Assembly (NCBI GenBank): GCA_964445715.1
Contig: CAYULJ010000001.1
Coordinates: 1-52,621 of the forward strand
Length of the DNA: 52,621 nucleotides
Source: an uncultured Planctomycetia bacterium
GTDB lineage: Bacteria; Omnitrophota; Gorgyraeia; Gorgyraeales; Gorgyraeaceae
Direction: 5' to 3'
In this document: one piece after another, positions 1 to 52,621 of the stretch
Numbering within the stretch: position 1 is the stretch's first letter
Layout of the letters: every line of letters begins with the position of its first letter
The notes under the pieces: model-generated
Databases searched by the model: none
The model's input: the letters and a program-made list of their open reading frames with translations, nothing else
What the model was told of the DNA's origin: nothing
Made by a program: the position numbers and the translations under genes

Positions 1-1
1 C

Positions 2-545
2 ATAAAAGATGACCTGGATAGCTATAAAGATCTATATGGCTTTGTCTCTTACCTGAAGAAAGTAAACTCTCTTGATTCTGCAAAGCTCTTTAATGAGATA
101 GAAGAACTGACTTATGAGACAAAAGACCTTATCGCGGATAATGAAAATCAAAAACTCCTCACAAAATCCTTCAGACATATAAGATTCTTGGAAAATTTCT
201 TTAATCTTAAAGTTTCAAACGAAGATTTGGATTACTATCTTAAAAATCCAGAAGACTTCAAGGTAGGCTTTTTCGAGGGTTTCTTGAAGCGCAATTTGAA
301 AGAATACAAGATAGGCTCTTTCATAGACTTTAATCCTGACCTGATAGATAAATACCTGCCAGAGCTCGAATCCTTCTACAGAATAGCCCACAAAAGAGAC
401 GTGGCAATGTTCAACAACGCCATAAAAGAAATAGAAAAGCGCAAGGTCAAGACCTCTGCCCTGATAGCAGGAGGGTTCCACACCAGAGGCATAACAGAGC
501 TTTTGAAAGAAAAAGGTTATTCCTATGCAGTTGTCTCTCCATATT
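2..545 (+). other. Domain in giant ORF: C-terminal half of a Tiki/TraB/ChaN(GumN)-like fold, cut by the window edge
   Basis: AHKRDVAMF (R-D-x-x-M, nt 386-412) is followed by LIAGGFHTRG (G-x-x-H, nt 461-490). This matches the second-half signature of the Tiki/TraB/PrgY/ChaN superfamily. The first-half motifs would lie upstream of the window. Confidence 0.4.
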
Positions 546-3500
546 CAAAGACAGAGATAGATGAAGAGAATTATAGAGATCTATTGTCAGGCAAGAGAAA
601 GCCGCTGTCAGAATTGCTTACGAGCTTAAATTTTAAAAGCAAACTAAGGGGGATAATGGGCTATGCTGCAACAGATTTTATTGATAGATTTAATGTTAAT
701 GCCAACGTTGCTGAGAGATTAGGTATATTTATTGATGAAATACGTCCTATTTCGGGTAGATTCACTGCTGTTGTATCTGCATTTGGACTAGAGGTAGTCG
801 GACAAGATATAGATAGCGTAGGATTTATGTTTACTCTTGAATTCAGAGAATATCTTGAATCCGATATCGTGATCAAAAAAGATGCTGCTGGGAATATATA
901 TATTGGATATGGAAAGCAGTGTGCAAGGGTGAGAACCAGTGGCGCTCAATATGAAGTGATTAGTCATAACCTTTTTGCTAGAGTTCCAGCAGCTGAGACA
1001 ATAACGATTACAAAGAAAGATGTTACGGTAGAGACCGCTGATGTTGCCGCAGCTTCCGAAGAAGTTATCCAACCAACTGTTGCTGAGTCTGAGGATGATT
1101 TAGAAGCTGATACGAGCACAGGCGGATCGGTTATACCAGAATTAGAATACATAGAAAAAGTAGCATGGCTTGAGACACCAGTTGCATATTTAGCTGGCTT
1201 TATTTACTTATGGCTGTCTGATATAAGTTTATATGCCCTGCCATTGGTTGGTCTTGGTCTCTGGATTTCACACTTTATAGGGGCCTTTGGCTATAAGAAA
1301 TACATAGAGGGCGGTACTTATAAAGAAGCGTTTAAGGCAGGCTTGCGCGCGTTGTTTAGGATAGATGTAACAACGCTTTCGTTTTTGACTTCTGTTATTG
1401 GTGTTGGGTTTTTTATAGCTGGACCGCTTGGGTTTGTTGTTGCAAATGCTATTTTAATATTGTGGCATTTTATCGTAAATAAATTTAGAGCTAAAGACAT
1501 AAAAGAGGAAGAAGAAGGGCGGCCTAGATTTGCCAGTCTGATAAACGGCATTGCCCGCCGTGGTTGGGCCAGCCTTTCTTCTTTCTTTAAATCTTATTTT
1601 TCTAAACATGAGGCGAGAAAAAGAAGCGCTGCAAAGATAGTGCGGATCCTTATGGATACAGGCGCGTTTGATCTTGATGATCATGCAGAGGATTATTTAT
1701 TCGATGAGCTTCTTGGAAAGCCAAGCCATGAAGTCGACTTTGCAACGTTACGCAGAATACAGCTGGCCTTGGAGCAGGAAGGCATAGAGGCCCTGAAAAG
1801 AAAAGCCCAGAAGAAGGATAAGTTTGAATTCTCAGAAGACGAAGCTGCGTATGAACAGGTAAAAGATTTGGCTGCAAGGGCTTTTAAGGGCGCTCTATCA
1901 ATACCTTTATATATGCCTAAAAACTTTATCTGGCAGCCAATCGCCCCTCATGTGCAATACCGCTATTCCAGGAAGAGTCGCCAAGGTTTACTTAGCAAGG
2001 ATGATATAGCGAGGGTTATAAAAGGCACAGAAGGCCTGGAAGAGAAAACAGCGCCTTCTACAAATACCCTGGTCATAGCTTTCAGGTATTTCTGGGATCA
2101 TGCAGGAGTGATTATCTTCGAGCTCTTAAAATTTTCCTTAAAGTTCGCAATCATATCTCAGTTTACCGTATTTATAGCACCTTTTATACTTGCACTTTTG
2201 CCTGTGGGGATTGCCACATTTTCAGTTGCCGGCATGCCTATTTTTGGCATGACATTTTTCGCATGGTCAGCCGAATATATATTGGACAGGCTTTTGACAA
2301 ATACGCTGTTGAATTCCTTATCTATAGTAAAGCAGAGAAAGCAGCAGCTTGCAGAGGAAAAGCTTGCCTATAAACTTTCAGACCTTCCTAAGATAGAGGG
2401 CGTAGAGATTCCAAAGGCAGGAGATTTCAATGCATTGTCAGCGTATCTAGAGGCAGCACAGGAAACCACAACCCGTCTTTCGAAACCTGATATCGCAGCC
2501 GTAGAAGAACGATTGAGTTTTTATCCTGATTGGCAGAGATCATATCTTATATCATTACTGAATGATATAACTTCCAGCACAGAAAGAGGTGTTCCTAGGG
2601 CGAGAGAGCCTCCGACCAAGATATCTAAGAAAGAATCTTTTGTATTGTATTTACAGGCCATAGTCCTAAGTATCCCGGTCTTCGAAGGCTGGACTGTCAG
2701 GATCTTCCTAAAGAATTATAAAGGCTCACAATTAAAAGGCTGGAATAAAGCAGCACATATTGTACAGCTATCCTTATTCGCGCTTGGTTCTTCCCTGACA
2801 TTTAGCATAATAAAATCTACGCTTTCCCATATGTTTATTACAGGCGCGATAAATCAGTTTAGCCAGGGTGCATTATCTCAGATTCCGGTTGTCGCGCCCA
2901 TTGTAAACTATGTTACGAATTCAGGAGATATGTTAGTAGATAGCGCTCTTACTAACGATATTACTACTTCTGTGTACCATGCTTTTGGCGGAGACCTGCC
3001 AACGCTTAAGCACTTTATCTTAGAACCAAGGGCAGATTGGCTATATGACCAAGATGCTGGATTTATTGCAAGCTCGTTAGCCTCGGATAGCAACGCAAGA
3101 GAAGTCTTTGGATTGATAGATATGAGAGATGAAACTCTTGGCCTCCAGGTCCATGCTGAGATGATAATGAATGCTTATGAATCAGCTGAACCTGAATATC
3201 AAGGAGAGGCCGGCAAAGCTGTGCTAGAGAGCATGTTATATGAGAGTATGTTATTTGCAGAAGGCGAATTCATGTTAATAGTTGCAACAATGGACAGACT
3301 TGACCAGCTGCAGGAACAAGGCCTTATCTCAGAAGAAATCGCTTCAGAGATCATGCAGGCCATGTCGTACTATGAGACAGCCGCGAGTGTGTTTAGTGGG
3401 TTAATGGAAGATGTTTTTCAGGCTGAGCCACAACAGGAACAAGAGCCTGATCGCATACCTCTCCCTGTAGAATACTTTATTCCAAACCCGTCAGCATCAG

Positions 3501-6500
3501 ATGAATACTTTCTTGATTTGAACAATGCTTTTCTAGACAGTTATGACTTAACCGGCTACGAGCTTCATATAACATTCTCAGGAGGAGAAGGGAAAACTGT
3601 CCAGCTTTTTTATAAGGACGGTGACTGGAGAAATCTCTATTCATCTCGACAAACAATCCCAGCTAGCGGACTTATTACATTTAACCCGGAATCTGACCCT
3701 GCAGATATAAGAGGTGCGGATCTTAGCAATGCCCGCGCAGTTGGGGCAAAGATATTCGGAGGCTTGGGCGACGTTACAATAGTAGATGCAGCTTTGGTGC
3801 GTATAGGAAGTGCTGAGGTAGTAGAAGCGCCAGCACCCACGCCTACTTTGGTGCCGACAATAGAGCCCACAGAGACTCTCACTGCATTAGAAATACCGCT
3901 CTTCGAATACCAAACTCAAGACTGGATAGACAGCCAGGCAATAGATGAAGTCAGGCACAACGCCGACGGTACATTGGATTTACATGTGCATTTAGCAAGT
4001 GAGGCAAATATAAAAGAACAGGTAATAGAGTTTCTAGAGACACATCCTGAACTGAATGTAGATATTAGCGGAAAAGGCATAGATGAGTTAGCAGTGCTAG
4101 TAGCGGATGCGATAGACTCGAGCGGAAACTATCAAGATCCAGAATATCAACGTATAAGAGAATTAGTTGGCCAGAGTAAAGGCGAAGCTTTTATAGACCT
4201 CCGTTATGCAGACATCGGCTATCCAGATCATGAACCTGGGCAGACTCTCGATCTCACAAATTATAGACTCGTAGTGACAGTGGACATTCCTCAGCAATTA
4301 GTTGCTCCAGAAGGCGCTCCTAATGGCATTCAGCTCTTCTTTAAGAGCGGCCCAGAATGGTCAGCTGTATATGCCAACTGGACTAATGTCTCACAGGGAG
4401 GTCAAATCACATTAGCTGTGGATATTGGTGCAGTAACTGAGAACTATAATTGGATTTCAAGAGATCCAAATGGCGAGGTATTATTTGACCCGACTGATAT
4501 CAATGCCTTAGGCATAAAGATCGGTTCAGGAGGCATAGCCCTCTCAAACTATGAGACAGATGCATGGTTAAAGGCGACCTCAGTTGAATTGGTACCAGTA
4601 GAAGAAGCAATAGATACAATCCCATATCCACGCCCGATAACACATGGCGAATTTTCACCTGTAGACGTAGAGAGCTTTGTATCCCACAGTGGCCGTAACG
4701 GCATCTGGGGAGAAGAGACGCCCTATGGAACAGCCATGCAGCTTGAAGGTGGATATCTAGATATTGTAGGACACACAGAAGATGGGAGGCCTATAACAAG
4801 GATAGAGCAATTTCTGTTGAATGTAAAAGAAGATGGCGGCAATGAAGCTCGAGTATGGCTATTTAATGACATACGCAATCCAGATGAGATATTCATAATG
4901 AAAGATGGGGCACCTATAGCATTAAGAGGAGGAGTATATGAAGTAACCAAAGCCATTATAGACGCGCAAGAGAGAACAGAAGTCAGGGTAATACCGGTAT
5001 TATTCGACTTCCATATCTTAAATAGCATAAGAGAGGAAGGCGGGGAACTGACAGGAGAGCATCCTGAATTTTTCACAGAAGAAGGAAGAGAGGCTCTTGT
5101 AGAGATTTTTAAGCCGTGGATACAGGGATATGCTTCTCAATTTGAATTAATAGATTTATTTAATGAGCCAGAGAATGTCGCGCCAGAGCCAGATGCTGGA
5201 GTATTGTATAACCCGCATGTATTAACATTCTTGCAATCATTCAGCGATTTAGTTCATGAATACCAAGGCAATGTAACAGTAGGTATAAATAAACCGGAGA
5301 ATGTGTATCGCTATCAAGATATTATACGGTATGACTTGGGAGATGAGTTTTCAGTGCATTTCTATAATGTCTCACCCGGAGACTTGCCATATGCAGGTGA
5401 ACTTGGCGTAGGAACTTCCCCAGTAAGGATTACTGAGATAGGTGCAGATTCTAGGGAAGAGGTAATAGCTTTCATACAAGAGGCATGGGAGAAAGGCTAC
5501 ACTGGAATATCATTCTGGCCACAGGACGGGTTTACATCTGAAGGCCTCCAGGAGGCACTGGATAGTCTTAGGGAAGAATCAGCTAGCTTCAAGGTACAGC
5601 CAAGGCCTGTCGTCTTTGCAATTCCTGCACTAGCTGCACTGGGAACAAGTGTAGCCGGCTTTATGGATCTTATAGCTGATATAGTGCCATCTCTGGATGA
5701 TTTTGATGTTTGGGATGTCGTTAAGGTGCTGGCGGTTGTTACTGTTGGTGGTATTGTCTTGAGCACTGCCGGGCCTGTTGGCTTGTTAGCGGTTGGTTTA
5801 GTCGTTTTTAGTGTTAGTGCCTGTACCACCCCGCCAACGCCTACTCCTGCACCAGCTCCGGATACAAGAACAGAGGTTTTTCTGGAAGCCATGGATAGAG
5901 CAATTCTGGAACTAAGACAGGAAGGCGCGCCTTATATTGAAGAGCTCAGAGAGATGAGGCGCATGTTCGACACAGGCAGGGCTGGTTTTGTATCTATGCC
6001 TGGATTGTGGATGGGTTTGGGAATCCCTTCGCCTGGAGAAGAAGGGGAGATACTTTTCAGTGTTAATTATGAACTTATGGCTCCTTTGTTAGAAAGGGCT
6101 GCGTATGACAATAGATATAATATTTTCCTGAAAGCGATGTTGATTAAAGAGGCAGCTTCTTTGAGTTTTATCCAGGATCATCCTCAAGAGATACAAGACA
6201 TATTTCTGTATAGCGAAGAGTATTACAGATTAAGATCTGATCCAGACAATGATCTCAATACGCCTGAATTAGTACAGGCAGCGCAGAATTATTTCAACAG
6301 TATAGTTACCAGGGAGGCATTTGGCTGGAAGTCCCATATGGAATATTTGGCTGATAATGACATGACAATAGAATCGCTTGTAGCGATGAGAGATGAAGCA
6401 GAGGCGCAGGGATTGTCGCAACTGTCCAGTCTTTTTCACAGTCACGCGATTTACACTTTAGTTGGCGCTCCTGATGGCAGGGTGGACTGGATAAATTTAA

Positions 6501-9500
6501 AACTCGTCCTCTCCAGCGCAATGCAGGTATTAGATGAGAATATCTATAGAGATATAATGACCATAGAGGAGAACAAAGGGACAGTGCGTTATGATGATTC
6601 TATAAATGACTGGGAACTGATTGGCGGCTTTGTCGATGAAAACGATAGATTTCATTATCCGGATAACTTTTTAGAATTCCTCAGGGAGGATAATATAGAC
6701 TCAGGCGCACAAGACCCTGCTACTGTGCCTGAACAGCCGGCAGTTACAGAAGAGGCGGCTGCGCAATTGTTGAGTGCGCTTCTTGAGGAAATCCATAGCG
6801 ATATGCTCGGAGGGAGAGATGCTGCATTATCTGGGTTACCTTATTCTGAAGAAGCTTATAATAACCTAAAAGATATATTGACTAGCGGAAGAGTTACGGT
6901 AGAAGACAGCACAGGGTTCTTTACGATTTTAGTCCCACAGGCTGATGGCCGCACAATAGATCGCGTAATCATAAGCAGCTCAATATTAAGTCCCGAATAC
7001 TATGCGATATTGAAAGATGCCTTGAGGCATGAACTCGTGCATTTTGCTGACAACACATTAGAGAGAAAGATGTTGTTGGCAGAGGAGTTTGGCGAGACTG
7101 TCCAGCTAGAGATCCTGAATTTGTTTTCCAGCGATGATTTTAAGCAAAACGGCTTAAATCTTTCTCAATACCTGGAACATAAACTCAGAGAAGATCCAGG
7201 GTTTGTAGAATTGATCAAACGGTTAACAGCTTTATATATACAGGATGAATACGTGGCATTTGATAGAGTACCTGGCAGTATACCTTTCGAGGTATACGCC
7301 AACTTGCTTGATCTTGACGGAGAAGGCAGGGCTACAGGGATCAGAGATGAGACGGGATTTAGATTATGGTTGTTTGAGGGCTATTTAAGAAGGCAGAATC
7401 CGCTTCTCTATATCCTGGCAGCAGAAGTAGAACGGATCGAAGGCCGCGGGATTTATCATCCAGTATATAATTGGGATAACGGGACAGCTATGCAGTATTA
7501 CCGCGTGCCTATATCCATAACAGAGACTGATGTGCAGTTTTTCGATCTTTCCTATCCGATGCTTATTCCCAGGGCATTTGCCTATGATGTAAATGGAAAT
7601 CCCAGAGCAGTGCCATCTCCTGCAGATGATATTTCTTTATACGTTACGCTGGAAGATTACAGAAGAGATTACCTCCCCTACATTATGGATCCTGGCTATT
7701 ATAGGGCAGAGACAACAGGAGGAGGCAAGATGTTTAAGATAATGCCACCTACTATTGCGCAGTATGATGCTGTCCAGGACCAGATAATAGAAGGCTTTCC
7801 AGAGGCCACCGAAGCCGACATCCGCGCCTCTATCCGCACCCAACTTCAGCCTATAGTCACAAACATCGATGACGTAGACACATATACCAGGGAATACTGG
7901 ATGGTATGGAACTCCTTTGCTCACCCATGGGTAAAGGAAGAGTTATCCAGCTTACTACTTGACTCTGGTAATAGAGGTAACCATGTCCTTGAGATAGTAG
8001 AAGCAATAGGCTTTGACCCAGAAGTAGACCAGACTGCAAAAGTCATCTGGGCTGATGATCTAAAAGATATATTCACTAATACCATCTCTGCGGATTATGT
8101 AAGGGGCACGTGGGCATTGTGGGGACTTGTACAGATAACAGGAGATGAGGCTTCAGACGCTGTAAGCGTAGAAGGCATATCCTCAGCTGTAAGAATAAAA
8201 TTAAACGAGTTGCTCGATGATCCTGCAACTGACTGGACCAGTTACCAGGCAATAATCCCTGCCTTAGACGGAGGAGAGTGGCCGGCTGATGTAAGGCTTG
8301 ACTCATTTGAGGTATTCGAAGGAGTTGTAAATAATCCAGGCGTATCTGATACTGAAAAGATAGAAATAGGAAATACAGTCCTTCGCGCGTTAGAAGCTAT
8401 CCACGCAGCAGGCAGCTACGGTATGTATGAACAATACATAATAGTAGCAGGAGCAAAGGTCCTTGCAGGAATAGGAAGGGATGAGACAATACCGGATTCA
8501 GATAAAGAAGCATTCTTTGATAGATTAAGCGCCTTACCTCTTCGTGGATTTACTGATCCTGAAAACAATGACGAGATATTCATACAAGAAGTGGATGAGG
8601 ACTTCTTGGTCATAAATCAATATTATCATATACCTGATGAGACCCTTGAAGCTTTAATGAGCCTGGACGCAGAAGCGCTGATTAATGGAGATGCCTTCAG
8701 GTCAGAAGATGACCCATTCGTAAGAGAATCTATCTATGGTAGTGAATGGGATAGGACAGTCGGCGACAGCGAGAAGCTTGCCCTATCACAGGCTGCGAGG
8801 ATTTTATTAGAAGGTTATAATCTTGAAAACTACGACACCTTGCCTCCAGAAGACCAGATCGCAATTAGAGCAGCCTTAGAGATAGCAGAAGCTGCATGCC
8901 ATGACGCAACACTCTCTATAGATGAAAAGAAGACCTGGGCAACATACCTTATAGATATATACACGAACACCTCTATACCTTATACAGTAAGGGCAAGAGC
9001 AAGCTGGGCTCCTTATGAGGTATCAAGAGACCCGCGTATAGACATTGCATCCAAGATAGATGAAATAGCCACACCTCTGATAGCATTTTTAAATCTAAAT
9101 ATAGATAACCTCACAAACTACGAGGCTGTCGCAGCATTAGACTGGGATACATACCCAGCCGGCGAGCAATTTGATTCCTTACGCATATTAAAGGAGATAG
9201 CAAGGTCCCCTGACTTTGAAACTCTTCCTGAATCAAACGTAACGCCTATAGTTGATGCTACAGTATCGGTTTTAAACAACATTAATCTGGATTCTCCTGA
9301 CGCGCACGATCTAGAGGCAATAGCGCACGGGACAGAGACATTAAACATAATCTTCTCGACTACAAACGCAATATCAGGAACCAGCATGCAAGCCGCATAT
9401 GATCTCTTGCTCAGCCTCTCGGTCAATGAGAATATCTACCACGAGATATATGTCAAGGATGTTGATGAAGACTCAAATACCGTAGAGATCTACTATAACA

Positions 9501-12500
9501 TAGCTGATGAGGTGAACAAGGCACTGGGGGTGGTGATGCAAACCCAACTCTCTCAAGGCCTCTCTGAAGCCGACATCCGCGCCTCTATCCGCACCCAACT
9601 TCAGCCTATAGTCACAAACATCGATGACGTAGACACATATACCAGGGAATACTGGATGGTATGGAACTCCTTTGCTCACCCATGGGTAAAGGAAGAGTTA
9701 TCCAGCTTACTACTTGACTCTGGTAATAGAGGTAACCATGTCCTTGAGATAGTAGAAGCAATAGGCTTTGACCCAGAAGTAGACCAGACTGCAAAAGTCA
9801 TCTGGGCTGATGATCTAAAAGATATATTCACTAATACCATCTCTGCGGATTATGTAAGGGGCACGTGGGCATTGTGGGGACTTGTACAGATAACAGGAGA
9901 TGAGGCTTCAGACGCTGTAAGCGTAGAAGGCATATCCTCAGCTGTAAGAATAAAATTAAACGAGTTGCTCGATGATCCTGCAACTGACTGGACCAGTTAC
10001 CAGGCAATAATCCCTGCCTTAGACGGAGGAGAGTGGCCGGCTGATGTAAGGCTTGACTCATTTGAGGTATTCGAAGGAGTTGTAAATAATCCAGGCGTAT
10101 CTGATACTGAAAAGATAGAAATAGGAAATACAGTCCTTCGCGCGTTAGAAGCTATCCACGCAGCAGGCAGCTACGGTATGTATGAACAATACATAATAGT
10201 AGCAGGAGCAAAGGTCCTTGCAGGAATAGGAAGGGATGAGACAATACCGGATTCAGATAAAGAAGCATTCTTTGATAGATTAAGCGCCTTACCTCTTCGT
10301 GGATTTACTGATCCTGAAAACAATGACGAGATATTCATACAAGAAGTGGATGAGGACTTCTTGGTCATAAATCAATATTATCATATACCTGATGAGACCC
10401 TTGAAGCTTTAATGAGCCTGGACGCAGAAGCGCTGATTAATGGAGATGCCTTCAGGTCAGAAGATGACCCATTCGTAAGAGAATCTATCTATGGTAGTGA
10501 ATGGGATAGGACAGTCGGCGACAGCGAGAAGCTTGCCCTATCACAGGCTGCGAGGATTTTATTAGAAGGTTATAATCTTGAAAACTACGACACCTTGCCT
10601 CCAGAAGACCAGATCGCAATTAGAGCAGCCTTAGAGATAGCAGAAGCTGCATGCCATGACGCAACACTCTCTATAGATGAAAAGAAGACCTGGGCAACAT
10701 ACCTTATAGATATATACACGAACACCTCTATACCTTATACAGTAAGGGCAAGAGCAAGCTGGGCTCCTTATGAGGTATCAAGAGACCCGCGTATAGACAT
10801 TGCATCCAAGATAGATGAAATAGCCACACCTCTGATAGCATTTTTAAATCTAAATATAGATAACCTCACAAACTACGAGGCTGTCGCAGCATTAGACTGG
10901 GATACATACCCAGCCGGCGAGCAATTTGATTCCTTACGCATATTAAAGGAGATAGCAAGGTCCCCTGACTTTGAAACTCTTCCTGAATCAAACGTAACGC
11001 CTATAGTTGATGCTACAGTATCGGTTTTAAACAACATTAATCTGGATTCTCCTGACGCGCACGATCTAGAGGCAATAGCGCACGGGACAGAGACATTAAA
11101 CATAATCTTCTCGACTACAAACGCAATATCAGGAACCAGCATGCAAGCCGCATATGATCTCTTGCTCAGCCTCTCGGTCAATGAGAATATCTACCACGAG
11201 ATATATGTCAAGGATGTTGATGAAGACTCAAATACCGTAGAGATCTACTATAACATAGCTGATGAGGTGAACAAGGCACTGGGGGTGGTGATGCAGGCTA
11301 TGGGAGCCAGTGGCATAGCTTTTGATTTAGAACCAGTTCGGGTGAGCGATTCAGAAGCAGCACAAGAGCAACCCGCAGCGCCGCAGCCAGCAGCAGCACT
11401 CCAGCAGCAACAAGATACTATAACACTGCTTCCTTATGAACCCGTTACTGATATTGGCCGAGACGGACAAGAATATATACTTAATTCAAGGTTACTATGG
11501 CAGGGAATATATGAATATGGCTATCTTGCTCACCAGGAGATAGTTGATGCAGACTGGAATTATCGTTTCGCAGAGTTAAATGGACAGCCTGTTCTCGCGC
11601 GCTGGGGTAGGCAGGATTATAATGCTGGAGCATTAGAGGTATTTAGCTGGACATATGCAGATGCTACTTTTGCCACAATCAGTATTGAAGAATTCAATAA
11701 TGATATAATCGTCCTTGATAATCAGGTGTCATTGTCCATGGATCAGCAGACTCTGTTCCTGGATACCTTGGGAGTGGGCGTAGCAGGCATCGGAGGCGGA
11801 GATATAGTCGATCTGCCATTGGAACCAGGCCCTGAGGGATTTGTTGTAGAGGGCATGCTCTATCGTCAGACCCTTGGTGGCCAGGTAGAATATGTGGATG
11901 CTGAGTTTAGATATTGGTTTGCCCAGCGCACAAGCGACAACGCTTATTTTCTCATAAGACAAGGCAGGTATTATTCGGAGCATAAAGATAAAATCGAGAT
12001 GTTTGAGATCTCGCCTGATCTTATTTCAGGAGAGACTCCGAGTTTCAACGATATGACCAGAGATGTGTTCAGGGACATTGTATCACAAGAACCAAGCGTA
12101 CCTACTACTTATGATGTTGAAGAGACAGTCTTGGTCGGCCTGGCTGAAATGCCTGCAGAAGCCCAGGTATATCCTGACGCACAAACATTCGAGTACGAAG
12201 GCCTTATAGAAGGCGTAATAAGCGGCAACAAGAAAGAGATCATGAGAGGGGATGCATTGCTGCAATATCTGGAAGGTCTGGCAATAAGTTATGAGTTGCC
12301 GTTAGAGATAAAACCATATGAGAACTATCCGGTTTTCACGAACTTCTACGAAGATGAGTCTGGGAACGCGCTTGGATATGATGTTTCAGTCTTTTTCTCT
12401 GAACTGGCGAGAGAAGGACATGAATATGACCCAGAAGCGTGGCGCCCTGCTGGCAGCACCCGGCCTCCTGATTTCACAGTTGTGCGCACTGACTTTATTG

Positions 12501-15500
12501 AAGAGCGCACAGATGAGATGAACAACGTAATATCGACTATCCAGGCCGAGATTCTTGCAGAAGCGACCAGGGATGAGTTGGCGGGTAAGACATATCCTGA
12601 GCAGCATACGACATACCAGATCCAATGGAATGATGGCCAGATCATACTTTTTGATCTTAGTTATTGGGTTGCAAACCAAACTCCCTATGCGCAGGAAGTG
12701 GCAATAATAAATCCAGTCACAGCTGAGGTTATAAAGGTAGGCCCGATCTATGGCGAGAGATTGAATTTCGCAGGTAATGTATATACCCTGCCAGAGGGTA
12801 GTTCATATGCGGATGGCGAGAATGAAGCTGGCCAGTACTTTACATGGAGGATATCAGAAGCAAGTGCAGATTCTATAACAGCAGAACTTGTGCGTGAATT
12901 TGAAGTGGCTTTATCTATAGTCCCGCAGGAAGCTCTTGATATTGCAAGCGGTTTAGGAGTTACGGTTACCAAGGCGCACACCAAGGAATACGGCACCTTG
13001 ATCCTTACTCCCGGCACAGACGGCATTTTAGGGAATGGTGATGATGTCTCTATCCCGGACTGGAAGAGAGAAGATTTCTTTATATATGGCGAGCCCGAAG
13101 AGCTTGGAAGCGGCCTGATAAAGATCGCGGCTATACCAGGAGATGATTCTATAGAGCCATACGTTGTGTATCAGGAAAGAACGGTTATAAATGGTATTGA
13201 ATATTTCACTACATATAGAGAGATGCCGGATGGGACGGGTTGGCTTGTTACGCCAGGCAGGTGGCCAGAGGCGACTATGAAGGTCGTCTTGCCGGATGGA
13301 ATGGACATCGCTCATCCAGATGTCCTCAGTGAACTGAAGAAACCAGAAAATGTAGTGGAGTATTATGGGCTTTCAAAACCAATCGGCGAAGGTGGCCTTA
13401 TGGAGATAGAGATCATAACAGGCCCGAATGACCCGAATAGATTCGAGGGTGAGAAGCGCACTATCTACCGCGATGCAGAGATGAATACATATACGCTGGC
13501 AGAGGATGGAATCGGTTGGAATGTTACACTGCGTGGTGCATTGGACGTGTCTATGTATATAGTTTTGGATGAGGGTAAAGACATCTCTGATATCACTCCA
13601 GTAGCAGGCCAGACTATTATGGATGCATTACAAGAGAATGCAGTGGAGAGACATTTGTATAATTATGACGCAGGGTATGTAGTAGATGGCAGATTACAAG
13701 TAATCGGAATTACAAAAGAAAAAAGAGACGTTCCTGCAGATCCATGGGTGGAAGATGAAGTATTTGTAATGTATAGAGACAAAGAAGATGATACTACTTA
13801 TAGACAGGAAGAAGATGGCCCTGGTTGGTATGTTACACCTAAGGGAACAGATGATGCCTCGATGTATATTGTTTTGGAAGAAGGGAAAGATATTTCTGGT
13901 ATCGCTCCAGTAGCAGGCCAGACCATTCCGGAAGCATTAGAAGAGAGTGCTATAGAGATAGACACATATAATTATGGAGCACTTGTAGCAGGAGAGAGGT
14001 TGCGAGAAATTAATGTTATAGAAAAAGAACGCAGCGCCCTTGGCGATAGCTGGCAGCGAGAGGAAAGTTTCACTATATATAGAGATGCAGATGGCGTTAC
14101 TTACAGAGAGGCAGAAGACGGTATTGGCTGGTATGTTACGCCTCGTGGCGGATTAGACGCCTTGATGTATATTGTCTTGGCTGGAGGCCAGAGCATCGTT
14201 GATATTGTCCCAGCAGCAGATCAGACTGTTCTTCTAGCGCTGGAAGAGAATGTTATAGAAAGACATTTGTATAATTATGACGGAGGATATGTTGCAGGCG
14301 GCAAGCTGCAGGTAATCGAGGTTACAATAGAAAAACTAGGTATTCCTGATGAAGCATTTACTATATATAGAGATGAGGATCGTAATACCTATAGAGAGGC
14401 AGAAGACGGCACTGGATGGTATCGCACTCCGACTAACGGACTGGTACATCAAGCAGACGCAAAGATAACCTTACCTGATGGAGTAGATATTAACGATGAA
14501 GGTGCGTTGGAAGAATTAAGGAAAGAGAGCAATCTAATAGTCAAGTATGGTTCTTGGGTGAGTTTATCCGATGAATTAGCTGTGCAGAGAAACACTTGGG
14601 GGCCTAGCGCGCCAGCAGGAAAGGCGCCTGGTGAGATTGAAGCGCTTTATAGGCTTAGCGTAATAGGCAAGTACATAACTGTAAAAAGCCCTGAGCAACA
14701 GTCGCATCAGATCAGCTCACCATATTATGGATTATGGGAGATAGTTTTATCAGGCGATGACCCATTCGAATATACCTCATATTTTATCCCGGCTTCGAAT
14801 GTGGATATAGAAGCGATAACTGATTTTAAGGCGTTGTTTATGGCCATGGATGATTACGCCGAGAAGCGCATGGAATGGATAAATGGCGAAATTACAGACG
14901 ATGAGATTCTCGCTGCGTTTGACTTGTTTAAAGAGACATTGCTGGATATAGGAGGGATTACATTCCCGGCAGATTTTGACAATGTAGCTGATGTTGCTGA
15001 AGACAGCAGATTAGTGCCGCGGGTAGGCAAAAAGGAAATTACAAGTATCACAGAAGGCGTTATCCCCTCCAGGGAAGAGCCAGAACCAGAACCTCAGGAA
15101 GTTATTGAACCTATTACAATTGACGAGGCCATCGGAGTAGCAAGGCAGACTCTGGGTATCACGCTCGCTCTTGACCAGGCAAAGGAAGAAGATGGATGGC
15201 TTGTATGGGATTTTCCCAGGACTTTTAGAAAGGATATTGAACTTAGGCTTAGCCTTAACTCCTCTGATGATGGGATTATTTATGGTCAATTAATTACATG
15301 GGATTATTTGCATCAAAACAGTAAAATGTTGGTGGCCCAGATTCGGCCGGATGGGGTTATGTATATTGATGCTGGAATATCGTGGATGCCGGCATATACA
15401 TTAGGCATTATGACAGCCCTTGATGTCCAGCAGGATGATATTTCAGATACGGGTTGGGATATCAGGTATGACGCTTTTTCTGACGAGCTTAGATGGCTTC

Positions 15501-18500
15501 ATGGGATAGGTGAAGTTGTGTCTGTGACTCAGGATGTTTTCGACGGGCCTTATGAGCTCCATTTAACTACGCGCTGGTTCAAAGAAGCTACTATTACGAT
15601 GGACAATGACCCTCGCATAGCAGGTTTTATACCTATAATATATGCGCTCCGGGACCATGGCGTAGAAGAAGCTACCCTGGCTCTAGAGGAAGGGGAAGGC
15701 AGTATTAAAGTAGATCAAGGTGGGACCTTGACCATACAAGGCGGCAATGTCATTAAAATTGCGCCGACTGAGAACGAAGGCGAGTATCTAGCTACTGTAA
15801 ACGATAGAGAGTATAAGGTTATAGTAGAAGGCGACGGCACAATCACAATCGAGGGAGAAGCGGCTATAGAAGAAGGCGCGTTTATGCCAGACTCTTTCGG
15901 AGTAGGTCTTGGCGCAGGCCTGAATTTTACCCTGCCGGCCTTTTTAGGATTTATTGAGTTGCTGCAGGATGTATTGCAGCCAGAAGAGCCGGAATATATA
16001 CCGCTGACAGGTTTTATAGAGAATCCGTCAGCCTCGGATGAATTCTTTCTTGATCTGCGCTTTCTGGACCTGGGCATTCCACAAAATGATGACGGAAGCT
16101 ATGATTTAAGTCAATATGATCTTGTTATAACATTCGAAGGGGGGTCGGGCAGGAAGGTGCAGTTTTTCTATAAGGATATTGACTGGGGGAATCTTTATTC
16201 ATCCAGAAAACAAATTAGAAGCGGAGAACCTCTTATATTTAATACAGAATCTGATTTTACAGAGGTAAGAGGAGCGGATCTCACGCATGTAGCTGCAGTT
16301 GGCGCAAAGCTATTCGGTAATCTAGGCCTGAGGGGTGTGACTATTGAGAATGCCGGGTTAATGCTTAGGAGGATCGATGATGAGGTTCCGGTAGAAGATG
16401 TGTCAGAACCGGATATAAATATAGGAGATTTTATTAGTGAGCATCCATTGTATACAGCAGGCAGTGCTGCTCTGGGAGTCCTTGCTGGCATTGGCGCAGG
16501 GATCGGTGCCGCAGCCCTGTTTACTTCAGCGCCTATATGGGTGCCTGTTGCTGCAGGAATACTTGTGGGCGCAGGAGTTATTGCCGGCAGTTATCTTATA
16601 GGTCAGGCGATATTCAAAGCAGAAGACCTGGAACCAGAGGGGGCTACATTCAAAGTACAACCAAGACTTGTCATTGCGAGGAGCGTAAGCGATGAAGCAA
16701 TCTCTTCTTCTGTCCTGGCAATGTCAGGAGCAGGGATTTTTGCAGGAGCAGGTTTTACTGAAACGCTCGCAGGCGCATATGATATAGTGAGCGGCTATAT
16801 CTTCTCCAAGCCTCAAGAGGAACCAGAGCCTCCTACAGGCACTCATGATATCCCGTTGGATGGTTGGCGTATTGGAAATCCTGGCTTTGGGACAGCTATT
16901 ACTAATGTAGCGCGTGAAGGCGATACACTCCGTCTGACAGTGGCGAGGTCTTCTGATAAGAAAGGTGAGATCTGGATACCGGCTGATATATTATGGGAGG
17001 CCATGGGAATTGAAGGGCCAGTGGATCTAAGTGGGATAGAAGTGAATATGGATGTTCAATCTCAAGGCTCAGGACAGTATGGGCTGCAGGTAGCGTTTCA
17101 CAATGGAACCCTTGGATTTAAAGCGCATAACTATTTTGGGTGGCAGGTTACAGGAGGCAATCAGGAAAGCGTATGGAGAGGATACGAAGATCTCCGCGAT
17201 TGGGTGGATCTTTCTACCTATGATCCTGACAATGTAACATATTTATCCATCAAAGTCGATAACACCAAGGGCTTTACAGGAGACATTGTGCTGAGTAATC
17301 TTCAGATTACATTCCCGGAGGAAGGGATTGCGCTGCCAGAGCTGGAACCGCGTCTCACTGACACAGAGGTTATAGATCCGTTTGAAGGAGAACTCTCTCA
17401 AAATATAGGTGTAAATTTAGGCAATACAGGTGGCCACGATATAGGTATTTGGTCCGGGACACATGAGGGCTTCTCTTCGACAACTGGTGAGGCTAGATTG
17501 CGTAATTTGGTCGCAGATCTTCCGGAGGGCACTGCGGTGCGTGTGTTCTTAAGTCTGGATGGCAGGGCGCGATTTGTAAACGCAGACGGACAATTGACAG
17601 ATGTTGCCCGAGCTGACTTAGATACATTAATACAAGTCTTTCGGGACAATAATTTAAAATTGATCCCTGTTTTGATGAGTTTTGATGTTGCAAATAGTAG
17701 CGGAGTAGCAGACCATCCTGAATGGTTTGAAGATCAAAAAGAGCGCCAAAATATGATAGCTAATTATGCTAAGATGGTAGAATACTTGGCTAATCTGGAT
17801 CCTCAGCATGAAGTAATCGCGGCATGGGAGCTTATTAACGAGCCTGAAGGCATGAAGGTGAATCCGCAAGACATAGCTGTTACGCTTATTGAGCTTACCA
17901 ATATGATCCGCGAGATCGATCCTGAGATACCTATAACAGTAGGTATGCGCAATGTAGCTACGTTATTGCAGGAAGGCTCGGTGCTTACTGAAACTGTATT
18001 AACTGTGTCTGACTTCCTGCAGGTGCATCATTACGAAAATCCGAGTGAACTGCGATCCTATGATTTAGGAGAAGAAATTGGTTTCCCTGAGAGAGATACA
18101 TGGATAGAACGATTGACTGCTTTGGCAGAGGCGCATTCAACATTGCGGATTTATGTCGGGGAGTTGGATCCCTGGATCTCTCCAGAAGAGGTAGCCCATG
18201 TTCTGGAGATGGCAGGAGTGGATGGCGTGGCTGTCTGGGGACTGCATAGCTTCGCGGAGGGAGACGGACGCTATTCGCAGCGTCTTGCTGAGCGCGGAGG
18301 CTTTATTGGTTGGCAACAAGAGGTTCTGCAAGGGCTGTCCGAAGCCGAACAAGTTATTCCAGTTGAAGAAGAGATCCTTTCTCCTCCTATTAGTGTACTA
18401 CCCGAGCTTAAGATAGACAGTAATTTCCGGCTTATGAAAGGAGAAGAAATAGGCATTGTCTCTTTATCCAGCGAAGAGGACTATTTTATAACAGATGAAT

Positions 18501-21500
18501 ACGGGAATATATACTCACCCAGAGGGAATTACATCGATGTTATAAGTCCACGTGACGAGCGAATTTCTCTGACCTATATTTTCGAAGATGCAATAGATGT
18601 CGAGGGACTTGCCCTTTCAGAGCTCGGAGATATTATAAGCGATAACATAGGATACTTTATTTACGCCTATGATAGATCAGCTGTGCTTCCCGAGGGAACT
18701 GTCGTAGTTACAAGGATAGAGTATGATGTCGAGGGCGACCAGGTTGGTGAATCTACATGGTATCTTTTCAGCAAAGATTTATTAGGTCAGTTTGAACGAA
18801 GAGCGGAAGAATTCTTTGGTCAGGATTTAGACATTAATAATCCTGAGCACGAAAACATGCTCAATGCATTTACGGCATTCGCTATCAATGTAGGCGATGA
18901 GCGTTTGAGCACCGCCTTGACAAGTGCCCGAATTCTAAGGCCGTTCTTTAACGAAATCTGGAGCGCTAGCTTAGAAGGCTTTGATTTTGGTGATGAAGAT
19001 AGACTTTCCACGCTGTTTTACTGGACAACAGAATTGGCCTTTGACAAGGATGTTGCGCGTGAGCCAGAGGAAATCGAGGCGATCCTTGTCCGCGCTAGAG
19101 AGCTAAGGCCTATTATTGTCGAGCGTCTATCAGGGTTATGTAATGAGTATGGCCTTGATAAAGCAATAGACGCGATCGAACAGCTTGATACATCAACGCA
19201 TGCTGGCAAATATGCTTTTTCATTGATCATGTACCACGCTTCTAATGAGACCGAGATCAACACAATACTCACTAGCAACATAGAAAGGCTGCTTGCCCTA
19301 AAGTCTATAGTAAGTCCAGAAGACTATGAGACCATAGAAGCGCAGGAGCTTGACAGAATCACGCAGGAAAATATAGATGGGCTTACGCAGGAGGTAGGCA
19401 GGTTTAGTGGACCGCTTAGTGTGACTGAGACATTCGAAGGATTTGTCTATGGAGAAGTCAATAATCTCCAAAAGGCTGTTAGTGAAGGGGGTCTTACTGA
19501 TCCTGTTACGATAGAAACGTGGCAGAAAGTTATCTACGCATACATTCAGGCATATACTGTTGTCTCTAGAAGTAAATCTATGGGGCAGGAATTTACAGGG
19601 AGCCCTGAAAGACTTATAAGCGGAGTCCTTTCTATCCTTGAGAATACACAGGTATCTGGCGAACCACATAATCTCATGACCCTTACGAATTTAATCTTTG
19701 AAGGCAGAGACATCGAAGGCGTATCTTTTGAAGATCTGATAGAGCTAGATGCAGATAATCCTGTTTGGATATATGAGTTTGATGAGCCTATGGACTTAAG
19801 CGGAGCAGGTTTAGTCCTGCCGATGAGGATTGAAAATCAGGGCTCAGCCTATGCACGCATAACTGTATTTGACGAGACAGGAGGCGTTGCCTACGCAGAT
19901 GTGTTCCAGATCCTTCCCGCAGGTTCTAAACTGCCTGAAACTGCAGAAGAGGTGTATTTCAGGTTTTTTGCACCTAGCGCAAGCGGGTTAAATGCATTGG
20001 CAGCTCGCATACAGATAGAGGTATTGGACGGGTATGCGGATGTGATTGATGAACAGACTAACTTTGCGCAATTAGAGTATATCCAGGGGTGGATTTCGAA
20101 TAATTCTGACATAACCCTTGCAACCGTAGTTCCATTAGGACAGATCCGGCCAACAATAGAAGTCGCAGGAGAGGGTTTCAGGAGAGACCTTGACGGAGAT
20201 GGCGCCTTAGAAGACTGGTTTATCATAGGAGGCAACTGGAGGCCGCTTGGCTATGGGAATATTTCCGAAGTCGTAGATTATGAGGATATTATTGATGATG
20301 CAATAGCTGAAAAGGCGCAGGACGGCTACAGCGTACTCAGGGTAGGATTATTAGATGACGGCCGGGCTTTTTTTGACGGCGACAGGGACAAGATCATAGA
20401 GAGCGCTCTCTCGCTTTTAAGGCTGGCTAACAAGAACGGCGTAATGATAGAGTTTACACTCGCAGATTTTCTTATGTTCGCAGAGCATCCAGAGGCTATA
20501 AGCAATGCTGAAGTAAGTGACTTTTTAGAGGAATTACTTGAGAGGATAAATAAAGACCCAGAGGCAAAAGCAGCCTTGTTTGGATTTGACCTCTTAAATG
20601 AACCAGAGTGGCTTATAGATGATGAGGATTCAATAATAGTAAATGATGAAGACGGAATAATAACACAGGAAGAAATCGAAGTCTATGTAACGAATAACTC
20701 AGCTGTTATTAGAAGCTTAATACCCGAGGCATTCGTAACTGTAGGCATATCAGCGGATAAAGCGGATCTCTTGAATAATGTGCAGAATCTCCTTGATTAT
20801 AACGCAGTGCAATACTACGCCTATATGGGTGATTTCTCCGGACTTATAGGTGCCCTTCCGCAGGATAAACCATGGATCTTAGAAGAGTATCCTACAAGAG
20901 ATGAAGGTCGTCCTATTGATCCTTCATTCTATCTTGATATGGTCAGAGACACTAGTGGTGCAGGCGCATTTGTATGGCAATTGGAGCCGGCACGCAGGCC
21001 TTTAACCCCGGATACCAGAGTAATGATACAGAACTTCCGTCTCCGTGAAGTTGACCGGGTTGAAGGAGTGATACAGGATGAATTTAATATTTCTCTGAAT
21101 AGAGATCTACAGATCAATGATACCCCAGAGCTATTGACTCATGACCCAGGCTACGGCCGATTATTCTATAGGCTGAATAAAGAAGGAGAACTAGTTAATC
21201 TGATAGATAGGCTTCTTAATATCACAGGCATTGCGCCGAGGCAGGCTGATTTAACAGAGCCTTTAGAGATATACTTGATAGACGAATGGGGCAAAGAGCA
21301 TCTTATAGGAAAAGCAGAAGCTAACCCTGACGGCACTTTCTCTCTCGAAGATACGCAAACATGGCTTGCAGATTCAAGGATCCAGAATATCCAGATGATA
21401 GAGCTCAGGTTTACCTATAAATCTGTAATGCCATCAGCCTGGTGGGCTTATGGGTCTATCTTTACAGCTTTCATTATAAATCTCATCGGTACCTTTCTAA

Positions 21501-24500
21501 GGGTTTTATCCCAGTATCTAAAGTATCTTGAAAGAACTAAAGATTATCCTGGTAAGCCAAAGACGCTAAGAGCCAGGATATCGAAGTTATTAAAGGCCCT
21601 TATTTTTAAAGTAGCAAAAAAGCCTGATAAGCCAAAACCTGCAATAGATCTACCATTGCCAGATGAGGTTCAACCAGTTACTCTAAAGCCGAAAGACATA
21701 GATGACAATGTGCTTATCGATCGTGTGCGCGAGGCAGCCAAGGCTATCTGGGACTGGGTAGATGAGATGCATGTGGACTTCCGTGCGATAGGACATCAGC
21801 AGGAGGATGAAAATAAGTTCTTGCCATGGATGCGTAGCCCGGAGATCTGGCAGACTGCTGACCACAAGATCGCGCCTCGCTATTCGCTTCGTCCTGCCCG
21901 CAATGTAGTCCTGCTCGCCTTGATAGCAAGTCTATTGGCATTAAATGACTATTCTGGCGCATTGACCTGGATCTTTCCAATACTTGTACTTTTAACAGCA
22001 TCAGGTTGGTTCAACTGGCGTAAATTCAGGGACTGGACAGTGTATGGAGGCCTGACATTTACCGTATTACATCAACTCTTGCCTTTATTCGGCGTAGGCC
22101 ATGAGATGATAAGCCTGGCTTTTACAGTAGCTGCGCTTTTCTTATATGCGGCATCACCATTTTTTAGATACATAGATACTATCCGAAGGCCTCAGGTGTA
22201 TGTCGAAAACCAGCGCGATAGGCTCGAGACGCTCCACAGCATCCTGCATATTATACAGAATGGAAGCGAGGAACTTGAACAATTAGCTGTATTAATACCT
22301 GATGATGTCAAGCCTAGTGGTTTGGAAGGAAAGATGTTAGCAATAGTGAGAGGAGAGGTTCCTGTTAGACTGGATACGTTGCCTGCGGGTATCGAATTTC
22401 CTGAGAATATAATTTATAAGGGTAGATATCTTATTCTTGAAGGCGTGATGACCCGCGAGCAATACAAGATCTTAAAATCATACTCTTCTGACGATATGTC
22501 TTATCAGAAGGCAGTTGACAGGTTACTTGCATTCTCCAATGCCAAGAGATATATGAAGGCCAGGGCGTATTGGTATGGAGAAGGAAGAGGAGGAAGTAGA
22601 TGGAAATGCTGGAAATTCACGGGTAAACAGGCAAAACAACACCTTGCAGCTGTTGCAAAAAATCCTGACCTTTTACTTCCCTATACCAATGACCTCAGGC
22701 GATGGAGACGCTCCCATGCGTTTGGCAGGCAAGAGGTATTTGCCATACTTAGAGTACTGCCGTCTGAAATAGATACTGATGCTGGTCGTCGTCTTCTTCA
22801 CGCATCAGGTGTCTGGCATGATGCCGACAGGGGCCAACTCATGACATTTGGTCCAATGACAGAAGCTCAGCGTGATGACTTATTAGCTCTTTCAGCCGAT
22901 GCAGATTACCAGGATGCGATTCGAGAGATTTTTGATACGTTGCAGAGACAAGACCGAGGTCCAGAGGGACATTATCTGCTCGGCGGTGGCATAGAACAGG
23001 CAGAGCCATTCTCTGCTACCCTTGATCGAGCTATTACAGAACTTGAAGGCGCTGGAGATGCAGAGGGTCTGCTTGATCGCCGTGTTGGAGAAGTCAGCAT
23101 AACTAGACCATTATTAACGTCTTTAGGCTGGACTATTCCTGTAATAGTTGTAGGAATAGTAGGTATGATCTTCGCCCCAGCCATATTAGGAGCAAGTACA
23201 GTTATTATTATACCGGCAGCTACACTGCTTGTATCAATAATGGTATTTACAAGGACGCTCAGTCGCGAGATAGAAAAACAAATGCTCATCAGGCCTGCAT
23301 TGGATATGCGCAAGATCCTGGTGGAGAACTTCAGGATCATCTATAACAATGAGACTGGCTCAGGGTTGGTGGCCTTTGATGCCTGGCGTACGCTTATGGA
23401 AATCGCAGCAGCCATGAACCGCAGTAAGAAAGATATTAGAGACAAGGCAGGTCCTGCTGGCTATAAAGAAAAAGATGTGAAAAAGATAGTGCAGGAGAGC
23501 CTTAATGATATAAGGATAGCAATGACAAGCGTGAGAGACTCTGCGATTGCGCGCTGGTTCATTGATTCCTTTCATCTATCAAGGTACCAGGGCTTTATTG
23601 GCCGCACACGCGCTATACTGCGCAATGCGTTCTGGCTTTTTGTGTTTGGCTCAGCTGTTTATGTGACAGGGTTGCTGGGTATTTACGCAATAACAGAACT
23701 CTCTGCATTCTTGAATCTTGGTCACTTGCTGCCATTTGAGGAGATATTTGCCCGTCCTTTTGCAGTATTAGAGATAGCAAAGCTTTTAATACAAAATGTC
23801 CCTCATGCCATAGTTGATAGAAATCTGGGGATCATTTTTAATGACATGGCGCCGTGGCTTGTGTTTGCCTTTAGTCAGACATTTCTGGGCATGGTGATAT
23901 TTGGCGCCCTTACCCTTACCATGGGGAAATTTACATTCTACTTTCTTGGAAGCTTTGCAAAGCTATATCCTGATGAGGAAAATGTAACAGAAGGGCATTT
24001 TGTGAGGCTTGGCGCTATGGCATTGATAGCAGCAGGGGTCTTAATAATCCCAGGAGCCGGATGGATCTTGCTTCTAACAAAGACATTTGCCGGATTTGCG
24101 TTGCTTGCTTCTTTATACATGTTCCCTATACTTTTAAAAGCGCGTAGCAGATTTAAAGGCATTGGCCAGGATGATAAGCTTCAGAGTACAAAGGCTTCAT
24201 TTGAAGACTTTGTGAGGACAGTGTTGCAGCGCTATGATTCAAAAGAGATAGATGCTATTCTTAAAACCGGGGATCTGAGCCACTCTGAGCGCAGGCGCTA
24301 TGAAAGAGCATTAGGTAAAGGTGCAGTTCCATCAGGAGTAGAGTATAGAATGGATATCCCATTAAGGGATGCGATTAATGAGGCATTTGGACAATTGACT
24401 GCAGAACAAATCCTTACACGTATGTCAGGAGCTGGTTTTAGAGAACTTAAAGACTATTTGCGAAAACAAGGTACTGAGATAGATAATGAAGCAGAGCTAT

Positions 24501-27500
24501 GGCATGTCCAGCAAGGTCAGTACACTCTAGATGTCGATGCTAATACGCTTCGCACTTTCCTCCGTGAAGAGTCGCCCAACGAACATCGCATAGTAATGAT
24601 GTACGACTTTCTGCCAAAGTTCACTCCGTGGCTTGTAATAGTAAAAGGAGAAGAGACTACTTTTAAGCTGATGCACGCCATGACAGGGCTTCGTTATCCA
24701 TTAGAGCGCTTGCGATTCATCGCTGCAGGCGAAACCTGGGATGTTGAGACCGAACAGTTAATTATTGAAAACGTTGAAAAAGGCATCATGCCGCCAAACC
24801 TTGAGTTTAGAGGCATGGCTGTCCGTGAAGAGAATATAACCCAGGCAGATATAGAGGCATTGCCTACGGAAGACCGCAGATGGCGCCTGCGCAGGGCAGT
24901 CTGGAGCCAGTCATCACAGCCATATACCAAACCTGGTGCAAACACAGCAGTCTTAGGCTTCTCTGATGGTACGCACGGCATTATCTATGACAACGAGAAT
25001 CTGCCGCAAGAGAATCAAACCTTACAGTTTGTCTTAGCGACAATGGATGGCGTCGCGACAGTGCGTAGCCTTGCAGATGGAGCGTTTAAGGAATCTCTTG
25101 AAGCAATGTCAGACATATCAGATGTTGATGTATTAGTGCGTACCTATATGGGTAAATTAACGTCGGAAGAACGGCAAAACCACTATCGCTTTAACCTGAA
25201 GCAGGGTCGTATCCTCAGGCGCCACCTCAGGTATTTTGTGAACCACACACTTCCGACACTATTACGTGAGACAGAAACAAACCAAAAGCTTTTCTCAACA
25301 GCGCTCCTTTTTGAAGAGATAAAACAGGAAATGCGACAGCCAAGAAGCAAGAATCCGTTTGAGAATCAGAGCAGAGAAAACCGTATAAGGGACCTCATAA
25401 ACTTATACATTGTGCTGGCCAATATGCCTGGATATGGCGAGGCAGCAACTGAATATATTAAAGGAGAGATAGGTAAAGATGAATTTATAAAGAGACTCCT
25501 TATAGGAGAATTTAGAAGAATTAATGAACCTAAGAATGGCCAGGGACGGCTTGCCAAGATTAACACCGCGCTTCAAACCACTGACCCGGACAGGTCCAAG
25601 GGGTCACAGGGCCAGGTAGCAGCATTTATGCATGGTGAATATGCAAGCTGGTACACTGCTGGTTGGGATGGTTTTCATGCTGCCCAGGATACGTTTAAGC
25701 CGCTTGGAGGCACCACTGGATACTTCTGCGTAGAGCCAGTAGAGGAGATTGACTGGGAAGATGATGAAGTTATCGATAAATTAAAATTAAAGGAAGATGC
25801 AGAGTACGAAGGCGTTGATCCAGGCGCTACGTATGCTGATATAATCAGCGGACATTATGTACAAAAGAACAAACTGCTCACCTTAGGTGCCTGGGATGAA
25901 TTCCAGGTCGCAGAAGACTACATGCTTGGTATGATGTTGTGGTGGTATGGATTTAATGTCGCAGCATTCTATAGCGTTACCCCTGAAGATCCAGGTGGCT
26001 TTGAGTCAGAGTTTGGATTCAAGTTCAGGCCAAAACAGATGTCCCGCTGGGTCAAGGGATACATTATTGGGTGGGTCATTGCAACCGAAAGCCCTAAGAA
26101 CATGCGTGAGCTCTGGGAACGTAAGGGGCTCTGGGGTTATATAGTATTCTTTATCCCTACCCTAGCCAGTACCCTAAATCCGCTGTTATTTAGTGTTGCC
26201 CGCGCAGTGGCGCACGTATGGTGGCTCTTCTTTGTGCCTATCGCATGGATAATCAAATACGCCAGTAACAACGCAAATCTTCATGCCCTGCTCCACCAGA
26301 CCCAGCTCGGGGACCTGTTGCTTAATATACAGGAGGTTGCCCAGAGCTTTATACCAGACAGCCTTAACTTTATGCCGTCTTCAACCGCATGGATCCTCGG
26401 AGCTGGGATTGTCTTTGTCCCATTTATGTTGCATACTTACTTTACAATCCGGGGCATCTTTAAAGGTGTAGCTGATTATCTTGGCAGGGAAGTAATGCTT
26501 GCTGAATATGATGAGTTGCTCGAGAAGGCGCTTGGAAAGACGATTTCGCCTGACATTGAAGAAAAAAATACCCTGGCAGATCCCAATAGAAGAGCTATTG
26601 TTGAAATGTTTCTGGATCAAGAAAAGAAGATCGACCGACTTTTAGAGCAGCATGATTTATATACTATGTTGCCGCATATGAATGCGCTCATGTCTTCTGA
26701 ATTGCCCCAGGCTAAGGAGCTTCAGGAGCTTTTGACAAGAGTTAGGTCTGGGGAGATACTTACCTTAGACGAAACGCGTACGCTCAATCAATTGTTGCTC
26801 AGTGCTGTTTATGTCCAGAGTGATAGTTACTATGTACCTGTCTTAAGAGAAGTCCTGTCGCGCCGGGATATTATTGCGACTGGTAAGCTAATAGAATCCC
26901 CGGGCATTATCTCGCATACAAAATGGTACAGACGCGCTAGTATTCTAGTGGCTGGCTTGATTGCCACAGTCATAAGTCCGGGCATGGGTATATGGTGGCT
27001 GACCATTGGCCTATGGGCTGGTGTTACAGCAGTGATTGCATTTGTGTTATATCTGGGCATTATGTTTATGGGCAACCGCTATATAAATGAAGCAGACAAT
27101 GATATCGAAGAGCGCAGTGTCCGCGCAATGCGCTTCAGGATGGCAGCGCCCAACCTATTCATAGGATTTTATCATACCTTATATATACTTGGGAATGCAA
27201 TTGCCTGGCAAGAGATATTGAGTGGGGCGCGAGTTGGCTACTGGTGGCGAACGCCTCGTACGATAGGGATTCTTGAGGACATAGAAACCCGCCACCTCAA
27301 GAAGAAGTCAGATGACGTGGAAGAGGAAGAGAAGGAATTCTTAACAAAAAGCAAGTGGTCATTGCGAGCCAAGGTTTATGACAATAAAGAAATGGAGATG
27401 AATCTTGAGCAGGAACGGCTTACTGTTAAATTGTTATATAACTGGGGTTTTGTAGGAGCAATGCTGCTTTTGACAACCCTTGGCTTGCGTTGGGACATGC

Positions 27501-30500
27501 GGGATTACCTGCTCTCGGCAGATGTGTCTTCGGTTCTTGTAAATATGAAGGCACCGTTCCCATGGCTTATGACTGGTGCATTGTCGTTGGTAGCTGTGGC
27601 TGGAGCTATCTGGGCTATTCGAGCATTGCGAACTCGTCGTGAAAAGCCAACTACAAGCCATGTCTCTGTCCGAGGCTCATTAGTAGCTGGGGCAGTTTCC
27701 AGTGTAGGCGTCCTTGCAACAGCCAGTGCAGCTATAATAGGGCTGCCTGTTGTGTTGGTAATCGGTCTTGGTGCAATATTAGGACTGCCATCATTTGCTG
27801 CAGCGTTGTTCTACTCTGCTCAAGGCATATTGATATTTATTGCAAGGCATGGTCTAATAAGAGGGCCTGACAGGTTGAGCGAGAGATTTAGCAGTGTCTC
27901 CTATCGCCTCGATCCTACCTCAAAAGACCCTGCCTATGTAAGAAATAACATCCTCTATATAAATGAAGACATAATGAAACTCCTCCCAATCTGGCTGCAG
28001 GAATCTATATTAGGACATGAGCTTGATCACCTTACGGGAAAAGGTGAGGTAGGTGCTTATATCGGACAAGTATTGAGATTACTTCGCACCTTTAGCGCTC
28101 GCAATGACAAGGAATATATCCTTAATTTAACCCAAGGGAATCTCAGAAATCATACTAGGAGAGTCGCGCAGATAGCGGTTTTACTCGGTCGCCATATGGG
28201 GTTGTCGCGGGAAGAGATCAATGTCATTGAATATCTTGCATTGGTCCATGATTTAGGTGCTTCTCAGGATGTATTTACGCCAGAAGAACTCGATGCGCTG
28301 AAGAAAAAACTTGAAACTCTTGGAATACCCCATGAGGATTACAAAGGTTTTGCGCCTCGGGGCCGATATGAAGAATTTAGAACCCGAGTAAGTGACTTAC
28401 CCGAAGGCACTTTCACAGATAAAGAACAGAGGAATATAATAGGCAGGTTCTATCCTGCAGATAGCACTTTGGCTTTCCTCCGCGAACATGGCCTTCCTGT
28501 AACTCCTGAAGCAGAGCTTATAGTTGGATATCATCATATGTACGATAGGCTTTCACAAGATCCAAGGCTAACGCCTACGAACACTGGATTTGTAAAAATG
28601 GCCCTAGCTATTCTTATTACTGCTGATGTATTTGAAAATGGTAACAATGTGGTTAAGAGAACAACCTGGTTTGACAAGGGGCCTGAATCCCCTGAAGAAA
28701 CACTCGAATTCCTAGAGCAGACATATGCTCAACAAGGGATAGAAGATAGACGTTCCCTGGAGGCATTAAACCAATTAATCGCAGCAGAAAATGAAGAACT
28801 GTTTGATATCGTCCGTGATGCAAGAGATCTTTCTTTGCCAGGCCGACAGGTCAAATATCCTGCTCTTCGAGCCACGCTTACGCGTCCGACAACGCAGGTA
28901 ACATTTGTCATTGAGCTGGCAGATGGTTCTCGCAGGTATTTTTCCCAACGCATAGATCCCGTCATTCTAGATAACGATGAGTCTTTCCAGAGAGCAGTCG
29001 CGGATCTATCCAGAGAATTACAGAGTATTCTTTGGGGCATAGGAGGAGAAAGGGTATGGGTATATTCTTCCAGCAACGCGCCTCAGATAGTTGGACTTAT
29101 AGACGGAGTCATAGGAGAATTCTCTCCTGGTGGCCGCCACCATGATGTAGTCAAGGCGCTTTCCTGGATGTATGGCCGTGAGCGTAAAGACATTACCTTT
29201 CATGTAGATAAGCCTTCCAGAAGACAGACACGTTTCTTTAGAATAGAAAGAGTTATTAATTTCTTAAAGAGGGCTTTCCGCAGGATATTCAGTTTTTATA
29301 TAAGGCGTAAAGAGACAGAAGAGCTTGAAAAACTTTCTAAGGCAAGAGATGTAAGGAACAATATCTCTTCTATAGACGTAGGAGGTTCTGATATAAAGAT
29401 AGCCGCCTATAATAATAGAGGGGAACTAGTGTTCCTGAAGATACATAAAGGAGGCTGGAAGCCTCATACATTTACTCGCGCAGCACAGCATGAAAAAGTA
29501 GTTTTGTCGCTTTTGAGATTGACCCGGCTTGCTATAAGTTTATCCCTTATTCCAGAATCAGAGAGGGATAATGACGTGGATGTTATTATGGCCAGACTGA
29601 AAGAAATAGAGCGCGATAGCAGTGTCGATATAGTAAGTGAAAGCGGTATAAAAAATTTCGTAGAAAGCGCTGAAGAGATCTTGGCTCAGAGAATGGCGCG
29701 CTTGGACGCTATATCTATAAGCTGGCCTGACGTAGTTGTAGATGGACTAGCTGTAGGCGGAGATACATCAAAGACCAGAAATCTTTCCGGACGCAGAGAC
29801 GAAAGGACTAGTCGACCAAAAGACATATATCTCGACGATGAATATTGGGATGAATTCGAAAAACTCATGCCGCTTGCCCAGACCGTATCTCAAAACTTTG
29901 AGAATATACCTGTAACGATACTCAATGATGGCCGCGTAGGTCCTTTTGGAGCAGGAGTTATACTGGGTAGATCAGATATATTAGGCATTGCCCTGGGCAC
30001 AAGCGTTGGTTCTGGAATTTTCACTATAAAAGAATTACCCGATTCCCCTACATATATAGGCCGTATGGATCTACCAGAAGCACCTGTGCCTGACGATGTC
30101 TGGCCGACCGGGCCGATAAGACCTGCTGCGCTTTACATCTCGCAGAAAGGAGTAGCGCGCCTAGCGCCCAGTAAAGGTATTGACCTGGATAGATTTGGAA
30201 ACGATAACCGGGCCAAACTGGAATACGTGCAAGGGTTGGTTGATGAGAACCATCAAGGGGCAATTGAGATATTCGAGCAGATGGGCGAATGGTTGGCAGA
30301 TACAGTGACAAGGGCGCGTTATTACTGGAGTGAAGACGGCATAAAGACTGTTGTGCTATTTGGAAAGGTTACGCAGGGCGCATCAGGAAGGATTATGAGA
30401 GATGTTGCTCAGGGAATAGTAGCCTCCCATGGCATAGAACTCCTTTTCGCCTTTGATCTTACTGATGACAGCGTGGCGAAAAATCTGTCTCATCTGCGTC

Positions 30501-33500
30501 CTGAGATCGAGACCATGAGTAATTTAGCAGAGAAAGAGGAAATGACCAATGACCTCACGCAGGACTTTTTCCAGGCCATTGCCGGTTGCTGGCTGGCTAA
30601 TTATAATCTGGGAGCGGGAGATAGAGCTCCTGAACAGACCTCGTTTTCACTTCCTTCTAATGTAGTAGCGGCATTGCAGACACTTTTGCCTGGCGAAAGG
30701 ATCGACGACACAACCCAGGCAAGACAGATATTAATGGGTACTTTCAGGGCATGGGTTGAGGGTATGGCAGGAGTGGAAGATTTGATCGCTTCTCAGAAGA
30801 GAGGCCATGAGCAGGCGCAGGAACTTTGTGAAAGGTTCCTGGCAGTAGTGTCTGTTGGTTTAGCCAATGAATATCAACGCCCTCTTGATGAAATAACCGA
30901 GTCTGAGTTTGACAGAATGTATGGGGCAATACCGATCATCCTCGCAGGCGGTTTTGGAGAAAGATATTCTCGTAATGGCCTGATGCATAAGTCTATGGGG
31001 CATACGATGCAGGGCGAGACAAACTATCGTTTTGCGCTTTACGGTGGACACTTCTCGCCAAGGGCGCGCCCTGTAGTGACGATAAGTGACTTATCAATCC
31101 GGGCAGTCTTAAAGGATGAGGTATTGTACAGGCTTGACAGAGGCGAGGTGACATTCGATGACCTTATGCCTGTTGAAAAATATAAGATAGCCATCATATC
31201 GGAAGAATTCCTTGACCGCGAAAAGCTGGCGCGTTACTTTACCGAAGATTCTGTAATAGTGCGTTGCAACGGAGATGGTTATGGCGGAGAGTTCATGGAT
31301 GTCATAAGAGAGACCCAGAAAGAGAGCCAGGATGGATTTGCGTATTACATCCGCTTGGATGACGGAAGCGCCCCCAGCATCGATCCCGAACTCCCATGTA
31401 TTCATCTGGTTGCGTGGATGGAAGCAGTGGCCTCCCAGAATCTTATTACCGTAGGACTTAAAAATGATACAGTAATAGCGGGTAAAGGCAATCCTGTCTA
31501 TGATGAGAACGGAATGGTCAAGAACCTGATAGACTGGCGCAATATCTCTTTCGCGGAAAGAAAAGACCTCTTGCTTCAGCTTGTGAAAGATATCCCTGAA
31601 AACAGAGACCTCAGGGTAAGGCTTGAGTTATTCGAAGAACTGGCACCTGAGGAAAGGGCATTGTTGATAGACGAGATACACAATAATATTCCTCTGGACA
31701 GCCGTAATCAGATGCTTATAAACGCCAACTGCGTGGTGCTGCACCGTGGCGCAATACCTTATTTTGCCGAAGTAAAAGAGCATCCGGCGCTGCAGGGCCA
31801 GGTTGATGATCGCAAAGGTATAGCGGAATTCTCTCCCAGGGACGCGATGGTCGTTATCCATTCAGAGTATAAGGAAGGGCGTATTCCATTGGGCCATGTA
31901 GAATTCGAGAGAGGCGTAGACAGCGTGAAGAACGTATGGATACAGAGCGAGTTGTCTCGTTTATGGCAGTCTCAGATTAAAGAGGCCTTAGCAGAGTTTC
32001 CCGGTGTGGATACGGACAGATTAGATTATCTCTTGATTTATGGCGGACCTGGTGGGGCCAGGAATCCTATTGATGTATTAGGGGAGATATTCGGTTCTAA
32101 CCCGGAAGGCATATCGCTGCGCGGGAGAGTTATGCTGGATGCCAACGTGCGGATAGATTCCGGAGTAACGATAGAGGATAGCGTTCTTTTGGGCTCGACT
32201 GCAGTAGCTGAAAGAGCTAATATCAGTAACAGTACATTGCGTAATAGGCAAGTAGGTTCCGGAGATACGGTTGAAAGCGAAATACATTTGCCTGAAGCAG
32301 AAGATACATTATTGAATGATTCTTACTATGAGCGTGGAGGTTCAGGTGTTCCAGAAGAACTATGGGATATCCTGCACGGCGAACCCCTGTTTAGTCCTTT
32401 GACTTCACCTGCCCATAAGACCAACGGACAGATATTAGAAGATATCAGGTATTTGCGTTCCATCGCGCTAGGCGAGGAAGATGATGTCATTGATATAGAT
32501 CGCTCAGAAGACCCTGCTTACGTAACCAATATCATACTTTCCCATATAGGTTTATTTAGCAATCTCTGGACCCAGGATCCTCCGGTTGCAGGGCAGCCAG
32601 TAGTTTCGCCTGTACCTATAGAGGATATACCTTTTGAATTCCCAGAGCCTGAACAGGATAGCCTGGTAAGGGTTTTTGGCAAGCTTGTCTTTGACCCGGT
32701 CAGCAAGTTGATGACGCGCGTTATAGACCAGATAATCATGGCTGGCCCGGTCAGGCTCGCTAATAGTTCGGTCAAGATCGGCAATGGTACATACCTGGAT
32801 GAGGTAGATGTGAACAGCGCTGCTTATATCGGAGATGGATGGGCTATTGTCTCCAGCGAATTAGGACAGAGAGAGCAGGAAGGATTGGTGATTTTAGGTG
32901 ATCATCCTCTGGTGATCGACAAGCGTTCGCGTCGTTATTGGCATCGTTCGCCAGACAGCGGCAGACTAAATAATCCTACTATTATGCAGGATGTCGATAT
33001 ACGGGCAAAAAGGACATACATAGGCCCGGGCGCAGGTGTCGATGTTCCTCATGAAAGGGGCCGTGTACTTAAAGGAGCGGTCCTGAGCGGAGAATACGTG
33101 ATAATCCCTGAAGGCAGAGAGATCACTTCTGATATAGACGGGTTAATGCAGGAGGAAATAGACCTTATCCAGACGCTTTCCTCTGAAACGGTATATAATG
33201 CATCCCACGTCCTGTTGGATGTATTGCAAGGCGAAGATGTCGGAAGGTTTACTTCTGCGGCCACTGCATTGTCTGTATTGATCGCCCAGGATAAGAGGGC
33301 ATTTGTAGAGGACATCCTATCCTGGCTTAGAGCCGAGCACCCTGAATTGAACAATGTCTTGATGCTTAAGATGGTGGCTATATCCCGTATAGTCGATGAG
33401 CAAAAAGTCTTCCGTGGGTTTATATTAGAGCAAGACATTGCGCCTCGTTCTCCTCCTCGGTTTACCAGTTATGATAACATCAGGGCTTCATTGGACATGC

Positions 33501-36500
33501 CTGGGTTAGAAGTTTTACAAAGAGTCATAGGTGAGGCTGTTAATGTCGGACTTGACCCGCAGATAATGGGTAAGGTGAAAAAAGGCAGGGTTTATGTATC
33601 ACAGATGACAAACCTTTCCAGCTATCCCACTGCCGAGGAATTAGGTATGGCTATTGCCGCCAATAGCACTCTTAAAAATGTCCAGGATATAACTGTATTA
33701 TTTCAGGCGCGCGCTGATATAAAAAGAGATGGTACTGTCAATCAGGCAGTTGCTCAGGCATTTAGCGAGCGTTTTGGCGTTGAACCGGACCCGGGTTTCA
33801 TTATAGATCTATACCAGGCCTTATTCGGGCCATTGGATGATATTGGATTGCCGGAAGATGAAGAATTCAGCTTCGTGTGCTTCAGGGGGGGCAGGGGCGC
33901 TGCATGGTTTTTAAAGGAGATGCGTTCTCAGCTGGCTGCAATGGGAGTTGAGCCTGATATGATTATGTTGCCTGGAGCTACGGATGACGGCAGGAGCTGG
34001 TTATTGTGCAGCCTTCTCTTCCGAGCCAGCGGCATGCCTGATATAGGTAAGTCAAATCTCGATATCGCCAGAGATATAAAACTGGCAGAGGTCATAAGCG
34101 GGGGCAACAAGGCACAGCGTATAAACAGGATAAGTGACCTAAGGGTTTGGGAGAATGAAAGACACCCTCTATGGATCGCCTTGACTGAATATGCCGCTGA
34201 AACAGGACATCGGGATAAAGTAGATACTATACTGGGATATTTTGATAATTTCTGGAACGAACTCCAGAGGATAAGGAAAGAGATTAATCCTGAGGAGGCA
34301 AAGGAGACTGCTATCCATACCCTGACAGAGCTCAGGGAAGCTATGCTGATAGGCGAAGTAGTTGTCGGCTCAAGGAAGATCTGGGGAAATTTTGTCAGTA
34401 ATATTGGTCGCTATGCATCTTTAAACGGATATAAGTTTAGTGCAGATGAAAGCCGTCAGCTTGAGAGAATATATGATGTCTTAAGACATCCAGTAGAAGA
34501 ATTTAGCCGCGCTGATCTCGAAGATTCACTGGATGAATATATCTCAGCCCTGTCTGATACAGCCAGAAGAGAACTTCTCTATGCGCTCTTCTGCGCTAAC
34601 ATGGAAATCCCTGACTTCGGTATCCCTGCGCGTAGTATAATCCTTGTTGGCTCTTTTGTTGGCGTTATGCAAGAGAGCGGGTATGGCGCGGAAGAGCGTC
34701 ATTTAGCCTGGCAGGAAGCCATTGACGAAATAGGTAACCTCCTGGAAATCCAGGGCAAGGTAATACCTGCTACTTCCTCAAGATACCATCTCTCAGGATT
34801 GTGTTTCCCCGACCAGGAAATCCTCTCAGAAGACGCTTATAACGAGGTTCCTAAAAAAGGTAACTATTATTACACAAGACTAATGCCTCACCCGTTGAGA
34901 TTAGAAGATAAGCGCAGGATGCGCACTGCTGACCTTGAAGAGAAAAGGATAATCCTCGATGAAGTGGGAGGGCCGATTTCTGAGATTACTACAAATCCAG
35001 AGGCAGTCGAGGCTATAGAAAAAGCTCCTCTGGTTTTATTCTTCCCTACTACATTGGTTTCCAATATAGGCTCTGCCCTGATCGCTCCTGGTATTGGCGA
35101 TGCGATAGAATCTTCCGATGGCTTAGGTATCTATATCCCCAATGCCCGTCTCGAGAATGATCCACCAGGGACGACTGCCTCTGTTATGCTTGATGACTTG
35201 ATCAGGATGATGTCCTTGCAATTTCGGGCAGATCTTTCAGAAAATGGACTTGCTAATGCCCCTGACTATTTAGATTATGTCCTTTTAAGGGTTCCGTGCC
35301 TATATAATGCCTACAGGGCCTGGGTTAAGGGAGAAACAGGTGAGATAGTCGAGACAGGTTATGTTGCTGATGCTATGGACGAGATAAAATCCACAGGGGT
35401 TTCAGTGGTAGGGTTGGATATAGAGGACCCAAAGATGACCTCTAAGGGTAAGTTCCTTGCCCCACCTTTGACCAGGACAATATTACAACTTTATCGTCTT
35501 AGACAGTTGGGCGTTGATATAGAAGGAGACGCTCTTGTCTTTGGGCCAGATGATGGCCGGTCTCCTTCTGCTGTTAGTCTTAGCAGTACTCACATGGAGG
35601 CTATGGAGAGCCGGTTGCAACAGATAGGCATTCCTCCTCAGGTGCCTCAGGAAATCATTGCGCGCCTAAGAAAAGGATTACAGAGCCCTGCGGACTATTG
35701 GTTCTATGAGCGCGCAAAGAGGGCTTTGCAGCTAGGCTGGGATACAGATGTCTTGTCCAGAGAGGAATGGCTTAGTCGCATAGAGCGGCCAGAAGAGGGT
35801 TTGAGCGAAGAGGATTCTAGGTTAGTCAATGTCATTACGCCTGTAGATGCCTATGATAAGGACGGAAATCTAGACCCTAAAAATACCAGCACAAGAGAAG
35901 AAACAGCCAGGCGTTTGGCTTTGAGAATGGCTATCGGCAGAAAACAAGCAATTATTACTGCTAAGGCCTTAGATGAACTTGTGAATAAAGATCTCGAGAT
36001 ATATGGGCCAATAAGAGGGGCAGTGATTGGACTCATGATAGAAGAAGGCTGGCCTGAGCCAGAGAGGATGGCAGATGACTTATTGCTTGATTTATTCGAA
36101 GTTTACTTGGATAGCGGAGCTACTCGTTTCCTGCCCCAGAGAGAAGTAGTTAATCAAACCGAATTATTATTAGATACAGACTATGCAAGAGGCTTTGATG
36201 ACAGAATAATCGAGCATATTAATAGTGTTATCTTTGGAGAAGGGTCAGTTAGTGAAGGTATTAGGACTGAAAGAGCGAGTTTACCTGAGGCGGAAGATAG
36301 CATAGTCAATCTATTTAGGATTCAAAACGGAGACAGTTTAATTGTTACTAAGATACAAGTCTGCCCTCTTGGCAAAGTCAAGACTGATAGACGGATTAGA
36401 GAAAGATTAGCTGTTCTTATGAATGATGCGTTTGATGATTTAGGCATAGGGCCTAACTCCGAAAATGGTAAGATGAGAGTAAAGGCTACTGCTACTGGAA

Positions 36501-39500
36501 CTACTTCCACTGATATAACATTAATAATGCCTGATGGGAGCACTATCGAGAAAGATAGGGCTATCCTAAATATATTCTCCCAAGATCATATTCGGGTAGA
36601 ATTTTATGGCGATGAAGTGATGAGCGGTAATGATAAATCTGTAACAGATCTTAAAGCAAGATCTCCAGAACTCGATCTAGAAGTGGTAAGCGTAGATAAA
36701 GGCTTGAACGAAGGAGATATTATTAAATTAGAGCAGAGAGGCGTGAAGCTGGTAAGAGATGAAGATGGCAATGTTATCTCTGGGCATGAGGCTGTTGCAT
36801 ATCAGCTGGATAGAGAACTCGAGATCTTAGTTGGAGAGTTTGATGAGGAGAATATTCTTAAGAGGATATATAAGCGTCAGGAAAAAGAGAAATCAAGTCG
36901 TATCAATGCAATGATAGATACTGGCGTTACTACATCAGGCGCACCTGGTGACCCAGTGATCGGCGTAAGGTTTAAGCTAGACCATGAAAATGGAGAGATT
37001 AAAGATAAGAGGTTAGAGCTCCATCCATTGTTAGAAGAAAGACTTTCGCAGATAGAAGACAACGAGAATTATAGAATTATACTAACCGCTTTGCTGCTGA
37101 AAGAATTGGGTCATTTTGATGAGTGGAATTATGCAGACTTACTTCCGTTGGCATTCCTGACCCAACAATATATAACTAATCCGGATGATCCAGAGATTGC
37201 AAGAAGATTAGCTGAGCTGCAGCTTGCCTTTGAGGCCCCGAAATATCAAATCCTATATGACTATTTAGTTCAGAATCTTGGTGCAGGTGAGCATGCCCGC
37301 GCAATTCAAGTCTTGACTGAAATGATTGAAGCAGAGACTGACGAATTCTTGCAAGACATGCTCAAAGGCCTCAGGACTTTCATGCTAAATGTCGGAGAAC
37401 AGGGCATAAAGAAAGCCGCGGCTTATGACCTTAGTCAGGGCATTGGTCCGATTGCAAAAGCAATAGAGATGAGTCTGGATAAACTCAATGATGAATTAGT
37501 AGATAGAGCCGTAGATGAAGCGATAGTGCCTGAGCAGTCCACAGACGAAGTCCTGCTCGGCGCGACTGTGCCGATTATCAGACGAGCACATCGCGCTAAA
37601 CTTGCCTTGCTATTAATAAGCGCTTTTGGATTAACCCAGATATCCGCAAGCCCGATGAGCCCAGGGATCCTGACTGATTGGTTGCCTTACATAGGTGGCT
37701 TGGTAGCTCTTGGAATACTAATTGTGAGATTTGGGATTTTACAAGTTGGCAGAGTGAAATTAAAAAATCAAATTAATGGAGATATACAGATTCTTAAAAG
37801 CCATCATGCCAAAAAAGGATATGCTAAGCGCGGAGTTGCTGCTGCAAAGGGAGCAAGCGAGACAGAATCATGGAGAGTTACTCAAGTCGATAGAGCCCGA
37901 AGAGAGGCCAGAAGCTTGCGAGAACAAGCTCTTAGCTCAGAAGGTGATGCTGTATGGGACGGGAAGCAATGGCTTCCTCTTGTTGGCTCGGAGCAGAAAC
38001 AACAAGACTTGCTAACACGAGCTGAAGAGGCATATTGGACGGCAGAGGGTAAAGGCCTGAGACACGGACAGAGAATACATGAACTAGAAAAAATAATTAA
38101 AGAACGGGAGAGAGAATTAAAACAGACTTTGTCAGATTTAAATAGAGCACGCATACGCCTAAAGATAGATCTAAAGCGTTTAAAGAAAGAACATAATCAT
38201 CTAAAGATAGCTTTAATATCTATTAAGGATATGATTATAGGCATGATCCCAGTCTCGGGCATTCTTGTAGCAATCGGATGGGCTGTAAATTTCTTAAACA
38301 ATCGCCTAAATGTAATTAAAAGATCTTCTGATGTACTAATTAAAGCGACCCAGACACCTGAGGTAATAGCTCCTGTAACTCATGTAACTCAAATCCCAGA
38401 TTGGGCTGTAATTCCTATTATAATTGGTGTTGTAGTTGTTGGTGCTGCACTTGCTGTTGGAATTCCTGTTGGGGCAAGCCTTATTGGTGACAAAATCCAT
38501 GGATCTTCTGATAAAGACAATAAAGAAGGCAAAGACATTTCTTCTTCTGATACCTTGAAGTCTCTCGGCATAACTGCTTTAATTACTGCAACAACAGTTA
38601 CAGCAAGCTGCCTGACCCGCTCAATGCCTGTATTTGCCGCAGGCCTTGTTCTTCTTCTGCCTCTATACATGTTCACAAACCTTTTCTTAAAACTCAAGAG
38701 GACAGAGGAAAGACTTGCCTCCCAGGAGACAAGGGCAGGTCCATATGAAGCCACAGGGCTATTCGAAAATAATGCAACCGCTGACAATAACTTAACCCAC
38801 CTTGCAACTACGATAGATGATATAATTTACTACCACCCGATAGAAATCACAAACTACCACCCAATAGAGCAATACCAGATATTCATACATGAATTGACGC
38901 ACCGGGTATTTGGAGCTAATGAAGGAATCGCATATTTTGTGCAGGGTGTAGCAGGTACACTTGTCTTGGTCCCGTTCGAGCTAATCCTACGTACAATAGG
39001 AACAGGTAGAAATCTCATACAGCGAATAGGAAATTACGGCAGGACTGTCCTTAGATTAGTTTCCACAGGAAATCTTTCCCAAAATCTTTTTTTTGACTTA
39101 CTTAAGAAAGCGTTTTCAAAAGTCCGAGGCCTTGCTCCCGAAGAGGAGCTAGAACTGCATTTGCAAAACTTGCGTGATAAAAATGCATGGGTACGAAGCA
39201 CTGCAGTAAAGGTATTAAGAGAGACTAAAGACCGCCGGGTCATTGATGGAATATTGGAAATCGTAGAGGATGAGGATGAGAATATAGAAATACGTTCTGA
39301 AGCAGCAACGCTCCTGGGAGAGATCAGGAATCGTCGACCGGTAGATGGATTAGTAGAACTTTTACTGGATAGCGCTAAAGAGGAAAAGCTGCTTTCTAAA
39401 AAGCCAGTTCCCAGGGAAGATATAGATCTGGCAATAGCATTAAAAAATATGCGCTGTGCTATAGCAGAGGCCTTAGGAAAAATTGGAGGCCGTAGTGCGA

Positions 39501-42500
39501 GAGACGGCCTATTAAAGGCCTCAAGAGACAACAATCCGTCAATACGTTTTCATGTAGCAAGGGCATTGGGAGAGACAGGAGACCATGAAGCAGAGGAAGG
39601 ATTATTGAGGCTATTAGATGATGAAAAGGCATTTGTACGTGATGCTGCAGCAGAGGTATTGGGAAAGATTGGGAATTCTGGAGACTCTAGAATAGAAGAG
39701 AAGTTAATGAGATTATTAACTGATGAAGATGAACATGTACGTTTTTCTACAGTTAAAGGTATTGGAAATTTAGAATTTGTAGATGGATTGATAACAGCAT
39801 TGGCAGTTGATGATCGATTCGTCCGTAGAATAGCTACGCAACTGTTAAGAGAGCTGGGAGAAAAACAAGTCATAAGGACCGGTGATAGACGTGTTGTAGG
39901 GTCATTGATAGAACACGTAGATGACGTAGATGGAGTTGTTAGGAAAAATGCTCTAGATGCATTGGTAGTGCTAGGAGATGAGGATACCATATTTCTTTTA
40001 TGTCAAGTTTTATCAGGTGTTCCTGAAACAGAGGTCGTTTCTATTGCTGACGATCACGACTCAATAGTCGAATACTATCAGCCGTTAGTTTATGACAGGT
40101 TTAGTATGGCAAGTGTTACGTTGCTTGGCGAAGAAACAAGAGTTAGTCCACTAAAACAAAGAATTCCTGATGCGATAGATACAATTTTTGAGAGACTCAG
40201 GAAGCAAAGAGCAGAGAGAAAATTTAATATGGGACAGCTCAATAATCAGAGATTAGGTGAGTTTTTGCATTGGTTAGAAGAGATACCTTTAGATGATGGC
40301 ACATGTCTAGGCGATCATATAGTAGCTTTTGGTGGTGCACCGAGGGATGCATATATAGAGAAGAAACTTGTTGATATAGATGTAACGGTCAAAATTCCTT
40401 TGACAGACCAAGAGAGGGTCGCTTTCTTAGGGACTCGTAGTATGGTTAATGAAAGAGTATATTCATATGCTAAGGAGAAGCTACAACTATTAGCAGAGGC
40501 ATTAGGAGTAGATTGCGAGCTATTTCTTCAGCCTCCAAGTGCAGAAAATAGAATAATGTGGCGGGGAGAATCTGGAGAAATAGAGATACAATATTCTGGT
40601 CCAACAGTTCCTACGGCTGCGCTTAGAGAAAACCAAGAAGAGAAAGTATATTTAAAGAGGGCGTTTGTTGATACAAACACAGGGATTTTATATTCGTCAA
40701 GAACAGGCCCAGCCTTATCACAGATGGCGTTAGACTATAAAGGAAATGTATATGGGCGCGTTCATGCGTTAGATGATTTTGATAATGGAATAGTGAGTAT
40801 AGCAGGAGATGGGCATAATTTTACCATAGGGCTTATACTGCGACTATTACGGTTAAAACATGAATTCGAATTTAGAGTCTTAAAGAATGATTACCAATTA
40901 GTTATTGATACGCTTAAGAGAATGAGCTTGTCAAAGGGAGATGGGGCAATGCCTTCCTATGTTAAAAAGGCTACAAGTGATCAGGTAGATAAACTAATTA
41001 GAGTGGCACAGGATCCGCAGGCTACCCATGAGGAATTAATCGCATTAGGGATATATGAGTTATTGAAGGATATATGGGATATTGATATGCAAGGGGATAT
41101 AGAAGCAATGATTGACAGCGAAGGCCCGGCCAATTCTATTTGGCTGCAGGCCCTTTCTTCTATTGTTTATGTCACCTTACCTTACCTTGCATATTTGTCC
41201 CAGTGGGCTGTGCTACTTCTCCCATTTCTTTTTTATTTTCTTGGCCATGAAGACCTCCCCCTCCCTGTTTTAGGTCATGGCGCGCTGGCGATGTCTATCA
41301 TGGGCATAGGCCTTGATGTAAATCCCCAAGCAGTGGTAGAGTTCCCTAAAAAACTCGCCGGACAAAAGAAGTATAAAATTGTTGTTTTATGTGAGTCAAA
41401 TGCATTCCGCAGTCCTATCTTAGAAGATAGGTTGCTTGAGAGCATAGAAAAAAGAGGATGGGAAGAGTTCTATGATGTTATATCTCGCGGAATGCACCAT
41501 CTAGCTGAAGGCCAGAGCGAACGCTTAAAAAGAGATATTCGCGCTACCTTAAGAGCAAATTGGGAATATTCTGAACGCGTTAGAATGCTCATGGATATAA
41601 CTATTCCTCAACAAATATCTGAGGAAGATGTCAAAGACGCAAGTCTTATCCTGGTAGCGACTCACGGAGAAAAAGAAAGCATTTTAAATATGTATCCTCA
41701 TATGGAAGGAAGAGTTATTTTAATAACTCAGTTTATATCAGAAAAGGACCCTGTCTATGGAAAATTATTACATGGCGAGGATGTGCCAGATTTAAGAGAG
41801 AACATTCCTGGCTTAGGAAAGATCGGAGCGGAAGAACTTTGGAGAATATATAATAAGGTCCTGACAGGACTTAGCGGGTATCTGAAAACGGCGCGCCATC
41901 ATGAATTTATGGCAAACACTAGCGTACATATCATTCGGAAAAATAATCAAGCTTTCATTTATCACTGGGATACTGGAGAGATCGTTTACTTTGACTGGGG
42001 AGAAGGAAGGGGGCTTACCGAAGAGGAGTTTTCAAGCTTGGACAGGGTTACGATAGGGCATATTAGAGCAGCAAGCAAGCTCAACATAGGCGGGAGACCC
42101 AGATTTAATTTAATAAAACACAGAGGCAAGGAGATAGAATTTGATGTTATTCAGGGACAGGTAACAGAGATTAGAATTACAGAGTCCATAGGTGGACCCG
42201 AAGTCATAAGACCACTTCTTATATATATTATCGAAGATGACGGCGGATTAAAACTCGTAGATTCTCGCGGCAAGTTAAGCAAGAGCGTGATGATGGAATT
42301 CAAAGGCCATAGAATATTAGTAAGAGGGGAGAGAGTCTGTGTTGGTAAGGATGGAACTGTGGCTTTAGGCTTGGACCGAACGTACAAAAACAGAAAAGGT
42401 AAAGATGCAGTGTCGAATAAGTGGGTTGAACTTGGGGATAAAAGATTGCATGGGGCAAGATTTGAAGCAGAGTTCGATTGGACAAGTACACGGAACAATA

Positions 42501-45500
42501 CGCACGCAGACTATTATATGTCGAGGATGCGATTTGCAGACGAGGACGGAAAGCCGACTCTGGATTATAGAGGCAATCCTATTGTGAATTATCAGGGAAA
42601 TCCTCTTACGCTTGAGATAATGCCTGCTTTAGAGAGGCATCAGTGGGATGTAAGAAGGCAGATAGCCAGATTATATCCTATACGAGAAAGGGATTTGGAT
42701 GAAAAGACAAAAGGCGGAAGATTTAGATATGCTATTTTCGATAATATTACAGGCAGGTGGAAAGGCCAGGCCAAAGGCGATAAAGAGGATACCCGTTACC
42801 TATGGTCTGAGATCAATCTTGATGTATTGGATGGGACTGCGGATAGTCATCTTTTCGGGCCAAGACTTAATCAAGATGCAAATCTGTTAATACTTCGGGA
42901 GCATTTAACATACTTTGAGCCGCGCAATGAAGCTGCAGGCTTGCCTGTTAAGGTCCGTTATCTATACAGAGAGCCTGTTAGCGCTACAATTGTAGACGAA
43001 GACGACAAGGTTGTTTATAAGGAAGGCACGCCATGGTCAAGGAAAATCAGATTTGGTAAATTAAGCAAAAAACCTGAATCCTACCGTCCAGCCGATGCCA
43101 ATGACCGGAAACTCCTTGTTGATGCTTGTGAGGCAATATTAGATTTTAATATGTTAGTTGCGCTCGAAAAATTGGACACATTCTGGCAGAGAAAAATTCC
43201 AGATGAAAATCACGGACTGGCAGAGAAGTTGGCAGAAGCAGTTAAATTTAAGATAAATAGTAATGATGCAGGAACGGATGTGGCTGATTTAATTGAAGCG
43301 TGGGAAAATAACAGAATAGGCCATAGTTATGAAGACGTTGTGGATAAAATTCTTTTTTATAAATCAGGACAGGGAGAAGTTAGAAAATTAGAAGGCAGCA
43401 TGTTCTTATACCTTTTTGTCGTATGGGCAAGGGCTTTACAGGGACAGGCAGATTTTGGATACAGGCAAGAAGATATTCATAGAGCATTTAAAAGAGCCTT
43501 GATTTATACTTATACGAGCTCACATGAATTGAATCAGGCTAGAGAAAGCGGATTGGTCGATCTTGATTTTGCGCTGTTAAGGTTATTTCTAGGCCCTCCT
43601 CAGCTTAATCCGAGAGAAAAAGAAACGCTGACTCGTATACCTCAACTGTTATTAGAAAAAGGTGTTAATGAGGCTCTTAATGCGAGATATTATATTAGTG
43701 CCATAAAAAAGCTGGGAGGGCGTCCCGTGAGAGACGAAGGTTACGCTGCTAAGCTCGAACAGTGCCTCTATGTTGTTGGGATAGCTGGCAAAGTAGGCCT
43801 TATCAAAAAAGCCGATGTCAGGTTGCTGAAAACTATTGTAAATGGATCCAGGATTCTTAGTTATAAGATTCAAGGTTTATCAAATAGAGAGATCGGTCGT
43901 AAGCTTTCTATGGGTCGCTCTGTAGTCAGTAGAACTTATAATAGATTCAGAGAACTCATTGGCCTGGGTCATATGTTAGAAGGTCTAATTCGCAGTCAAA
44001 GTCTAGATCTTGAAATGCACCTTGAAGCTGCGGAGATAGCTAAAAAGAGAGACCTTATGGAAGACGATCTTAGTTCAGTTAGAGAAAGGCTCTCGGCCCT
44101 TAAAGAAGCAACTAGCAATATCTCCTCCTCTGATACCAAAATAGCCAGTATAGCCGCTACCCTGATATCTATCTCGACAATAACAGCAGGATACCTGACC
44201 CGCTCTGTGCCTCTATTGGCTATAGGCCTTGTGCTTCTTCTGCCTGCAGCCATGTTCATCTGGTTTTTCTTTAAACTCAGAGCAACTGAGACTAGGCTCG
44301 CCTCTGGTGAAATCAGGGCAGGCCCGTACGAACCCATAGGACTTTTCCAAAACAACGCAAGCCCTGACGAAGACCTACGTTACCTTGCAACTACTATAGA
44401 CGGGATCATCTACTACCATCCAATTGAGCTTACAAATTACCACCCGATAGAACAATACCTTATATATATACATGAATGGGCGCATAAGAAATTTGCCTGC
44501 ACAGGATTTAAGATGTTGGATGAATTCCTTGCGTATGGCTTTCAGTGGTTGTGCATAGTGGCCGTACCGGTTGCACTAGTTCTTTTATTACAACAGTCCG
44601 GGCAAGGCTTGTCTAGAAACACCCTCACTGTGCCCCGTACGCAAATCGTAGATTTCGTACGGGGCGTGGCTGGTGGGGCTTCTGGCTTTGCCTGGGCTGA
44701 GCTATTGGGATTTATAGGTATGTGTGCGATGGGAAAAGGACCTAGGCAATTGAACATGTTCGGTGACCAGGGCGATGATTCAGGGCCTGACAGCGATGAA
44801 TCAGATGATTCACAATCTGAATACAATGAGATAAAAGAAAGAATTTTGGAAGCTCTAGCTAGTCTAATAGAATCTGCCAATGCTGAAGCTGTGAAATGGA
44901 CAAAAGAGTTAGAAAGTTTACCAAAAGGCCATACGTCAACATATACTTACTTAGGCGAGATAAGCCGTCAGGAAGCGATTGCCAGAAAAGCTCAAGAGGC
45001 AAAGGATGCCTTGGAGAATAAAGGCGCAAAAGGCCTCATCAGGTATCTGAATAAAAAAGACCGCAGCCGGACGATAAGAGATAGAGGTCGAGGGGTGTCG
45101 CCTTATACTAAGGCGAAGAGTGATATTAGGCAAGCCATACTGGAAGATGCTCAAGAGCTACGCAGTAAAGAGATAAAGCTAGAAGGAAGTTCACGAGGAC
45201 AAGGCCTTGTATTATTTAATATTATCTTTGCTGTAGTCCTAGGGTTAGCCGCGTTGTTATTTGGAGATTTTCTTATAGACCTGATTTTTACAGGAGCGTG
45301 GGATACGCCAGCAGTTCCTAAGGTGTTACTGGCCAGTTCTCTTGGCGGTTTTGGCCTGTTGCAGAAAGCCCTTGGGATTATTGATGGCACCCAAATATAC
45401 GAAGATATTCGAGAAGAATATGGCACTGAATTAAGTGAAGCGCAGGAAAGGATTGCGTTCTGGAGAGACAAGATATCCGAAGTCGCTCCAGATGATAGCG

Positions 45501-48500
45501 AATTATTGACTACGCTCGAATTTCATTTAAGACTGGATACATTTATTGCGCGTATGAATACAGAGATATTGGAATTATTAAGCTCTGTTAATCTTTCTGA
45601 CTTATGGAAACTTCTGGAATTAAACTATAGGATTAGTAGTAGTCTTGCTGCAATCGTAGATAGCGAAGACATTGATCAGCTATCCAGATTAGAGAAAGAG
45701 TGGGAGTCAAAAAAACTTTCTATCTCAATGCAAGTGGTGCAGCGTTCTATCGAGTCTTCCACCTCTTCTCCTAATTCCATCGCCTACCGCATCGCAAGGC
45801 TTTTCTCAGTCGATGAAGAAGTTACCAAACGTATCGGGATCGCTGGTTTATGGCTTGAGATCCCATTACTACTCTGGGCTTCAGTGACTCAGCCTTTTGA
45901 ATTACTTGCGCCAGCTCTGTTGGGTTTTGTAGCACTTCACATAGTTTTAGAGGCAATAGAGGAGTATCGTGCCCGAGGGCAGCTTGATTGGGATAGAGGA
46001 GATGTTATAAGGCGTTTTATTACCCAGTCTGCTGTTTTTGCACCATATGCACTTATTCCACTTGCCATTACAATTAGCTCACCTCTATTATTAGTCGGCC
46101 TCATGCTATTTGCAGCCTTTACGCATATTATTTATGATTTGAAGAAATTTGATACTGCTGTAGAGGGCCTATCTTTTGATGAGATTATCGAAGAGATAGA
46201 AAAGTCAGTTGCGGCGCATGATACAGCTAGGGCAGATCGACTGATAGATGAACTCGACAAGAGACTTGATCTCTTACTTGGAGATCCTTTTGCTGGACAA
46301 CCTTCCAAGGTGACCAATGCCTTAGTATATCTTTTAGAGAATGTCTATAATTCCGATAACATCGAATATTTTTTTAGAATCGCTGCTATTATACTGAAAT
46401 GGCAAATTAAGAAGCCATTGGTTTTTAAGTATCTAAGAGCTTGTCTACAAGACCAACCAGTTTCTGTAATAGTTGAGGCTGGTTCTCTTCTTCTGGGGCA
46501 TACGTCTGCAACCCCGGATAATATAAAAGCAATGAGGGCTTTGACATCTGTGCTAGGAGGCTATTACTCAACCAATGACGAATCCCTTAAACTCAGGGTG
46601 AAAGATATTTTATTAGCAGAACGCAGGAAAGATAAAGTCTGCTCTGCGCTTTTATATGTGTTTCAGGATGCGACACCTGAGGGAAAGCAAGAGTTATGTT
46701 CTGTGCTTGGAGAATTAAAGAATAGAGAAAGCGTCGAGCCTTTACTTAATATGGCAAGAGAAGAATCTAATCCAGCTCTTAGATCTATTATGGCGCAAAC
46801 TATAACTGAAATACTTGAACTTCCTATAGAGCCCGAGTTAATTTTAGAGAGTGATTTCGAAGGTCTTAGAGAAAGAGTTTCGCAGTATATAAATGACGGT
46901 ACCTATGGAGAAAAAGCACAAGAGGTTTTGATAGGCTTGGATATGGGAGAGCCACATGAATTATTGTCTATGTTAGATAAATATACAATAGAGGTTGTGG
47001 GTAGGGATTTGGCTGCAAAAGATGCCATTAAAAAGAAAGCCCTTCAGGTATTAGCATTGGCAGAAGAAAAGGTGGTAAATTTTGGTGAGGTTATAGAAGA
47101 TGTTCTGCCAGCGGTCATACTTCTGGATGGCTTGGGTTCGACTGATATTTTAGATGCGCTTCTTGTTTTCTTTATTGCGCTGCACGAATCTGCGCCAGGA
47201 GGGAGAAAAGTCTTTTTAGACCGCGCTGAGTTTCTTCCGGGCGTTAATCCTAATCGGCAGATACGACATAATGGTAGTAGAACTCCTGTTAGAATGTCAG
47301 ACCGCGTTAAAGATGCAAAACCTCAAGAAATCATTTCTCACTTTGCAAGCATGACAGAGAAAGTGAAGATTAGACGCTGGGATACTTCTTCTATGAGACT
47401 TTCTTCTGAGCGCCAGGTGGCTTTGCGTGACGGTGATTTTATTCTTGAAGATGACCTTAGAAGGATAGGAGATTTCTTGGAGCCTATAGAGATCAGAGAC
47501 GGGAGAGAAGTTTACGACTTGAAAGAAATAACGCCGCGCAAGGGCGTTAAAGTAGTTGCTAACAATAGATGGGCAGGGGGGCATACTAAGTCCACGGAGC
47601 TGCTTCTGCTTAGCCCAGTCGGACTAGACGGTATTGGGACTATTTGCGAAGATGTTCTTTTTGTAAGACACAAGGTATCTAGCGGAGATACACAGGAGAA
47701 CGTGTATCTTTTGTATTCTATATACGCAAATATGCTTCCGAGCATTCTTAAAGAAGGAGTTGAGAAGGGTGAAGTAACCCAGAAGGATATTCGCAGGGCT
47801 TTAAGAGATCGACCTGTAGCAGGTGTTCATATAGGGTTAGATGGAATGATTGTTATCCAGCCCTATTATTGCTGCACGGGTTGGGCGCAATATTCTTTTG
47901 ATCCGGTTAGCAACCTAACAGTAGGAGGAGAGTGGGTATTTCGTAGTTTTATCAAGAGACTGGAGGGATTAGGCTATGGCCCTTATGAGGTTGAATATAC
48001 TCCTTCCGGTATTATTTACGATTCAGAAGGTTTGGTAGTATCTTTAGTCAGCGCAACTGCAGAAAATCCAAAAATGAAATCTCCTTTAAGAGATTATTTA
48101 ACCATGAGAGATGCTGACCCAGGGACACCTTTTTCGGAACACCAGCTAGAGATTATTAGAAAATATGGCCTGGAAGGTGTGGACTGGTTAGCGTTTATGA
48201 CATCGACTGTTCCAGATGATACTCCTGGAGATATAAGAGAGGCGGCTAAGAGCGTAGTAGCGAGAATAAGAGAAGGAGAAGAATATAGGGACATAAGAGA
48301 TTCCTTTGCCGATAGAATGCGCCTTGCTTTAGATACGATATTTTTTGGCATTGGCAATAGATCAGCAGCAATCGGTTCAGATGTGACAGGCGCAAACTTT
48401 AACTTTGACGGCATGTTTGGCAGAGGGAAACTTTCTGAAATGGATGTTCTCCTAATAACTGCTGACATACAGCGATCTGTTGAGCTGCGAAAGAAATTGA

Positions 48501-51500
48501 AGGATAACCGAAAATTAGGTTACAGGCTTCTACCTGACTTGGATGAAGCAGTGATTAGCGACATAGAGAGTTTTGTTATAGATAGAATAAGGGCAGGTGT
48601 TAGGGATTTGGTCTTGCTGGGCATAGGTGGTCAGGCCTTAGGAAACATTACACTTCAGGAGACATTGGTTTCCACTCTCTATAACAGATTTCCGCAGTTA
48701 AGAGGCAGTTATCCAAGGATACATATCCTTGATAATGCTGACGCGCAAGACCTGAGCAGATATTTAAAAGAGAACAGACTCGATCCCAATACGACAGATA
48801 TATATATCAGCTCTAAGTCAGGCGGGACTGTAGAGACGCTGTCTAATGCGTACTTCTTCCTTAATTGGCTAGAAGGGTCTGTAGGCGAAAAAGAGGCGAT
48901 CAAACATATTGTAGTTACTACCAATGATGCAGAGAAGGGGTTACTTTATGGCTTTGCGAAGGAGAAAGGTATAAAGATGTGGTTTATACCCACTGAACAG
49001 GATGAAGATGTCCCTGGCAGGTACTCAGTGCTTTCAGTGAGTGGATTGCTCTCTGCTGCGTATGCAGGCGTTGATGTGCGTAAACTTCTTGAAGGCGCAA
49101 AGTCAATGCATAGTAAGCTGGAATCAGATGACCCCAGGGAAAATCCTGCGTTCCGCGCAGCGATCTTAGCCTATCTTGCTTATTTGGATGGGAAAGATAT
49201 TTTTATTCTAGGCACATATTCGGAAAAACTGCGCTCATTCGCTGATTGGTTAAGACAGTTATTCGGAGAGAGTTTAGCAAAAGACGGAAAAGGTATATTT
49301 GCCGGAGTAGCATCTGGTGTTGATTCTATAGAGGCATTAATAAATAGCCCTGATGACAAGCTTTTTATTCTTTTAGACTATTTACCCGAAGGGATCGTGC
49401 CTCCGGAATTTCGCGATAGATATAGTATCAATTTAGAAATAGAGCATTTGGATGAATATACCGCAGGTCAACTTCTTTACTTCTTCGAGGAATTTACAGT
49501 TAGGTTTGCCAGCCTTTTAGGGATCAATCCTGTTATTCAACCTAAGGTTGGCCTATTGAAGACAGTATTCCAGGACCTTGCTAGAGAGCCCCTGAGTAGA
49601 AAAATAAAGACCCGTCTATTTCTCGATGATAGTTTTGCCTTTGGAGAAGGAGGCATAGATGGGGATGAGTTACGATCGAAAGAACTAGAGGCCAGGGAGA
49701 TTTTAGATGCAACTACAGTTACAGAACCCAAAGAATTATTAACCTGTTTACGAGGATACTTTAAAGAGGTTAGCGCCCAGATAAACAGAGAAAAAATAGA
49801 GCACCTTATTATTATTGGCAAGCGGGCGCACACGTTAAAGGCGCGTGCCCTAAGCATGGCTTTTAGTGACATAAAAGTCCATGTATTTGATGAGACTAAG
49901 TCTGAGACAGTCGAAGATCTATTGCGACTGATCGGGCCTAAAAGTACATTGGTTCAGGTGATGACTGAGCCAGGAGATAAGAGGGAAGATTTTATTCACT
50001 ACAGAGCAGTATATACGTGGGTAAGGAGGCATTATCCAAATCACATAATCGCCACAACAAATGATCCAGAAGGTAGATTTCCTGAGTTTGTAGATGAGGA
50101 TAATGTTGTTAAATTAGGCTTGCCGCAAGAAATTCAAGAAGCATGTTCAGTCAAAGGGATTTCAACAAATGAGATCTTGCCAGCGTATATATTAGGAGTG
50201 GATTTAGAAGAATTGCATAAGGGTATCTTGGGCGTCTCTACGGAATTAGCTGCTCGAATTTTAGCTATACAGTATTTAGCATCTAAAGAAGGGAGAAAGA
50301 TAAATGTAGTATTTACCTATTCTAATGCCCTAAAAGGATTTAACTCCTGGCTAAAGGCAAGGTTTAGACAAGCTTTGGCAGGACTATATAGTCATCCTTA
50401 TGTAGAGACTGCGATTGGTACGACAGATAATCATTCTATCATCGAAGGCATACTCAATGGCCCTAATAATGTCTTCACTATTTTTATAGGGCTATTAGAA
50501 GACCCGGCTTATACAGATGTGCTTAGAGAGGGTGAATTTGCCAGTCCTTTGGTGCCAGATTATCTTTTAGGGAATAGTATGACGGATATATCCACTAAAT
50601 TCCGATTAGGCGCGAGTGAGACTTTTACCAGAGAAGCCAGGTCGAATGTTACTGTAGAGGTACCCCGCCTAGATGCCCGCTCATTGGGAGAGCTGTTTGG
50701 GTTGTTTGAGATGGCAGCGGTCGGGCTTAGAGGGTTGATTATTAATGATGAAGCTGATGAAAGTCCTCATGAAAGATTCAAGATAGCTAGCGAATCGCTT
50801 AGTCAAACAAGTGCCTTGGAATGGGTGGGACCTGACTTACTTGATAAGTTAAAGGAGATAAATGAAGGCAAAGAGCCAATAGCGATAGACCTTAATATTA
50901 ATACACTGCCAGAAGTCTGGGAGATGGATATCCAGGATTTATCGGAAAAGTATAATGTAGATCCTGGCCAGTTTGTCGTATTAAAGCTTGTCTCGACTGA
51001 TTTTGAGGGGAATATAGTTATCCATATAGTGGCTGATAGGCTCGAGCGGATCAATATCAGTAATCTTGGTACCGTATTTTCCCCTATACAGGATACGTAT
51101 CTTTATAATTTGCGAATAATATTGGATTATAAACAAAATTCTGTTATTAGCGAGGAGCGTTATATAAGTAAGGAGATCAGAGGAAAAGGCCTGGGGCATG
51201 AAATACACGTTAATCTAAAAAGGTTATTAGTCAAGTACGGATTTGCAGGATTTTCAATACAAACGTCAGCAGTTAATTTTTACACAGCAAGGACATTCTT
51301 TTCTCTTTACAATGCAGAGATTGACTGGTCAGATCCTTTGAATTTTATAGGTAGGAGGCAAGGGAGATGGAGAGGAATTTTTTCTCGCCTTGGCATTACG
51401 ACATCTACAGATACTGAAAACTTACCTATAAAAGAACTAATGCCAGACCTTTCATTTTTCTATTTAAGAGATTTTCTTAATAGGGCTAAGACAGAGGATG

Positions 51501-52105: not shown

Positions 52106-52139
52106 CTTTACACTTCAACAATGTTAAAGTGTATACTTA
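52103..52139 (+). repeat. Palindromic element E1 (degraded copy), starts at the stop codon of the giant ORF
   Basis: The sequence is TAACTTTACAC-TTCAACAATGTTAAA-GTGTATACTTA. The 11-nt arms pair at 9 of 11 positions around a 15-nt loop. It shares about 29 of 34 positions with E2. An alternative inner fold is TACACTT/AAGTGTA (52109-52133). Confidence 0.7.
52107..52137 (+). promoter_or_regulatory. Weak sigma-70-like promoter candidate embedded in E1
   Basis: TTTACA (52107-52112) and TATACT (52132-52137) are separated by 19 nt. The same geometry exists in E2 (TTTACA 52561-52566, TAAAGT 52586-52591). The promoter consensus of the host is unknown. Confidence 0.2.
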
Positions 52140-52158
52140 TTTCAGTAGGTAGACATTA

Positions 52159-52163
52159 AAGGA
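52159..52163 (+). promoter_or_regulatory. Shine-Dalgarno-like AAGGA for the 129-aa ORF
   Basis: AAGGA lies 6 nt upstream of the GTG at 52170. Confidence 0.4.
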
Positions 52164-52169
52164 TACTTA

Positions 52170-52559
52170 GTGAATAAGATCAAATATGGCGTCAAAAATG
52201 TTGCTCAGGTTGTATCGGGTTTTGGCGAAGTTTACCCTTGCGTATGCACAGATGATGGGATCTTGTTTGCGGATAAGATAGATGCACTGAATAAAAAAGA
52301 GAGGGCGAGGCATATCTATGACGTTATCTTTATGCTTTCTAACAAATATCCTATAGATAGAGTTTTTTTGAAACGTCTTGGCATAAAGAAAGAGCCTTTC
52401 GAGGTTATTTCTGATAGGATAAAAAGCTTTTCAAAAAAGGATTTGAGAAAACAGGACGAGACATTAAGGCCTTTTCTCTTTGATGAGAGCGAAGCGGATC
52501 TAGTAGCAAATGCTGATGAAGTAATACCGAAATTATTGGAAAGATATATGGAGTCTTAA
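52170..52559 (+). CDS. Small ORF (129 aa), possible C-terminal remnant of an AbiEii/DUF1814-like nucleotidyltransferase toxin
   Basis: GTG at 52170 is preceded by AAGGA (52159-52163) with a 6-nt spacer; TAA at 52557-52559. KIDALNKKERARHIYDVIFML resembles the conserved C-terminal K..AL..R...RD.YD motif of AbiEii-type proteins. The N-terminal nucleotidyltransferase half is absent. The family call is from motif memory only. Confidence 0.5.
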   Translation: MNKIKYGVKNVAQVVSGFGEVYPCVCTDDGILFADKIDALNKKERARHIYDVIFMLSNKYPIDRVFLKRLGIKKEPFEVISDRIKSFSKKDLRKQDETLRPFLFDESEADLVANADEVIPKLLERYMES

Positions 52560-52595
52560 CTTTACACGTTAACATTGTTAAAGTGTAAAGTTAAG
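52555..52595 (+). repeat. Palindromic element E2 (perfect 13-bp arms), starts at the stop codon of the 129-aa ORF
   Basis: CTTAACTTTACAC (52555-52567) and GTGTAAAGTTAAG (52583-52595) are exact reverse complements around the 15-nt loop GTTAACATTGTTAAA. E2 lies 454 nt downstream of E1 in the same orientation. Confidence 0.8.
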
Positions 52596-52621
52596 GGGCC
52601 AGGCACGGTGCGTGGCACGAG

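Follow-up and report, generated by a model that had tools for sequence, protein, structure and literature searches.

The question raised by this locus is whether a single bacterial gene can fill almost an entire window, as the 52,621-nt stretch of DNA from an uncultured Planctomycetia bacterium analyzed here is termed, and what a protein of such a size might do. The giant ORF spans nt 2-52105 on the plus strand and consists of 17,367 sense codons followed by a TAA codon (52103-52105), which is the first stop in frame +2. All 17 stops of this frame lie beyond the sense run, and the frame is open at the 5' edge of the window. The other five frames contain 523-1,532 stops each (approximately 0.062 per codon, with a compositional expectation of 0.063), and the chance of encountering 17,367 codons without a stop is about 10^-490. 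The longest ORF outside frame +2 measures exactly 166 aa (39034-39534, minus strand). First codon positions are 37% G, and self-trained codon usage favored frame 2 over both shifted frames in 346 of 346 windows of 100 codons, with a minimum margin of 18 nats and a median of 67. Because this signal never drops in any 100-codon window, the frame holds no intergenic-like stretches. The ORF is one continuous coding frame and represents real coding sequence, not an accidental open frame. The uninterrupted frame, its open 5' edge, the 166-aa ceiling for all other frames and a mass of about 1.9 MDa for the visible part had been proposed in the first-pass annotation, and recalculation confirmed these points, with a computed mass of 1.946 MDa. 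The encoded protein is acidic (pI 4.75) and contains 0.2% cysteine. Recognizable known domains cover approximately 21% of its residues, leaving ~79% without an assignable domain. Similarity to relatives begins already at residue 3-8 of the visible protein, so the true start must lie upstream of the window. Judged from these relatives, the visible frame apparently lacks some 350-650 codons of its 5' part, and the full-length product, at about 17.7-18 kaa, is predicted to cross the membrane many times.

Self-similar segments, including aa 2591-3773 and 4342-4850, account for 13.7% of the residues. The second of these is a run of ~90-100-aa repeats (13025-14551, plus strand) that are ~44% identical. 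An exact in-frame tandem duplication is located at 7811-11294 on the plus strand, where nt 7811-9539 equal nt 9566-11294 with a period of 1,755 nt or 585 codons; this exact 1,729-nt repeat is nested in an older repeat of ~290 aa and could be the result of an assembly expansion. TRF reported no nucleotide arrays with a period of 500 or less. At the 3' end, a 37-nt palindrome (52103-52139) overlaps the TAA stop of the giant ORF, and a second copy with 86% identity follows the next ORF at 52557-52593. This palindrome is absent from the loci of the relatives. The intervening ORF (52170-52559, plus strand; 129 aa) is what remains of an AbiEii toxin, truncated to profile positions 141-213 of 238, and belongs to the flank, outside the giant gene. 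No RNA genes were found in the window and no secretion-system neighbors in its flank, which comprises 0.5 kb on the 3' side only.

Relatives were identified by an exhaustive HMMER search among 1.84 billion representatives, which yielded 33 matches, many of them 3,000-7,300 aa in length. A word-indexed similarity search with 1,200-aa queries, an insensitive method, returned only P0016 for the core and only glucose-6-phosphate isomerases (PGIs) for the C-terminus. Genome loci were obtained by a pattern-limited motif scan with the two most conserved peptides of the core, which detected 23 loci among 185,579 GTDB species genomes, and metagenomes added 8 loci. The label Candidatus Omnitrophota, under which Makaraimicrobium is counted, applies to 16 of the 23 genome loci, and a few relatives are assigned to Auribacterota, UBP3 or Planctomycetia. 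These labels, together with a 735-aa module that is 70% identical to a Candidatus Omnitrophota protein, agree with the initial suggestion that the ORF belongs to an Omnitrophota-type class. The window contains no marker genes, and as evidence for an Omnitrophota genome the labels and the module are indirect. All detectable core relatives are very long ORFs. At the 31 independently assembled loci the frames remain open over the entire fetched 10-22 kb, and the contigs carrying some of these loci measure 159-309 kb. Alignment of the relatives to the giant ORF is collinear over aa ~6,300-9,290. The region of aa ~6,300-9,400, with the order GH5, TM helices, GT2, TM helices and HExxH module, is a collinear core common to ~30 other very long ORFs. 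It includes a conserved module with no assigned fold (18917-19981, plus strand; aa 6306-6660) that is collinear in the relatives, and a conserved multi-TM section (21149-27871, plus strand; aa 7050-9290) that shows 30-55% identity and occurs in the same order in ~30 other large ORFs.

The content of the N-terminal ectodomain is shuffled between relatives. A conserved N-terminal domain without family assignment or Pfam match (8-691, plus strand; aa 3-230) lies in complete relatives ~350 aa behind a methionine and a signal-peptide or TM start, a type of start seen in P0024 and P0027. A TraB/ChaN-like reading of this domain, made by eye, was dropped as Pfam gave no support. Pfam yielded no match on the N-terminal 600 aa of the complete relative P0024, and the N-terminal 5,500 aa of the giant ORF and the protein P0013 were essentially dark in the same type of search. 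At the other end, aa 9,400-17,367 found no match in the 31 loci except for a weak HD match in L027, and judged against these loci the 8-kaa tail is unique to the giant ORF. A shared C-terminal tail was considered and rejected, as the relatives end in '...NYERYV.E.L..A' and the giant ORF in '...DFRRALKLLRQAI', and both BLAST and a local profile search were empty. A viral origin was also rejected, as no relatives of the core were found in IMG/VR.

The catalytic motifs noticed initially all reside in the one frame (QMSRW at aa 8679, CESNAFRS at 13797, SKSGGTVET at 16271, GRYS at 16339, and NEP at 1721, 5946 and 6866), and profile matches place them within genuine GH5, GT2, LMW-PTP and PGI domains. 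Each of the three NEP motifs falls within a predicted GH5 domain, namely domain 1 (4637-5596; aa 1546-1865; FNEPEN, VHFYN, RITEIG, SFWPQ), domain 2 (17399-18331; aa 5800-6110; INEPEG, VHHYEN, YVGELD, AVWGL) and domain 3 (20153-21031; aa 6718-7010; LNEPEW, VQYYAY, ILEEYP, FVWQL), all on the plus strand. The GH5 signature (R, E in NEP, Y in HxY, E and W) is complete in all three copies, and R51, E151, Y215, E258 and W283 are invariant in an alignment of nine GH5 sequences with 15-24% identity. A profile of these nine sequences matched the PDB mannanases 3vup, 4oou, 5y6t and 2c0h (E=8.8e-32 to 2e-29) over profile positions 3-286 of 294, and more than 50 further GH5 entries were matched. Pfam Cellulase on copy 2 scored just under its gathering score (21.9 bits versus 23.5; E=1.4e-4). 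An AlphaFold2 model of domain 2 (pTM 0.81, mean pLDDT 74.5) displayed strands alternating with helices, and the top Foldseek matches were the same GH5 mannanases (E~1e-9, TM 0.55-0.58). The three domains are accordingly best described as putative GH5 glycoside hydrolases with intact catalytic signatures that appear closest to endo-beta-1,4-mannanases. With the animal GH5 mannanases 3VUP, 4OOU, 5Y6T and 2C0H they share a full-length profile match and, in the model, the same (beta/alpha)8 fold; in contrast to the endo-beta-1,4-mannanases, they are internal to a membrane protein. As identity to these enzymes is only 15-19%, substrate specificity cannot be transferred. The description of the encoded hydrolases as cell-wall-degrading was not borne out, since they are GH5 domains nearest to beta-mannanases and not peptidoglycan or pseudomurein hydrolases. 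A fourth NEP occurs at aa 8508, outside any GH5 domain.

Several further features surround these domains in the N-terminal half. The first cluster of hydrophobic TM segments is found at 1199-2260 on the plus strand (aa 400-753). A module of ~135 aa is present in two copies that are 53% identical (3392-3799, aa 1131-1266, and 15950-16363, aa 5317-5454; both plus strand), each located ~400 aa upstream of a GH5 domain. The second copy is followed by a TM hairpin (aa 5486-5538), and a weak Pfam match to Mann_GBD_bact (E=0.006; aa ~1442-1480) lies near the first. The module is also present in relatives (P0031, L029).

Within the core, a GT2 synthase-like domain (24809-26491, plus strand; aa 8270-8830) presents the motifs YTKPGANT, IIYDNEN (DxE), PLGGTTGYF, QVAEDYMLG and QMSRW (nt 26036-26050) in this order, followed by TM segments at aa 8714-8816. 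Positions 78-194 of the 198-position Pfam profile Glyco_trans_2_3 (PF13632) were matched at 28.4 bits (gathering score 27; E=1.7e-6), and six of eight family members match. In the family alignment KPGANT, D61-x-E63, E369-D370 (in AED) and Q410-x-S-R-W414 are invariant, and the nucleotide-sugar-binding motif reads D-N-E in the giant ORF and D-A-E in the relatives. A search of the PDB with the GT2 profile found no GT2 structure, and AlphaFold2 on this region with an eight-sequence alignment gave a pLDDT of 54, with catalytic parts below 50. The domain has the signature motifs of processive membrane synthases (KxGxN, DxE, ED and QxxRW). The membrane-embedded processive GT2 polysaccharide synthases include BcsA, chitin synthase/NodC, hyaluronan synthase and PgaC, and they have partner glycanases such as BcsZ. 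Like BcsA-type enzymes, the GT2 domain has ordered KxGxN, DxD-like, (T)ED and QxxRW motifs, ~40 residues from ED to QxxRW, and TM helices thereafter. A glycanase of the same general kind stands alongside as in BcsA/BcsZ, here fused into the same chain. Unlike BcsA-type synthases, the giant ORF has a ~250-aa helical insertion between DxE and GGTTG of the GT-A domain, shows the DxD motif as D-N-E, contains no PilZ or other known regulatory domain, and embeds the domain in a chain of >17 kaa, whereas BcsA-type synthases measure 500-1,500 aa.

A Kyte-Doolittle scan of the giant ORF counted ~40-49 hydrophobic TM-like segments, which occur in clusters and amount to one per 350-430 aa. Crude TM counts between GH5 and GT2 differ across relatives (11, 14, 10 or 15), and an attempt to derive the topology from the parity of hydrophobic segments was abandoned due to this inconsistency. 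In some relatives GH5 is located after the GT2 core, so no fixed outside-to-inside order is conserved.

The giant ORF contains four HExxH sites where 0.36 are expected, and three of them belong to a conserved TM-adjacent module. Copy 1 (27731-28198; aa 9244-9399; HELDH at aa 9339) follows directly after TM helices, and copies 2 (38603-39052; aa 12868-13017; HELTH at aa 12963) and 3 (44186-44647; aa 14729-14882; HEWAH at aa 14824) each include TM segments; all three are on the plus strand. In an alignment of seven copies with ~22% identity the residues H, E, H, P and G are invariant. No fewer than six relatives have the module as well, positioned downstream of their GT2 core; two of them, L005 and L009, were left out of profile building. 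The sole PDB match of the module profile was MJ1213 of M. jannaschii (E=0.0025), which we take to be selecase and whose structures are presumably PDB entries 4QHF-4QHJ of a minigluzincin metallopeptidase. Minigluzincins are related to the catalytic domains of membrane M48/M56 peptidases. Selecase is a metallopeptidase (PMC10808063), and a link of SprT/WLM to minigluzincin-type peptidases has been described (PMC4559962). One member of the module family matched SprT-like (E=0.002). The likeness to minigluzincins consists of the short module, a hydrophobic 'iYiN' strand before HExxH and G/E after it, at a match that is statistically marginal (E=0.0025), and as in HtpX and BlaR1-type enzymes the module immediately adjoins TM helices. 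We conclude that the HExxH module, present in three copies, bears a marginal resemblance to a minimal, membrane-adjacent metallopeptidase.

The C-terminal tail is predicted to hold HD, CofD/YvcK-like, HEAT, LMW-PTP and tandem PGI domains, all encoded on the plus strand. An HD phosphohydrolase motif region (28148-28276; aa 9383-9425) exceeded its gathering score of 22 with 24.5 bits. The CofD/YvcK-like domain (34709-35296; aa 11570-11765) matched PF01933 with 48.6 bits against 30, covering only profile positions 100-252 of 290, and an NCBIfam YvcK model at E=1.2e-8, far under its equivalog cut-off. An array of HEAT repeats (39164-39871; aa ~13055-13290) is followed by the LMW phosphotyrosine-phosphatase-like domain (41378-41749; aa 13793-13916), which reached 25.9 bits against 23.2 for LMWPc (PF01451) and has the C-X5-R-S P-loop CESNAFRS at the start of the match (aa 13797). 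Next to it lies the 735-aa module (41867-44074; aa 13956-14691) with a weak sigma-70 region-4-like HTH inside. This module is 70-72% identical to the C-terminal parts of two stand-alone Omnitrophota genes, P0013 and P0012; for P0013, annotated as Candidatus Omnitrophota, the identity is 70% over 739 aa. As the stand-alone homolog matches via its C-terminal part only, a whole-gene fusion is not indicated. Two candidates read by eye in aa 9,800-10,800 were unsupported, namely a ROK/sugar-kinase-like motif 'IDVGGSDIK' (Pfam ROK E=0.28, nothing in the PDB) and a sugar-nucleotidyltransferase-like 'ILAGGFGERY' with hexapeptide repeats (Hexapep_GlmU E=0.012, nothing in the PDB).

The PGI-like region is well matched by Pfam (PF00342, 63.8 bits versus 22, E=1.6e-17), NCBIfam (E=1.7e-69) and PDB (E=3e-38), with an NCBIfam score of 234 bits against an equivalog cut-off of 443. 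It consists of two copies, of which copy 1 (48509-49621, plus strand; aa 16170-16540) contains SKSGGTVET, GRYS, QLFGES and INPVIQPKVGLLK and misses the DQHS histidine segment, and copy 2 (49667-50791, plus strand; aa 16556-16930) contains GTTDNHS and is without SKSG, GRYS and ES.GK. The full catalytic set is therefore found in neither copy alone. The identity to bacterial glucose-6-phosphate isomerases, including transaldolase-PGI fusions, is 27-32%, and signature motifs 1 and 2 of known PGIs are recognizable. Unlike known PGIs, the giant ORF has a tandem duplicate with the catalytic motifs split between the two copies.

In our view the best explanation, to which we assign a probability of roughly 60%, is that the window contains one genuine gene for a membrane protein of the Omnitrophota 'multi-enzyme metabolic cluster' class that functions as a glycan-processing assembly anchored in the membrane. 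Outside the cytoplasmic membrane, the GH5 and carbohydrate-binding-like modules would target a mannan- or glucan-type polymer of the host or prey surface or of the cell's own envelope. The GT2 module might polymerize a polysaccharide and thread it through its own TM helices, and enzymes of cytoplasmic type would be held at the inner face by TM hairpins. Among these, PGI could interconvert G6P and F6P, the CofD/YvcK-like domain could bind a UDP-sugar, and the LMW-PTP might regulate polysaccharide export in a Wzb-like way; jointly, these domains may supply or regulate sugar precursors. The gene may have grown by in-frame accretion and duplication of modules, as suggested by the exact in-frame duplication with its 1,755-nt period and by the one module that is common to stand-alone genes.

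Other explanations differ in whether the gene is real, where its product acts and whether it stays in one piece. An artefact of assembly or annotation, i.e. a chimeric join, over-polishing or several neighboring genes that lost their stops in the consensus, appears very improbable. The exact 1,729-nt tandem repeat is a structure that assemblers can create, the exact sequence was not found in the JGI metagenome collection or in GTDB genomes, and one module is elsewhere a separate gene. Against this stand the negligible chance of such a stop-free run, the codon-usage signal that is unbroken in every 100-codon window, and the 31 independently assembled relatives with the core in open frames collinear with the window; furthermore, the stand-alone homolog matches only through its C-terminal part. 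The usual candidates among very long bacterial genes, repeat-based adhesins (RTX/Bap/Ig-like) and NRPS/PKS megasynthases, could draw on the size of the ORF and on the repeat regions at aa 2591-3773 and 4342-4850. Repeats nevertheless make up ~14% of residues only, and no condensation, adenylation, KS, AT, carrier, Ig, cadherin or RTX domain was detected when the protein was scanned end to end in 18 slices (E<=0.01). Both readings are refuted by these domain scans and retain practically no probability, in line with the first-pass annotation, which had described the ORF as neither repeat-dominated nor NRPS/PKS.

It is unlikely that the protein is a purely extracellular predation effector ('Archaeovorin'), with most of the chain displayed as a coat that binds and digests surface glycans or the cell wall of prey or host. 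Such a role would place the metabolic-type domains outside the cell too, unless their assignment is wrong, and GT2, PGI, CofD/YvcK, LMW-PTP and HD domains use cytoplasmic substrates (NDP-sugars, sugar phosphates, phosphoproteins). The three GH5 domains with intact catalytic residues would fit an effector, yet they are mannanase-like and not murein or pseudomurein hydrolases. Signal-peptide-like N-termini in complete relatives and the acidic composition with 0.2% cysteine point in the same direction as the published reading of the class, which includes a V. archaeovorus protein found by proteomics to be up-regulated on attachment. The many TM segments, however, favor repeated crossing of the membrane over a secreted coat, dockerin, TSP3 and SecA-DEAD domains were not found, and no Velamenicoccus locus, and hence no V. 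archaeovorus copy of the core, was among those returned from GTDB species genomes by the pattern-limited scan with two core peptides. A self-processing polyprotein, in which the HExxH modules are gluzincin-type peptidases that cut the one chain at the membrane into enzymes and anchors, is rather doubtful, and its functional units would be much smaller than 1.9 MDa. The excess of HExxH sites beside TM helices, the matches to MJ1213 and SprT-like, and the recurrence of the module behind the GT2 core in relatives, two of them outside the profile, speak for it, as does the position of two copies on either side of the HEAT, LMW-PTP and 735-aa segments, the last of which exists as a stand-alone gene. 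Against it, the peptidase assignment is marginal, with one independent PDB match at E~1e-3, and HtpX- or BlaR1-like action on other substrates is just as conceivable for the modules. The peptide evidence published for the V. archaeovorus giant protein is sparse and does not decide whether that chain is processed. A joint reading, which we consider improbable, would combine an undescribed Omnitrophota-specific family of envelope machines as the core with self-processing, a cytoplasmic metabolon as the tail and a PGI pseudo-heterodimer. Glycan hydrolysis, polymerization/export and proteolysis would then be hard-wired in one chain, minigluzincin-like modules would release or activate pieces at the membrane, and the 8-kaa tail would be a membrane-tethered metabolon that feeds the synthase. 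PGI copy 1 might contribute substrate binding and the Glu/Lys residues, and copy 2 the ring-opening His.

Giant genes occupy several percent of very small Omnitrophota genomes, and a function has been demonstrated for none of them. The giant ORF adds testable handles that are absent from the available portions of the survey papers, in particular a ~3-kaa core common to ~30 otherwise unrelated ORFs, and each domain is small enough for separate expression and assay. Modules evidently pass between giant and ordinary genes, and the 70%-identical stand-alone module and the exact in-frame duplication show how such genes grow. If the preferred layout of a hydrolase outside, a synthase in the membrane and metabolism inside is true, such proteins would be envelope-spanning glycan factories and not only predatory 'coats'. 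The '1.9 MDa protein' would be a polyprotein should its HExxH modules prove to cut the chain.

Large proteins of Omnitrophota have been reported by West-Roberts et al. 2023 (bioRxiv 10.1101/2023.11.21.568195), who introduced the category 'Archaeovorin', by Nielsen & Lui 2026 (bioRxiv 10.64898/2026.06.07.730766), whose class 1 comprises the 'multi-enzyme metabolic clusters', and by Seymour et al. 2023 (PMC10066038). According to these reports, ORFs of >20 kb occur in most Omnitrophota genomes, and 916 proteins of at least 10 kaa have been catalogued, the longest with 147,155 aa; the class is thus much better documented than the term 'essentially uncharacterised' had implied. These reports also mention HEAT scaffolding, GT, GH and PGI content, and TM helices that make up ~2% of residues or about one per 370-450 aa. 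At one helix per 350-430 aa the TM density of the giant ORF matches this description. As in the published class, a single ORF of multiple 10 kb has relatives from Omnitrophota, is mostly unannotated, contains scattered GT, GH, HEAT, HD and sugar-phosphate-enzyme domains including a glucose-phosphate isomerase, shows little conservation beyond a limited core and has repeats that arose from duplication. Neither the core of GH5, TM helices, GT2 and HExxH nor a tandem PGI whose copies have complementary motifs appears in the consulted portions of these reports. Pfam searches of slices at E<=0.01 detected no SecA-DEAD, dockerin (PF00404), TSP3, GT1, GT5 or NUDIX domain, so none of these families of the 'Archaeovorin'-type architecture (dockerin/TSP3 or GT5/GT1/NUDIX/methyltransferase) was found. 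The divergent SecA DEAD-like domain is ascribed by West-Roberts et al. to 'most' giants, and its absence is therefore not disqualifying. The class is also associated with T2SS, type IV pilus or glycoside-hydrolase genes nearby, and the 0.5-kb 3' flank of the giant ORF holds the AbiEii remnant. By the size classes of the same report ('large' from 10,000 aa, 'giant' from 30,000 aa), the ORF with its ~17.4-18 kaa is 'large' and falls below 'giant'. The giant protein of Velamenicoccus archaeovorus LiM (39,678 aa; Kizina et al. 2022), for which, unlike for the giant ORF, there is expression evidence, has the same phylum-level origin as the giant ORF and combines 42 predicted TM helices with glycosyl hydrolase and transferase domains.

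Frame +2 of the window is free of stop codons for 17,367 codons (nt 2-52102, open at the 5' window edge) and ends with a TAA stop at 52103-52105, as the first-pass annotation had claimed. All 17 stops of this frame are confined to the final 500 nt of the window. The five other frames contain 523-1,532 stops each, and as their density (approximately 0.062 per codon) equals the compositional expectation (0.063), the probability that such an open frame arose by chance is approximately 10^-490. The longest ORF in these other frames has 166 aa, the value already given in the annotation. At the first codon positions of the giant ORF, G accounts for 37%. Under a codon-usage model trained on the ORF itself, frame 2 exceeded both shifted frames in 346 of 346 100-codon windows; the smallest margin was 18 nats and the median 67. 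As frame 2 is favored in every window, neither intergenic-like stretches nor hidden frame changes are present. The giant frame is a genuine coding sequence. All 2-kb windows of the ORF have a positive GC skew, and the cumulative skew climbs monotonically. Neither tRNA genes nor Rfam families were found in the window. The predicted product is acidic (pI 4.75) and contains 0.2% Cys, and the computed mass of its visible part is 1.946 MDa, close to the earlier estimate of 1.9 MDa.

Overlapping slices of the giant protein were scanned with Pfam, NCBIfam and PDB sequences. Significant domain matches cover approximately 21% of the protein and most of the chain is dark. The matches include an HD domain (aa ~9383-9425, 24.5 bits, gathering score 22), a CofD/YvcK-like domain (aa 11570-11765, 48.6 bits against 30; NCBIfam YvcK model E=1.2e-8), a HEAT array (aa ~13055-13290, E=8e-35; alphaRep structures in the PDB) and an LMW-PTP domain (aa 13793-13916, 25.9 bits against 23.2), which begins at the C-X5-R-S motif. 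A Kyte-Doolittle scan predicted approximately 40-49 TM-like segments, grouped into about ten clusters. Their density of one per 350-430 aa equals that reported for large and giant Omnitrophota proteins. The view that the protein is neither an NRPS/PKS nor a repeat adhesin was borne out, as no such family was detected by the domain scans and internal repeats are limited to approximately 14% of residues. These repeats comprise a tandem duplication (aa 2591-3773), repeats of ~90-100 aa (aa 4342-4850), a ~135-aa module upstream of two GH5 domains and a duplicated TM-containing module (aa 12845-13005 and 14706-14870). Two tandem copies of 1,729 nt (window 7811-9539 and 9566-11294) are 100% identical; their period of 1,755 nt (585 codons) keeps the frame, and they are nested in an older ~290-aa repeat with 25% identity. 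This exact duplication reflects either a very recent event or an assembly expansion. A ~40-50-aa motif ('...G.MT.EQ...L..LS.D..YQ.A...') at aa ~7603-7655 (window ~22808-22966) has 43-58% identity to small proteins and to internal repeats of other proteins (P0041-P0046), and a similar stretch lies earlier, near aa 7470.

The PGI match (aa 16170-16930, window 48509-50791; Pfam E=1.6e-17, NCBIfam E=1.7e-69, PDB 2q8n E=3e-38) consists of two PGI-like copies in tandem with complementary catalytic motifs. Both the LMW-PTP motif and the PGI motifs SKSGGTVET and GRYS noticed in the first reading lie within the corresponding domain matches. Copy 1 contains SKSGGTVET, GRYS, QLFGES and INPVIQPKVGLLK and is without the ~45-aa segment containing DQHS, while copy 2 contains GTTDNHS and is without these four motifs of copy 1. 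In PGI dimers, the partner subunit supplies the ring-opening His. Together with the complementary copies, this makes it conceivable that the tandem forms an intramolecular pseudo-heterodimer with a single composite active site.

NEP/E had been read as a GH5 motif, and three of the four NEP tripeptides do fall in paralogous ~300-aa GH5 domains (aa 1546-1865, 5800-6110 and 6718-7010). The three window copies and six homologous segments of relatives were aligned into a profile (15-24% identity). The invariant columns hold an Arg, the N-E-P Glu, the H-x-Y Tyr, the nucleophile Glu and a Trp, the signature residues of GH5/clan GH-A. Searched against the PDB, the profile matched GH5 endo-beta-1,4-mannanases (3vup, 4oou, 5y6t and 2c0h, E=9e-32 to 2e-29) over the whole domain. 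The AlphaFold2 model of copy 2 is a beta/alpha barrel (pTM 0.81), and Foldseek again ranked these mannanases highest in the PDB.

The QxxRW motif attributed to GT2 is found as QMSRW at aa 8679, inside a Pfam Glyco_trans_2_3 match of 28.4 bits (gathering score 27), a profile that six of the eight family members match. KPGANT, D-x-E, PLGGTTG, AED and Q-x-S-R-W are invariant in the family alignment and are followed by TM helices. This motif order is that of processive membrane GT2 synthases such as BcsA, chitin synthase and hyaluronan synthase. The AlphaFold2 model of the GT2 region (pLDDT 54) did not confirm the fold. The domain (window 24809-26491) carries an all-helical, family-conserved insertion of ~250 aa (aa 8350-8590) between DxE and PLGGTTG, which is the sole confident part of that model (pLDDT 80-93).

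HExxH occurs four times in the giant protein against 0.36 expected (maximum of 3 in 500 shuffles). Three sites (aa 9339, 12963 and 14824) belong to a conserved ~150-aa module that contains TM helices or comes after them. In the homologous proteins P0020, P0024, P0028 and P0031, this module follows the GT2 QxxRW by 660-1,560 aa, and it is present with an intact HExxH in L005 and L009, two loci outside the profile-building set. Seven module copies (~22% identity) share invariant H, E and H, one Pro and one Gly. The sole meaningful PDB match of the profile is M. jannaschii MJ1213 (4qhf, 4qhi, 4qhj; E=0.0025), aligned over '...iYiN...HELlHLK.G'. MJ1213 is selecase, a 110-residue minigluzincin. Selecase is an M. 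jannaschii metallopeptidase (PMC10808063), and one module copy matches SprT-like (E=0.002), with SprT being tied to minigluzincins (PMC4559962). These similarities offer a suggestive but marginal assignment of the module as a membrane-adjacent zinc peptidase. The fourth HExxH ('LRHELVHFADN', aa 2343, window 7028-7042) lies in the dark N-terminal region, outside this TM-adjacent family.

When aa 7101-8300 served as the query of an exhaustive HMMER search, 1.84 billion cluster representatives yielded only 33 relatives, many of them 3,000-7,300 aa long. Mapped onto the giant protein, they define a collinear conserved core (aa ~6,300-9,290) in the order unknown module, GH5, TM module, TM and GT2 (36-57% identity), TM. 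The core was detected at 23 loci among 185,579 species-representative genomes (best identity 55%), labelled 'Candidatus Omnitrophota bacterium' (15), Ca. Makaraimicrobium (NCBI: Omnitrophota; 1), 'uncultured Planctomycetia' (4), Auribacterota (2) and UBP3 (1). It is also present on 8 JGI metagenome contigs, and none was found in viral contigs. Within the 10-22 kb retrieved around each locus, the core-bearing frame runs to the edge without a stop in nearly all cases, including on contigs of 159 and 309 kb. The complete relatives P0024 (7,201 aa) and P0027 (6,926 aa) start with Met and a signal-peptide-like or TM segment, and the window's first residues correspond to their position ~350. In seven loci, a homologue of the N-terminal domain (aa 3-230) opens another large gene that directly follows the core-bearing one, at most ~650 codons past the preceding stop (L005 20145-20831, L009 12227-12682, L020 16501-17136, L024 18555-19199, L025 7671-8309, L028 18574-19215 and L033 8462-9100). 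From this offset and spacing, the window probably lacks approximately 350-650 codons of the 5' end, which would bring the full length to ~17.7-18 kaa. The seven loci also show that giant genes can occur as tandem pairs, with the aa 3-230 domain marking gene starts.

The ORFs of the relatives terminate 700-3,000 aa past the GT2 core, and aa 9,400-17,367 bear no resemblance to the relatives' loci except for a weak HD match in L027. The C-terminal half appears to be a lineage-specific accretion. A 735-aa module within it (aa 13956-14691, window 41867-44074) shares 70-72% identity with the C-terminal portions of P0013 (1,292 aa) and P0012, which are encoded by ordinary stand-alone genes; the P0013 gene has Band_7 and cold-shock genes as its neighbors and lies on an Omnitrophota contig of 94 kb. 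Counterparts were located at L001 11630-13831 and L003 503-2653. The module is without a Pfam family and has a weak sigma-70 region-4-like HTH (NCBIfam E=0.0026). As the core, by contrast, has 30-55% identity to its closest relatives, a recent exchange between giant and normal genes is suggested. GH5 domains lie upstream of the core in some relatives and downstream in others. Taken with the module's presence in stand-alone genes, this makes the giant genes mosaics in which mobile modules surround a fixed core. At the 3' end of the window there are two copies of a ~37-41-nt palindrome (window 52103-52139 and 52557-52593), whose arms (TAACTTTACAC...GTGTAAAGTTA) are 18-20 nt long. Each copy starts on the TAA stop of the preceding ORF, no T-run follows either copy, and the palindrome is absent from all 34 related loci. 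The pair flanks a 129-aa ORF (window 52170-52559), the next one after the giant gene. Its product is a C-terminal piece of an AbiEii nucleotidyltransferase toxin (PF08843, positions 141-213 of the 238-position profile, E=2.6e-6), a degraded toxin-antitoxin or defence remnant.

The giant ORF is a single continuous membrane-threaded coding sequence with GH5, GT2, HExxH, HD, CofD/YvcK, HEAT, LMW-PTP and PGI domains. An assembly artefact is very unlikely given the continuous coding signal, the negligible chance of such an open frame and 31 homologous long frames, each independently assembled, although the exact 1,729-nt duplication merits read-level scrutiny. GH5 enzymes act on extracytoplasmic polysaccharides. 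GT2 synthases take in cytoplasmic NDP-sugars and extrude the product via TM helices of their own. Cytoplasmic substrates are used by PGI, CofD/YvcK (UDP-sugar binding), LMW-PTP and HD enzymes, with LMW-PTP as a putative Wzb-type regulator of polysaccharide export. On the basis of what these families are known to do, the giant protein is most simply modelled as an envelope-spanning assembly for glycan processing. On its outer side would lie the hydrolases and carbohydrate-binding-like modules, with the GT2 synthase within the membrane, and TM hairpins would hold the sugar-phosphate and regulatory enzymes on the inner side. The GH5 domains might act on a polymer made by the cell itself, trimming it as BcsZ trims cellulose, or might attack a host or prey glycan, as in the published predation hypothesis. 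In a test of this predicted layout, the counts of hydrophobic segments between GH5 and GT2 (11 in P0024, 14 in P0027, 10 or 15 in the giant protein) were inconsistent in parity and did not fix the topology. The main rival on function is a purely extracellular 'Archaeovorin' coat, and the main rival on mechanism is a polyprotein that processes itself via the HExxH modules. The fuller version of the latter, in which such a polyprotein combines a new synthase-hydrolase-peptidase core and a PGI pseudo-heterodimer, is considered improbable.

Seymour 2023 describes ORFs of >20 kb in most Omnitrophota genomes, with few annotated domains and poor conservation. West-Roberts et al. report that such proteins reach 85,804 aa, contain many TM regions and carry GT, GH and HEAT domains, some even a glucose-phosphate isomerase domain. 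Nielsen & Lui list 916 proteins of at least 10 kaa (longest 147,155 aa), 94% of them with TM helices or a signal peptide, and singletons make up 80% of the sequence clusters. No description of the conserved GH5-TM-GT2-HExxH core, of a tandem PGI whose motifs are partitioned or of the 70%-identity module common to stand-alone genes was found in the searched text of these reports. SecA-DEAD, dockerin/TSP3 and GT1/GT5, which are frequent features of the class, were not detected in the giant protein by the domain scans. The proposed placement among Omnitrophota-type giant ORFs is supported, with 16 of the 23 core genome loci labelled Omnitrophota. Within the published class, the giant ORF fits the 'multi-enzyme metabolic clusters' of Nielsen & Lui, which they characterize as rich in sugar metabolism, HD and HEAT, and its existence and size would be no surprise to the specialist.

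Follow-up and report, generated by a model that had tools for sequence, protein, structure and literature searches.

A giant Omnitrophota-type open reading frame and the topology proposed for its probable product, a modular, multi-pass membrane protein

Introduction

The closest described systems are the giant proteins of the Omnitrophota. Seymour et al. 2023 (PMC10066038) cite that of V. archaeovorus, of 39,678 aa with 42 predicted transmembrane (TM) helices; the reported range extends to 331 TM helices in 122 kAA, and an "Archaeovorin-type" or multi-enzyme class has been set out (West-Roberts et al. 2023, bioRxiv 10.1101/2023.11.21.568195; 2026 bioRxiv 10.64898/2026.06.07.730766). An earlier note on the DNA analysed here, a stretch of 52,621 nucleotides referred to as the window, stated that no characterised precedent was known for the biogenesis of such a chain. 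Precedent does exist: West-Roberts 2023, Seymour 2023 and the 2026 preprint already describe, by prediction, multi-TM Omnitrophota giants that mix extracellular with metabolic domains, a precedent that is predictive rather than mechanistic. The architecture class was known to that extent, and the giant presented here is largely orphan sequence.

The giant shares with the Omnitrophota proteins a probable phylum, a single huge open reading frame (ORF), a TM helix roughly every 370 aa, a mixture of glycoside hydrolase, glycosyltransferase-like, HExxH/peptidase-like, phosphoglucose isomerase (PGI) and HEAT modules, a mostly Pfam-dark and poorly conserved sequence and the same question of export. 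At ~17.4-17.8 kAA it falls under the >30 kAA cut for a "giant" of West-Roberts but qualifies for the 2026 preprint's catalogue, which takes in proteins of ≥10 kAA. It differs in that the window yielded no SecA_DEAD, C39, S8, methyltransferase or NUDIX domain, and in that the locus is a conserved housekeeping one, lying in relatives downstream of proS, where those papers stress T2SS/pilus neighbourhoods. A sharp acidic exo-region and an internal lipobox were not met in the available portions of the three accounts.

Flavivirus and pestivirus polyproteins offer another likeness: one chain makes many membrane passes, places alternate domains on opposite faces and has its topology fixed by internal signal and stop-transfer sequences. 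They differ in being viral, ~3,000 aa long and inserted in the eukaryotic ER, and in that their processing is demonstrated, whereas for the giant it is only suggested by lipobox and HExxH motifs. In giant surface proteins such as Ebh of Staphylococcus aureus, Sec exports thousands of contiguous residues and a hydrophobic segment serves as the membrane anchor; unlike the giant, these rely on one signal at the N-terminus and one anchor at the C-terminus, without large cytoplasmic enzyme blocks or repeated re-insertion.

Results

The single giant frame (Table 1) is a genuine gene that nearly fills the window. Its 17,367 codons are stop-free where ~1,089 stops are expected from base composition, the order GC1>GC3>GC2 holds over the full length and off-frame stops occur at 70-110 per 1000 codons throughout. 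The conserved N-terminal module is 52-67% identical to ORFs in Omnitrophota MAGs and metagenome contigs, which sit downstream of uppS-cdsA-dxr-rseP-ispG-proS. The assignment to the Omnitrophota comes from this module and the synteny seen in relatives rather than from the contig of the window itself. Nearly all relatives with a recoverable N-terminus start with a signal peptide (e.g. MSFKSLRRIASIFTLVIFTATNSIYA followed by AP); the N-terminus of the giant, just upstream of the window, therefore probably carries a Sec signal peptide, which would place the N-module outside. In homologue searches the protein proved mostly orphan, including block E, for which there was one match among 1.84 billion representative proteins, and its recognisable parts suggest construction from modules found elsewhere as separate genes.

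Table 1. Positions of the features of the giant ORF in the window (nucleotides) and in the encoded protein (aa).
Feature	Position	Strand	Details
Single giant ORF	2..52105	+	at least 17,367 codons; 5' end cut by window; stop TAA 52103-52105
Conserved N-terminal module, part	2..631	+	aa 1-210; aa ~360-570 in relatives with signal peptide
TM cluster 1	1223..1480	+	aa 408-493; ~3 helices
TM cluster 2	2144..2272	+	aa 715-757; tight hairpin
TM cluster 3	2636..2815	+	aa 879-938; weaker, 1-2 helices; acidic region starts here
CBM-like beta-sandwich module	3392..3799	+	aa 1131-1266; paralogues aa 1378-1500, 5317-5454, 5595-5745
GH5 mannanase-type domain 1	4583..5632	+	aa 1528-1877; NEPE at aa 1721
TM cluster 4	5606..5830	+	aa 1869-1943; read as hairpin; ends in lipobox VSAC (Cys1941)
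Block E	5831..16456	+	3,542-aa acidic orphan; no TM-grade peak
Tandem duplication, perfect, in-frame	7811..11295	+	7811-9540 = 9566-11295; 1,730 nt, 100% identity
TM cluster 5	16457..16615	+	aa 5486-5538; 58-aa uncharged Gly/Ala-rich run, read as hairpin
GH5 mannanase-type domain 2	17342..18361	+	NEPE at aa 5946
GH5 mannanase-type domain 3	20102..21100	+	NEPE at aa 6866
TM cluster 6	21437..22165	+	aa 7146-7388; single TM 7146-7166, K/R-rich 134-aa loop, ~4 helices
TM cluster 7	23117..24136	+	aa 7706-8045; ~6 helices
GT2-like region	25856..26248	+	QxxRW-type motif (QMSRW) and AED motif
TM cluster 8	26126..27844	+	aa 8709-9281; ~8 helices
HD domain	28148..28267	+	E=5e-5, 24 bits vs cut-off 22
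CofD/YvcK-like domain	34709..35296	+	Pfam E=4.6e-13; TIGR01826 E=1.4e-8
TM cluster 9	37601..37747	+	aa 12534-12582
TM clusters 10-11 and HExxH module	38231..38989	+	HELTH at aa 12963; paralogue of aa 14706-14880
HEAT repeats	39149..39781	+	
TM cluster 12 (earlier note's list)	41123..41317	+	aa 13708-13772
Low-molecular-weight phosphotyrosine phosphatase domain	41378..41749	+	
TM cluster and second HExxH module	44141..44734	+	HEWAH at aa 14824
TM cluster	45203..45367	+	aa 15068-15122
TM cluster	45833..46135	+	aa 15278-15378; ~4 helices
Two phosphoglucose-isomerase-like domains	48596..50710	+	aa 16199-16427, 16611-16903; Pfam E=4.4e-22; PDB 2q8n E=1.1e-35

The 15 apolar clusters listed in the earlier note are all present, each with at least one 19-residue Kyte-Doolittle (KD) peak or long uncharged run, and two of them are weak or ambiguous (2639-2860, KD ~1.5; 38925-39000, a single run beside an HExxH motif). 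The "several dozen helices" likewise stand, the curated count being ~45 (range 45-52). The raw number of peaks with KD≥1.6 is little above chance (40, against 30 in shuffles); it is in their clustering and in run length that the apolar segments go far beyond the shuffled controls, 31 of the 40 peaks having a neighbour within 80 aa (5.4, maximum 15, across 200 shuffles) and 12 uncharged runs reaching 30 aa or more (0.62 in shuffles), the longest 57-58 aa. Within the soluble blocks there are no KD peaks at aa 1945-5485 and two at aa 9282-12533. By hydrophobicity alone the helix parity of clusters 4, 5 and 8 is ambiguous, with clusters 4 and 5 further complicated by a repeated FKVQPR-plus-hydrophobic motif.

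An acidic region runs from aa ~940 to 7145, interrupted by two likely hairpins, and its edges coincide with TM segments. Net charge over aa ~800-7200 is -7 to -13 per 100 aa (core -9 to -13), Lys is ~2%, and Cys is depleted (3/5,996 aa, against 29/8,758 aa elsewhere; Fisher p=1.9e-4). Hydrolase/CBM blocks had been proposed at 3.4-5.6, 5.9-16.4 and 16.7-21.4 kb; the first and last are borne out by the three GH5 domains, whereas at 5.9-16.4 kb no hydrolase was identified and the sole recognisable element is the CBM-like module at the end of the block. Block E otherwise contains an HExxH motif at aa 2343 and about five ~100-aa repeats (aa 4342-4850). A profile of the three GH5 paralogues matches GH5 mannanases (PDB 2c0h, E=5.6e-22) and aligns both the NEP acid/base and the nucleophile Glu. 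P0001, a stand-alone protein of 526 aa with a signal peptide, is 55% identical to one GH5 domain, and in P0002 a GH5-like domain comes after a multi-TM region. The CBM-like paralogues are 50-56% identical, with copies both in block D and where block E ends; the AF2 model is all-beta (pLDDT 80), the best PDB folds are the CBMs of mannanase 1wky, AlgX and CBM65 (E ~1e-3, TM-score 0.37-0.53), and a weak Pfam Mann_GBD_bact match (E=7.7e-4) falls on the second copy (aa ~1443-1481). Since CBM-like paralogues are found in D and at the end of E, and GH5 domains in D and F, blocks D, E and F are placed on the same side.

The modules after aa 7146 are of cytoplasmic type. In the 9.7-kb helix-free block, where kinase, nucleotidyltransferase and phosphatase-type enzymes had been suggested, HD and CofD/YvcK-like domains are present; the kinase and nucleotidyltransferase calls reduce to motifs and sub-threshold matches (ROK, E=0.29; Hexapep_GlmU, E=0.015). 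The GT2-like region matches Pfam Glyco_trans_2_3 at E=8.9e-6 (26.1 bits vs a cut-off of 27) and its QMSRW and AED motifs are invariant in 7 relatives; the match was not reproduced with another slice of the giant and a profile search against the PDB gave none, and GT2 membership is weakly supported. Cluster 8 is homologous to TM regions in stand-alone or partial Omnitrophota proteins. In P0007 and P0009 the GT2-like region and cluster-8 homologue (sharing 47-54% identity with the giant's aa 8033-9254) are followed by one terminal TM and then GH5, whereas at the same point the giant has two helices and then the HD/CofD block; helix number thus appears to track sidedness, which we count in favour of the topology proposed below.

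Taken together, composition, paralogy and K/R bias point to a single exoplasmic super-region at aa ~940-7145, with the rest of the chain cytoplasmic. In the curated 45-helix model membrane-adjacent K+R is 20.5% on the inner and 7.5% on the outer side, with a p-value (8e-7) that is partly circular because K/R helped to choose some of the helices; for aa>7166 only, the values are 21.6% and 7.6%. The sidedness given by a TopPred-like dynamic programme was unstable because weak peaks in soluble domains were recruited. With one super-region outside and the remainder inside, most of the clusters would probably act as even-numbered staples rather than as 15 switches of side. The claim that one chain would require repeated insertion and loop export holds in so far as secreted- and cytoplasmic-type modules are separated by TM-like clusters, but the large blocks probably change side just a few times. 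On the proposed topology the loops needing export would be of 930, 3,542 and 1,607 aa.

Discussion

We consider it fairly probable that the product of this genuine, giant Omnitrophota-type gene is a single modular protein that crosses the cytoplasmic membrane many times and is arranged as follows. The N-terminus would carry a Sec signal peptide, leaving the conserved N-module exoplasmic. Past three small TM clusters the chain would re-emerge at aa ~940 and stay exoplasmic for ~6,200 residues, an acidic, Lys-poor and almost Cys-free stretch with three GH5 mannanase-type domains and at least four CBM-like beta-sandwiches, which the hydrophobic hairpins at aa 1869-1943 and 5486-5538 would pin to the membrane. 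The single helix at aa 7146-7166 and the K/R-rich loop would bring the chain back to the cytoplasm, and the last ~10,200 residues (GT2-like, HD, CofD/YvcK-like, HEAT, low-molecular-weight phosphatase and two PGI modules) would lie on the cytoplasmic face, fastened to the membrane by ~11 bundles, each with an even number of helices and only short outer loops. We infer a membrane-tethered array that may couple cytoplasmic sugar-phosphate/nucleotide-sugar chemistry to exoplasmic binding and cleavage of mannan-type glycans. Biogenesis would presumably be by co-translational SRP/SecYEG/YidC insertion, SecA driving export of the three long loops. Whereas the open frame, the apolar clusters, the compositional boundary and the identities of the domains are shown by the sequence, the sides assigned to the blocks, the function and the route of biogenesis are proposals. 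In a diderm cell, exported blocks with a tether at each end would lie in the periplasm, a poor fit with prey-wall degradation.

It is possible, though we think it unlikely, that the product is instead a membrane polyprotein, inserted in the same way and afterwards cleaved into several products, much as flavivirus polyproteins are processed; the cutting could be done by lipoprotein signal peptidase at Cys1941, by signal-peptidase-like activity after other in-to-out helices, or by the protein's own membrane-adjacent HExxH modules. The VSAC lipobox is the only TM-adjacent match in 17,367 aa, exactly ends an in-to-out hydrophobic segment and leads into a Pro/Thr linker (TTPPTPTPAPAP), in a protein with only 0.22% Cys; the h-region ahead of Cys1941 is, however, long for a lipoprotein signal (~32 aa), and a recognisable cleavage motif is absent from all other clusters. 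Of the four HExxH motifs, two belong to a TM-TM-HExxH-hydrophobic module present in two copies (52% identity) and one comes straight after cluster 8, yet these modules matched no assignable protease family, even in Pfam at E≤5. Cleavage into separate products would also agree with the separate genes for such modules elsewhere (P0001, a secreted GH5; P0011, a 1,507-aa GT2-like membrane protein), and cleavage by in-chain peptidases is raised in West-Roberts 2023 as well.

The long frame might instead not be translated as one protein, being an assembly artefact or chimera or giving several proteins from internal starts. In favour, misassembly could account for the perfect 1,730-nt tandem duplication, the syntenic relatives have just 0.9-3.3 kAA and homologous modules are elsewhere encoded separately. 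We regard this reading as very improbable given the lack of stops and the uniform codon-position signal; further, in-frame SD+start contexts are depleted (8 vs 19.8 ± 4.5), with none at a module boundary in a scan of the giant ORF, and giant ORFs are common in Omnitrophota, one having proteomics support. We also think it very improbable that most of the apolar runs are lipid-surface anchors or helices buried in soluble domains, with the whole protein on one side: shuffles of the same composition already yield ~30 KD≥1.6 peaks, isolated peaks lie inside the CofD and kinase-like regions and the run at aa 12975-12995 may be part of an HExxH domain, but against this stand the twelve uncharged runs of 30-58 aa, the strong clustering, the K/R-asymmetric flanks, the retention of the cluster-8 region as a helix bundle in relatives, and the sharing of one chain by secreted-type GH5 and cytoplasmic-type PGI/CofD.

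For the multi-pass, two-sided protein that we favour, the GT2-like-GH5 fusions P0007 and P0009 are a small-scale counterpart, conceptually resembling cellulose synthase BcsA with endoglucanase BcsZ. Like the giant, they would have a GT2-like region in the cytoplasm, a bundle of helices and GH5 on the exoplasmic side, all in one chain; in the giant, the GH5 domains lie upstream, and after the bundle come an extra helix and 3,252 aa of sequence of cytoplasmic type.

A single open reading frame of 17,367 codons

The six-frame scan of the window returned essentially one feature, a plus-strand frame already open at the first bases and closed by a TAA at 52103-52105 (the giant ORF, nt 2-52105; its product is called the giant here). 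Residue i of the giant is encoded by nt 3i-1 to 3i+1. Translation from nt 2 gives 17,367 codons and zero stops, against ~1,089 predicted from base composition; off-frame stops amount to 70-110 per 1000 codons, evenly throughout, and codon-position GC (GC1>GC3>GC2) is uniform along the ORF. The lack of stops and the uniform codon signal show that it is a real coding sequence over its full length and, because no upstream stop closes the frame, that the gene is truncated at its 5' end by the window. Internal translation starts, which would make the frame a disguised operon, were rejected: in-frame Shine-Dalgarno plus ATG/GTG contexts are depleted, codon shuffles giving 19.8 +/- 4.5 and the whole ORF 8, and no such context lies at a module boundary, which argues against such an arrangement.

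At 17,367 codons in the window the giant lies below the cut used by West-Roberts 2023 (>30,000 aa; gene >90 kb; 10.1101/2023.11.21.568195) and within the class of 'long proteins' of at least 10 kAA of a 2026 preprint (10.64898/2026.06.07.730766). The ORF also carries a perfect in-frame tandem duplication of 1,730 nt (nt 7811-9540 and 9566-11295, 100% identity) with a period of 1,755 nt, or 585 codons; each copy is in turn a series of units of ~290 aa that share 25-28% identity. The duplication either arose very recently or is an artefact of assembly.

Relatives of the N-module and a conserved locus

The first 210 residues in the window (the N-module) have counterparts, at 52-67% identity, in residues ~360-570 of ORFs from nine metagenome contigs, and relatives in the same identity range occur in several GTDB Candidatus Omnitrophota MAGs; the true start thus probably precedes the window by ~360 aa. 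In every case with an inspected upstream region, the relatives' ORF sits downstream of uppS-cdsA-dxr-rseP-ispG-proS, and the IspG of this locus shows 69-78% identity to Candidatus Omnitrophota MAGs and genomes but at most 54% to any other phylum. Judged indirectly, by this similarity, the giant appears to be encoded in an Omnitrophota genome.

The syntenic ORFs contain few TM clusters or none, and their length varies between 917 and over 3,258 aa. Those at loci L002-L011, L017 and L019-L021 encode signal-peptide proteins with a common ~570-aa N-module, and their C-terminal parts are unrelated to each other and to the window. The comparison suggests that in the giant a C-terminal extension, variable at this conserved locus, has been enlarged to an extreme degree. 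Most of the giant has no detectable homologue. An exception is aa 8033-9254, which shows 47-54% identity to partial proteins of Omnitrophota and allied MAGs; the NCBI names of these homologues are mostly Candidatus Omnitrophota, with one Candidatus Aureabacteria and one Candidatus Makaraimicrobium. The glycosyltransferase (GT2)-like region and helix bundle found here occur in two forms among the proteins P0007, P0009 and P0011 (loci L067, L068): stand-alone in the 1,507-aa Omnitrophota protein P0011, and in P0007 and P0009 as a C-terminal unit in which one extra helix is followed by a terminal GH5 domain.

Hydrophobic clusters

Apolar segments were located by a 19-residue Kyte-Doolittle (KD) scan and by a scan for uncharged runs. 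The earlier note had listed 15 apolar clusters with several dozen helices in total; segments were recovered at all 15 intervals, and a count curated by hand gives ~45 helices, or ~1 per 370 aa. Two intervals are weaker, nt 2639-2860 with a KD of only ~1.5 and nt 38925-39000 with one run adjoining an HExxH motif. The bare number of peaks at KD>=1.6 proves little: 40 were counted, and a shuffle of this protein, rich in Leu, Ile, Val and Ala, already gives ~30. It is their clustering and the length of the uncharged runs that are distinctive: 31 of the 40 peaks have a neighbour at most 80 aa away, against 5.4 in shuffles (maximum 15), and there are 12 uncharged runs of at least 30 aa (the longest 57-58 aa), against 0.62. 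The soluble blocks are almost free of peaks, with none in aa 1945-5485 and two in aa 9282-12533. With uncharged helices of at least 19 aa and positive-inside flanks, the giant, on this hand-curated helix set, has the characters of a helical multi-pass inner-membrane protein. GES/TopPred cut-offs were rejected as non-discriminating for this composition, because shuffled sequence alone passes them with 14-34 'certain' helices; a naive Hessa-scale sum gave mostly positive ΔG even at obvious TM runs and was set aside except for orientation.

Predicted carbohydrate-active domains of the N-terminal part

Single-sequence searches with the GH5, CBM and HExxH slices against Pfam at E<=5 gave no useful match, and those of the first 8,900 aa against the PDB gave 0 matches. 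Three NEPE motifs (aa 1721, 5946 and 6866) were spotted, and the surrounding regions were therefore aligned with two database homologues into a GH5 profile. Searched against the PDB, this profile matched 2c0h, 4oou, 3vup and 5y6t (E=5.6e-22, for 2c0h, to 2.5e-14) over the whole barrel, some 260 of its 317 positions, with NEPE aligned on the acid/base NEPE and the nucleophile Glu region (ITEIG/VGEF) in register. On profile evidence we firmly predict three catalytic GH5 (clan GH-A) mannanase-type (beta/alpha)8 domains. A homologue search with aa 1400-1960 gave two matches only. The nearest homologue of the first domain, P0001 (55% identity), stands alone as a protein of 526 aa that begins with a signal peptide and has a copy of a CBM-like module at its C-terminus; in the second, P0002, the domain is placed after a multi-TM region.

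That module, of ~130 aa, accompanies the GH5 domains in four copies (aa 1131-1266, 1378-1500, 5317-5454 and 5595-5745), of which copies 1 and 3 are 50-56% identical. Its AF2 model is an all-beta sandwich (pLDDT 80), for which the top Foldseek matches in the PDB are CBMs of the mannanase 1wky, AlgX and CBM65; the module profile found nothing significant among PDB sequences. Because the fold scores are modest (E ~1e-3, TM 0.37-0.53), the model makes a CBM-like, putatively glycan-binding role reasonable but not proven.

Between the clusters at aa 1869-1943 (cluster 4) and aa 5486-5538 (cluster 5) lies a 3,542-aa block (block E, aa 1944-5485, nt 5831-16456). The earlier note had placed a hydrolase at 5.9-16.4 kb, and none is recognisable there. 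An exhaustive HMMER search with the first 1,200 aa (aa 1960-3159) against 1.84 billion representative proteins found one 110-aa fragment only. Within this orphan exoplasmic block, aa 4342-4850 (nt 13025-14551) form about five tandem repeats of ~100 aa that are 31-48% identical and carry the motif YRD..TY.EAEDG.GW.VTP.

Enzyme-type domains downstream of aa 7166

Pfam, run on 1,000-aa slices, was nearly blank, and all enzyme types for phosphorylated or nucleotide-activated substrates lie downstream of aa 7166 (Table). A PDB sequence search confirmed both PGI (2q8n, E=1.1e-35) and HEAT; NCBIfam added a YvcK-type CofD-related match and HEAT repeats, nothing else. A homologue search with aa 12500-15400 gave two matches, in HEAT repeats only. 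For the kinase and nucleotidyltransferase attributed to the helix-free block, only sub-threshold matches (ROK E=0.29, Hexapep_GlmU E=0.015) and the motifs DVGGSD and LAGGFGER, picked out by eye, were obtained.

For the GT2-like region, the Pfam score of 26.1 bits falls short of the cut-off (27) and the match is lost on another slice. AED and QMSRW motifs are invariant among the relatives. A profile of the GT2/TM region found nothing significant in the PDB, aa 8550-9050 had no match in the genome collection, and the AF2 model of aa 8440-9300 (7-sequence alignment) was unusable at pLDDT 41. Membership of GT2 is weakly indicated.

Table. Domain matches and a short repeated motif along the giant
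Feature	Position	Strand	Basis or context
[ST]FKVQPR[PL]V site 1	nt 5591-5611 (aa 1864-1870)	+	before TM cluster 4
[ST]FKVQPR[PL]V site 2	nt 16649-16669 (aa 5550-5556)	+	after TM cluster 5
Glyco_trans_2_3	aa 8619-8749	+	Pfam E=8.9e-6, slightly below cut-off
HD	aa 9383-9422	+	Pfam, 22.7-24 bits depending on slice (cut-off 22)
CofD	aa 11570-11765	+	Pfam E ~1e-12
HEAT	aa ~13050-13260 (strong), 15549-15603 (weak)	+	Pfam
LMW phosphatase	aa 13793-13916	+	Pfam, over cut-off
PGI	aa 16199-16427	+	Pfam E=4.4e-22
Second PGI copy, diverged	aa 16611-16903	+	paralogy

Sidedness and topology

The sides of the membrane can be argued in this protein without helix counts, from the GH5/CBM paralogues, from an acidic block poor in Lys and Cys and from the cytoplasmic-type PGI, CofD and HD domains. 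We argued mainly in this way because a TopPred-like dynamic programme (K+R bias, automatically picked helices) was unstable; it recruited weak peaks inside soluble domains, the sides of the blocks shifted with the thresholds, and it was rejected as evidence. CBM-like paralogues flank cluster 4 on both sides and cluster 5 likewise, and GH5 domains are found ahead of cluster 4 as well as beyond cluster 5; since these paralogues are spread across both clusters, aa 939-1868, 1944-5485 and 5539-7145 should face the same side. Hydrophobicity alone leaves helix parity ambiguous at clusters 4 and 5 and at cluster 8 (aa 8709-9281). At the first two, parity is further complicated because the motif [ST]FKVQPR[PL]V, which leads into a hydrophobic stretch rich in Gly and Ala, stands beside both; it has two sites in the giant.

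The acidic block is sharply bounded (window ~2400-21500, aa ~800-7150) and has a pI of ~4.1-4.5 and 2% Lys. Its net charge per 100 aa lies between -7 and -13 across aa ~800-7200, and between -9 and -13 in the core. Cys occurs 3 times in the 5,996 aa of the acidic region against 29 times in 8,758 aa elsewhere (Fisher p=1.9e-4). The boundaries in composition coincide with TM cluster 3 and with a single helix at aa 7146-7166, and the 134-aa loop after this helix has 20% K+R. The N-module is probably outside too, since nearly all syntenic relatives begin with a classical signal peptide.

A 45-helix model was built by hand to obey these sidedness constraints. The positive-inside analysis of the cluster flanks that the earlier note had proposed gives, on this model, 20.5% K+R in cytoplasmic against 7.5% in exoplasmic juxtamembrane stretches, with a p-value (8e-7) that is partly circular because K and R helped to choose some marginal helices; after aa 7166 alone, where composition is homogeneous, the values are 21.6% (inner) and 7.6% (outer). 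In two relatives the helix bundle closes with one terminal helix and a GH5 domain follows, and at the same bundle end the giant has an uncharged run of 57 aa, read as two helices, and then the HD/CofD block. From these sequences, the number of helices at the bundle end appears to track the type of the domain that follows.

The chain would thus comprise an exoplasmic super-region of ~6,200 aa, pinned to the membrane by two hairpins, and a cytoplasmic tail of ~10,200 aa stapled to it by even-numbered helix bundles with outer loops of at most 59 aa; three loops of 930-3,542 aa would have to be exported. The proposal of one chain woven onto both membrane faces is therefore retained as to both faces and the long exported loops, and probably not as to 15 alternations.

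Possible processing of the chain

The sole TM-adjacent lipobox match in the whole protein (pattern [LVI][ASTVI][GAS]C) is VSAC at Cys1941 (window 5822-5860, aa 1941-1953, for lipobox and linker). It closes the in-to-out segment of cluster 4 and is followed by a Pro/Thr linker (TTPPTPTPAPAP); before it, K1908 is followed by a 32-aa uncharged run, so that the h-region is unusually long, and the lipobox is internal, not N-terminal. Cys is otherwise very scarce around this region.

Four HExxH motifs are present, two of them inside a duplicated module (aa 12845-13015, window 38534-39046, and aa 14706-14880, window 44117-44641; 52% identity) composed of two TM helices, an 'IIYYHPIE.TNYHPIEQY' stretch, HExxH and another hydrophobic run. 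Pfam at E<=5 placed none of these motifs in a protease family; the layout of the module may resemble that of HtpX/M48-type membrane proteases. It is conceivable, though we consider it unlikely, that the giant is a membrane polyprotein, woven co-translationally and cut by means of the Cys1941 signal and the in-chain HExxH modules. The products would then be a lipid-anchored exoprotein of 3,500 aa and several membrane-tethered enzyme pieces, by a programmed route analogous to that of viral polyproteins; we know of no description of such processing for cellular proteins. The giant offers concrete sites for tests in Cys1941, in the single helix of aa 7146-7166 and in its HExxH modules.

Comparison with other Omnitrophota giants

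West-Roberts 2023 (10.1101/2023.11.21.568195) describes numerous TM regions in all full-length Omnitrophota giant genes, whose products combine glycosyl hydrolases with glycosyltransferases, peptidases and glycolytic domains, PGI among them; TMHMM and DeepTMHMM disagree there, and the question of export is raised. Seymour 2023 (PMC10066038) cites 42 TM helices for the 39,678-aa protein of V. archaeovorus and reports giant ORFs that combine multiple TM helices with large extracellular domains. According to the 2026 preprint (10.64898/2026.06.07.730766), 94% of 916 catalogued long Omnitrophota proteins have a TM helix or signal peptide, those of at least 10 kAA have 22 helices on average and up to 331 (~1 per 370 residues), and insertion at such length is experimentally unvalidated. 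The statement in the earlier note that there is no characterised precedent thus fails as a description and stands only for mechanism, none being shown in the three sources.

Like the 'Archaeovorin-type' giants of Omnitrophota, the present protein has numerous TM helices (~45) and, like some of them, a PGI domain. It is shorter than the >30 kAA of Archaeovorins (West-Roberts 2023), and whereas most, though not all, of these carry a divergent SecA_DEAD or SecA preprotein-binding domain, no slice of the window had a Pfam match to either at E<=0.01. C39, S8, methyltransferase and NUDIX domains were not found within the window, where HExxH motifs are the only peptidase-like content. Type II secretion and type IV pilus genes form the neighbourhood described for Archaeovorins; the giant's relatives have uppS-cdsA-dxr-rseP-ispG-proS upstream. 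The giant is largely an orphan, and the kind of system that it represents is not new. How the giant multi-TM proteins of this phylum are inserted, whether they stay intact and which parts face outward are acknowledged open problems. The relatives display module gain at one fixed locus, and growth of a conserved locus from 0.9 to 17 kAA by module addition would make it a natural system for studying new membrane-topology units.

The 3' end of the window

Besides the giant ORF the window contains only a 129-aa ORF (52170-52559, plus strand), probably a gene fragment. Its Pfam match (E=2.6e-6) covers just the C-terminal portion of the AbiEii nucleotidyltransferase toxin, and an exact look-up of its sequence gave no match. 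On either side of this ORF stands a copy of a near-perfect 37-nt palindrome (52103-52139 and 52557-52593; TAACTTTACAC..TGTTAAAGTGTA, with 18-20-nt arms and a 1-nt loop), one copy overlapping the giant's stop codon and the other that of the 129-aa ORF. Chance alone would give no such palindrome, and the 68 retrieved loci contain none; it may be a terminator or else a small repeat element.

Follow-up and report, generated by a model that had tools for sequence, protein, structure and literature searches.

Three GH5-type domains, predicted to be active on an extracellular glycan, in a giant multi-pass membrane protein of an uncultured Planctomycetia bacterium

What would a membrane protein of more than 17,000 amino acids (aa) do with three glycosidase-like barrels? 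The question is raised by a stretch of 52,621 nucleotides from an uncultured Planctomycetia bacterium (GCA_964445715.1 CAYULJ010000001.1:1-52621; hereafter the window), which carries one giant open reading frame (ORF) (2..52105; this and all other features described here are on the plus strand). The reading frame is already open at nt 2, and thus the gene runs on upstream of the window. Cut in this way by the 5' end of the window, the ORF encodes at least 17,305 aa, counted from the first TTG at nt 188. The first-pass annotation had recognized three GH5-like catalytic barrels in it, referred to here as B1, B2, and B3. We consider it quite likely that the ORF encodes a giant multi-pass membrane protein with three GH5-type retaining beta-glycosidase domains, which are predicted to be active, to face outward, and to act on an extracellular glycan.

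The barrels had been recognized by 12 landmark motifs. We found each of these once, in the order described and within the one ORF: LFNEPEN (aa 1657), HFY (aa 1724), ITEIG (aa 1748), and FWP (aa 1776) in B1; LINEPEG (aa 5882), HHY (aa 5947), YVGELD (aa 5989), and VWG (aa 6016) in B2; and LLNEPEW (aa 6802), YYAY (aa 6876), ILEEYP (aa 6897), and VWQ (aa 6929) in B3. The tripeptide NEP is not unusual in the giant protein (4 observed versus 2.3 expected). NEPE occurs 3 times versus 0.19 expected, and all three occurrences lie within the barrels.

We then used a family hidden Markov model (HMM) built from outside homologues alone, with the window sequences excluded. Across the 17,305-aa protein, this model picks out three domains and no more, at aa 1537-1780, 5697-6023, and 6671-6936. 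They correspond to B1 (4667..5602, aa 1494-1805; 132 bits), B2 (17405..18337, aa 5740-6050; 146 bits), and B3 (20135..21037, aa 6650-6950; 152 bits), the last belonging to a distinct subfamily and assigned from its sequence, by this HMM and a subfamily profile. Aligned with the family by hhalign, the window barrels gave a probability of 100% and an E value of 1.4e-44. The barrels share only 20-33% identity with one another.

Profile searches of the PDB led to GH5 mannanases. A profile of the three barrels matched 3VUP (E = 7.7e-9) and 2C0H (E = 1.2e-8). The family profile, made from outside sequences, matched 2C0H (E = 1.7e-50) and 3VUP (E = 5.7e-50) in alignments that run the full length of the barrel and bring both NEPE and the nucleophile Glu into register. 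The B3 subfamily profile matched 3VUP (E = 1.1e-24), covering its barrel in two stretches, and 2C0H (E = 7e-24), with LEE paired with VGE. A profile of B1 alone, made from three sequences, gave no more than a marginal match in the PDB (4OOU, E = 0.007). As a single sequence, B2 matched PF00150 with 21.2 bits (E = 2.3e-4), which is below the Pfam gathering score of 23.5. Pfam gave no PF00150 match for B1 or B3 as single sequences, no match for a 500-aa slice containing B2, and none on long slices of aa 1-8500. The GH5/clan GH-A assignment is thus carried by profiles, and by profiles it is significant. The sequence comparisons indicate that the three barrels are old paralogues, diverged from one another, of a domain of family GH5 (clan GH-A).

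We also searched 1.84e9 representative proteins with the three-barrel profile and found 753 relatives at E <= 1e-3, of which 215 reached E <= 1e-10; many of the relatives belong to proteins of 1,000-7,800 aa. PF00150 matches 29 of 65 short relatives, and a few others match GH2_C, GH10, or Apiosidase, all of which belong to clan GH-A. The nearest relatives come as fragments of large proteins from Candidatus Omnitrophota metagenome-assembled genomes, one of them annotated "cellulase family glycosylhydrolase." Judged indirectly, from these named relatives, the giant protein would probably come from an Omnitrophota-like bacterium. B1 has two orthologues (P0004, with 55% identity, and P0011), the closest of which is labelled Elusimicrobiota, and B3 has four (P0007, P0008, P0016, and P0009; E about 1e-50). 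The same barrels also occur in three other giant ORFs (L007, L016, and L023).

To the sequence matches we added predicted structures of two barrels. The AF2 model of B2 (pLDDT 86.4, pTM 0.88) shows eight alternating strand/helix units. In the model of B1 with its upstream module (pLDDT 83.9), barrel residues are mostly above 90 and form a (beta/alpha)8 barrel in which helix 6 is vestigial, unlike in the animal-type mannanases. With Foldseek, B2 best matched 3VUP (2e-11), 2C0H, 4OOU, and 5Y6T, and B1 matched 4OOZ, 4OOU, 3VUP, and 2C0H (E = 3e-11 to 3e-10). The best 50 matches of each model were all clan GH-A enzymes. Against solved GH5 structures the probability was 1.0, with moderate TM-scores (0.57-0.67) and 14-19% identity. 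In both models the two glutamates sit where strands 4 and 7 end, as expected from the first-pass annotation.

The glutamates themselves are invariant. In a 49-sequence family alignment, the acid/base and nucleophile columns are each Glu in 49/49 sequences, and the pair in the window barrels is the one that the first-pass annotation had picked out as intact. The acid/base residues are E1660 in B1 (5165..5167, following N1659) and E5885 in B2 (17840..17842, following N5884), both directly after strand 4 in the models, and E6805 in B3 (20600..20602, following N6804). The nucleophiles are E1750 of ITEIG in B1 (5435..5437) and E5992 of YVGELD in B2 (18161..18163), both on strand 7 of the models, and, in B3, E6900, the second E of ILEEYP (20885..20887); the adjoining E6899 is likewise conserved in the B3 subfamily. 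In 2C0H and 3VUP, the acid/base Glu pairs with NEPE and the nucleophile with IGE or VGE. Besides the two Glu columns, R, G, and W are invariant in the family alignment, and N, P, T, H, and Y are nearly so. All three barrels keep the strand-2 Arg (R1555, R5785, and R6718), the strand-6 Tyr (Y1726, Y5949, and Y6877), and the strand-8 Trp (W1777, W6017, and W6930).

Each barrel is therefore predicted to be a compact (beta/alpha)8 domain of about 300 aa, with the acid/base Glu in N-E-P after strand 4 and the nucleophile on strand 7. Because both glutamates and the usual Arg, Tyr, and Trp are present, we would expect each to cut a beta-linked glycan through classical double displacement. The nearest characterized enzymes are animal-type GH5 endo-beta-1,4-mannanases, namely, Mytilus edulis MeMan5A (2C0H), Aplysia kurodai AkMan (3VUP), Cryptopygus antarcticus CaMan (4OOU/4OOZ), and the Eisenia fetida enzyme (5Y6T), all four of which we take to be CAZy GH5_10. 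They outrank fungal/plant GH5_7-type and cellulase-type entries in both the PDB profile search and Foldseek. For this reason, our best guess at a substrate would be a glycan containing beta-mannosides, or a similar beta-1,4 glycan. The window barrels share with the mannanases the fold, the NEP acid/base, a nucleophile on strand 7 within a (G/T/E)-E motif, the conserved Arg, Tyr, and Trp, and a similar loop after strand 2 (VRVWL..G...F...G.VTG). In contrast, the mannanases are small secreted digestive enzymes with barrels of about 350 aa, whereas the window barrels are shorter and sit inside a >17,000-aa protein with many transmembrane segments. The neighborhoods of stand-alone homologues gave no clue to the substrate at the two loci checked.

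A carbohydrate-binding-like module had been proposed in front of each barrel. We found such a beta-module in four copies. Copy 1 (3461..3826, aa 1092-1213) matches a module HMM with an iE of 1.9e-25, this copy being in the training alignment, and resembles aa 5255-5392 (E = 2e-34). Copy 2 (4151..4597, aa 1322-1470) lies directly before B1 and is homologous to the module found ahead of the barrel in related proteins; in the AF2 model (residues 1-160), it is predicted to be all beta, with about nine strands and a pLDDT of 60-90. Copy 3 (16004..16381, aa 5273-5398) was found by its similarity to copy 1 and by the module HMM. Copy 4 (16934..17314, aa 5583-5709) is divergent, lies directly before B2, and is a weak match (iE = 6.4e-3, this copy being outside the training alignment). 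The module HMM detected none before B3; the sequence that leads up to B3 is conserved in L016, where it occurs without a barrel. A module in this position is thus clear for B1, weak for B2, and undetected for B3.

The module-barrel cassette recurs: many homologues, both stand-alone and giant, have the module ahead of the barrel, and this recurrent placement supports a functional partnership between the two. The best matches of the module to known families were nonsignificant (CBM15 1GNY, E = 0.13; Pfam Mann_GBD_bact, E = 0.03-0.07 in 3 of 12 members). We predict that this conserved module, a probable beta-sandwich placed before at least B1 and probably B2, binds glycan. The same order, an N-terminal beta-sandwich and then a clan GH-A barrel, is found in ManDH5 of Dictyoglomus thermophilum (9GPA/9GPE; a DUF5060 beta-sandwich plus GH5) and in the CBM22-GH10 enzyme Xyn10B (2WYS). 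Foldseek alignments of the module-B1 model to these two span both domains (500-530 columns) with an RMSD of 17-23 Angstrom, and thus the packing of the domains differs.

A Kyte-Doolittle scan found 47 hydrophobic segments in the giant protein; transmembrane clusters and topology were read from hydropathy, by which the topology is ambiguous. One cluster of two to three helices directly follows B1 (5603..5827, aa 1806-1880), another of about two helices lies at 16466..16615 (aa 5427-5476), and the first segment after B3 is at 21452..21508 (aa 7089-7107), with further segments up to aa 7326. The barrels had been described as separated from one another by such clusters. We found that this is so for B1 versus B2 and B3 (clusters at aa 1808-1879 and 5427-5476). 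It is not so between B2 and B3, where the scan found no cluster and which share one segment. The barrels lie in long nonhydrophobic segments between transmembrane clusters, and stand-alone homologues start with signal or lipobox-like N termini in the alignment rows. Because of these two features, we predict that the barrels face the outside, where their target would be an extracellular glycan, either a host or prey surface or matrix polysaccharide or one of the cell's own.

The last of these targets gives the best-surviving alternative, in which the GH5-type barrels are active but serve to trim or set free a polysaccharide synthesized by the protein itself or by its cell, with no attack on a host or prey. 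PslG and BcsZ are hydrolases of exopolysaccharide (EPS) synthase systems, and PslG-type EPS-trimming hydrolases resemble the proposed barrels in being membrane-tethered clan GH-A barrels with an extracellular polymer as their target. The family HMM and Pfam scans show that the giant protein is a mosaic of three GH5-like domains, a weak GT2-like match, HD, CofD, and HEAT domains, a weak low-molecular-weight phosphatase (LMWPc) match, and a phosphoglucose isomerase (PGI) domain. The GT2 match (PF13632, E = 2.8e-5, aa ~8557-8660) lies beside dense transmembrane clusters and, with the LMWPc match and the PGI domain, would fit this reading, but both the GT2 and the LMWPc matches are below the Pfam cutoffs. 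PslG is itself among the weaker matches of B2 in sequence and structure, but it is much weaker than the GH5 mannanases, and the strongest similarity is to endo-mannanases and not to PslG or BcsZ. At the two loci checked, the stand-alone relatives lie outside obvious EPS operons. The published context of such giants also favors interaction with prey or hosts (10.1101/2023.11.21.568195). We consider this self-directed role improbable.

It is less probable still, and we think it doubtful, that one or more of the barrels are catalytically dead and serve only as lectin-like glycan-binding modules for adhesion. Some positions do depart from the family. B1 (H1724) and B2 (H5947) have the strand-6 His, which is Gln in B3 (Q6875, in Q6875-Y-Y6877), the sole exception among the 49 sequences. 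On strand 3, where classical GH5 enzymes carry a His, this clade has an Asp conserved in 48/49 sequences; it is Ser in B2, which may be an alignment shift. Some B3-type homologues also lack the NE of NEP (SRPEW or NQPEW rows), and thus inactivation does occur in the family. However, all three window barrels keep both glutamates along with the Arg, Tyr, and Trp. Gln can often replace a hydrogen-bonding His. We therefore favor three active barrels. One further reading, that the ORF has no real glycosidase domains and that the motif sets either arose by chance in so long a sequence of low information or reflect an artifact of gene calling, is effectively refuted: empty Pfam scans of long slices and an unenriched NEP would fit this reading, but the family HMM scores just these three places and nowhere else in the protein, there are hundreds of homologues, the AF2 barrels are confident, and both the profiles and Foldseek lead to solved enzymes.

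Previous work reported glycosyl hydrolases in transmembrane-rich giant proteins of Omnitrophota, most of whose domains were invisible to HMMs and were found only after cutting and modelling (West-Roberts et al. 2023, 10.1101/2023.11.21.568195). That study mentions glycosyl hydrolases generically and, more specifically, a GH76-like domain, with 0 occurrences of "GH5," and it describes a divergent SecA DEAD/preprotein-binding domain in most Archaeovorin-type giants. The window protein resembles these giants, for example, the 39,678-aa protein of Velamenicoccus archaeovorus, in being a single ORF of >17,000 aa with numerous transmembrane clusters and a mosaic of highly divergent domains, among them glycosyl hydrolase, glycosyltransferase-like, and HEAT-repeat ones, most of which escape HMM searches. 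A SecA-DEAD-like domain, present in most of them, was not seen in the part of the gene that lies in the window: Pfam scans of this part, which lacks the 5' end, gave no match to a SecA family. Because the gene is truncated and SecA-type domains are highly divergent, the gene may still encode one. If the three barrels attacked or remodelled an external glycan, this would fit reasonably with the published ideas for the Omnitrophota giants. Giant genes of predatory Omnitrophota were known, broadly, to encode glycosyl hydrolases, and the GH5-type domains described here are of that kind.

A single plus-strand open reading frame (ORF), nt 188 to 52105, fills almost all of the 52,621-nt window and encodes 17,305 aa from its first TTG (nt = 188 + (aa − 1) × 3). 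The frame is open from nt 2 and contains no stop up to this first listed start at 188, so the giant gene is cut by the 5' end of the window; it almost certainly extends upstream, and the protein would be longer than 17,305 aa. Window G+C is 40 to 48%, with a positive and steady GC skew. About 90% of the giant protein has no Pfam match. We found a weak match to GT2 at aa 8557 to 8660 (E, 2.8e-5), followed in order by HD, CofD-like, HEAT repeat, weak low-molecular-weight phosphatase, and phosphoglucose isomerase (PGI) domains (aa 9321 to 9361, 11508 to 11704, 13000 to 13260, 13731 to 13854, 16137 to 16365, and 16552 to 16771). A second, degenerate PGI-like repeat comes after the PGI domain. Pfam scans of the part of the giant gene within the window showed no SecA-like domain.

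The stretch has several other features. A 1,755-nt (585-aa) unit is duplicated in tandem and in frame, at nt 7796 to 9559 and 9551 to 11314; the two units share 98.75% DNA identity (22 mismatches) and have no Pfam match. The duplication is either very recent or a product of the assembly. HExxH occurs four times (0.35 expected), at aa 2281, 9277, 12901, and 14762 (nt 7028, 28016, 38888, and 44471). Two of these lie in a repeated, transmembrane (TM)-flanked module (aa 12782 to 12944 is similar to 14643 to 14809; E, ~1e-45). The sites may be metallopeptidase-like and perhaps bear on self-cleavage of the giant. A 129-aa plus-strand ORF (nt 52170 to 52559) lies 3' of the giant gene and matches the AbiEii toxin family PF08843 in its C-terminal part only (profile positions 141 to 213 of 238; 28 bits; E, 2.6e-6). 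It is flanked by two related palindromic hairpins, at ~52109 to 52133 and ~52555 to 52595, the second with a folding energy of -19.1 kcal/mol (z, -5.8).

The first-pass annotation had placed three GH5-like barrels in this protein, which we call B1 (aa 1494 to 1805), B2 (aa 5740 to 6050), and B3 (aa 6650 to 6950). Pfam searches of 4,500-aa or 500-aa slices gave no match across aa 1 to 8500. With slices of ~440 aa, only B2 (441 aa) matched PF00150 (E, 2.3e-4; 21.2 bits; cut-off, 23.5), and nothing was found for B1 or B3. Since barrels were missed on long slices, long-slice scanning is unreliable for this protein. Single-sequence searches of the PDB gave only weak clan GH-A matches for B2 (mannanases, GH2 glucuronidases, and the exopolysaccharide-trimming hydrolase PslG). 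The same searches found no clan GH-A match for B1 or B3, which returned one or two unrelated marginal matches. The three barrels are weakly similar to one another around the NEP strand, and a profile of all three aligned matched the solved GH5 beta-mannanases 3VUP (7.7e-9), 2C0H (1.2e-8), and 4OOU (8e-7).

Word-indexed homologue searches gave 0, 2, and 6 proteins. An exhaustive search of 1.84 billion representative proteins with the three-barrel profile recovered 753 relatives at an E of ≤1e-3, 215 of them at ≤1e-10. Among the best 150 relatives, 59 exceed 1,000 aa and 15 exceed 3,000 aa. PF00150 was matched by 29 of 65 short relatives, and a few others matched GH2_C, GH10, or Apiosidase, all of clan GH-A. 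We found that a profile of those 65 sequences, all from outside the window, matched 2C0H (1.7e-50) and 3VUP (5.7e-50) over the full length of the barrel and aligned both NEPE and the nucleophile Glu, and that hhalign joined the window barrels to this family with a probability of 100% (E, 1.4e-44). A family HMM built from homologues without the window sequences recovered exactly three domains in the giant, at aa 1537 to 1780 (132 bits), 5697 to 6023 (146 bits), and 6671 to 6936 (152 bits), and no further domain elsewhere in the 17,305 aa. The match to GH5 is therefore significant by profile, with single sequences falling below the Pfam cut-off, and chance resemblance is excluded. The nearest characterized enzymes are animal-type mannanases, which we take to be subfamily GH5_10.

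Each barrel has relatives of its own. The homologous proteins P0004 (1e-108, 55% identity) and P0011 are orthologues of B1; P0007, P0008, P0016, and P0009 are orthologues of B3 (~1e-50); and the closest relatives of B2 reach only ~1e-20. Identity among B1, B2, and B3 is 20 to 33% in pairwise comparisons. Separate orthologues and low mutual identity indicate that the barrels are old paralogues and not recent duplicates. A profile of the B3 subfamily alone matched 3VUP at 1.1e-24, and a tiny B1-only profile reached an E of only 0.007, against 4OOU; B1 is the most divergent of the three.

We also examined the catalytic residues. The twelve motifs quoted in the first-pass annotation each occur exactly once and in the order given: LFNEPEN (aa 1657), HFY (1724), ITEIG (1748), and FWP (1776) in B1; LINEPEG (5882), HHY (5947), YVGELD (5989), and VWG (6016) in B2; and LLNEPEW (6802), YYAY (6876), ILEEYP (6897), and VWQ (6929) in B3. 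NEP occurs four times (2.3 expected), which is unremarkable for such a length. NEPE occurs three times, always inside a barrel (0.19 expected), and this is remarkable. The fourth NEP, at aa 8446 near the weak GT2 match, is not a barrel, as the family HMM has no match there.

Five columns do not vary across an alignment of 49 sequences: the strand-2 Arg (aa 1555, 5785, and 6718 in B1, B2, and B3), the acid/base Glu (in the Asn-Glu pairs 1659-60, 5884-85, and 6804-05), a strand-5 Gly, the nucleophile Glu (1750, 5992, and 6900), and the strand-8 Trp (1777, 6017, and 6930). The Asn and Pro of NEP, one Thr, and the strand-6 His (1724 and 5947) and Tyr (1726, 5949, and 6877) are near-invariant. Because both glutamates map onto invariant columns, their earlier assignment as acid/base and nucleophile was correct. 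In B1, the nucleophile strand is ITEIG, with SPVRITE matching the family pattern KPxxxGE, and not YAGELG close by. In ILEEYP of B3, the second E is the nucleophile and aligns with VGE of 3VUP. Two substitutions are unique among the 49 sequences: B3 has Gln (6875) in place of the strand-6 His, and B2 has Ser at a strand-3 position otherwise conserved as Asp; the alignment may be shifted by two residues at the latter.

Predicted structures agreed with these assignments. An AF2 model of B2 (aa 5740 to 6050; 49-sequence alignment) had a pLDDT of 86.4, a pTM of 0.88, and eight regular strand-helix units. In model numbering, N145-E146 follows strand 4 (141 to 145), E253 is in strand 7 (248 to 254), and W278 follows strand 8. 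In a Foldseek search of the PDB, B2 matched 3VUP best (2e-11), then 2C0H, 4OOU, and 5Y6T, with query TM scores of 0.63 to 0.67, and all 50 of the listed matches were clan GH-A enzymes. A second model, aa 1320 to 1805, had a pLDDT of 83.9. Its residues 1 to 160 are all-beta, with about nine strands, and precede the B1 barrel, where pLDDT is mostly >90 and helix 6 is almost missing; N340/E341 follows strand 4, and E431 is in strand 7. Thus, the predicted placement of the catalytic pair at strands 4 and 7 is seen in both models. The best Foldseek matches of the second model were 4OOZ/4OOU, 3VUP, and 2C0H (3e-11 to 3e-10), and two-domain matches were also found to ManDH5 (DUF5060 plus GH5) and CBM22-GH10. 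Taking modelled fold (B1 and B2), catalytic residues, and profile matches together, we place all three barrels in GH5 (clan GH-A) as divergent members.

The all-beta region before B1 belongs to a conserved module of ~130 to 150 aa found at aa 1092 to 1213, 1322 to 1470 (directly before B1), and 5273 to 5398. A weak copy lies directly before B2 (aa 5583 to 5709; module HMM iE, 6e-3), and none was detected before B3. The claim that a carbohydrate-binding module (CBM)-like domain precedes each barrel thus holds for B1, is weakly borne out for B2, and finds no support at B3. Pfam does not recognize the module; its best matches, to CBM15 (E, 0.13) and Mann_GBD_bact (E, 0.03 to 0.07), are non-significant. 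The label CBM-like is reasonable but unproven, and the module could be an undescribed family of carbohydrate-binding modules. Many stand-alone proteins of ~550 to 600 aa, as well as other large proteins, also carry it ahead of the barrel.

By hydropathy, TM clusters lie at aa 392 to 424, 639 to 671, 1808 to 1879 (immediately after B1), 5427 to 5476, and from 7089 onward. The barrels had been described as separated from one another by TM clusters. Two clusters do part B1 from B2 and B3, and B2 and B3 share one non-hydrophobic segment (aa 5477 to 7088). The count of TM helices and the positive-inside rule gave an ambiguous topology for the giant. Several stand-alone homologues begin with signal or lipobox-like sequences, which favors a role outside the cytoplasm for this family.

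Named relatives are partial proteins of Candidatus Omnitrophota metagenome-assembled genomes (MBD3295946.1, MBU1852100.1, and MFH1593184.1), and the closest B1 orthologue, HRY29984.1, is labelled Elusimicrobiota. Genome contigs searched with B1 yielded only distant Vibrio relatives (25 to 28% identity), and a first metagenome search with B1-type patterns found none. JGI metagenomes contain B3-type barrels both in stand-alone genes and in ORFs spanning whole loci (L007, L016, and L023). L007 has an open ORF of 5,725 aa with two barrels. L016 (contig Ga0080064_1000064, 309 kb, positions 1 to 20897) has a 6,965-aa ORF open across the locus and, to either side of B3, lines up collinearly with the window (aa 6302 to 6596 and 6992 to 9123). 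The upstream segment is conserved with no barrel after it; 88 aa stand in place of the ~400-aa B3 region, and barrels occur elsewhere, at aa 3332 to 3647 and 6642 to 6908 of the translated locus. Collinear flanks, a missing B3, and barrels elsewhere suggest that barrels move as shuffled cassettes.

Neighborhoods of stand-alone homologues contain Peptidase_M23, PASTA, RtcB, and HTH genes, with BACON_2 inside one homologue; they gave no clue to substrate. At one such locus (GCA_053530775.1, JAIYSE010000011.1, 292 to 2996), the B3-type homologue P0008 (486 aa) has a lipobox-like N terminus and a Pro/Thr-rich linker, and its gene adjoins a divergently transcribed gene of Peptidase_M23, a cell-wall endopeptidase family.

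The best-supported reading of the sequences and models is that B1 to B3 would be retaining beta-glycosidases of the GH5 type, anchored in a giant envelope protein through its TM segments and cleaving a beta-linked glycan outside the cell. As the nearest enzymes are mannanases, a glycan that contains beta-mannosides is the foremost candidate substrate. The surface of a host or prey may be the biological target, in line with what the literature proposes for Omnitrophota giants. Alternatively, the barrels could act on a polymer made by the giant protein itself, which also holds the weak GT2, weak phosphatase, and PGI domains. Some B3-type homologues lack the NE of NEP (SRPEW and NQPEW rows; the column is not invariant in the B3-type alignment), so inactive variants occur in the family. 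The catalytic residue set of the window copies is intact, and this conservation makes an inactive, lectin-like role for B1 to B3 unlikely.

For glycan-cutting barrels, a broader reading is one that we offer tentatively and consider rather improbable as a whole: the beta-sandwich module and the compact, mannanase-like GH5 barrel would form a mobile cassette shuffled among homologous giant surface proteins, giving each giant its own mix of glycan-cutting specificities directed at the envelope of a particular host or prey. In that case, the B1 clade, which lacks helix 6, would be an undescribed GH5 subfamily, and the beta module an undescribed CBM family.

TM-rich giant proteins of Omnitrophota have already been published as carriers of glycoside hydrolase domains (10.1101/2023.11.21.568195), and the giant protein described here matches that picture. 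One cluster member, MBU1784672.1, is already annotated as a "cellulase family glycosylhydrolase." Given the published class and such annotations of fragments, our result confirms and refines a known class and overturns nothing. It refines the picture by showing that a single protein can hold three different GH5 paralogues, by describing a beta module that recurs and has no family assignment, and by giving evidence that cassettes are shuffled. Standard HMM annotation misses the barrels unless one cuts up the protein and derives profiles from metagenomic relatives. The giant proteins of ultra-small, host-dependent bacteria have resisted functional assignment because little of their sequence resembles anything known. 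The three soluble catalytic domains, each of ~300 aa, have well-defined limits, catalytic residues, and orthologues and now offer a practical way in. Each barrel can be expressed alone, and its substrate would point to the glycan, and hence the type of cell surface, on which the giant acts.

Follow-up and report, generated by a model that had tools for sequence, protein, structure and literature searches.

The question raised by this locus is whether a long perfect repeat inside a giant gene records a real duplication in the genome or the way in which the contig was put together. The window (the whole stretch of 52,621 nucleotides that was analyzed) contains no N bases. Direct comparison of nucleotides 7811-9540 with nucleotides 9566-11295, both on the forward strand, shows identity at 1,730 of 1,730 positions. 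The two copies are arranged head to tail, 25 nt apart, and their offset of 1,755 nt equals 3 x 585 codons, so that a continuous reading frame is preserved. At this offset, no other run of identity in the window reaches 20 nt. In the numbering that starts at nt 188, from which the frame is uninterrupted to nt 52105, the copies encode aa 2542-3118 and aa 3127-3703. The verbatim segment is 577 aa long because the codon split by the repeat boundary encodes Gln in either copy (CAA and CAG). At both edges of the repeat, a single base marks the change from 100% identity to background. The identity, the offset, the preserved frame and the 577-aa segment had all been claimed by the first-pass annotation, and each was recovered on recomputation. 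An exact repeat of 1,730 nt cannot have originated by chance.

The open reading frame that carries the repeat spans nt 2-52105 of the forward strand (17,367 codons plus the stop) and continues without interruption up to the 5' window edge, where it is truncated. Its aa 3-139 align with aa 385-520 of a 4,036-aa open reading frame (locus L001) in a metagenome-assembled genome (MAG) of Omnitrophota, which suggests that about 400 aa are absent upstream. Only two relatives of the giant frame were found, one a fragment from a JGI metagenome and the other a Candidatus Omnitrophota MAG protein, with 33-39% identity. The sole genome match is MAG nW3bin14, with 39% identity in the best segment and 33% over 1,863 columns. 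The window holds no marker gene for taxonomy. A hydropathy scan finds 26 hydrophobic, TM-like 19-mers clustered along the protein, and Pfam at E <= 0.01 finds only HEAT, CofD, LMWPc, PGI and a weak HD, the match to HEAT_2 (E = 3.6e-32) lying around nt 39446-39664. With its TM-like clusters and its HEAT-, CofD-, LMWPc- and PGI-like islands, the predicted protein resembles the long proteins of Omnitrophota. It is predicted to be membrane-anchored, and the duplicated cassette looks to be situated in a long segment free of TM helices.

The 585-aa unit consists of two modules of about 292 aa each. Module A (293 aa) occupies nt 7811-8689 (aa 2542-2834), with its second copy at 9566-10444. Module B (292 aa) occupies nt 8690-9565 (aa 2835-3126) when the joint is included, with its second copy extending from 10445 to about 11314. 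The arrangement of the gene over the repeat is therefore A-B-A-B. The identity of A and B is in the range of 28-31% (28% in the MAFFT alignment and 30.5% over 262 aligned codons), and they have a C-terminal motif in common, EI[FY][IV]x[ED]VDED...YYxIxDE...AL. A hidden Markov model (HMM) of A and B matches the whole protein of 17,305 aa at exactly four places (aa 2542-2834, 2840-3126, 3127-3419 and 3425-3709) and detects no further A- or B-like module elsewhere in it. As judged from these alignments, the split between A and B represents an ancient duplication within the unit. Both breakpoints of the repeat fall in the poorly conserved linker that follows the C-terminal motif of module B and precedes module A: the repeat ends 5 aa past the ...AL motif and resumes at residue 1 of module A. 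The earlier description of the repeat as modular is thus borne out, as the unit is composed of exactly two anciently diverged modules and its breakpoints are in the inter-module linker.

Relatives of the cassette were sought in several collections. The 585-aa unit has no match among 5.8 billion proteins, nor among 1.84 billion cluster representatives in a full phmmer search, and the flanks (500 aa from each side, concatenated) have none among the same 5.8 billion proteins. A wobble-tolerant DNA pattern of the unit end has no match in collections of contigs from genomes, metagenomes and viruses, and tblastn of the cassette against phages and plasmids also gave no matches. Pfam returned nothing for A, B or both flanks even at E <= 10, NCBIfam nothing for the first 10,000 aa of the giant protein, and a PDB sequence search nothing for the module. 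By sequence comparison the cassette is an orphan, for which the searched collections contain no detectable homolog. Two AlphaFold runs gave mostly helical models of low confidence (pLDDT 51.8 and 47.8). The top Foldseek matches are all ARM/HEAT proteins, but the resemblance is weak, with TM-scores of 0.11-0.26 for a query model of pLDDT 51.8, and Pfam leaves the cassette without a match. The duplicated segment would add 585 aa of mostly helical polypeptide, probably a scaffold or spacer.

The two copies are separated by a joint of 25 nt, AACCCAACTCTCTCAAGGCCTCTCT (9541-9565, forward strand), which is in frame and encodes TQLSQGLS. That this sequence is unique, as had been claimed, is confirmed by k-mer and local-alignment searches of both strands, which found no template for it elsewhere in the window. 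The unit end, joint and unit start read GGTGATGCA-AACCCAACTCTCTCAAGGCCTCTCT-GAAGCCGAC. A clean joint would hold only the unit end and the unit start, or a microhomology; the present one has 25 nt for which the window offers no template, and no microhomology links the bases at its breakpoints. The 8-mer ACCCAACT had been taken as a hint of microhomology-mediated template switching. Its copy in the joint is indeed at 9542-9549, but the copy near the unit start is at 7838-7845, not at 7839-7846, and a third copy is present at 9593-9600. Statistically, the sharing of this 8-mer does not stand out: p is 0.39 when the whole unit is considered and 0.08 for the first 100 nt of the unit, and 0.86 copies are expected per window. 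As the true breakpoints share nothing, the hint is not sustained.

These observations are best explained by a duplication in the giant gene that is real, keeps the frame and sets two copies of a two-module cassette head to tail (A-B becoming A-B-A-B), and we consider this reading probable. It is favored because 1,730 of 1,730 nucleotides are identical at an offset of 3 x 585 and a single frame runs through both copies, and also because the period is exactly A plus B, modules of which there are only four in 17,305 aa. By our own estimate (about 0.1 x 0.1 x 1/3), random breakpoints would match the module edges and keep the frame in well under 1 in 100 cases. As identity drops to background in one base at both edges, the cassette would have been duplicated in one event rather than built up gradually. 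Bacterial tandem duplications form through illegitimate recombination, after which copies are gained or lost in a RecA-dependent manner (the work of Roth, Andersson and colleagues), and their joints typically contain short repeats or microhomologies and no filler. The present arrangement is like such duplications in its head-to-tail direct repeats, its sharp ends and the expected instability of its copy number; unlike them, it has no microhomology, and its 25 unexplained bases preserve the frame. A single illegitimate, homology-independent joining event probably created both the arrangement and the novel joint. The duplication would then have survived selection, the frame being kept and the module boundaries respected. 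Two perfect direct repeats of 1.7 kb could serve as a substrate for RecA-type unequal exchange, and the number of copies should thus differ within the population. The two copies are best taken as a minimum.

Several observations count against a real duplication. The 25 untemplated bases of the joint are unusual, since a clean tandem should carry no foreign bases. The gene contains no duplicates of intermediate age. Furthermore, neither the cassette nor its flanks have relatives in the searched collections that could act as an independent witness of copy number. In favor of a real duplication, at least five older internal duplications are present in the giant gene, which makes duplication its habitual mode of growth. 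All of its internal repeats other than the exact one have a third-codon identity of 30-53%; the exact repeat is thus the only young duplicate, and the suggestion of the first-pass annotation that modular expansion is ongoing goes too far. Its statement that zero divergence means a very recent duplication was also too strong. If the unit was one de Bruijn node visited twice, or if polishing reads mapped to both copies, the copies would be identical by construction, and gene conversion would yield the same result. The perfect identity may therefore represent recency, gene conversion or the assembler's rendering of a repeat.

The last of these possibilities leads to the alternative that the tandem is an assembly artefact or has the wrong copy number, with one genomic copy written twice or with three or more copies whose loop was traversed minimally. 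In the former case strain variants might have been joined, for example, or a small-k join made across the CT-rich joint. A perfect repeat of 1,730 nt exceeds short reads and typical inserts, so that a short-read assembler cannot count its copies, and identical tandem repeats in giant genes are documented to be mis-assembled from short reads (bioRxiv 10.1101/2025.09.30.679566). A graph node visited twice gives perfect identity, the joint is of low complexity (CTCTCTCA...CCTCTCT), and 25 untemplated nucleotides are odd for a biological duplication. An artefact, however, is under no filter that would keep the frame, set the period to exactly two modules and place the breakpoints in a linker. Moreover, because the joint is just 25 nt long, any assembly with k >= 27 needs reads that physically hold the unit end, the joint and the unit start. 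Given such a k, the tandem arrangement would be present in at least part of the population. The artefact largely falls as an explanation if the assembly used long reads, and on balance we find it rather unlikely.

Another alternative is an old, clean duplication of 1,755 nt (7786-9540), the interior of which was homogenized by gene conversion while the joint is its decayed 5' edge, lying beyond the conversion tracts. The joint matches the 25 nt preceding copy 1 (7786-7810) in register at 12 of 25 positions (empirical p of about 0.009, as 0.9% of in-phase positions in the open reading frame match as well; the value was obtained post hoc, for one of two comparisons), and the identical tract and precisely those 25 nt add up to the period. 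The joint matches nt 11296-11320 at 8 of 25 positions, which is the chance level. Against gene conversion, identity steps from 48% to 100% at once with no graded erosion, the 3' edge is not eroded (no mismatches in the last 25 nt), and none of the 8 aligned amino acids is identical when the joint and nt 7786-7810 are read as protein. We consider this history improbable. As the main explanation, the decayed edge was rejected on account of a boundary that is razor sharp and one-sided. That a mobile or programmed element (an IS or MITE, an intein, or the template and variable repeats of a diversity-generating retroelement) takes the place of a plain duplication is highly improbable. Apart from the identity of the copies nothing speaks for it, and inverted repeats are absent from 7600-11500. 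Besides the giant frame, neither strand has an open reading frame of 150 aa or more; there is no Pfam match at E <= 10, no Rfam family and no match in the phage or plasmid collections. A-specific mismatches between the copies are absent, and the length of the copies is over 10 times that of retroelement repeats. The mobile element, retroelement repeat and RNA readings were rejected for the lack of inverted repeats, of an additional open reading frame and of an Rfam family.

A real cassette duplication can be compared with several known systems. The giant gene is similar to those encoding the very long multi-TM proteins, of 10,000 aa or more, in the phylum Omnitrophota (West-Roberts et al. 2023, bioRxiv 10.1101/2023.11.21.568195; bioRxiv 10.64898/2026.06.07.730766) in that a single frame exceeds 17,000 codons, TM-like clusters, HEAT repeats and isolated enzyme-like domains are scattered in otherwise unannotatable sequence, and the sole genome relative found is an Omnitrophota MAG. 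Internal repeats are the rule in such genes. Nearly all of them are ancient according to a survey in which 17% of the long Omnitrophota genes had strict identical nucleotide tandems, whose share of the CDS was never above 10% (Nielsen & Lui 2026, bioRxiv 10.64898/2026.06.07.730766); here, the perfect tandem of 3.5 kb makes up 6.7%. The differences are that the Omnitrophota relative is merely 33-39% identical and covers about 1,600 aa, that the duplicated cassette has no homolog among the very long proteins, and that the gene, at about 52 kb, is below the 90-kb cut-off of West-Roberts et al. Archaeovorin-type genes exceed 90 kb and encode glycosyl transferase, methyltransferase, glycosyl hydrolase, peptidase, NUDIX and often SecA_DEAD domains (bioRxiv 10.1101/2023.11.21.568195). 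The present gene shares the HEAT repeats with them, and Pfam at E <= 0.01 found no glycosyl transferases, methyltransferases, NUDIX, peptidases or SecA_DEAD.

Nucleotide-identical in-frame tandems inside a giant gene, with a pair of dissimilar units serially repeated, are also characteristic of the extenders of giant RTX adhesins. Region II of Marinomonas primoryensis MpAFP/MpIBP contains about 120 identical 104-aa repeats (PMC4083281), and the RTX adhesin of Bordetella parapertussis has serially repeated pairs of dissimilar extenders, one pair of which is lost in one strain (bioRxiv 10.1101/2025.09.30.679566). Copy number differs among strains in such adhesins, and short-read assemblies of them are wrong. 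Unlike these extenders, which are Ig-like β-sandwiches of about 100 aa, the present units are about 292 aa long and predicted, with low confidence, to be mostly helical; the pair occurs just twice, split by a unique 25-nt joint, and the protein looks anchored by many TM-like segments rather than secreted. Pfam gave no match to Big or HemolysinCabind, and neither Ig-like β-sandwich extenders nor RTX repeats at the C-terminus nor a signal for type I secretion, the features of an RTX adhesin, turned up.

Duplication of a cassette is an ordinary kind of mutation and an ordinary route of growth for such genes. If real, this one is a dated snapshot of a gene of more than 50 kb growing by in-frame copying of module pairs at linkers, and one of the rare young events among the mostly ancient repeats of long Omnitrophota genes. 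It is possible, if doubtful, that a cassette of variable copy number represents live growth of a giant Omnitrophota-type gene, in which the length of a long TM-free segment is tuned as whole orphan helical cassettes are copied at module boundaries, the in-frame joint being the trace of an unusual joining mechanism that adds filler. Confirmation of the duplication and of its copy number can come from sequencing reads alone. The region should be flagged, as the copy number is not trustworthy without long reads, and the same therefore applies to the length of the protein. If real, the tandem would also be a convenient marker of population heterogeneity. The sequence spanning the joint in the tandem arrangement is GGTGATGCAAACCCAACTCTCTCAAGGCCTCTCTGAAGCCGAC. 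Only a translated product in which the joint connects B to A would yield the tryptic peptide ALGVVMQTQLSQGLSEADIR.

Nucleotides 7811-9540 match 9566-11295 at every one of 1,730 positions, as claimed in the first-pass annotation, and at a 1,755-nt offset the window has no other identity run of 20 nt or longer. The period corresponds to 585 codons, the frame is kept, and aa 2542-3118 (counted from nt 188) recur as aa 3127-3703. The repeated segment is 577 aa long, since both copies have Gln at the boundary codon. The joint between the copies, AACCCAACTCTCTCAAGGCCTCTCT (25 nt, 9541-9565), is translated in frame as TQLSQGLS and has no second occurrence in the window, again as had been claimed.

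Each 585-aa unit is made up of a pair of modules, about 292 aa each, with 28% identity to one another in a chunked self-BLAST. Their alignment assigns aa 2542-2834 to module A and aa 2835-3126 to module B, with a common C-terminal motif, EI[FY][IV]x[ED]VDED...YYxIxDE...AL. An HMM made from both modules has exactly four matches in the whole protein: aa 2542-2834, 2840-3126, 3127-3419 and 3425-3709. This points to a history of two steps: an ancient duplication gave rise to A and B, whose third-codon identity is now 40%, and the A-B pair was then probably duplicated into A-B-A-B. The exact repeat ends 5 aa past the conserved ...AL of module B and resumes at residue 1 of module A, and thus both breakpoints are situated in a poorly conserved linker.

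Short reads are unable to count a perfect 1.7-kb repeat, two copies may be merely the minimal traversal of a loop in the assembly graph, and errors in assembling the identical repeats of giant genes are well documented (bioRxiv 10.1101/2025.09.30.679566). That the repeat is an artefact or has the wrong copy number is nevertheless rather unlikely, as the kept frame, the period of exactly two modules and the linker breakpoints carry the signature of a mutation filtered by selection, not of an assembler error. Furthermore, at k of 27 or more the joint should assemble only from reads containing the unit end, the joint and the unit start. A real duplication, in two copies or more, is the probable explanation. 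The zero divergence had been taken to mean a very recent event or else an assembly artefact; if the assembler went round a graph loop, the copies are identical by construction, and the lack of divergence says little about age. An older duplication homogenised by gene conversion is quite improbable. Mobile-element readings are effectively excluded: no inverted repeats, other ORF of at least 150 aa, Rfam family, or phage or plasmid match accompany the repeat.

No template for the joint is present in the window on either strand, and its longest match elsewhere in the window, an 11-mer, is judged to be at chance level for this window size. The 8-mer ACCCAACT, proposed earlier as a trace of microhomology, does occur in the joint at 9542-9549; its copy near the unit start is at 7838-7845, one base off the position first reported, and a further site is at 9593-9600. 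The microhomology itself is not borne out, with a local-alignment p of 0.39 for the whole unit and 0.08 for its first 100 nt, and 0.86 copies of the 8-mer expected per window. No bases are shared at the actual breakpoints, which fall between GATGCA and GGCTAT and between GCCACC and GAAGCC. Read most simply, the 25 nt came about in the duplication event itself, and in so large a gene only an in-frame outcome (1,730 + 25 = 3 x 585) could have persisted. As a minor alternative, the joint might be the decayed 5' edge of a clean 1,755-nt duplication. Its in-register match to 12 of the 25 nt before copy 1, equalled at only 0.9% of in-phase ORF positions, is the leftover expected of such decay. However, identity jumps from 48% to 100% within one base, the 3' edge is without any decay, and by our own reading none of the 8 aligned residues are identical.

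The giant ORF contains several other internal duplications, and duplication is therefore this gene's habitual way of growing. The pairs are aa 1069-1204 and 5255-5392, aa 5782-5949 and 6715-6877, aa 12783-12943 and 14644-14808 (window 38534-39016 and 44117-44611), and aa 16239-16444 and 16618-16851; three units of about 101-103 aa lie at nt 13486-14284. Third-codon identity is 30-53% in those pairs that were measured, and nucleotide identity is 70-73% in the tandem units. All duplications other than A-B are old. The proposal that modular expansion is ongoing thus loses its footing, A-B being the only young event. This, together with the 6.7% of the CDS that the duplication takes up (3,485 of 51,918 nt), agrees with a survey that found strict nucleotide tandems in 17% of long Omnitrophota genes, at no more than 10% of the CDS in any of them (bioRxiv 10.64898/2026.06.07.730766).

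The wider array at 13448-14422 (about aa 4316-4790) has at least three of the 101-103-aa units, about 45% alike at the protein level; it is older than the perfect duplication and lies in the same TM-free segment. The dispersed paralogous segments aa 12783-12943/14644-14808 and aa 1069-1204/5255-5392 have 57-61% protein identity over aligned codons, and each adjoins or includes predicted TM helices. Their sequences suggest that past duplications also involved larger blocks containing TM clusters.

The cassette, or A-B unit, is an orphan by sequence. The unit has no match among 5.8 billion proteins (word-seeded search) or 1.84 billion cluster representatives (full phmmer), and the cassette has none among PDB sequences, in Pfam at E <= 10, or in phage and plasmid collections; 500 aa of each flank, searched together, also gave none. 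AlphaFold models are of low confidence (pLDDT 51.8 for the unit and 47.8 for module B, the latter with A as the only aligned row); helices predominate in them, and the conserved C-terminal motif carries a small beta element. In Foldseek every top match is an ARM/HEAT solenoid, with TM-scores of just 0.11-0.26, which gives at most a hint of a helical scaffold. The cassette is rich in D, A, N and T and poor in G, K and R. Across 7501-12000, the A-B-A-B region, GC skew is down at 0.04-0.06, compared with 0.15-0.19 in the flanks, and AT skew climbs to 0.12-0.14.

The ORF is listed as 188-52105 (17,305 aa). Its frame is open from base 2, with 17,367 open codons, and the gene is therefore cut off at the window's 5' edge. 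A hydropathy scan finds 26 clustered hydrophobic segments; the duplication lies in a TM-free region bounded by the clusters at aa 1808-1879 and aa 5427-5466. Pfam matches form small islands: HEAT repeats around nt 39446-39664 (E = 3.6e-32), a CofD-like domain (34709-35296), a low-molecular-weight phosphatase-like domain (41378-41749), a phosphoglucose-isomerase-like domain (48596-49282) and a weak HD match (around 28148-28267). The last four are thousands of residues apart in otherwise unannotatable surroundings. NCBIfam, run on the first 10,000 aa, has no match. Just one other ORF in the window reaches 150 aa, 39034-39534 (minus strand, 166 aa, TTG start); it is antisense within the HEAT-repeat region and probably spurious.

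Detectable relatives are limited to the CofD-like block with about 1,600 aa around it. The sole protein relative of the CofD-like region is a 1,178-aa fragment from JGI metagenome 3300042261 (38% identity), and the sole genome relative is Candidatus Omnitrophota MAG nW3bin14, whose 4,036-aa ORF aligns to aa 10197-11784 (33% identity, 1,863 columns). The beginning of the window ORF, within its first 139 aa (aa 3-139), aligns with residues 385-520 of the same MAG ORF, suggesting that about 400 aa are absent upstream of the window. The first 140-157 aa or so from nt 188 share homology with a segment inside the N-terminal part of two large ORFs that lie next to each other at an Omnitrophota MAG locus (aa 3-139 with aa 385-520 of ORF 1, aa 1-157 with aa 391-546 of ORF 2). 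This segment, which has no Pfam match, looks like an N-terminal domain that recurs among these long proteins.

In length, scattered TM-like hydrophobic clusters, HEAT repeats and embedded enzyme-like domains the protein resembles published very long Omnitrophota proteins, which would be its closest analogue by gene type, a membership resting on one relative at 33-39% identity. Unlike the giant genes of West-Roberts et al. 2023 (bioRxiv 10.1101/2023.11.21.568195), its gene is shorter than the 90-kb cut-off, and by Pfam at E <= 0.01 it lacks the domain set of Archaeovorin. By repeat behaviour the closest analogue is the identical extender repeats of giant RTX adhesins, which differ from the cassette in fold, unit size, secretion features and copy number. 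The duplication is an event of a familiar type, not a new mechanism, in a gene class that is poorly understood. The region deserves a flag for read-level validation and as a possible copy-number-variable site.

Downstream, a palindromic element, TAACTTTACAC...GTGTAAAGTTA, is present in two copies that are 86% identical. The copy at 52103-52139 begins precisely with the TAA stop of the giant ORF, and the copy at 52557-52593 with that of a 129-aa ORF (52170-52559). The element has no match among viral contigs. As both copies lack a T-tract, they are not classical intrinsic terminators. The hairpin formed by the copy at 52557-52593 is strong (-19.6 kcal/mol, z = -6.9), and that of the copy at 52103-52139 is weaker (-6.9 kcal/mol).

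Follow-up and report, generated by a model that had tools for sequence, protein, structure and literature searches.

Whether bacterial proteins of 10,000-150,000 residues exist as one chain or as pieces is explicitly an open question, and the idea that embedded peptidase domains cut such giant proteins has already been published (bioRxiv 10.1101/2023.11.21.568195). In that study, C39 and S8 peptidase domains of giant Omnitrophota proteins were proposed to cut the precursor, and these are the only candidate cutters put forward so far. The open reading frame (ORF) analyzed here resembles those systems in that putative peptidase domains lie inside a protein that exceeds 10,000 aa and has many transmembrane (TM) helices, but their catalytic class would be metallo rather than Cys or Ser. 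Its HEAT-scaffolded multi-enzyme layout also resembles the “multi-enzyme metabolic cluster” class (bioRxiv 10.64898/2026.06.07.730766). HExxH motifs and metalloproteases go unmentioned in both preprints.

Among metallopeptidases, the PVC-metallopeptidase (DUF4157) is our working analogy for self-processing. This domain, defined by the signature HExxHxxQ-E, is a minimal zincin of three strands and three helices that has its His residues on helix 2 and its Glu on helix 3. It is predicted to serve polymorphic toxins as their releasing peptidase, occurs in very large multidomain proteins, and is proposed to act by autoproteolysis (PMC3482391). The first-pass annotation had described the motif contexts of the present ORF (sites m1 to m5, Table 1) as DUF4157-like, a likeness that we could not reproduce: PF13699 was absent at E<=10, and the HExxHxxQ-E signature is missing, with the Q position occupied by G in m2, F in m3 and m4, and D in m1. 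Unlike the PVC-metallopeptidase, which lies N-terminal to a cargo, the present modules have internal, TM-linked positions, and nothing around them points to toxins, Rhs proteins, or secretion.

The minigluzincins were reportedly described by Lopez-Pelegrin et al. in 2013 and are said to include abylysin and jannalysin. They are catalytic units of ~100 residues in which a small beta-sheet precedes the HExxH helix and the next helix carries the third ligand; the elements predicted for m2 come in this order, with a candidate third ligand. However, they are free-standing, soluble, and archaeal, whereas the modules described here appear membrane-tethered, occur in three copies in a 17,305-aa chain, and have an ExxAYxxQ motif of their own. 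The soluble minigluzincins serve as structural models for the catalytic domains of the M48 and M56 families. In M48 (HtpX, Ste24, Oma1) and M56 (BlaR1), a gluzincin domain with HExxH and Glu is held at the membrane by flanking TM helices, a placement like that of the present modules, although here only 5-12 residues separate HExxH from the Glu, a far shorter spacing, and the domain is much smaller. We found no match to PF01435 or PF05569 in Pfam, and only the TM-flanked placement is similar. The SprT/Wss1 (WLM) and IrrE/PprI (M78) proteins also have a small HExxH domain with the strand-helix layout predicted for m2, but all matches to them had E>0.4, and their third ligand is a His or they belong to other contexts (DNA repair, repressor cleavage). 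Wss1 cleaves itself upon activation (PMC4559962).

All five motif sites, four HExxH pentamers and one KELGH, were confirmed at the positions first reported for them, in a single ORF of the window (the whole stretch of 52,621 nucleotides that was analyzed). Because this ORF is open upstream as far as the window edge, its true start may fall outside the window. In its domain content the protein is mosaic and brings together unrelated enzymes: same-frame Pfam matches are to HD, CofD, HEAT, LMWPc, and PGI domains, and a GH5-like domain is present as well. The HD core was not assigned to the m2 module because the relatives of m2 lack it.

Table 1. Positions of the giant ORF, its HExxH-type sites, and associated elements in the window.
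Feature	Residues (aa)	Position (nt)	Strand	Description
Giant ORF	17,305 in total	188..52105	+	Holds m1-m5, all motif sites
m1	2254-2312	6947..7123	+	HELVH (aa 2281) at 7028-7042; RVIIS strand 17 aa upstream
m2 unit	9157-9305	27656..28102	+	Hydrophobic helices, RGPD linker, zincin-like core; just upstream of HD domain
m2 minimal zincin-like core	9245-9305		+	C-terminal part of m2 unit
m2 HELDH	9277	28016..28030	+	Two proposed zinc-binding His and proposed catalytic Glu
m2 EVGAY		28046..28060	+	Glu is candidate third zinc ligand, opens next helix
HD-domain core		28148..28270	+	Directly 3' of m2; context only
m5 domain	12253-12430	36944..37477	+	KELGH (aa 12305) at 37100-37114; motif [KQ][ED]xxH ... 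YYEAxxY
m3 unit	12783-12953	38534..39046	+	Hydrophobic hairpin, 68-aa loop, strand pair, HELTH helix, EGIAY helix
m3 HELTH	12901	38888..38902	+	
m3 EGIAY		38921..38935	+	Followed by FVQ
m4 unit	14644-14808	44117..44611	+	m3 paralogue
m4 HEWAH	14762	44471..44485	+	
m4 EFLAY		44522..44536	+	Followed by GFQ; kept despite 6-residue insertion relative to m3

The first-pass annotation had cautioned that several HExxH pentamers would arise by chance in 17,000 aa, but this is wrong for the present protein: only 0.35 are expected from its composition, as His makes up just 1.55% of the residues, and four were observed. The mean in 5000 local-composition shuffles was 0.34, with P(>=3)=0.0046 and P(>=4)=0. 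Eleven control patterns that combine two His with one acidic residue (HExH, HExxxH, HExxxxH, HxExH, HxxEH, HxEH, HxxxEH, HDxxH, EHxxH, HxxHE, and HxxHD) occurred 0-1 times each in the protein, and four of its seven HxxxH sites have E at position 2. As m3 and m4 are paralogues, the four motifs count as three independent events, and the excess is real even at that number (P about 0.005). Fragments of related giant proteins contain seven HExxH motifs against about 0.25 expected, two m2-type motifs included; these fragments were found via the m5 domain, itself unrelated to the HExxH modules. In one of them (P0003), an HExxH module occurs together with PRPP synthetase domains. The relatives are short contig fragments, and their gene-split boundaries are uninformative.

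An exhaustive phmmer search of metagenomic cluster representatives recovered two relatives of m2, P0002 (HEKTH) and P0007 (HEISH), with BLAST identities of 51% over aa 9157-9298 and 32%, respectively. Both retain the HExxH and ExxAY motifs, the upstream TM helices, and the RGPD linker, and the positions H79, E80, H83, E89, A92, and Y93 are invariant in the resulting alignment of only three sequences. Structure prediction of m2 with AlphaFold (AF2) gave one reasonably confident model out of five (67, the other four scoring 41-54). Its core (pLDDT 82-90) is predicted to comprise two strands (51-54 and 57-60), one helix spanning 70-85, and a further helix from 90, with H79, E80, and H83 inside helix 70-85 (pLDDT 82-88) and E89 immediately before the helix from 90. 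The motif had been thought to follow an apolar, beta-like stretch; according to the model, this stretch instead forms the N-terminal half of the helix predicted to carry the active site, and the strand lies 17-18 residues upstream.

The m3 and m4 units share 52% identity over about 170 aa, with H, E, H, and the downstream E all kept, and the duplication that they represent is a discrete unit of about this length whose flanks have no similarity. In both, the helix that opens at the Glu runs on as a hydrophobic helix. The m3 model is of low confidence (pLDDT 48.6) and its fold search carries no meaning, but the order and lengths of its elements are those of m2 at aligned positions, and its helix 114-130 contains the HExxH residues 123-127.

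The five sites had been presented as similar short contexts, which stands for m2, m3, and m4 on the basis of an extended signature and falls for the five as one class. With the pentamer masked, Smith-Waterman scores of the flanks were ordinary in all pairs except m3-m4. Scored with an HMM of the m2 family against a null of random windows of the same protein with an implanted HExxH, m3 gave P=0.02, m1 P=0.05, m4 P=0.32, and m5 P=0.54. By hhalign, the m2 family aligned with m3/m4 over 49 columns, in register (P=0.023), and with m1 over 21 columns (P=0.026). The likeness of the m2 family to m3/m4 outside the pentamer is thus marginal. Besides the two relatives P0002 and P0007, the pattern HExxH-x(5-12)-ExxAY is present in m2, m3, and m4, its only occurrences in the protein, while the chance of an ExxAY start inside an 18-residue window is 0.004. 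A Q follows three residues past AY in four of these five sequences (m2, m3, m4, and P0002), with P in its place in P0007. All three copies of ExxAYxxQ in the protein lie downstream of an HExxH. This extended signature is the strongest shared feature, albeit a post hoc one defined with both families in view. The proposed proximity to TM segments likewise holds for m2, m3, and m4, which lie 59-68 aa past a hydrophobic helix; it fails for m1 and m5, at distances of about 400 and about 190 aa, respectively.

The two remaining sites differ from these three. We found no homologues of m1 among 1.84 billion cluster representatives, and it has no ExxAY, no nearby TM helix, and no equivalent conserved downstream residue. 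Its look is zincin-like, with the RVIIS strand upstream, and it may represent either another minimal zincin, unrelated to the others, or a motif that arose by chance; for m1 alone, chance is quite possible, and we see the two outcomes as about evenly balanced. The KELGH of m5 had been read as a fifth, degenerate copy. Rather than having decayed in this protein alone, it is part of a conserved domain family of its own, whose eight members have K (six) or Q (two) at the first position and never H. Thus m5 is a different conserved domain that lacks the first zinc ligand, not an HExxH module. Its hhalign alignment with the m2 family is in register but weak (P=0.041).

Comparison with known zincins gave no Pfam or NCBIfam match to a zincin model even at E<=10, and PHROGs returned nothing informative for the modules. 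The family of m2, m3, and m4, of about 60-100 residues, is absent from Pfam and NCBIfam. In a Foldseek search of the m2 model against the PDB, the first (4qhj, E=0.083, prob 0.60) and second (4qhi) matches were to selecase (TMq 0.36), followed by PprI/IrrE in third and fourth place. We take PDB entries 4qhf-4qhj to be selecase MJ1213, a minigluzincin. Selecase MJ1213 was also the sole match when the m2 profile was run with hmmsearch against all PDB sequences (E=0.1, below significance), in an alignment that spans the strand, the short helix, and the HExxH helix (“ilyINkeImkyiP..ksILdHELsHl”). The two results are not fully independent, as Foldseek also scores amino-acid similarity. In BFVD, the named top matches were mostly SprT-like, IrrE, or “metallopeptidase” proteins. 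Known zincins thus gave no significant match by profile or by structure, the best E being about 0.08-0.1. One structural trait of zincins is nevertheless predicted, as the HExxH lies on an alpha-helix in the m2 model, and in m3 at low confidence. A conserved Glu, the candidate third ligand, stands 5-12 residues past the HExxH, where the next predicted helix begins, in all five members of the m2/m3/m4 family.

Together, sequence and models support a zincin-like nature for m2, m3, and m4. The explanation that we favor overall, and consider somewhat probable, is that they form one family of membrane-proximal, minimal-gluzincin-like modules that would act as zinc peptidases near the membrane. Each would consist of a two-stranded hairpin, a short helix, the HExxH helix, and a helix opening with the conserved Glu; the HExxH would provide two zinc ligands and the catalytic Glu, and the Glu of ExxAYxxQ is the likely third ligand. 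From the Arg/Lys-rich flanking loops and the cytoplasm-type neighbors (HD, HEAT), we infer that the active sites face the cytoplasmic side of the membrane. Their most likely function would be zinc-dependent hydrolysis of peptide bonds close to the membrane. The leading single candidate for their role, a tentative one, would be limited proteolysis, in cis or between copies, of the giant chain itself. The more specific scenario, in which a dedicated mini-gluzincin family acts in cis at the cytoplasmic face and cleaves the 1.9-MDa precursor so that enzyme blocks (HD, HEAT/LMWPc, PGI) are freed or activated, seems unlikely to us.

The same structural and conservation evidence would apply equally if the modules were real zincin-fold proteases that do not act on their own chain, serving membrane-tethered housekeeping or offensive purposes. 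Possible targets include membrane proteins under HtpX/Oma1-like quality control, intermediates of the giant protein that have stalled during translocation, and other proteins. The layout of a TM hairpin and a catalytic domain recalls the M48 quality-control proteases, which counts for such a role; in a mosaic of unrelated enzymes (HD, CofD, LMWPc, PGI, GH5-like), a protease could be just one more tool, and in P0003 an HExxH module is joined to PRPP synthetase domains. We regard this as possible but doubtful. Three copies per chain are easier to motivate if each acts locally.

Quite improbable, in our view, is a zincin-like, metal-binding fold that is not a peptidase, such as another metal-dependent hydrolase or a structural or regulatory metal site at the membrane. 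Not all minimal HExxH domains are proteases, as DUF45/YgjP is annotated as a nucleotide pyrophosphatase, and both the HD phosphohydrolase domain directly after m2 and the lack of Pfam and NCBIfam peptidase matches would fit. Yet all five family members keep the Glu of HExxH, which is the general base, without exception, upstream of the motif there is a predicted strand pair of the kind that binds the substrate backbone in zincins, and the HD domain is missing from the m2 relatives. Very improbable is the reading that denies a zincin domain altogether and sees chance pentamers and one internal duplication. It would agree with the sub-significant database profile and structure matches, the non-significant flank similarity under masking, and the lack of m1 homologues, but it has to contend with three independent events against 0.35 expected, with H/E/H/E invariance across m2 relatives of 39-53% identity, with the low chance of ExxAY co-occurrence (P about 0.004 per module), and with the same minimal metallopeptidase being ranked first by structure and by sequence, in searches that are not fully independent.

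If m2, m3, and m4 are ordinary tethered proteases, they would be a modest addition to the zincin superfamily. As a module of ~100 residues with a single-residue knockout, the Glu of HExxH, they offer a small, expressible handle on processing, and the succession of a TM hairpin and HExxH-x5-12-ExxAYxxQ provides a signature for surveying long-read collections of giant proteins. Should the modules cut their own chain, the giant gene would encode a genuine bacterial polyprotein that is matured by its own metalloprotease modules.

Nearly the whole window is occupied by one open reading frame (ORF) that encodes a protein of 17,305 aa, and as no in-frame stop separates the first base of the window from the listed TTG start (window 1-187), the protein may be longer still and its gene may start upstream. 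The domains recognised by Pfam are scattered and fall in the C-terminal half only. A hydropathy scan gave 51 windows above threshold, many of which overlap, so that there are fewer distinct hydrophobic segments than this; the windows cluster at aa 7089-9218 and around 12494-12934 and 14652-15307. With its several enzyme domains, HEAT repeats and many transmembrane segments, the protein resembles the "multi-enzyme metabolic cluster" class (bioRxiv 10.64898/2026.06.07.730766). A short ORF follows on the same strand, 65 nt 3' of the stop of the giant gene.

The first-pass annotation had listed four HExxH motifs (m1 to m4) and a degenerate fifth site (m5) in this protein, and we found each of the five quoted peptides at its coordinates. 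It had also feared that several HExxH pentamers would arise by chance, but with His at only 1.55% of the giant protein the expectation is just 0.35. Shuffles preserving local composition agreed (5000 trials; mean 0.34, P=0.0046 for at least three and P=0 for at least four), eleven related control patterns occur zero or one time each, and Glu stands at position 2 in four of the seven HxxxH. As m3 and m4 lie in paralogous units of ~170 aa (52% identity), the motifs amount to three independent events, and the excess remains. The HExxH observation is therefore real and above chance, yet heterogeneous.

Similarity of context, the other part of the original claim, holds only in some respects. With the pentamer masked, only the pair m3-m4 outscored random window pairs. 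Profile comparison with hhalign gave marginal signals in the correct register between the m2 family and m3/m4 (P=0.023, 49 columns) and between the m2 family and m1 (P=0.026, 21 columns), and an m2-family HMM was likewise marginal against a stricter null of random windows with implanted HExxH (P=0.02 for m3, 0.32 for m4, 0.05 for m1, and 0.54 for m5). The clearest shared feature, recognised post hoc, is ExxAY 5-12 residues past HExxH in m2, m3, m4, and the metagenomic relatives P0002 and P0007; it is absent from m1. The probability of ExxAY starting inside an 18-residue window is 0.004, xxQ directly follows it in four of the five (P0007 has P there), and all three occurrences of ExxAYxxQ in the giant protein are downstream of HExxH. 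We rejected the reading of all five sites as copies of one repeat, since self-BLAST and whole-protein HMM scans pair m3 and m4 only, and a combined m2/m3/m4 HMM found no further copies in the giant protein. Directly N-terminal to the HExxH helix, m3 and m4 both carry a doubled YHPIE, whose extra His and Glu might have a role in metal binding or regulation.

To find relatives, we used the five modules, concatenated, as the query of an exhaustive phmmer search of 1.84 billion cluster representatives, which returned eight hits. P0002 and P0007 match m2 together with the hydrophobic helices preceding it, and both keep HExxH (HEKTH and HEISH, respectively) and ExxAY. In the three-sequence m2 alignment, H79, E80, H83, E89, A92, and Y93 are invariant at an overall identity of 39-53%. 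For m1 and m3/m4 this search gave no match at E<1e-3, and the m3/m4 alignment found no related loci in genome or metagenome contigs. A homologous-protein search, the word index of which missed known relatives, returned nothing for the m3 module or the m2 alignment and only P0002 itself for P0002. An exact 47-mer of the window had no match among the genome, metagenome, and viral contigs searched. The eight related fragments contain seven HExxH, two m2-type motifs included, where about 0.25 are expected, so that small HExxH modules recur in this protein class. Among the HExxH modules of other types, found in the fragments recovered through m5, only HEYIH...EEGVTE in P0007 gave a faint peptidase match; m1 showed no similarity to it, and a kinship of the two was rejected. 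The P0002 frame stays open up to where its 4.1-kb contig begins (L001 1-60), so P0002 is the C-terminal fragment of a longer protein; its m2-like and m5-like modules are about 170 aa apart, versus about 3000 aa in the window. We do not claim the relatives as SecA-bearing "archaeovorins", as Pfam shows no SecA_DEAD in P0008, P0006, P0003, or P0005.

The fifth site turned out to be something other than a decayed copy. Six phmmer hits align to the m5 region, as does another part of P0002; the region is a conserved, unannotated domain common to at least eight giant-protein fragments. The position of the first His is K in six of the eight members and Q in two, never His; conservation extends to the second His and to a YYEAxxY beyond it. 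The family motif is [KQ][ED]xxH followed about 40 aa on by YYEAxxY, and the residues P, K, H, L, Y, E, and Y are invariant. Searches of Pfam and the PDB gave no match for this domain, and hhalign against the m2 family (P=0.041) indicates at best a remote relation to zincins. Thus m5 is a domain of its own, and on the residues that it conserves it is not a zincin; m1 is an orphan HExxH that may be a chance motif. A single GST structure (3ay8, E=0.0056) matched the stretch that follows m1; we set it aside because it stood alone among the many GSTs in the PDB, Pfam GST_N gave no match, and the GST Pro/Ser positions are lost.

Of the AlphaFold2 models built on the m2 alignment, one was of reasonable confidence (mean pLDDT 67; 82-90 for core residues 30-90), the other four reaching 41-54. 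The confident model contains a hairpin (51-54, 57-60), a short helix, a helix with HELDH (70-85), and a helix starting just past E89 (90-107). A Foldseek search of the PDB put the minimal gluzincin selecase in the two top ranks (E=0.083 and 0.17), followed by the zincin PprI/IrrE in ranks three and four. When all PDB sequences were searched with the m2 profile by hmmsearch, selecase was the sole match (E=0.1), aligned across the strand, short helix, and HExxH helix, a result only partly independent because Foldseek scores amino-acid similarity too. In the BFVD viral library, the named top matches were mostly SprT-like, IrrE, or "metallopeptidase" (all E>0.4). All of these matches fall short of statistical significance; they are mutually consistent. 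The m3/m4 model is poor (pLDDT 48.6), yet its elements agree with those of m2 in kind and length at the aligned positions; Foldseek matches of the low-confidence m3 model were meaningless. Pfam, NCBIfam, and PHROGs gave no zincin match for the five modules or the HExxH modules of the relatives, and searching PDB sequences gave nothing useful for m1, m3/m4, the m2+HD region, or the m5 family. We rejected HELDH as part of the HD domain, as the m2 relatives have no such domain.

Features of the giant ORF, its surroundings and its relatives
Feature	Window (nt)	Protein (aa)	Remarks
Giant ORF	188-52105 (+)		
m1, HELVH	7028-7042	2281	
m2, HELDH	28016-28030	9277	
m3, HELTH	38888-38902	12901	
m4, HEWAH	44471-44485	14762	
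m5, KELGH	37100-37114	12305	
m5 region	36944-37477		
Doubled YHPIE (YHPIExTNYHPIEQY)	38843-38884, 44426-44467		m3, m4
HD		9321-9361	Pfam
CofD		11508-11703	Pfam
HEAT		about 13087-13162	Pfam
LMWPc		13731-13854	Pfam
PGI/SIS		16137-16365	Pfam
129-aa ORF	52170-52559 (+)		
Tandem duplication	7772-11320	2529-3126 vs 3117-3711	1755-nt unit
Exact repeat within it	7811-8110 = 9566-9865		
Old internal duplication	3392-3769 vs 15950-16327	1069-1194 vs 5255-5380	54% identity
Old internal duplication	13133-13681 vs 13730-14293	4316-4498 vs 4515-4702	43% identity
Two SIS/PGI-like copies (old)	48674-49519 vs 49832-50740	16163-16444 vs 16549-16851	24% identity
GH5 cellulase-like region	17540-17965		PF00150
NEPE motifs	5156-5173, 17831-17848, 20591-20608		
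HEIGHLxD module		P0004 3888, P0005 461, P0006 459	recovered through m5
HELTH module		P0003 1033	recovered through m5
HEYIH...EEGVTE module		P0007 689	second HExxH module of P0007; M85, E=0.11

The giant gene also carries a tandem duplication, either a very recent in-frame event or an assembly artefact, whose copies are 100% identical in nucleotides for at least 300 nt and 94-98% identical in protein for about 600 aa. A GH5 cellulase-like region matches PF00150 just below the cut-off (E=1.3e-4, 22 bits; cut-off 23.5), and there are three "NEP" motifs of the GH5 type in the N-terminal 7000 aa, which are Pfam-dark. The N-terminal half may thus hold extracytoplasmic glycosidase-like domains, as opposed to the cytoplasm-type enzymes of the C-terminal half.

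The motifs of m2, m3, and m4 each lie 59-68 residues past a hydrophobic hairpin, and the m2-P0002 similarity runs through the preceding hydrophobic helices. In m3 and m4, the helix starting at the candidate third ligand runs on as a hydrophobic helix. These modules would lie on the cytoplasmic side, close up against the membrane, as judged by the Arg/Lys-rich loops past the hairpins and by the next recognisable domains (HD after m2, HEAT after m3), both of cytoplasm type. The m3/m4 unit behaves as a portable module: it was copied as one discrete block, and the flanks of the two copies show no similarity. We conclude that m2, m3, and m4 are one family of membrane-tethered mini-zincin-like modules, likely a new, small family of minimal gluzincin-like modules and probably zinc hydrolases. 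The zincin reading is partly supported, namely for these three modules, and no match is significant. Their placement resembles the catalytic-domain layout of the M48/M56 membrane metallopeptidases. Minigluzincins have been proposed as soluble models of those catalytic domains (work cited in PMC4559962).

The proposed likeness to DUF4157 / PVC-metallopeptidases did not extend to their defining HExxHxxQ-E signature (PMC3482391), which the modules lack along with any Pfam match; what is shared is the general zincin plan of three strands and three helices and the notion of a peptidase that acts in release. An earlier proposal has C39 and S8 peptidases, embedded in giant Omnitrophota proteins, as the cutters of these proteins (bioRxiv 10.1101/2023.11.21.568195), and metalloprotease modules are mentioned neither there nor in a 2026 survey (bioRxiv 10.64898/2026.06.07.730766). 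Self-processing of the giant chain, as the first-pass annotation had it, is one plausible role, though less likely than not, and the observations fit tethered quality control or proteolysis in trans just as well. The modules would be a new small family inside a known superfamily, and they make the question of whether giant proteins are cleaved approachable by experiment.

What the first reader, a model, noticed from the sequence alone, without database searches (positions are those of the whole stretch)
24611..51340. Pathway-in-a-polypeptide: sugar activation and polymerisation enzymes fused in one frame
These domains follow one another in a single frame:
- a GT2 processive-synthase-like core flanked by TM bundles (23.1-27.9 kb)
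- a ROK/polyphosphate-glucokinase-like kinase (29.4-30.5 kb)
- a sugar-1-P nucleotidylyltransferase with left-handed beta-helix (30.9-33.1 kb)
- a CofD/YvcK-like domain (33.9-35.4 kb)
- a possible HAD-IIB/PMM-like domain (35.9-36.7 kb)
- tandem PGI (48.5-50.8 kb)
- a GNAT (51.0-51.3 kb)
- an LMW-PTP of the kind that regulates polysaccharide assembly (41.4-41.9 kb)
These correspond to hexose -> hexose-6-P -> isomerisation/acetylation -> hexose-1-P -> NDP-sugar -> polymer, steps normally encoded by separate genes. With three GH5 hydrolases in the other half, one protein would both build and cut a beta-linked glycan. The substrate (Glc, Man or GlcNAc) cannot be read from the sequence.
Basis: inference. 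Interest (0 to 1): 0.85.

Follow-up and report, generated by a model that had tools for sequence, protein, structure and literature searches.

The report
Sugar-enzyme mosaic in Omnitrophota giant protein
The window is one enormous gene (over 17,000 codons) of an Omnitrophota-type bacterium, and it does fuse a sugar kinase, a nucleotide-sugar-making enzyme, sugar isomerases and a membrane glycan synthase in one protein; this kind of fusion is already described for that phylum, so it is a new, well-dissected example and not a new principle.

Summary
One ORF fills the window (nt 2-52105, at least 17,367 aa, open at the 5' end).

**Six of the eight claimed families are supported at the stated coordinates:**
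- GT2 synthase-like core between hydrophobic bundles
- ROK-type kinase
- sugar-1-P nucleotidylyltransferase plus beta-helix
- CofD/YvcK
- LMW-PTP
- tandem PGI

The three GH5 (mannanase-like) domains in the other half are also supported. The HAD/PMM-like domain rests on motifs only. The GNAT has no support. No phosphohexomutase is present.

**Source.** All relatives are Omnitrophota MAG fragments. Two preprints (2023, 2026) already describe giant multi-TM Omnitrophota proteins carrying sugar-metabolism domains such as ROK, PGM/PMM, PGI and glycosyltransferases. So the "pathway in a polypeptide" idea is a plausible reading of a known phenomenon, but it is not shown.

**Linkage to other genomes:**
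- The GT2 module is conserved in 22 genomes, without the downstream enzymes.
- The transferase-CofD block recurs in other giant proteins together with PGM/PMM.

**New details:**
- The nucleotidylyltransferase family is invisible to Pfam.
- The two PGI copies are complementary cripples that together could form one composite active site.

Verdict: new member of a known kind; interest moderate.

The parts
2..52105 (+). Giant ORF, at least 17,367 aa, open at the window's 5' end; stop at 52103-52105
   Evidence: About 50 hydrophobic TM-like segments. Homologues only in Omnitrophota MAGs.
23105..24142 (+). Hydrophobic bundle (about 6 TM-like segments) before the GT2 core
   Evidence: Kyte-Doolittle scan. 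Part of the module conserved in related loci.
24614..26101 (+). GT2 processive-synthase-like catalytic core (aa 8205-8700) with an insertion of about 230 aa. Motifs: TKPGANT (aa 8309), YDNE (8329), GGTTG (8569), GAWDE..AEDY (8629), KQMSRW (8678).
   Evidence: invariant motifs. Pfam Glyco_trans_2_3 E 2e-5, and 10 of the 23 aligned sequences match. PGAP names homologue P0002 'glycosyltransferase'.
26141..27844 (+). Hydrophobic bundle (about 10 TM-like segments) after the GT2 core
   Evidence: Conserved with the core across loci.
28124..28681 (+). HD-superfamily phosphohydrolase domain (H..HD..HH..D); not in the finding
   Evidence: Pfam HD 24.1 bits, cut-off 22. Motifs. Homologous stretches in P0008 and P0072.
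29351..30481 (+). ROK-type ASKHA sugar-kinase-like domain (aa 9784-10160). Motifs: IDVGGSD, ILNDG, LGTSVGSG, VVLFGKV. No Zn-Cys or ExGH motif.
   Evidence: 36 of 69 homologues match Pfam ROK. Direct scores are sub-threshold.
30794..32281 (+). Sugar-1-phosphate nucleotidylyltransferase fold (GGFGER..HK signature at aa 10316-10330) followed by a left-handed beta-helix (aa ~10705-10758)
   Evidence: AF2 pLDDT 79.8, pTM 0.80. Foldseek top 50 are all USP, GlmU, UGPase, AGPase or UAP1. Profile vs PDB hits the LbH of eIF2B-gamma at 1.3e-5. Conserved motif.
32699..33151 (+). Second beta-helix-like stretch (IGNGTYLDEV...), conserved with the transferase in other giant proteins
   Evidence: Fold not tested.
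33869..35311 (+). CofD/YvcK-type domain with a long insertion (GGRGAAW at aa 11296, ATDDGRS at aa 11326)
   Evidence: Pfam CofD 49.6 bits; TIGR01826 YvcK 36 bits. PDB 2o2z and 2hzb weak. Colinear in P0005, P0006, P0007, P0009.
35834..36646 (+). HAD-like stretch (YDKDGNL, IITAK, IEKDRA, GDEVMSGND): unproven
   Evidence: Motifs conserved in four proteins. No Pfam or PDB support.
39119..39871 (+). HEAT repeats
   Evidence: Pfam HEAT_2 9e-35. alphaRep and HEAT hits in PDB.
41378..41794 (+). Low-molecular-weight phosphotyrosine-phosphatase domain, P-loop C-E-S-N-A-F-R-S intact
   Evidence: Pfam LMWPc 29.8 bits, cut-off 23.2. Motifs.
48491..49621 (+). PGI-1. Keeps the phosphate loop SKSGGTVET, GRYS, the catalytic Glu (GES) and the C-terminal Lys. 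The ring-opening His is deleted.
49790..50782 (+). PGI-2. The phosphate loop, Arg and catalytic Glu are lost. The His motif TTDNHS is kept.
50999..51301 (+). Claimed GNAT: only an R-G-K-G-L-G motif; not supported
   Evidence: no family hit for the GNAT stretch: E up to 10, E up to 1.
4619..5641 (+). GH5 beta-mannanase-like domain 1 (NEPE at aa 1721)
17279..18301 (+). GH5 beta-mannanase-like domain 2 (NEPE at aa 5946)
20039..21211 (+). GH5 beta-mannanase-like domain 3 (NEPE at aa 6866)

Best explanation
**What it is (shown).** The window is one giant gene of an Omnitrophota-type bacterium. It encodes a mosaic protein that crosses the membrane many times, of the class already described for that phylum. 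In a single frame it carries:
- a GT2 glycan-synthase-like domain with the D / DxD-like / ED / QxxRW signature, set between two hydrophobic bundles;
- one membrane-free stretch of about 3,250 residues holding an HD phosphohydrolase, a ROK-type sugar kinase, a sugar-1-phosphate nucleotidylyltransferase with a beta-helix, and a CofD/YvcK-type domain;
- further on, HEAT repeats, a low-molecular-weight phosphatase and two PGI copies;
- in the other half, three GH5 mannanase-like hydrolases.

**How it most likely works (inferred).**
- The membrane-free block lies on the cytoplasmic face, because its enzymes need ATP or NTP.
- It works as a membrane-tethered sugar-activation platform: hexose is phosphorylated, hexose phosphates are interconverted, and a sugar-1-phosphate is turned into a nucleotide sugar next to the synthase.
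- The synthase polymerises and exports a beta-linked glycan.
- The GH5 domains cut such glycans outside the cell.
- The mutase step is not in this protein and must come from elsewhere.
- The two PGI copies are complementary. PGI-1 keeps every residue that a PGI subunit gives to its own active site. PGI-2 keeps only the histidine that a subunit lends to its partner. Folded together they would form a pseudo-dimer with a single working site.
For: **Domain identities**
- (details under the observation check).
- Signature residues are kept.

**Topology**
- One TM-free block, aa 9282-12533, holds HD, ROK, the transferase, CofD and the HAD-like stretch.

**Conservation of modules**
- The GT2 core plus both TM bundles is conserved in 22 Omnitrophota species.
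- The transferase-LbH-CofD(-HAD-like) block is colinear in the giant proteins P0005, P0006, P0007 and P0009.
- P0005, P0006 and P0009 also carry Pfam PGM_PMM domains.
- The giant gene upstream of P0006 carries a ROK-like domain, E 1e-37.
- So kinase, mutase and nucleotidylyltransferase travel together in this protein class.

**PGI**
- The ring-opening His comes from the adjacent subunit, while Arg273, Gln354, Glu358, Lys519 and the phosphate loop come from the same subunit (PMC5668625; catalytic roles in PMC9436075).
- The window's two copies split exactly along that line.

**Literature**
- A sugar-metabolism module (starch synthase, GT1, PGM/PMM, ROK) and an inner-membrane-anchored, cytoplasmic-face reading are described for Omnitrophota giant proteins.
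Against: - No phosphohexomutase is present in the window. The HAD-like candidate is unsupported. There is no GNAT.
- The enzymes downstream of GT2 are not found next to the GT2 module in the 22 related loci. The fusion seen here is therefore one shuffling outcome, not a conserved unit.
- GT2, ROK and the nucleotidylyltransferase all fall below the curated Pfam/NCBIfam cut-offs when scored directly.
- The GT2 fold could not be checked. The AF2 model was poor, pLDDT 44.5. The profile found nothing in PDB sequences. hhalign against E. coli BcsA aligned only the DxD region, E 0.16.
- Membrane topology is unknown. The hydrophobicity scan cannot place PGI, LMW-PTP and GT2 on the same side.
- Substrates are unknown.
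- Published authors favour a prey cell-wall degradation and sugar-salvage role.
- No other tandem PGI of this kind was found among 1,562 hits, so the pseudo-dimer rests on one sequence.
Confidence: 0.5

Rival explanations
1. Salvage, not synthesis. The GH5 domains and the rest of the protein attack a host or prey surface glycan. The kinase and PGI domains feed the released hexoses into glycolysis or storage. The GT2 and the nucleotidylyltransferase serve an unrelated purpose, such as an adhesive exopolysaccharide or storage glycan.
For: This is the published reading of Archaeovorin-type proteins: cell-wall degradation, with glycolytic domains 'pre-processing sugars'. The window has three GH5 mannanase-like domains. 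PGI and ROK fit catabolism as well as synthesis. The GT2 module is conserved without the downstream enzymes.
Against: A nucleotidylyltransferase has no role in catabolism. In relatives it travels with PGM/PMM, which with a nucleotidylyltransferase points to NDP-sugar synthesis. In L023 a gene with a weak starch-synthase hit follows directly.
Confidence: 0.22
2. A mosaic without coupling. The domains are independently shuffled cargo of a giant scaffold. Several are binding or regulatory pseudoenzymes, for example YvcK-like UDP-sugar sensing, PGI-2, and the LMW-PTP. No channelled pathway exists.
For: Modules reassort between giant proteins and occur in different orders. PGI-2 has lost its phosphate loop, Arg and Glu, and PGI-1 has lost its His. 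The ROK domain lacks the Zn and ExGH motifs. YvcK-type proteins are annotated as UDP-GlcNAc binding (TIGR01826). The 2026 catalogue groups HD, HAD and GNAT as 'regulatory architecture'.
Against: Most signature catalytic residues are kept and are invariant across diverged homologues. The losses in the two PGI copies are complementary and not random.
Confidence: 0.18
3. A CofC/CofD-like logic. The conserved transferase-LbH-CofD block activates a phosphorylated compound as an NDP-adduct, then transfers the phospho-moiety to an acceptor and makes a phosphodiester. This parallels 2-phospho-L-lactate guanylyltransferase CofC followed by the transferase CofD in F420 synthesis. It would decorate a glycan or lipid and not feed the GT2.
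For: The nucleotidylyltransferase and the CofD-family domain are adjacent and colinear in at least five giant proteins. The CofC-then-CofD chemistry is established knowledge of those families.
Against: The CofD domain scores better with the YvcK subfamily (3.7e-9) than with F420 CofD (0.031). The transferase model matches hexose-1-P enzymes with LbH tails, not MobA/CofC-type enzymes.
Confidence: 0.1
4. A polyprotein. The giant product is cut into separate enzymes, so the fusion is genetic only. This is compatible with any of the readings above.
For: Four HExxH motifs lie in similar contexts at aa 2343, 9339, 12963 and 14824. Two sit in 57%-identical TM-linked modules. The literature raises cleavage by peptidase domains.
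Against: No peptidase family was detected by Pfam in the three HExxH contexts that were scanned (aa 9339, 12963, 14824). No cleavage sites are known.
Confidence: 0.15
5. An assembly or frame artefact that creates a false single ORF.
For: A 1,731-nt tandem duplication with one mismatch could be an assembly effect.
Against: 52 kb without a stop in one frame at 44% GC cannot arise by chance. Homologous giant ORFs occur in many independent assemblies.
Confidence: 0.02

Closest known systems
Omnitrophota giant multi-TM mosaic proteins ('Archaeovorin' type; West-Roberts et al. 2023 bioRxiv 10.1101/2023.11.21.568195; Nielsen & Lui 2026 bioRxiv 10.64898/2026.06.07.730766)
   Same: Over 10,000 aa with dozens of TM segments. 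Contains HEAT repeats, glycosyl hydrolases and transferases, ROK, PGI, HD and HAD-type domains. All homologues are in Omnitrophota MAGs. Domains are highly divergent and often visible only by structure prediction.
   Different: No SecA-DEAD, C39 or S8 domain is found in the part held by the window. The glycosyltransferase here is a QxxRW GT2, not the GT5 or GT1 stressed in those papers. The nucleotidylyltransferase-LbH-CofD block and the complementary PGI pair are not mentioned there (term searches).
Processive membrane GT2 synthases (BcsA, PgaC, hyaluronan, chitin and mannan synthases)
   Same: The motif series is K.G.N, DxD-like, ED and Q(x)xRW, with TM helices on both sides. Pfam Glyco_trans_2_3 is the only family hit.
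   Different: DxD reads D(A/N)E. An insertion of about 230 aa splits the core. No PilZ domain is present. Scores are below the Pfam cut-off. hhalign to BcsA is not significant. The fold is unverified.
GlmU / UDP-sugar pyrophosphorylase / ADP-glucose pyrophosphorylase / eIF2B-gamma and -epsilon (nucleotidylyltransferase + LbH)
   Same: The predicted fold and domain order match. The G-G-x-G-x-R...K signature is present, with a C-terminal hexapeptide helix.
   Different: About 11-13% identity. No Pfam NTP_transferase hit. Large insertions give TM-scores of only 0.31-0.46. The family is found only inside giant proteins.
Bacillus-type glucose-6-phosphate isomerase homodimer
   Same: PGI-1 is 31-35% identical to canonical 450-aa PGIs. 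Both copies align over the two SIS domains.
   Different: Two fused, unequal copies with complementary loss of active-site residues. At most one composite site instead of two.
CofD / YvcK (GlmR) family
   Same: Pfam CofD above its cut-off. The N-terminal GGGxG-like and DDG motifs are present.
   Different: An insertion of about 180 aa. The domain is embedded in a giant protein directly after a nucleotidylyltransferase. It is far below the equivalog cut-offs (36 bits against 196).

Membership tests
Omnitrophota giant mosaic ('Archaeovorin-type') proteins | Very long single ORF (>10,000 aa) with many TM segments | tested here: met
   At least 17,367 aa and about 50 hydrophobic segments.
Omnitrophota giant mosaic ('Archaeovorin-type') proteins | Relatives in phylum Omnitrophota | tested here: met
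   Nearly all homologues of the GT2 module are labelled Omnitrophota MAGs; a few carry other labels (uncultured Planctomycetia, Auribacterota, UBP3). Identity 27-54%. The source contig itself was not found.
Omnitrophota giant mosaic ('Archaeovorin-type') proteins | Divergent SecA-DEAD domain (reported in most full-length examples) | tested here: not met
   No such Pfam hit in any slice. The N-terminus lies outside the window.
Processive GT2 synthase | D, DxD, (T)ED and Q(Q/R)xRW motifs in order | tested here: met
   GETWD, YD(N/A)E, AEDY and KQMSRW are present. The last three are invariant in 23 sequences. DxD is D-x-E.
Processive GT2 synthase | Family HMM above curated threshold | tested here: not met
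   24.9 bits against a cut-off of 27. 10 of the 23 aligned sequences match at E<=0.01, best 2e-7.
Processive GT2 synthase | GT-A fold with a TM channel | tested here: inconclusive
   AF2 pLDDT 44.5. TM-like segments flank the core.
Processive GT2 synthase | Polymer synthesis from an NDP-sugar | not testable with these tools
   Needs biochemistry.
ROK family kinase | Family HMM above threshold | tested here: not met
   Pfam 11.9 bits and TIGR00744 16.6 bits.
ROK family kinase | Homology to ROK proteins through intermediates | tested here: met
   phmmer hits E 1e-22 to 1e-6. 36 of 69 match Pfam ROK.
ROK family kinase | ASKHA ATP motifs (DxGG(T/S), NDx catalytic Asp, GTxxG) | tested here: met
   IDVGGSD, ILNDG, LGTSVGSG.
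ROK family kinase | ExGH and CxCGxxGC zinc motif | tested here: not met
   Absent from aa 10005-10060. Polyphosphate-glucokinase-like ROK members also lack the Cys motif (own knowledge).
Sugar-1-P nucleotidylyltransferase + LbH | Rossmann-like nucleotidylyltransferase fold followed by a left-handed beta-helix | tested here: met
   AF2 pLDDT 79.8. Foldseek top 50 all belong to this family, E<=1e-7.
Sugar-1-P nucleotidylyltransferase + LbH | G-x-G-(T/S)-R and Lys signature | tested here: met
   GGFGER..HK. G53, R57 and K66 are nearly invariant in 20 sequences.
Sugar-1-P nucleotidylyltransferase + LbH | Family HMM above threshold | tested here: not met
   No NTP_transferase hit in the window or in 10 homologues. 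Hexapeptide and LbH hits are only sub-threshold.
CofD/YvcK | Pfam CofD above threshold | tested here: met
   49.6 bits against 30, covering profile positions 100-252 of 290. N-terminal motifs seen by eye.
LMW-PTP | Pfam LMWPc above threshold and the C-X5-R-(S/T) P-loop | tested here: met
   29.8 bits against 23.2. CESNAFRS.
LMW-PTP | Wzb-type partner of a BY-kinase | tested here: not met
   Wzb equivalog scores 18 bits against 243. No kinase partner detected.
Phosphoglucose isomerase | Family HMM | tested here: met
   NF010697 235.6 bits; Pfam 79.5 bits; PDB 2q8n 3.8e-38.
Phosphoglucose isomerase | Full catalytic set in each copy (phosphate loop, Arg, Glu, His, Lys) | tested here: not met
   PGI-1 lacks the His. 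PGI-2 lacks the loop, Arg and Glu.
HAD-IIB / PMM-like | Motifs I-IV and a family HMM or fold | tested here: inconclusive
   Motif-like strings are conserved in 4 proteins. No Pfam hit. PDB PMM2 only E 1.1.
GNAT | Family HMM or fold | tested here: not met
   No hit: E up to 10, E up to 1.
GH5 (clan GH-A) | Homology to GH5 enzymes with the NEP acid/base Glu | tested here: met
   A 3-sequence profile hits GH5 mannanases at 1.1e-8. NEPE is invariant. The nucleophile region did not align reliably.

The most novel reading that the evidence does not exclude
Omnitrophota giant proteins contain a conserved, Pfam-invisible nucleotide-sugar factory: ROK kinase, PGM/PMM in relatives, a divergent nucleotidylyltransferase-LbH, and a CofD/YvcK domain. 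In this organism it is fused to the phylum-wide QxxRW GT2 synthase module. Together they would form a membrane-tethered metabolon that converts scavenged host hexoses into an exported beta-glycan, possibly mannan-like given the three GH5 mannanase-like domains. Its tandem PGI would have evolved into an obligate pseudo-heterodimer with a single composite active site.
Probability: 0.2. Interest if true: 0.7.

Novelty: new member of a known kind. Interest (0 to 1): 0.45.

Why it matters
Giant Omnitrophota proteins are among the largest known, and most of their sequence has no assigned function.

This window shows that careful dissection can turn "unannotated" stretches into recognisable enzymes. 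The methods were exhaustive HMM searches, intermediate sequences, and structure prediction on alignments built from other giant proteins.

It also shows that a kinase, a nucleotidylyltransferase and a CofD-type domain recur together. In relatives a mutase joins them.

If the fused enzymes really supply the adjacent GT2 synthase, this would be a rare bacterial case of substrate activation and polymer export on one polypeptide. It would also hint at how these ultra-small episymbionts build or remodel a surface glycan.

The complementary PGI pair is a clean, testable example of a homodimeric enzyme turning into a fused pseudo-heterodimer.

Tried and rejected
- **Large word-index query.** A 4,583-aa query timed out.
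- **Word-index search with aa 9800-10800.** It found nothing. The exhaustive phmmer search was needed instead.
- **GT2 fold.**
  - AF2 with a 5-sequence alignment gave pLDDT 44.5, so it was not used for a fold search.
  - The A1 profile against PDB sequences gave nothing.
  - hhalign of A2 against E. coli BcsA aligned only the K.G.N/DxD region, E 0.16.
- **HAD-like region.** The profile of four homologues gave no significant PDB or Pfam match.
- **GNAT.** Three scans found nothing.
- **First half of the protein.** Pfam and PDB searches with single sequences found nothing. GH5 emerged only from a profile of the three internal paralogues.
- **Source contig.**
  - An exact 45-mer scan of metagenome contigs gave no match.
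  - An exact look-up of the downstream 129-aa ORF found it not on record.
  - GTDB genomes held only relatives of 52% identity or less.
- **Other tandem PGIs.** A search found only canonical single-domain PGIs.
- **PGM/PMM in the window.** A search using P0006's PGM/PMM region as query found nothing.
- **Rejected: misassembly.** It cannot explain the long ORF.
- **Rejected: a 'string of pseudoenzymes'.** Most signature residues are kept.

Full report

The window holds a single long ORF on the + strand. The ORF listing reports 188-52105 (17,305 aa). The frame is already open at base 2, with no upstream stop, so the protein has at least 17,367 residues and its start lies outside the window. The only other ORF over 150 aa lies inside it on the opposite strand. 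Residue i corresponds to nt 2+3(i-1).

A hydrophobicity scan finds about 50 TM-like segments in clusters. It also finds one long membrane-free stretch, aa 9282-12533.

**2. Domain by domain**

A first Pfam pass over sixteen 1,250-aa slices gave only five families: HD, CofD, HEAT, LMWPc and PGI. The first 23 kb gave nothing at all. Taken alone, that would have refuted half the finding. Deeper tests changed the picture.

*GT2*
- Four Omnitrophota MAG fragments (41-54% identity) match aa 8034-9033. PGAP names one of them 'glycosyltransferase'.
- Twenty-two loci from GTDB species representatives carry the same module.
- In the alignments these motifs are invariant: TKPGANT, G..GIIYD(A/N)E, GGTTG.F, G.WDE.Q.AEDY.LG and Q..RW..G. 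This is the K.G.N / DxD / ED / QxxRW series of membrane GT2 synthases.
- Pfam Glyco_trans_2_3 scores 24.9 bits on the window (E 2e-5, cut-off 27). It is hit by 10 of the 23 aligned sequences, the window included (best 2e-7), with no competing family.
- The fold itself could not be verified.

*ROK*
- Direct scores are 12-17 bits.
- An exhaustive phmmer search of 1.84 billion representatives with aa 9780-10979 returned 230 proteins at E<=1e-3.
- The hits covering query residues 5-380 are mostly 430-620-aa proteins. 36 of the 69 scanned match Pfam ROK (best 5.6e-19).
- The window keeps IDVGGSD, ILNDG, LGTSVGSG and VVLFGKV. It lacks the ExGH and zinc-Cys motif.

*Nucleotidylyltransferase + LbH*
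- The rest of that query matched only other giant proteins.
- They share the signature (A/G)GGxGxR(F/Y)S..(H/N)K.
- Pfam sees no NTP_transferase in the window or in ten homologues, only weak hexapeptide and eIF2B-LbH hits at the homologous position.
- A 20-sequence profile hits the beta-helices of proteins that all have the transferase-plus-LbH build: eIF2B-gamma (1.3e-5), eIF2B-epsilon, GlmU (8.6e-4), ST0452, AGPase and GMPP.
- AlphaFold2 on that alignment gave pLDDT 79.8 and pTM 0.80.
- All 50 best Foldseek matches in the PDB are sugar-1-phosphate nucleotidylyltransferases: Leishmania USP 1.7e-10, M. tuberculosis GlmU 3.3e-10, then UGPase, AGPase and UAP1/AGX1. There are 366 matches at E<=1e-3. 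TM-scores are only 0.31-0.46, as expected with large insertions.

*CofD/YvcK*
- Pfam 49.6 bits; TIGR01826 (YvcK) 36 bits.
- The N-terminal GGRGAAW and ATDDGRS motifs precede a long insertion.

*LMW-PTP*
- Pfam 29.8 bits, above the cut-off, with an intact C-E-S-N-A-F-R-S loop.
- Nothing ties it to the Wzb subtype.

*PGI*
- Two copies are present.
- They were aligned with ten canonical PGIs.
- PGI-1 keeps SKSGGTVET, GRYS, the Glu of QLFGES and the C-terminal Lys. The TDxHS histidine is deleted.
- PGI-2 has lost the GGS and SKSGT phosphate loops, the Arg, and the Glu (now Gln). It keeps TTDNHS.

*HAD-like*
- Motif-like strings are conserved in four giant proteins: D-x-D-(G/D)-(T/N)-(L/M), (T/S)A, KDR and (G/D)(D/N)E....GN(D/G).
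- Neither Pfam nor a PDB profile search supports the family. PMM2 scores only E 1.1.

*GNAT*
- There is no support beyond an RGKGLG string.

*GH5*
- The three NEPE-containing segments are mutually related.
- Their joint profile hits GH5 beta-1,4-mannanases 3vup, 2c0h and 4oou (1e-8 to 6e-7).

*An extra domain*
- An HD-domain phosphohydrolase sits between GT2 and ROK.

**3. Context and relatives**

Nearly all relatives of the GT2 module are labelled Omnitrophota MAGs; a few carry other labels. The conserved unit is aa ~7100-9360, meaning both TM bundles plus the core. The HD, ROK, transferase and CofD domains that follow it in the window are not found after it in those loci.

The transferase-LbH-CofD(-HAD-like) block is colinear in the metagenomic giant proteins P0005, P0006, P0007 and P0009. 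The precomputed Pfam hits of P0005, P0006 and P0009 include PGM_PMM I-III and CofD. The giant gene upstream of P0006 contains a ROK-like domain (E 1e-37 to window aa 9746-10200). The gene after P0009 has a weak starch-synthase (GT5) hit.

So kinase, mutase, nucleotidylyltransferase and CofD-type domains form a recurrent neighbourhood in this protein class. The window itself has no PGM/PMM.

Window aa 7-217 is homologous to residues ~300-540 of these proteins and of the ORFs that follow GT2-bearing giant ORFs in five loci. The window's ORF therefore probably starts about 300 aa upstream, and such genes occur in tandem arrays.

**4. How it most likely works**

*Shown:* the domain families, their order, their signature residues, the membrane-free block, and the recurrent co-occurrence.

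*Inferred:*
- The block is cytoplasmic, because its enzymes need ATP or NTP.
- It makes nucleotide sugar next to a membrane synthase that exports a beta-glycan.
- The GH5 domains act outside the cell.

For PGI the inference has a firm structural basis. In PGI dimers the ring-opening His comes from the adjacent subunit. The phosphate loop, Arg273, Gln354, Glu358 and Lys519 come from the same subunit (PMC5668625; catalytic roles in PMC9436075). The window's copies have divided these roles exactly, so a fused pseudo-dimer would have one working site and one dead site.

*Weak points:*
- no mutase;
- unknown substrates and topology;
- the GT2 fold is unverified;
- the fusion with GT2 is not conserved.

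*Rivals.* These are listed separately with their evidence: sugar salvage, as the literature proposes; uncoupled mosaic or regulatory pseudoenzymes; CofC/CofD-like phosphodiester chemistry; and polyprotein processing.

**5. Comparison with what is known**

West-Roberts et al. (2023) describe Omnitrophota giant proteins with many TM segments, HEAT repeats, glycosyl transferases and hydrolases. They also report, less commonly, glucose-phosphate isomerase, PGM/PMM and other glycolytic domains. They stress that many domains appear only through structure prediction.

Nielsen and Lui (2026) catalogue 916 long proteins. Their 'sugar metabolism' module includes starch synthase, GT1, PGM/PMM and ROK (44 proteins). 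[quoted passage not shown]

The finding is therefore a new member of a described class. Term searches of the two preprints found no mention of three things seen here:
- the QxxRW GT2 module as a phylum-wide conserved unit;
- the nucleotidylyltransferase-LbH-CofD block;
- the complementary PGI pair.

**6. Verdict**

Novelty: new member of a known kind. Interest is about 0.45. The case is striking to a general biochemist and useful as a dissection, but it is no surprise to those who work on these proteins.

Noticed in passing
window 7811-9541 and 9566-11296: Tandem duplication of 1,731 nt (577 aa; period 585 aa) with a single mismatch, inside the giant ORF (aa 2604-3180 and 3189-3765). It is either a very recent duplication or an assembly effect.
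   Followed up: partly
window aa 2343, 9339, 12963, 14824 (nt ~7028, 28016, 38888, 44471): Four HExxH motifs lie in similar contexts. Two sit in 57%-identical modules (aa 12856-13000 and 14716-14870) that start with a TM helix and contain 'RAGPYE..GLF.NNA...YYHPIE.TNYHPIEQY'. They may be minimal zinc-peptidase or self-processing sites. Pfam scans of the contexts at aa 9339, 12963 and 14824 gave no peptidase hit.
   Followed up: partly
window 52170-52559 (+): The 129-aa ORF just after the giant gene is a C-terminal fragment of an AbiEii nucleotidyltransferase toxin (Pfam 2.6e-6, profile positions 141-213 of 238). An AbiEii gene also lies downstream of the related giant gene P0009 in L023.
   Followed up: partly
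window 52103-52139 and 52557-52593: A 37-nt palindromic element (TAACTTTACAC...GTGTA) occurs twice, 86% alike. Each copy overlaps a stop codon, one of the giant ORF and one of the AbiEii fragment. It may be a terminator or a REP-like element.
   Followed up: partly
window 2-650 (aa 7-217): This stretch is homologous to residues ~300-540 of several other giant proteins, and of the ORFs that immediately follow GT2-bearing giant ORFs in five Omnitrophota loci. It looks like a conserved N-terminal region marking the start of giant genes arranged in tandem. The window's ORF probably begins about 300 aa upstream.
   Followed up: partly
window 28124-28681: An HD-superfamily phosphohydrolase domain (H..HD, HHMYD) lies between the GT2 bundle and the ROK domain.
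   Followed up: partly
window 4619-5641, 17279-18301, 20039-21211: The three GH5-like domains are closest to beta-1,4-mannanases (3vup, 2c0h, 4oou). This is a weak hint at the type of glycan involved.
   Followed up: yes
window ~40330-40420 (aa ~13445): The string 'FGGAPRDAYIEKKLVDIDV' resembles the GG.(V)RD...DiD head motif of poly(A)-polymerase and CCA-adding nucleotidyltransferases (own knowledge). Pfam gave no hit for aa 13301-13733.
   Followed up: partly
L023-L026 (contigs of P0009, P0006, P0005): These related giant proteins combine PGM_PMM I-III with the transferase-LbH-CofD block. In L023 the next gene has a weak starch-synthase (GT5) hit. In L024 two GFO/IDH/MocA oxidoreductase genes follow.
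   Followed up: partly
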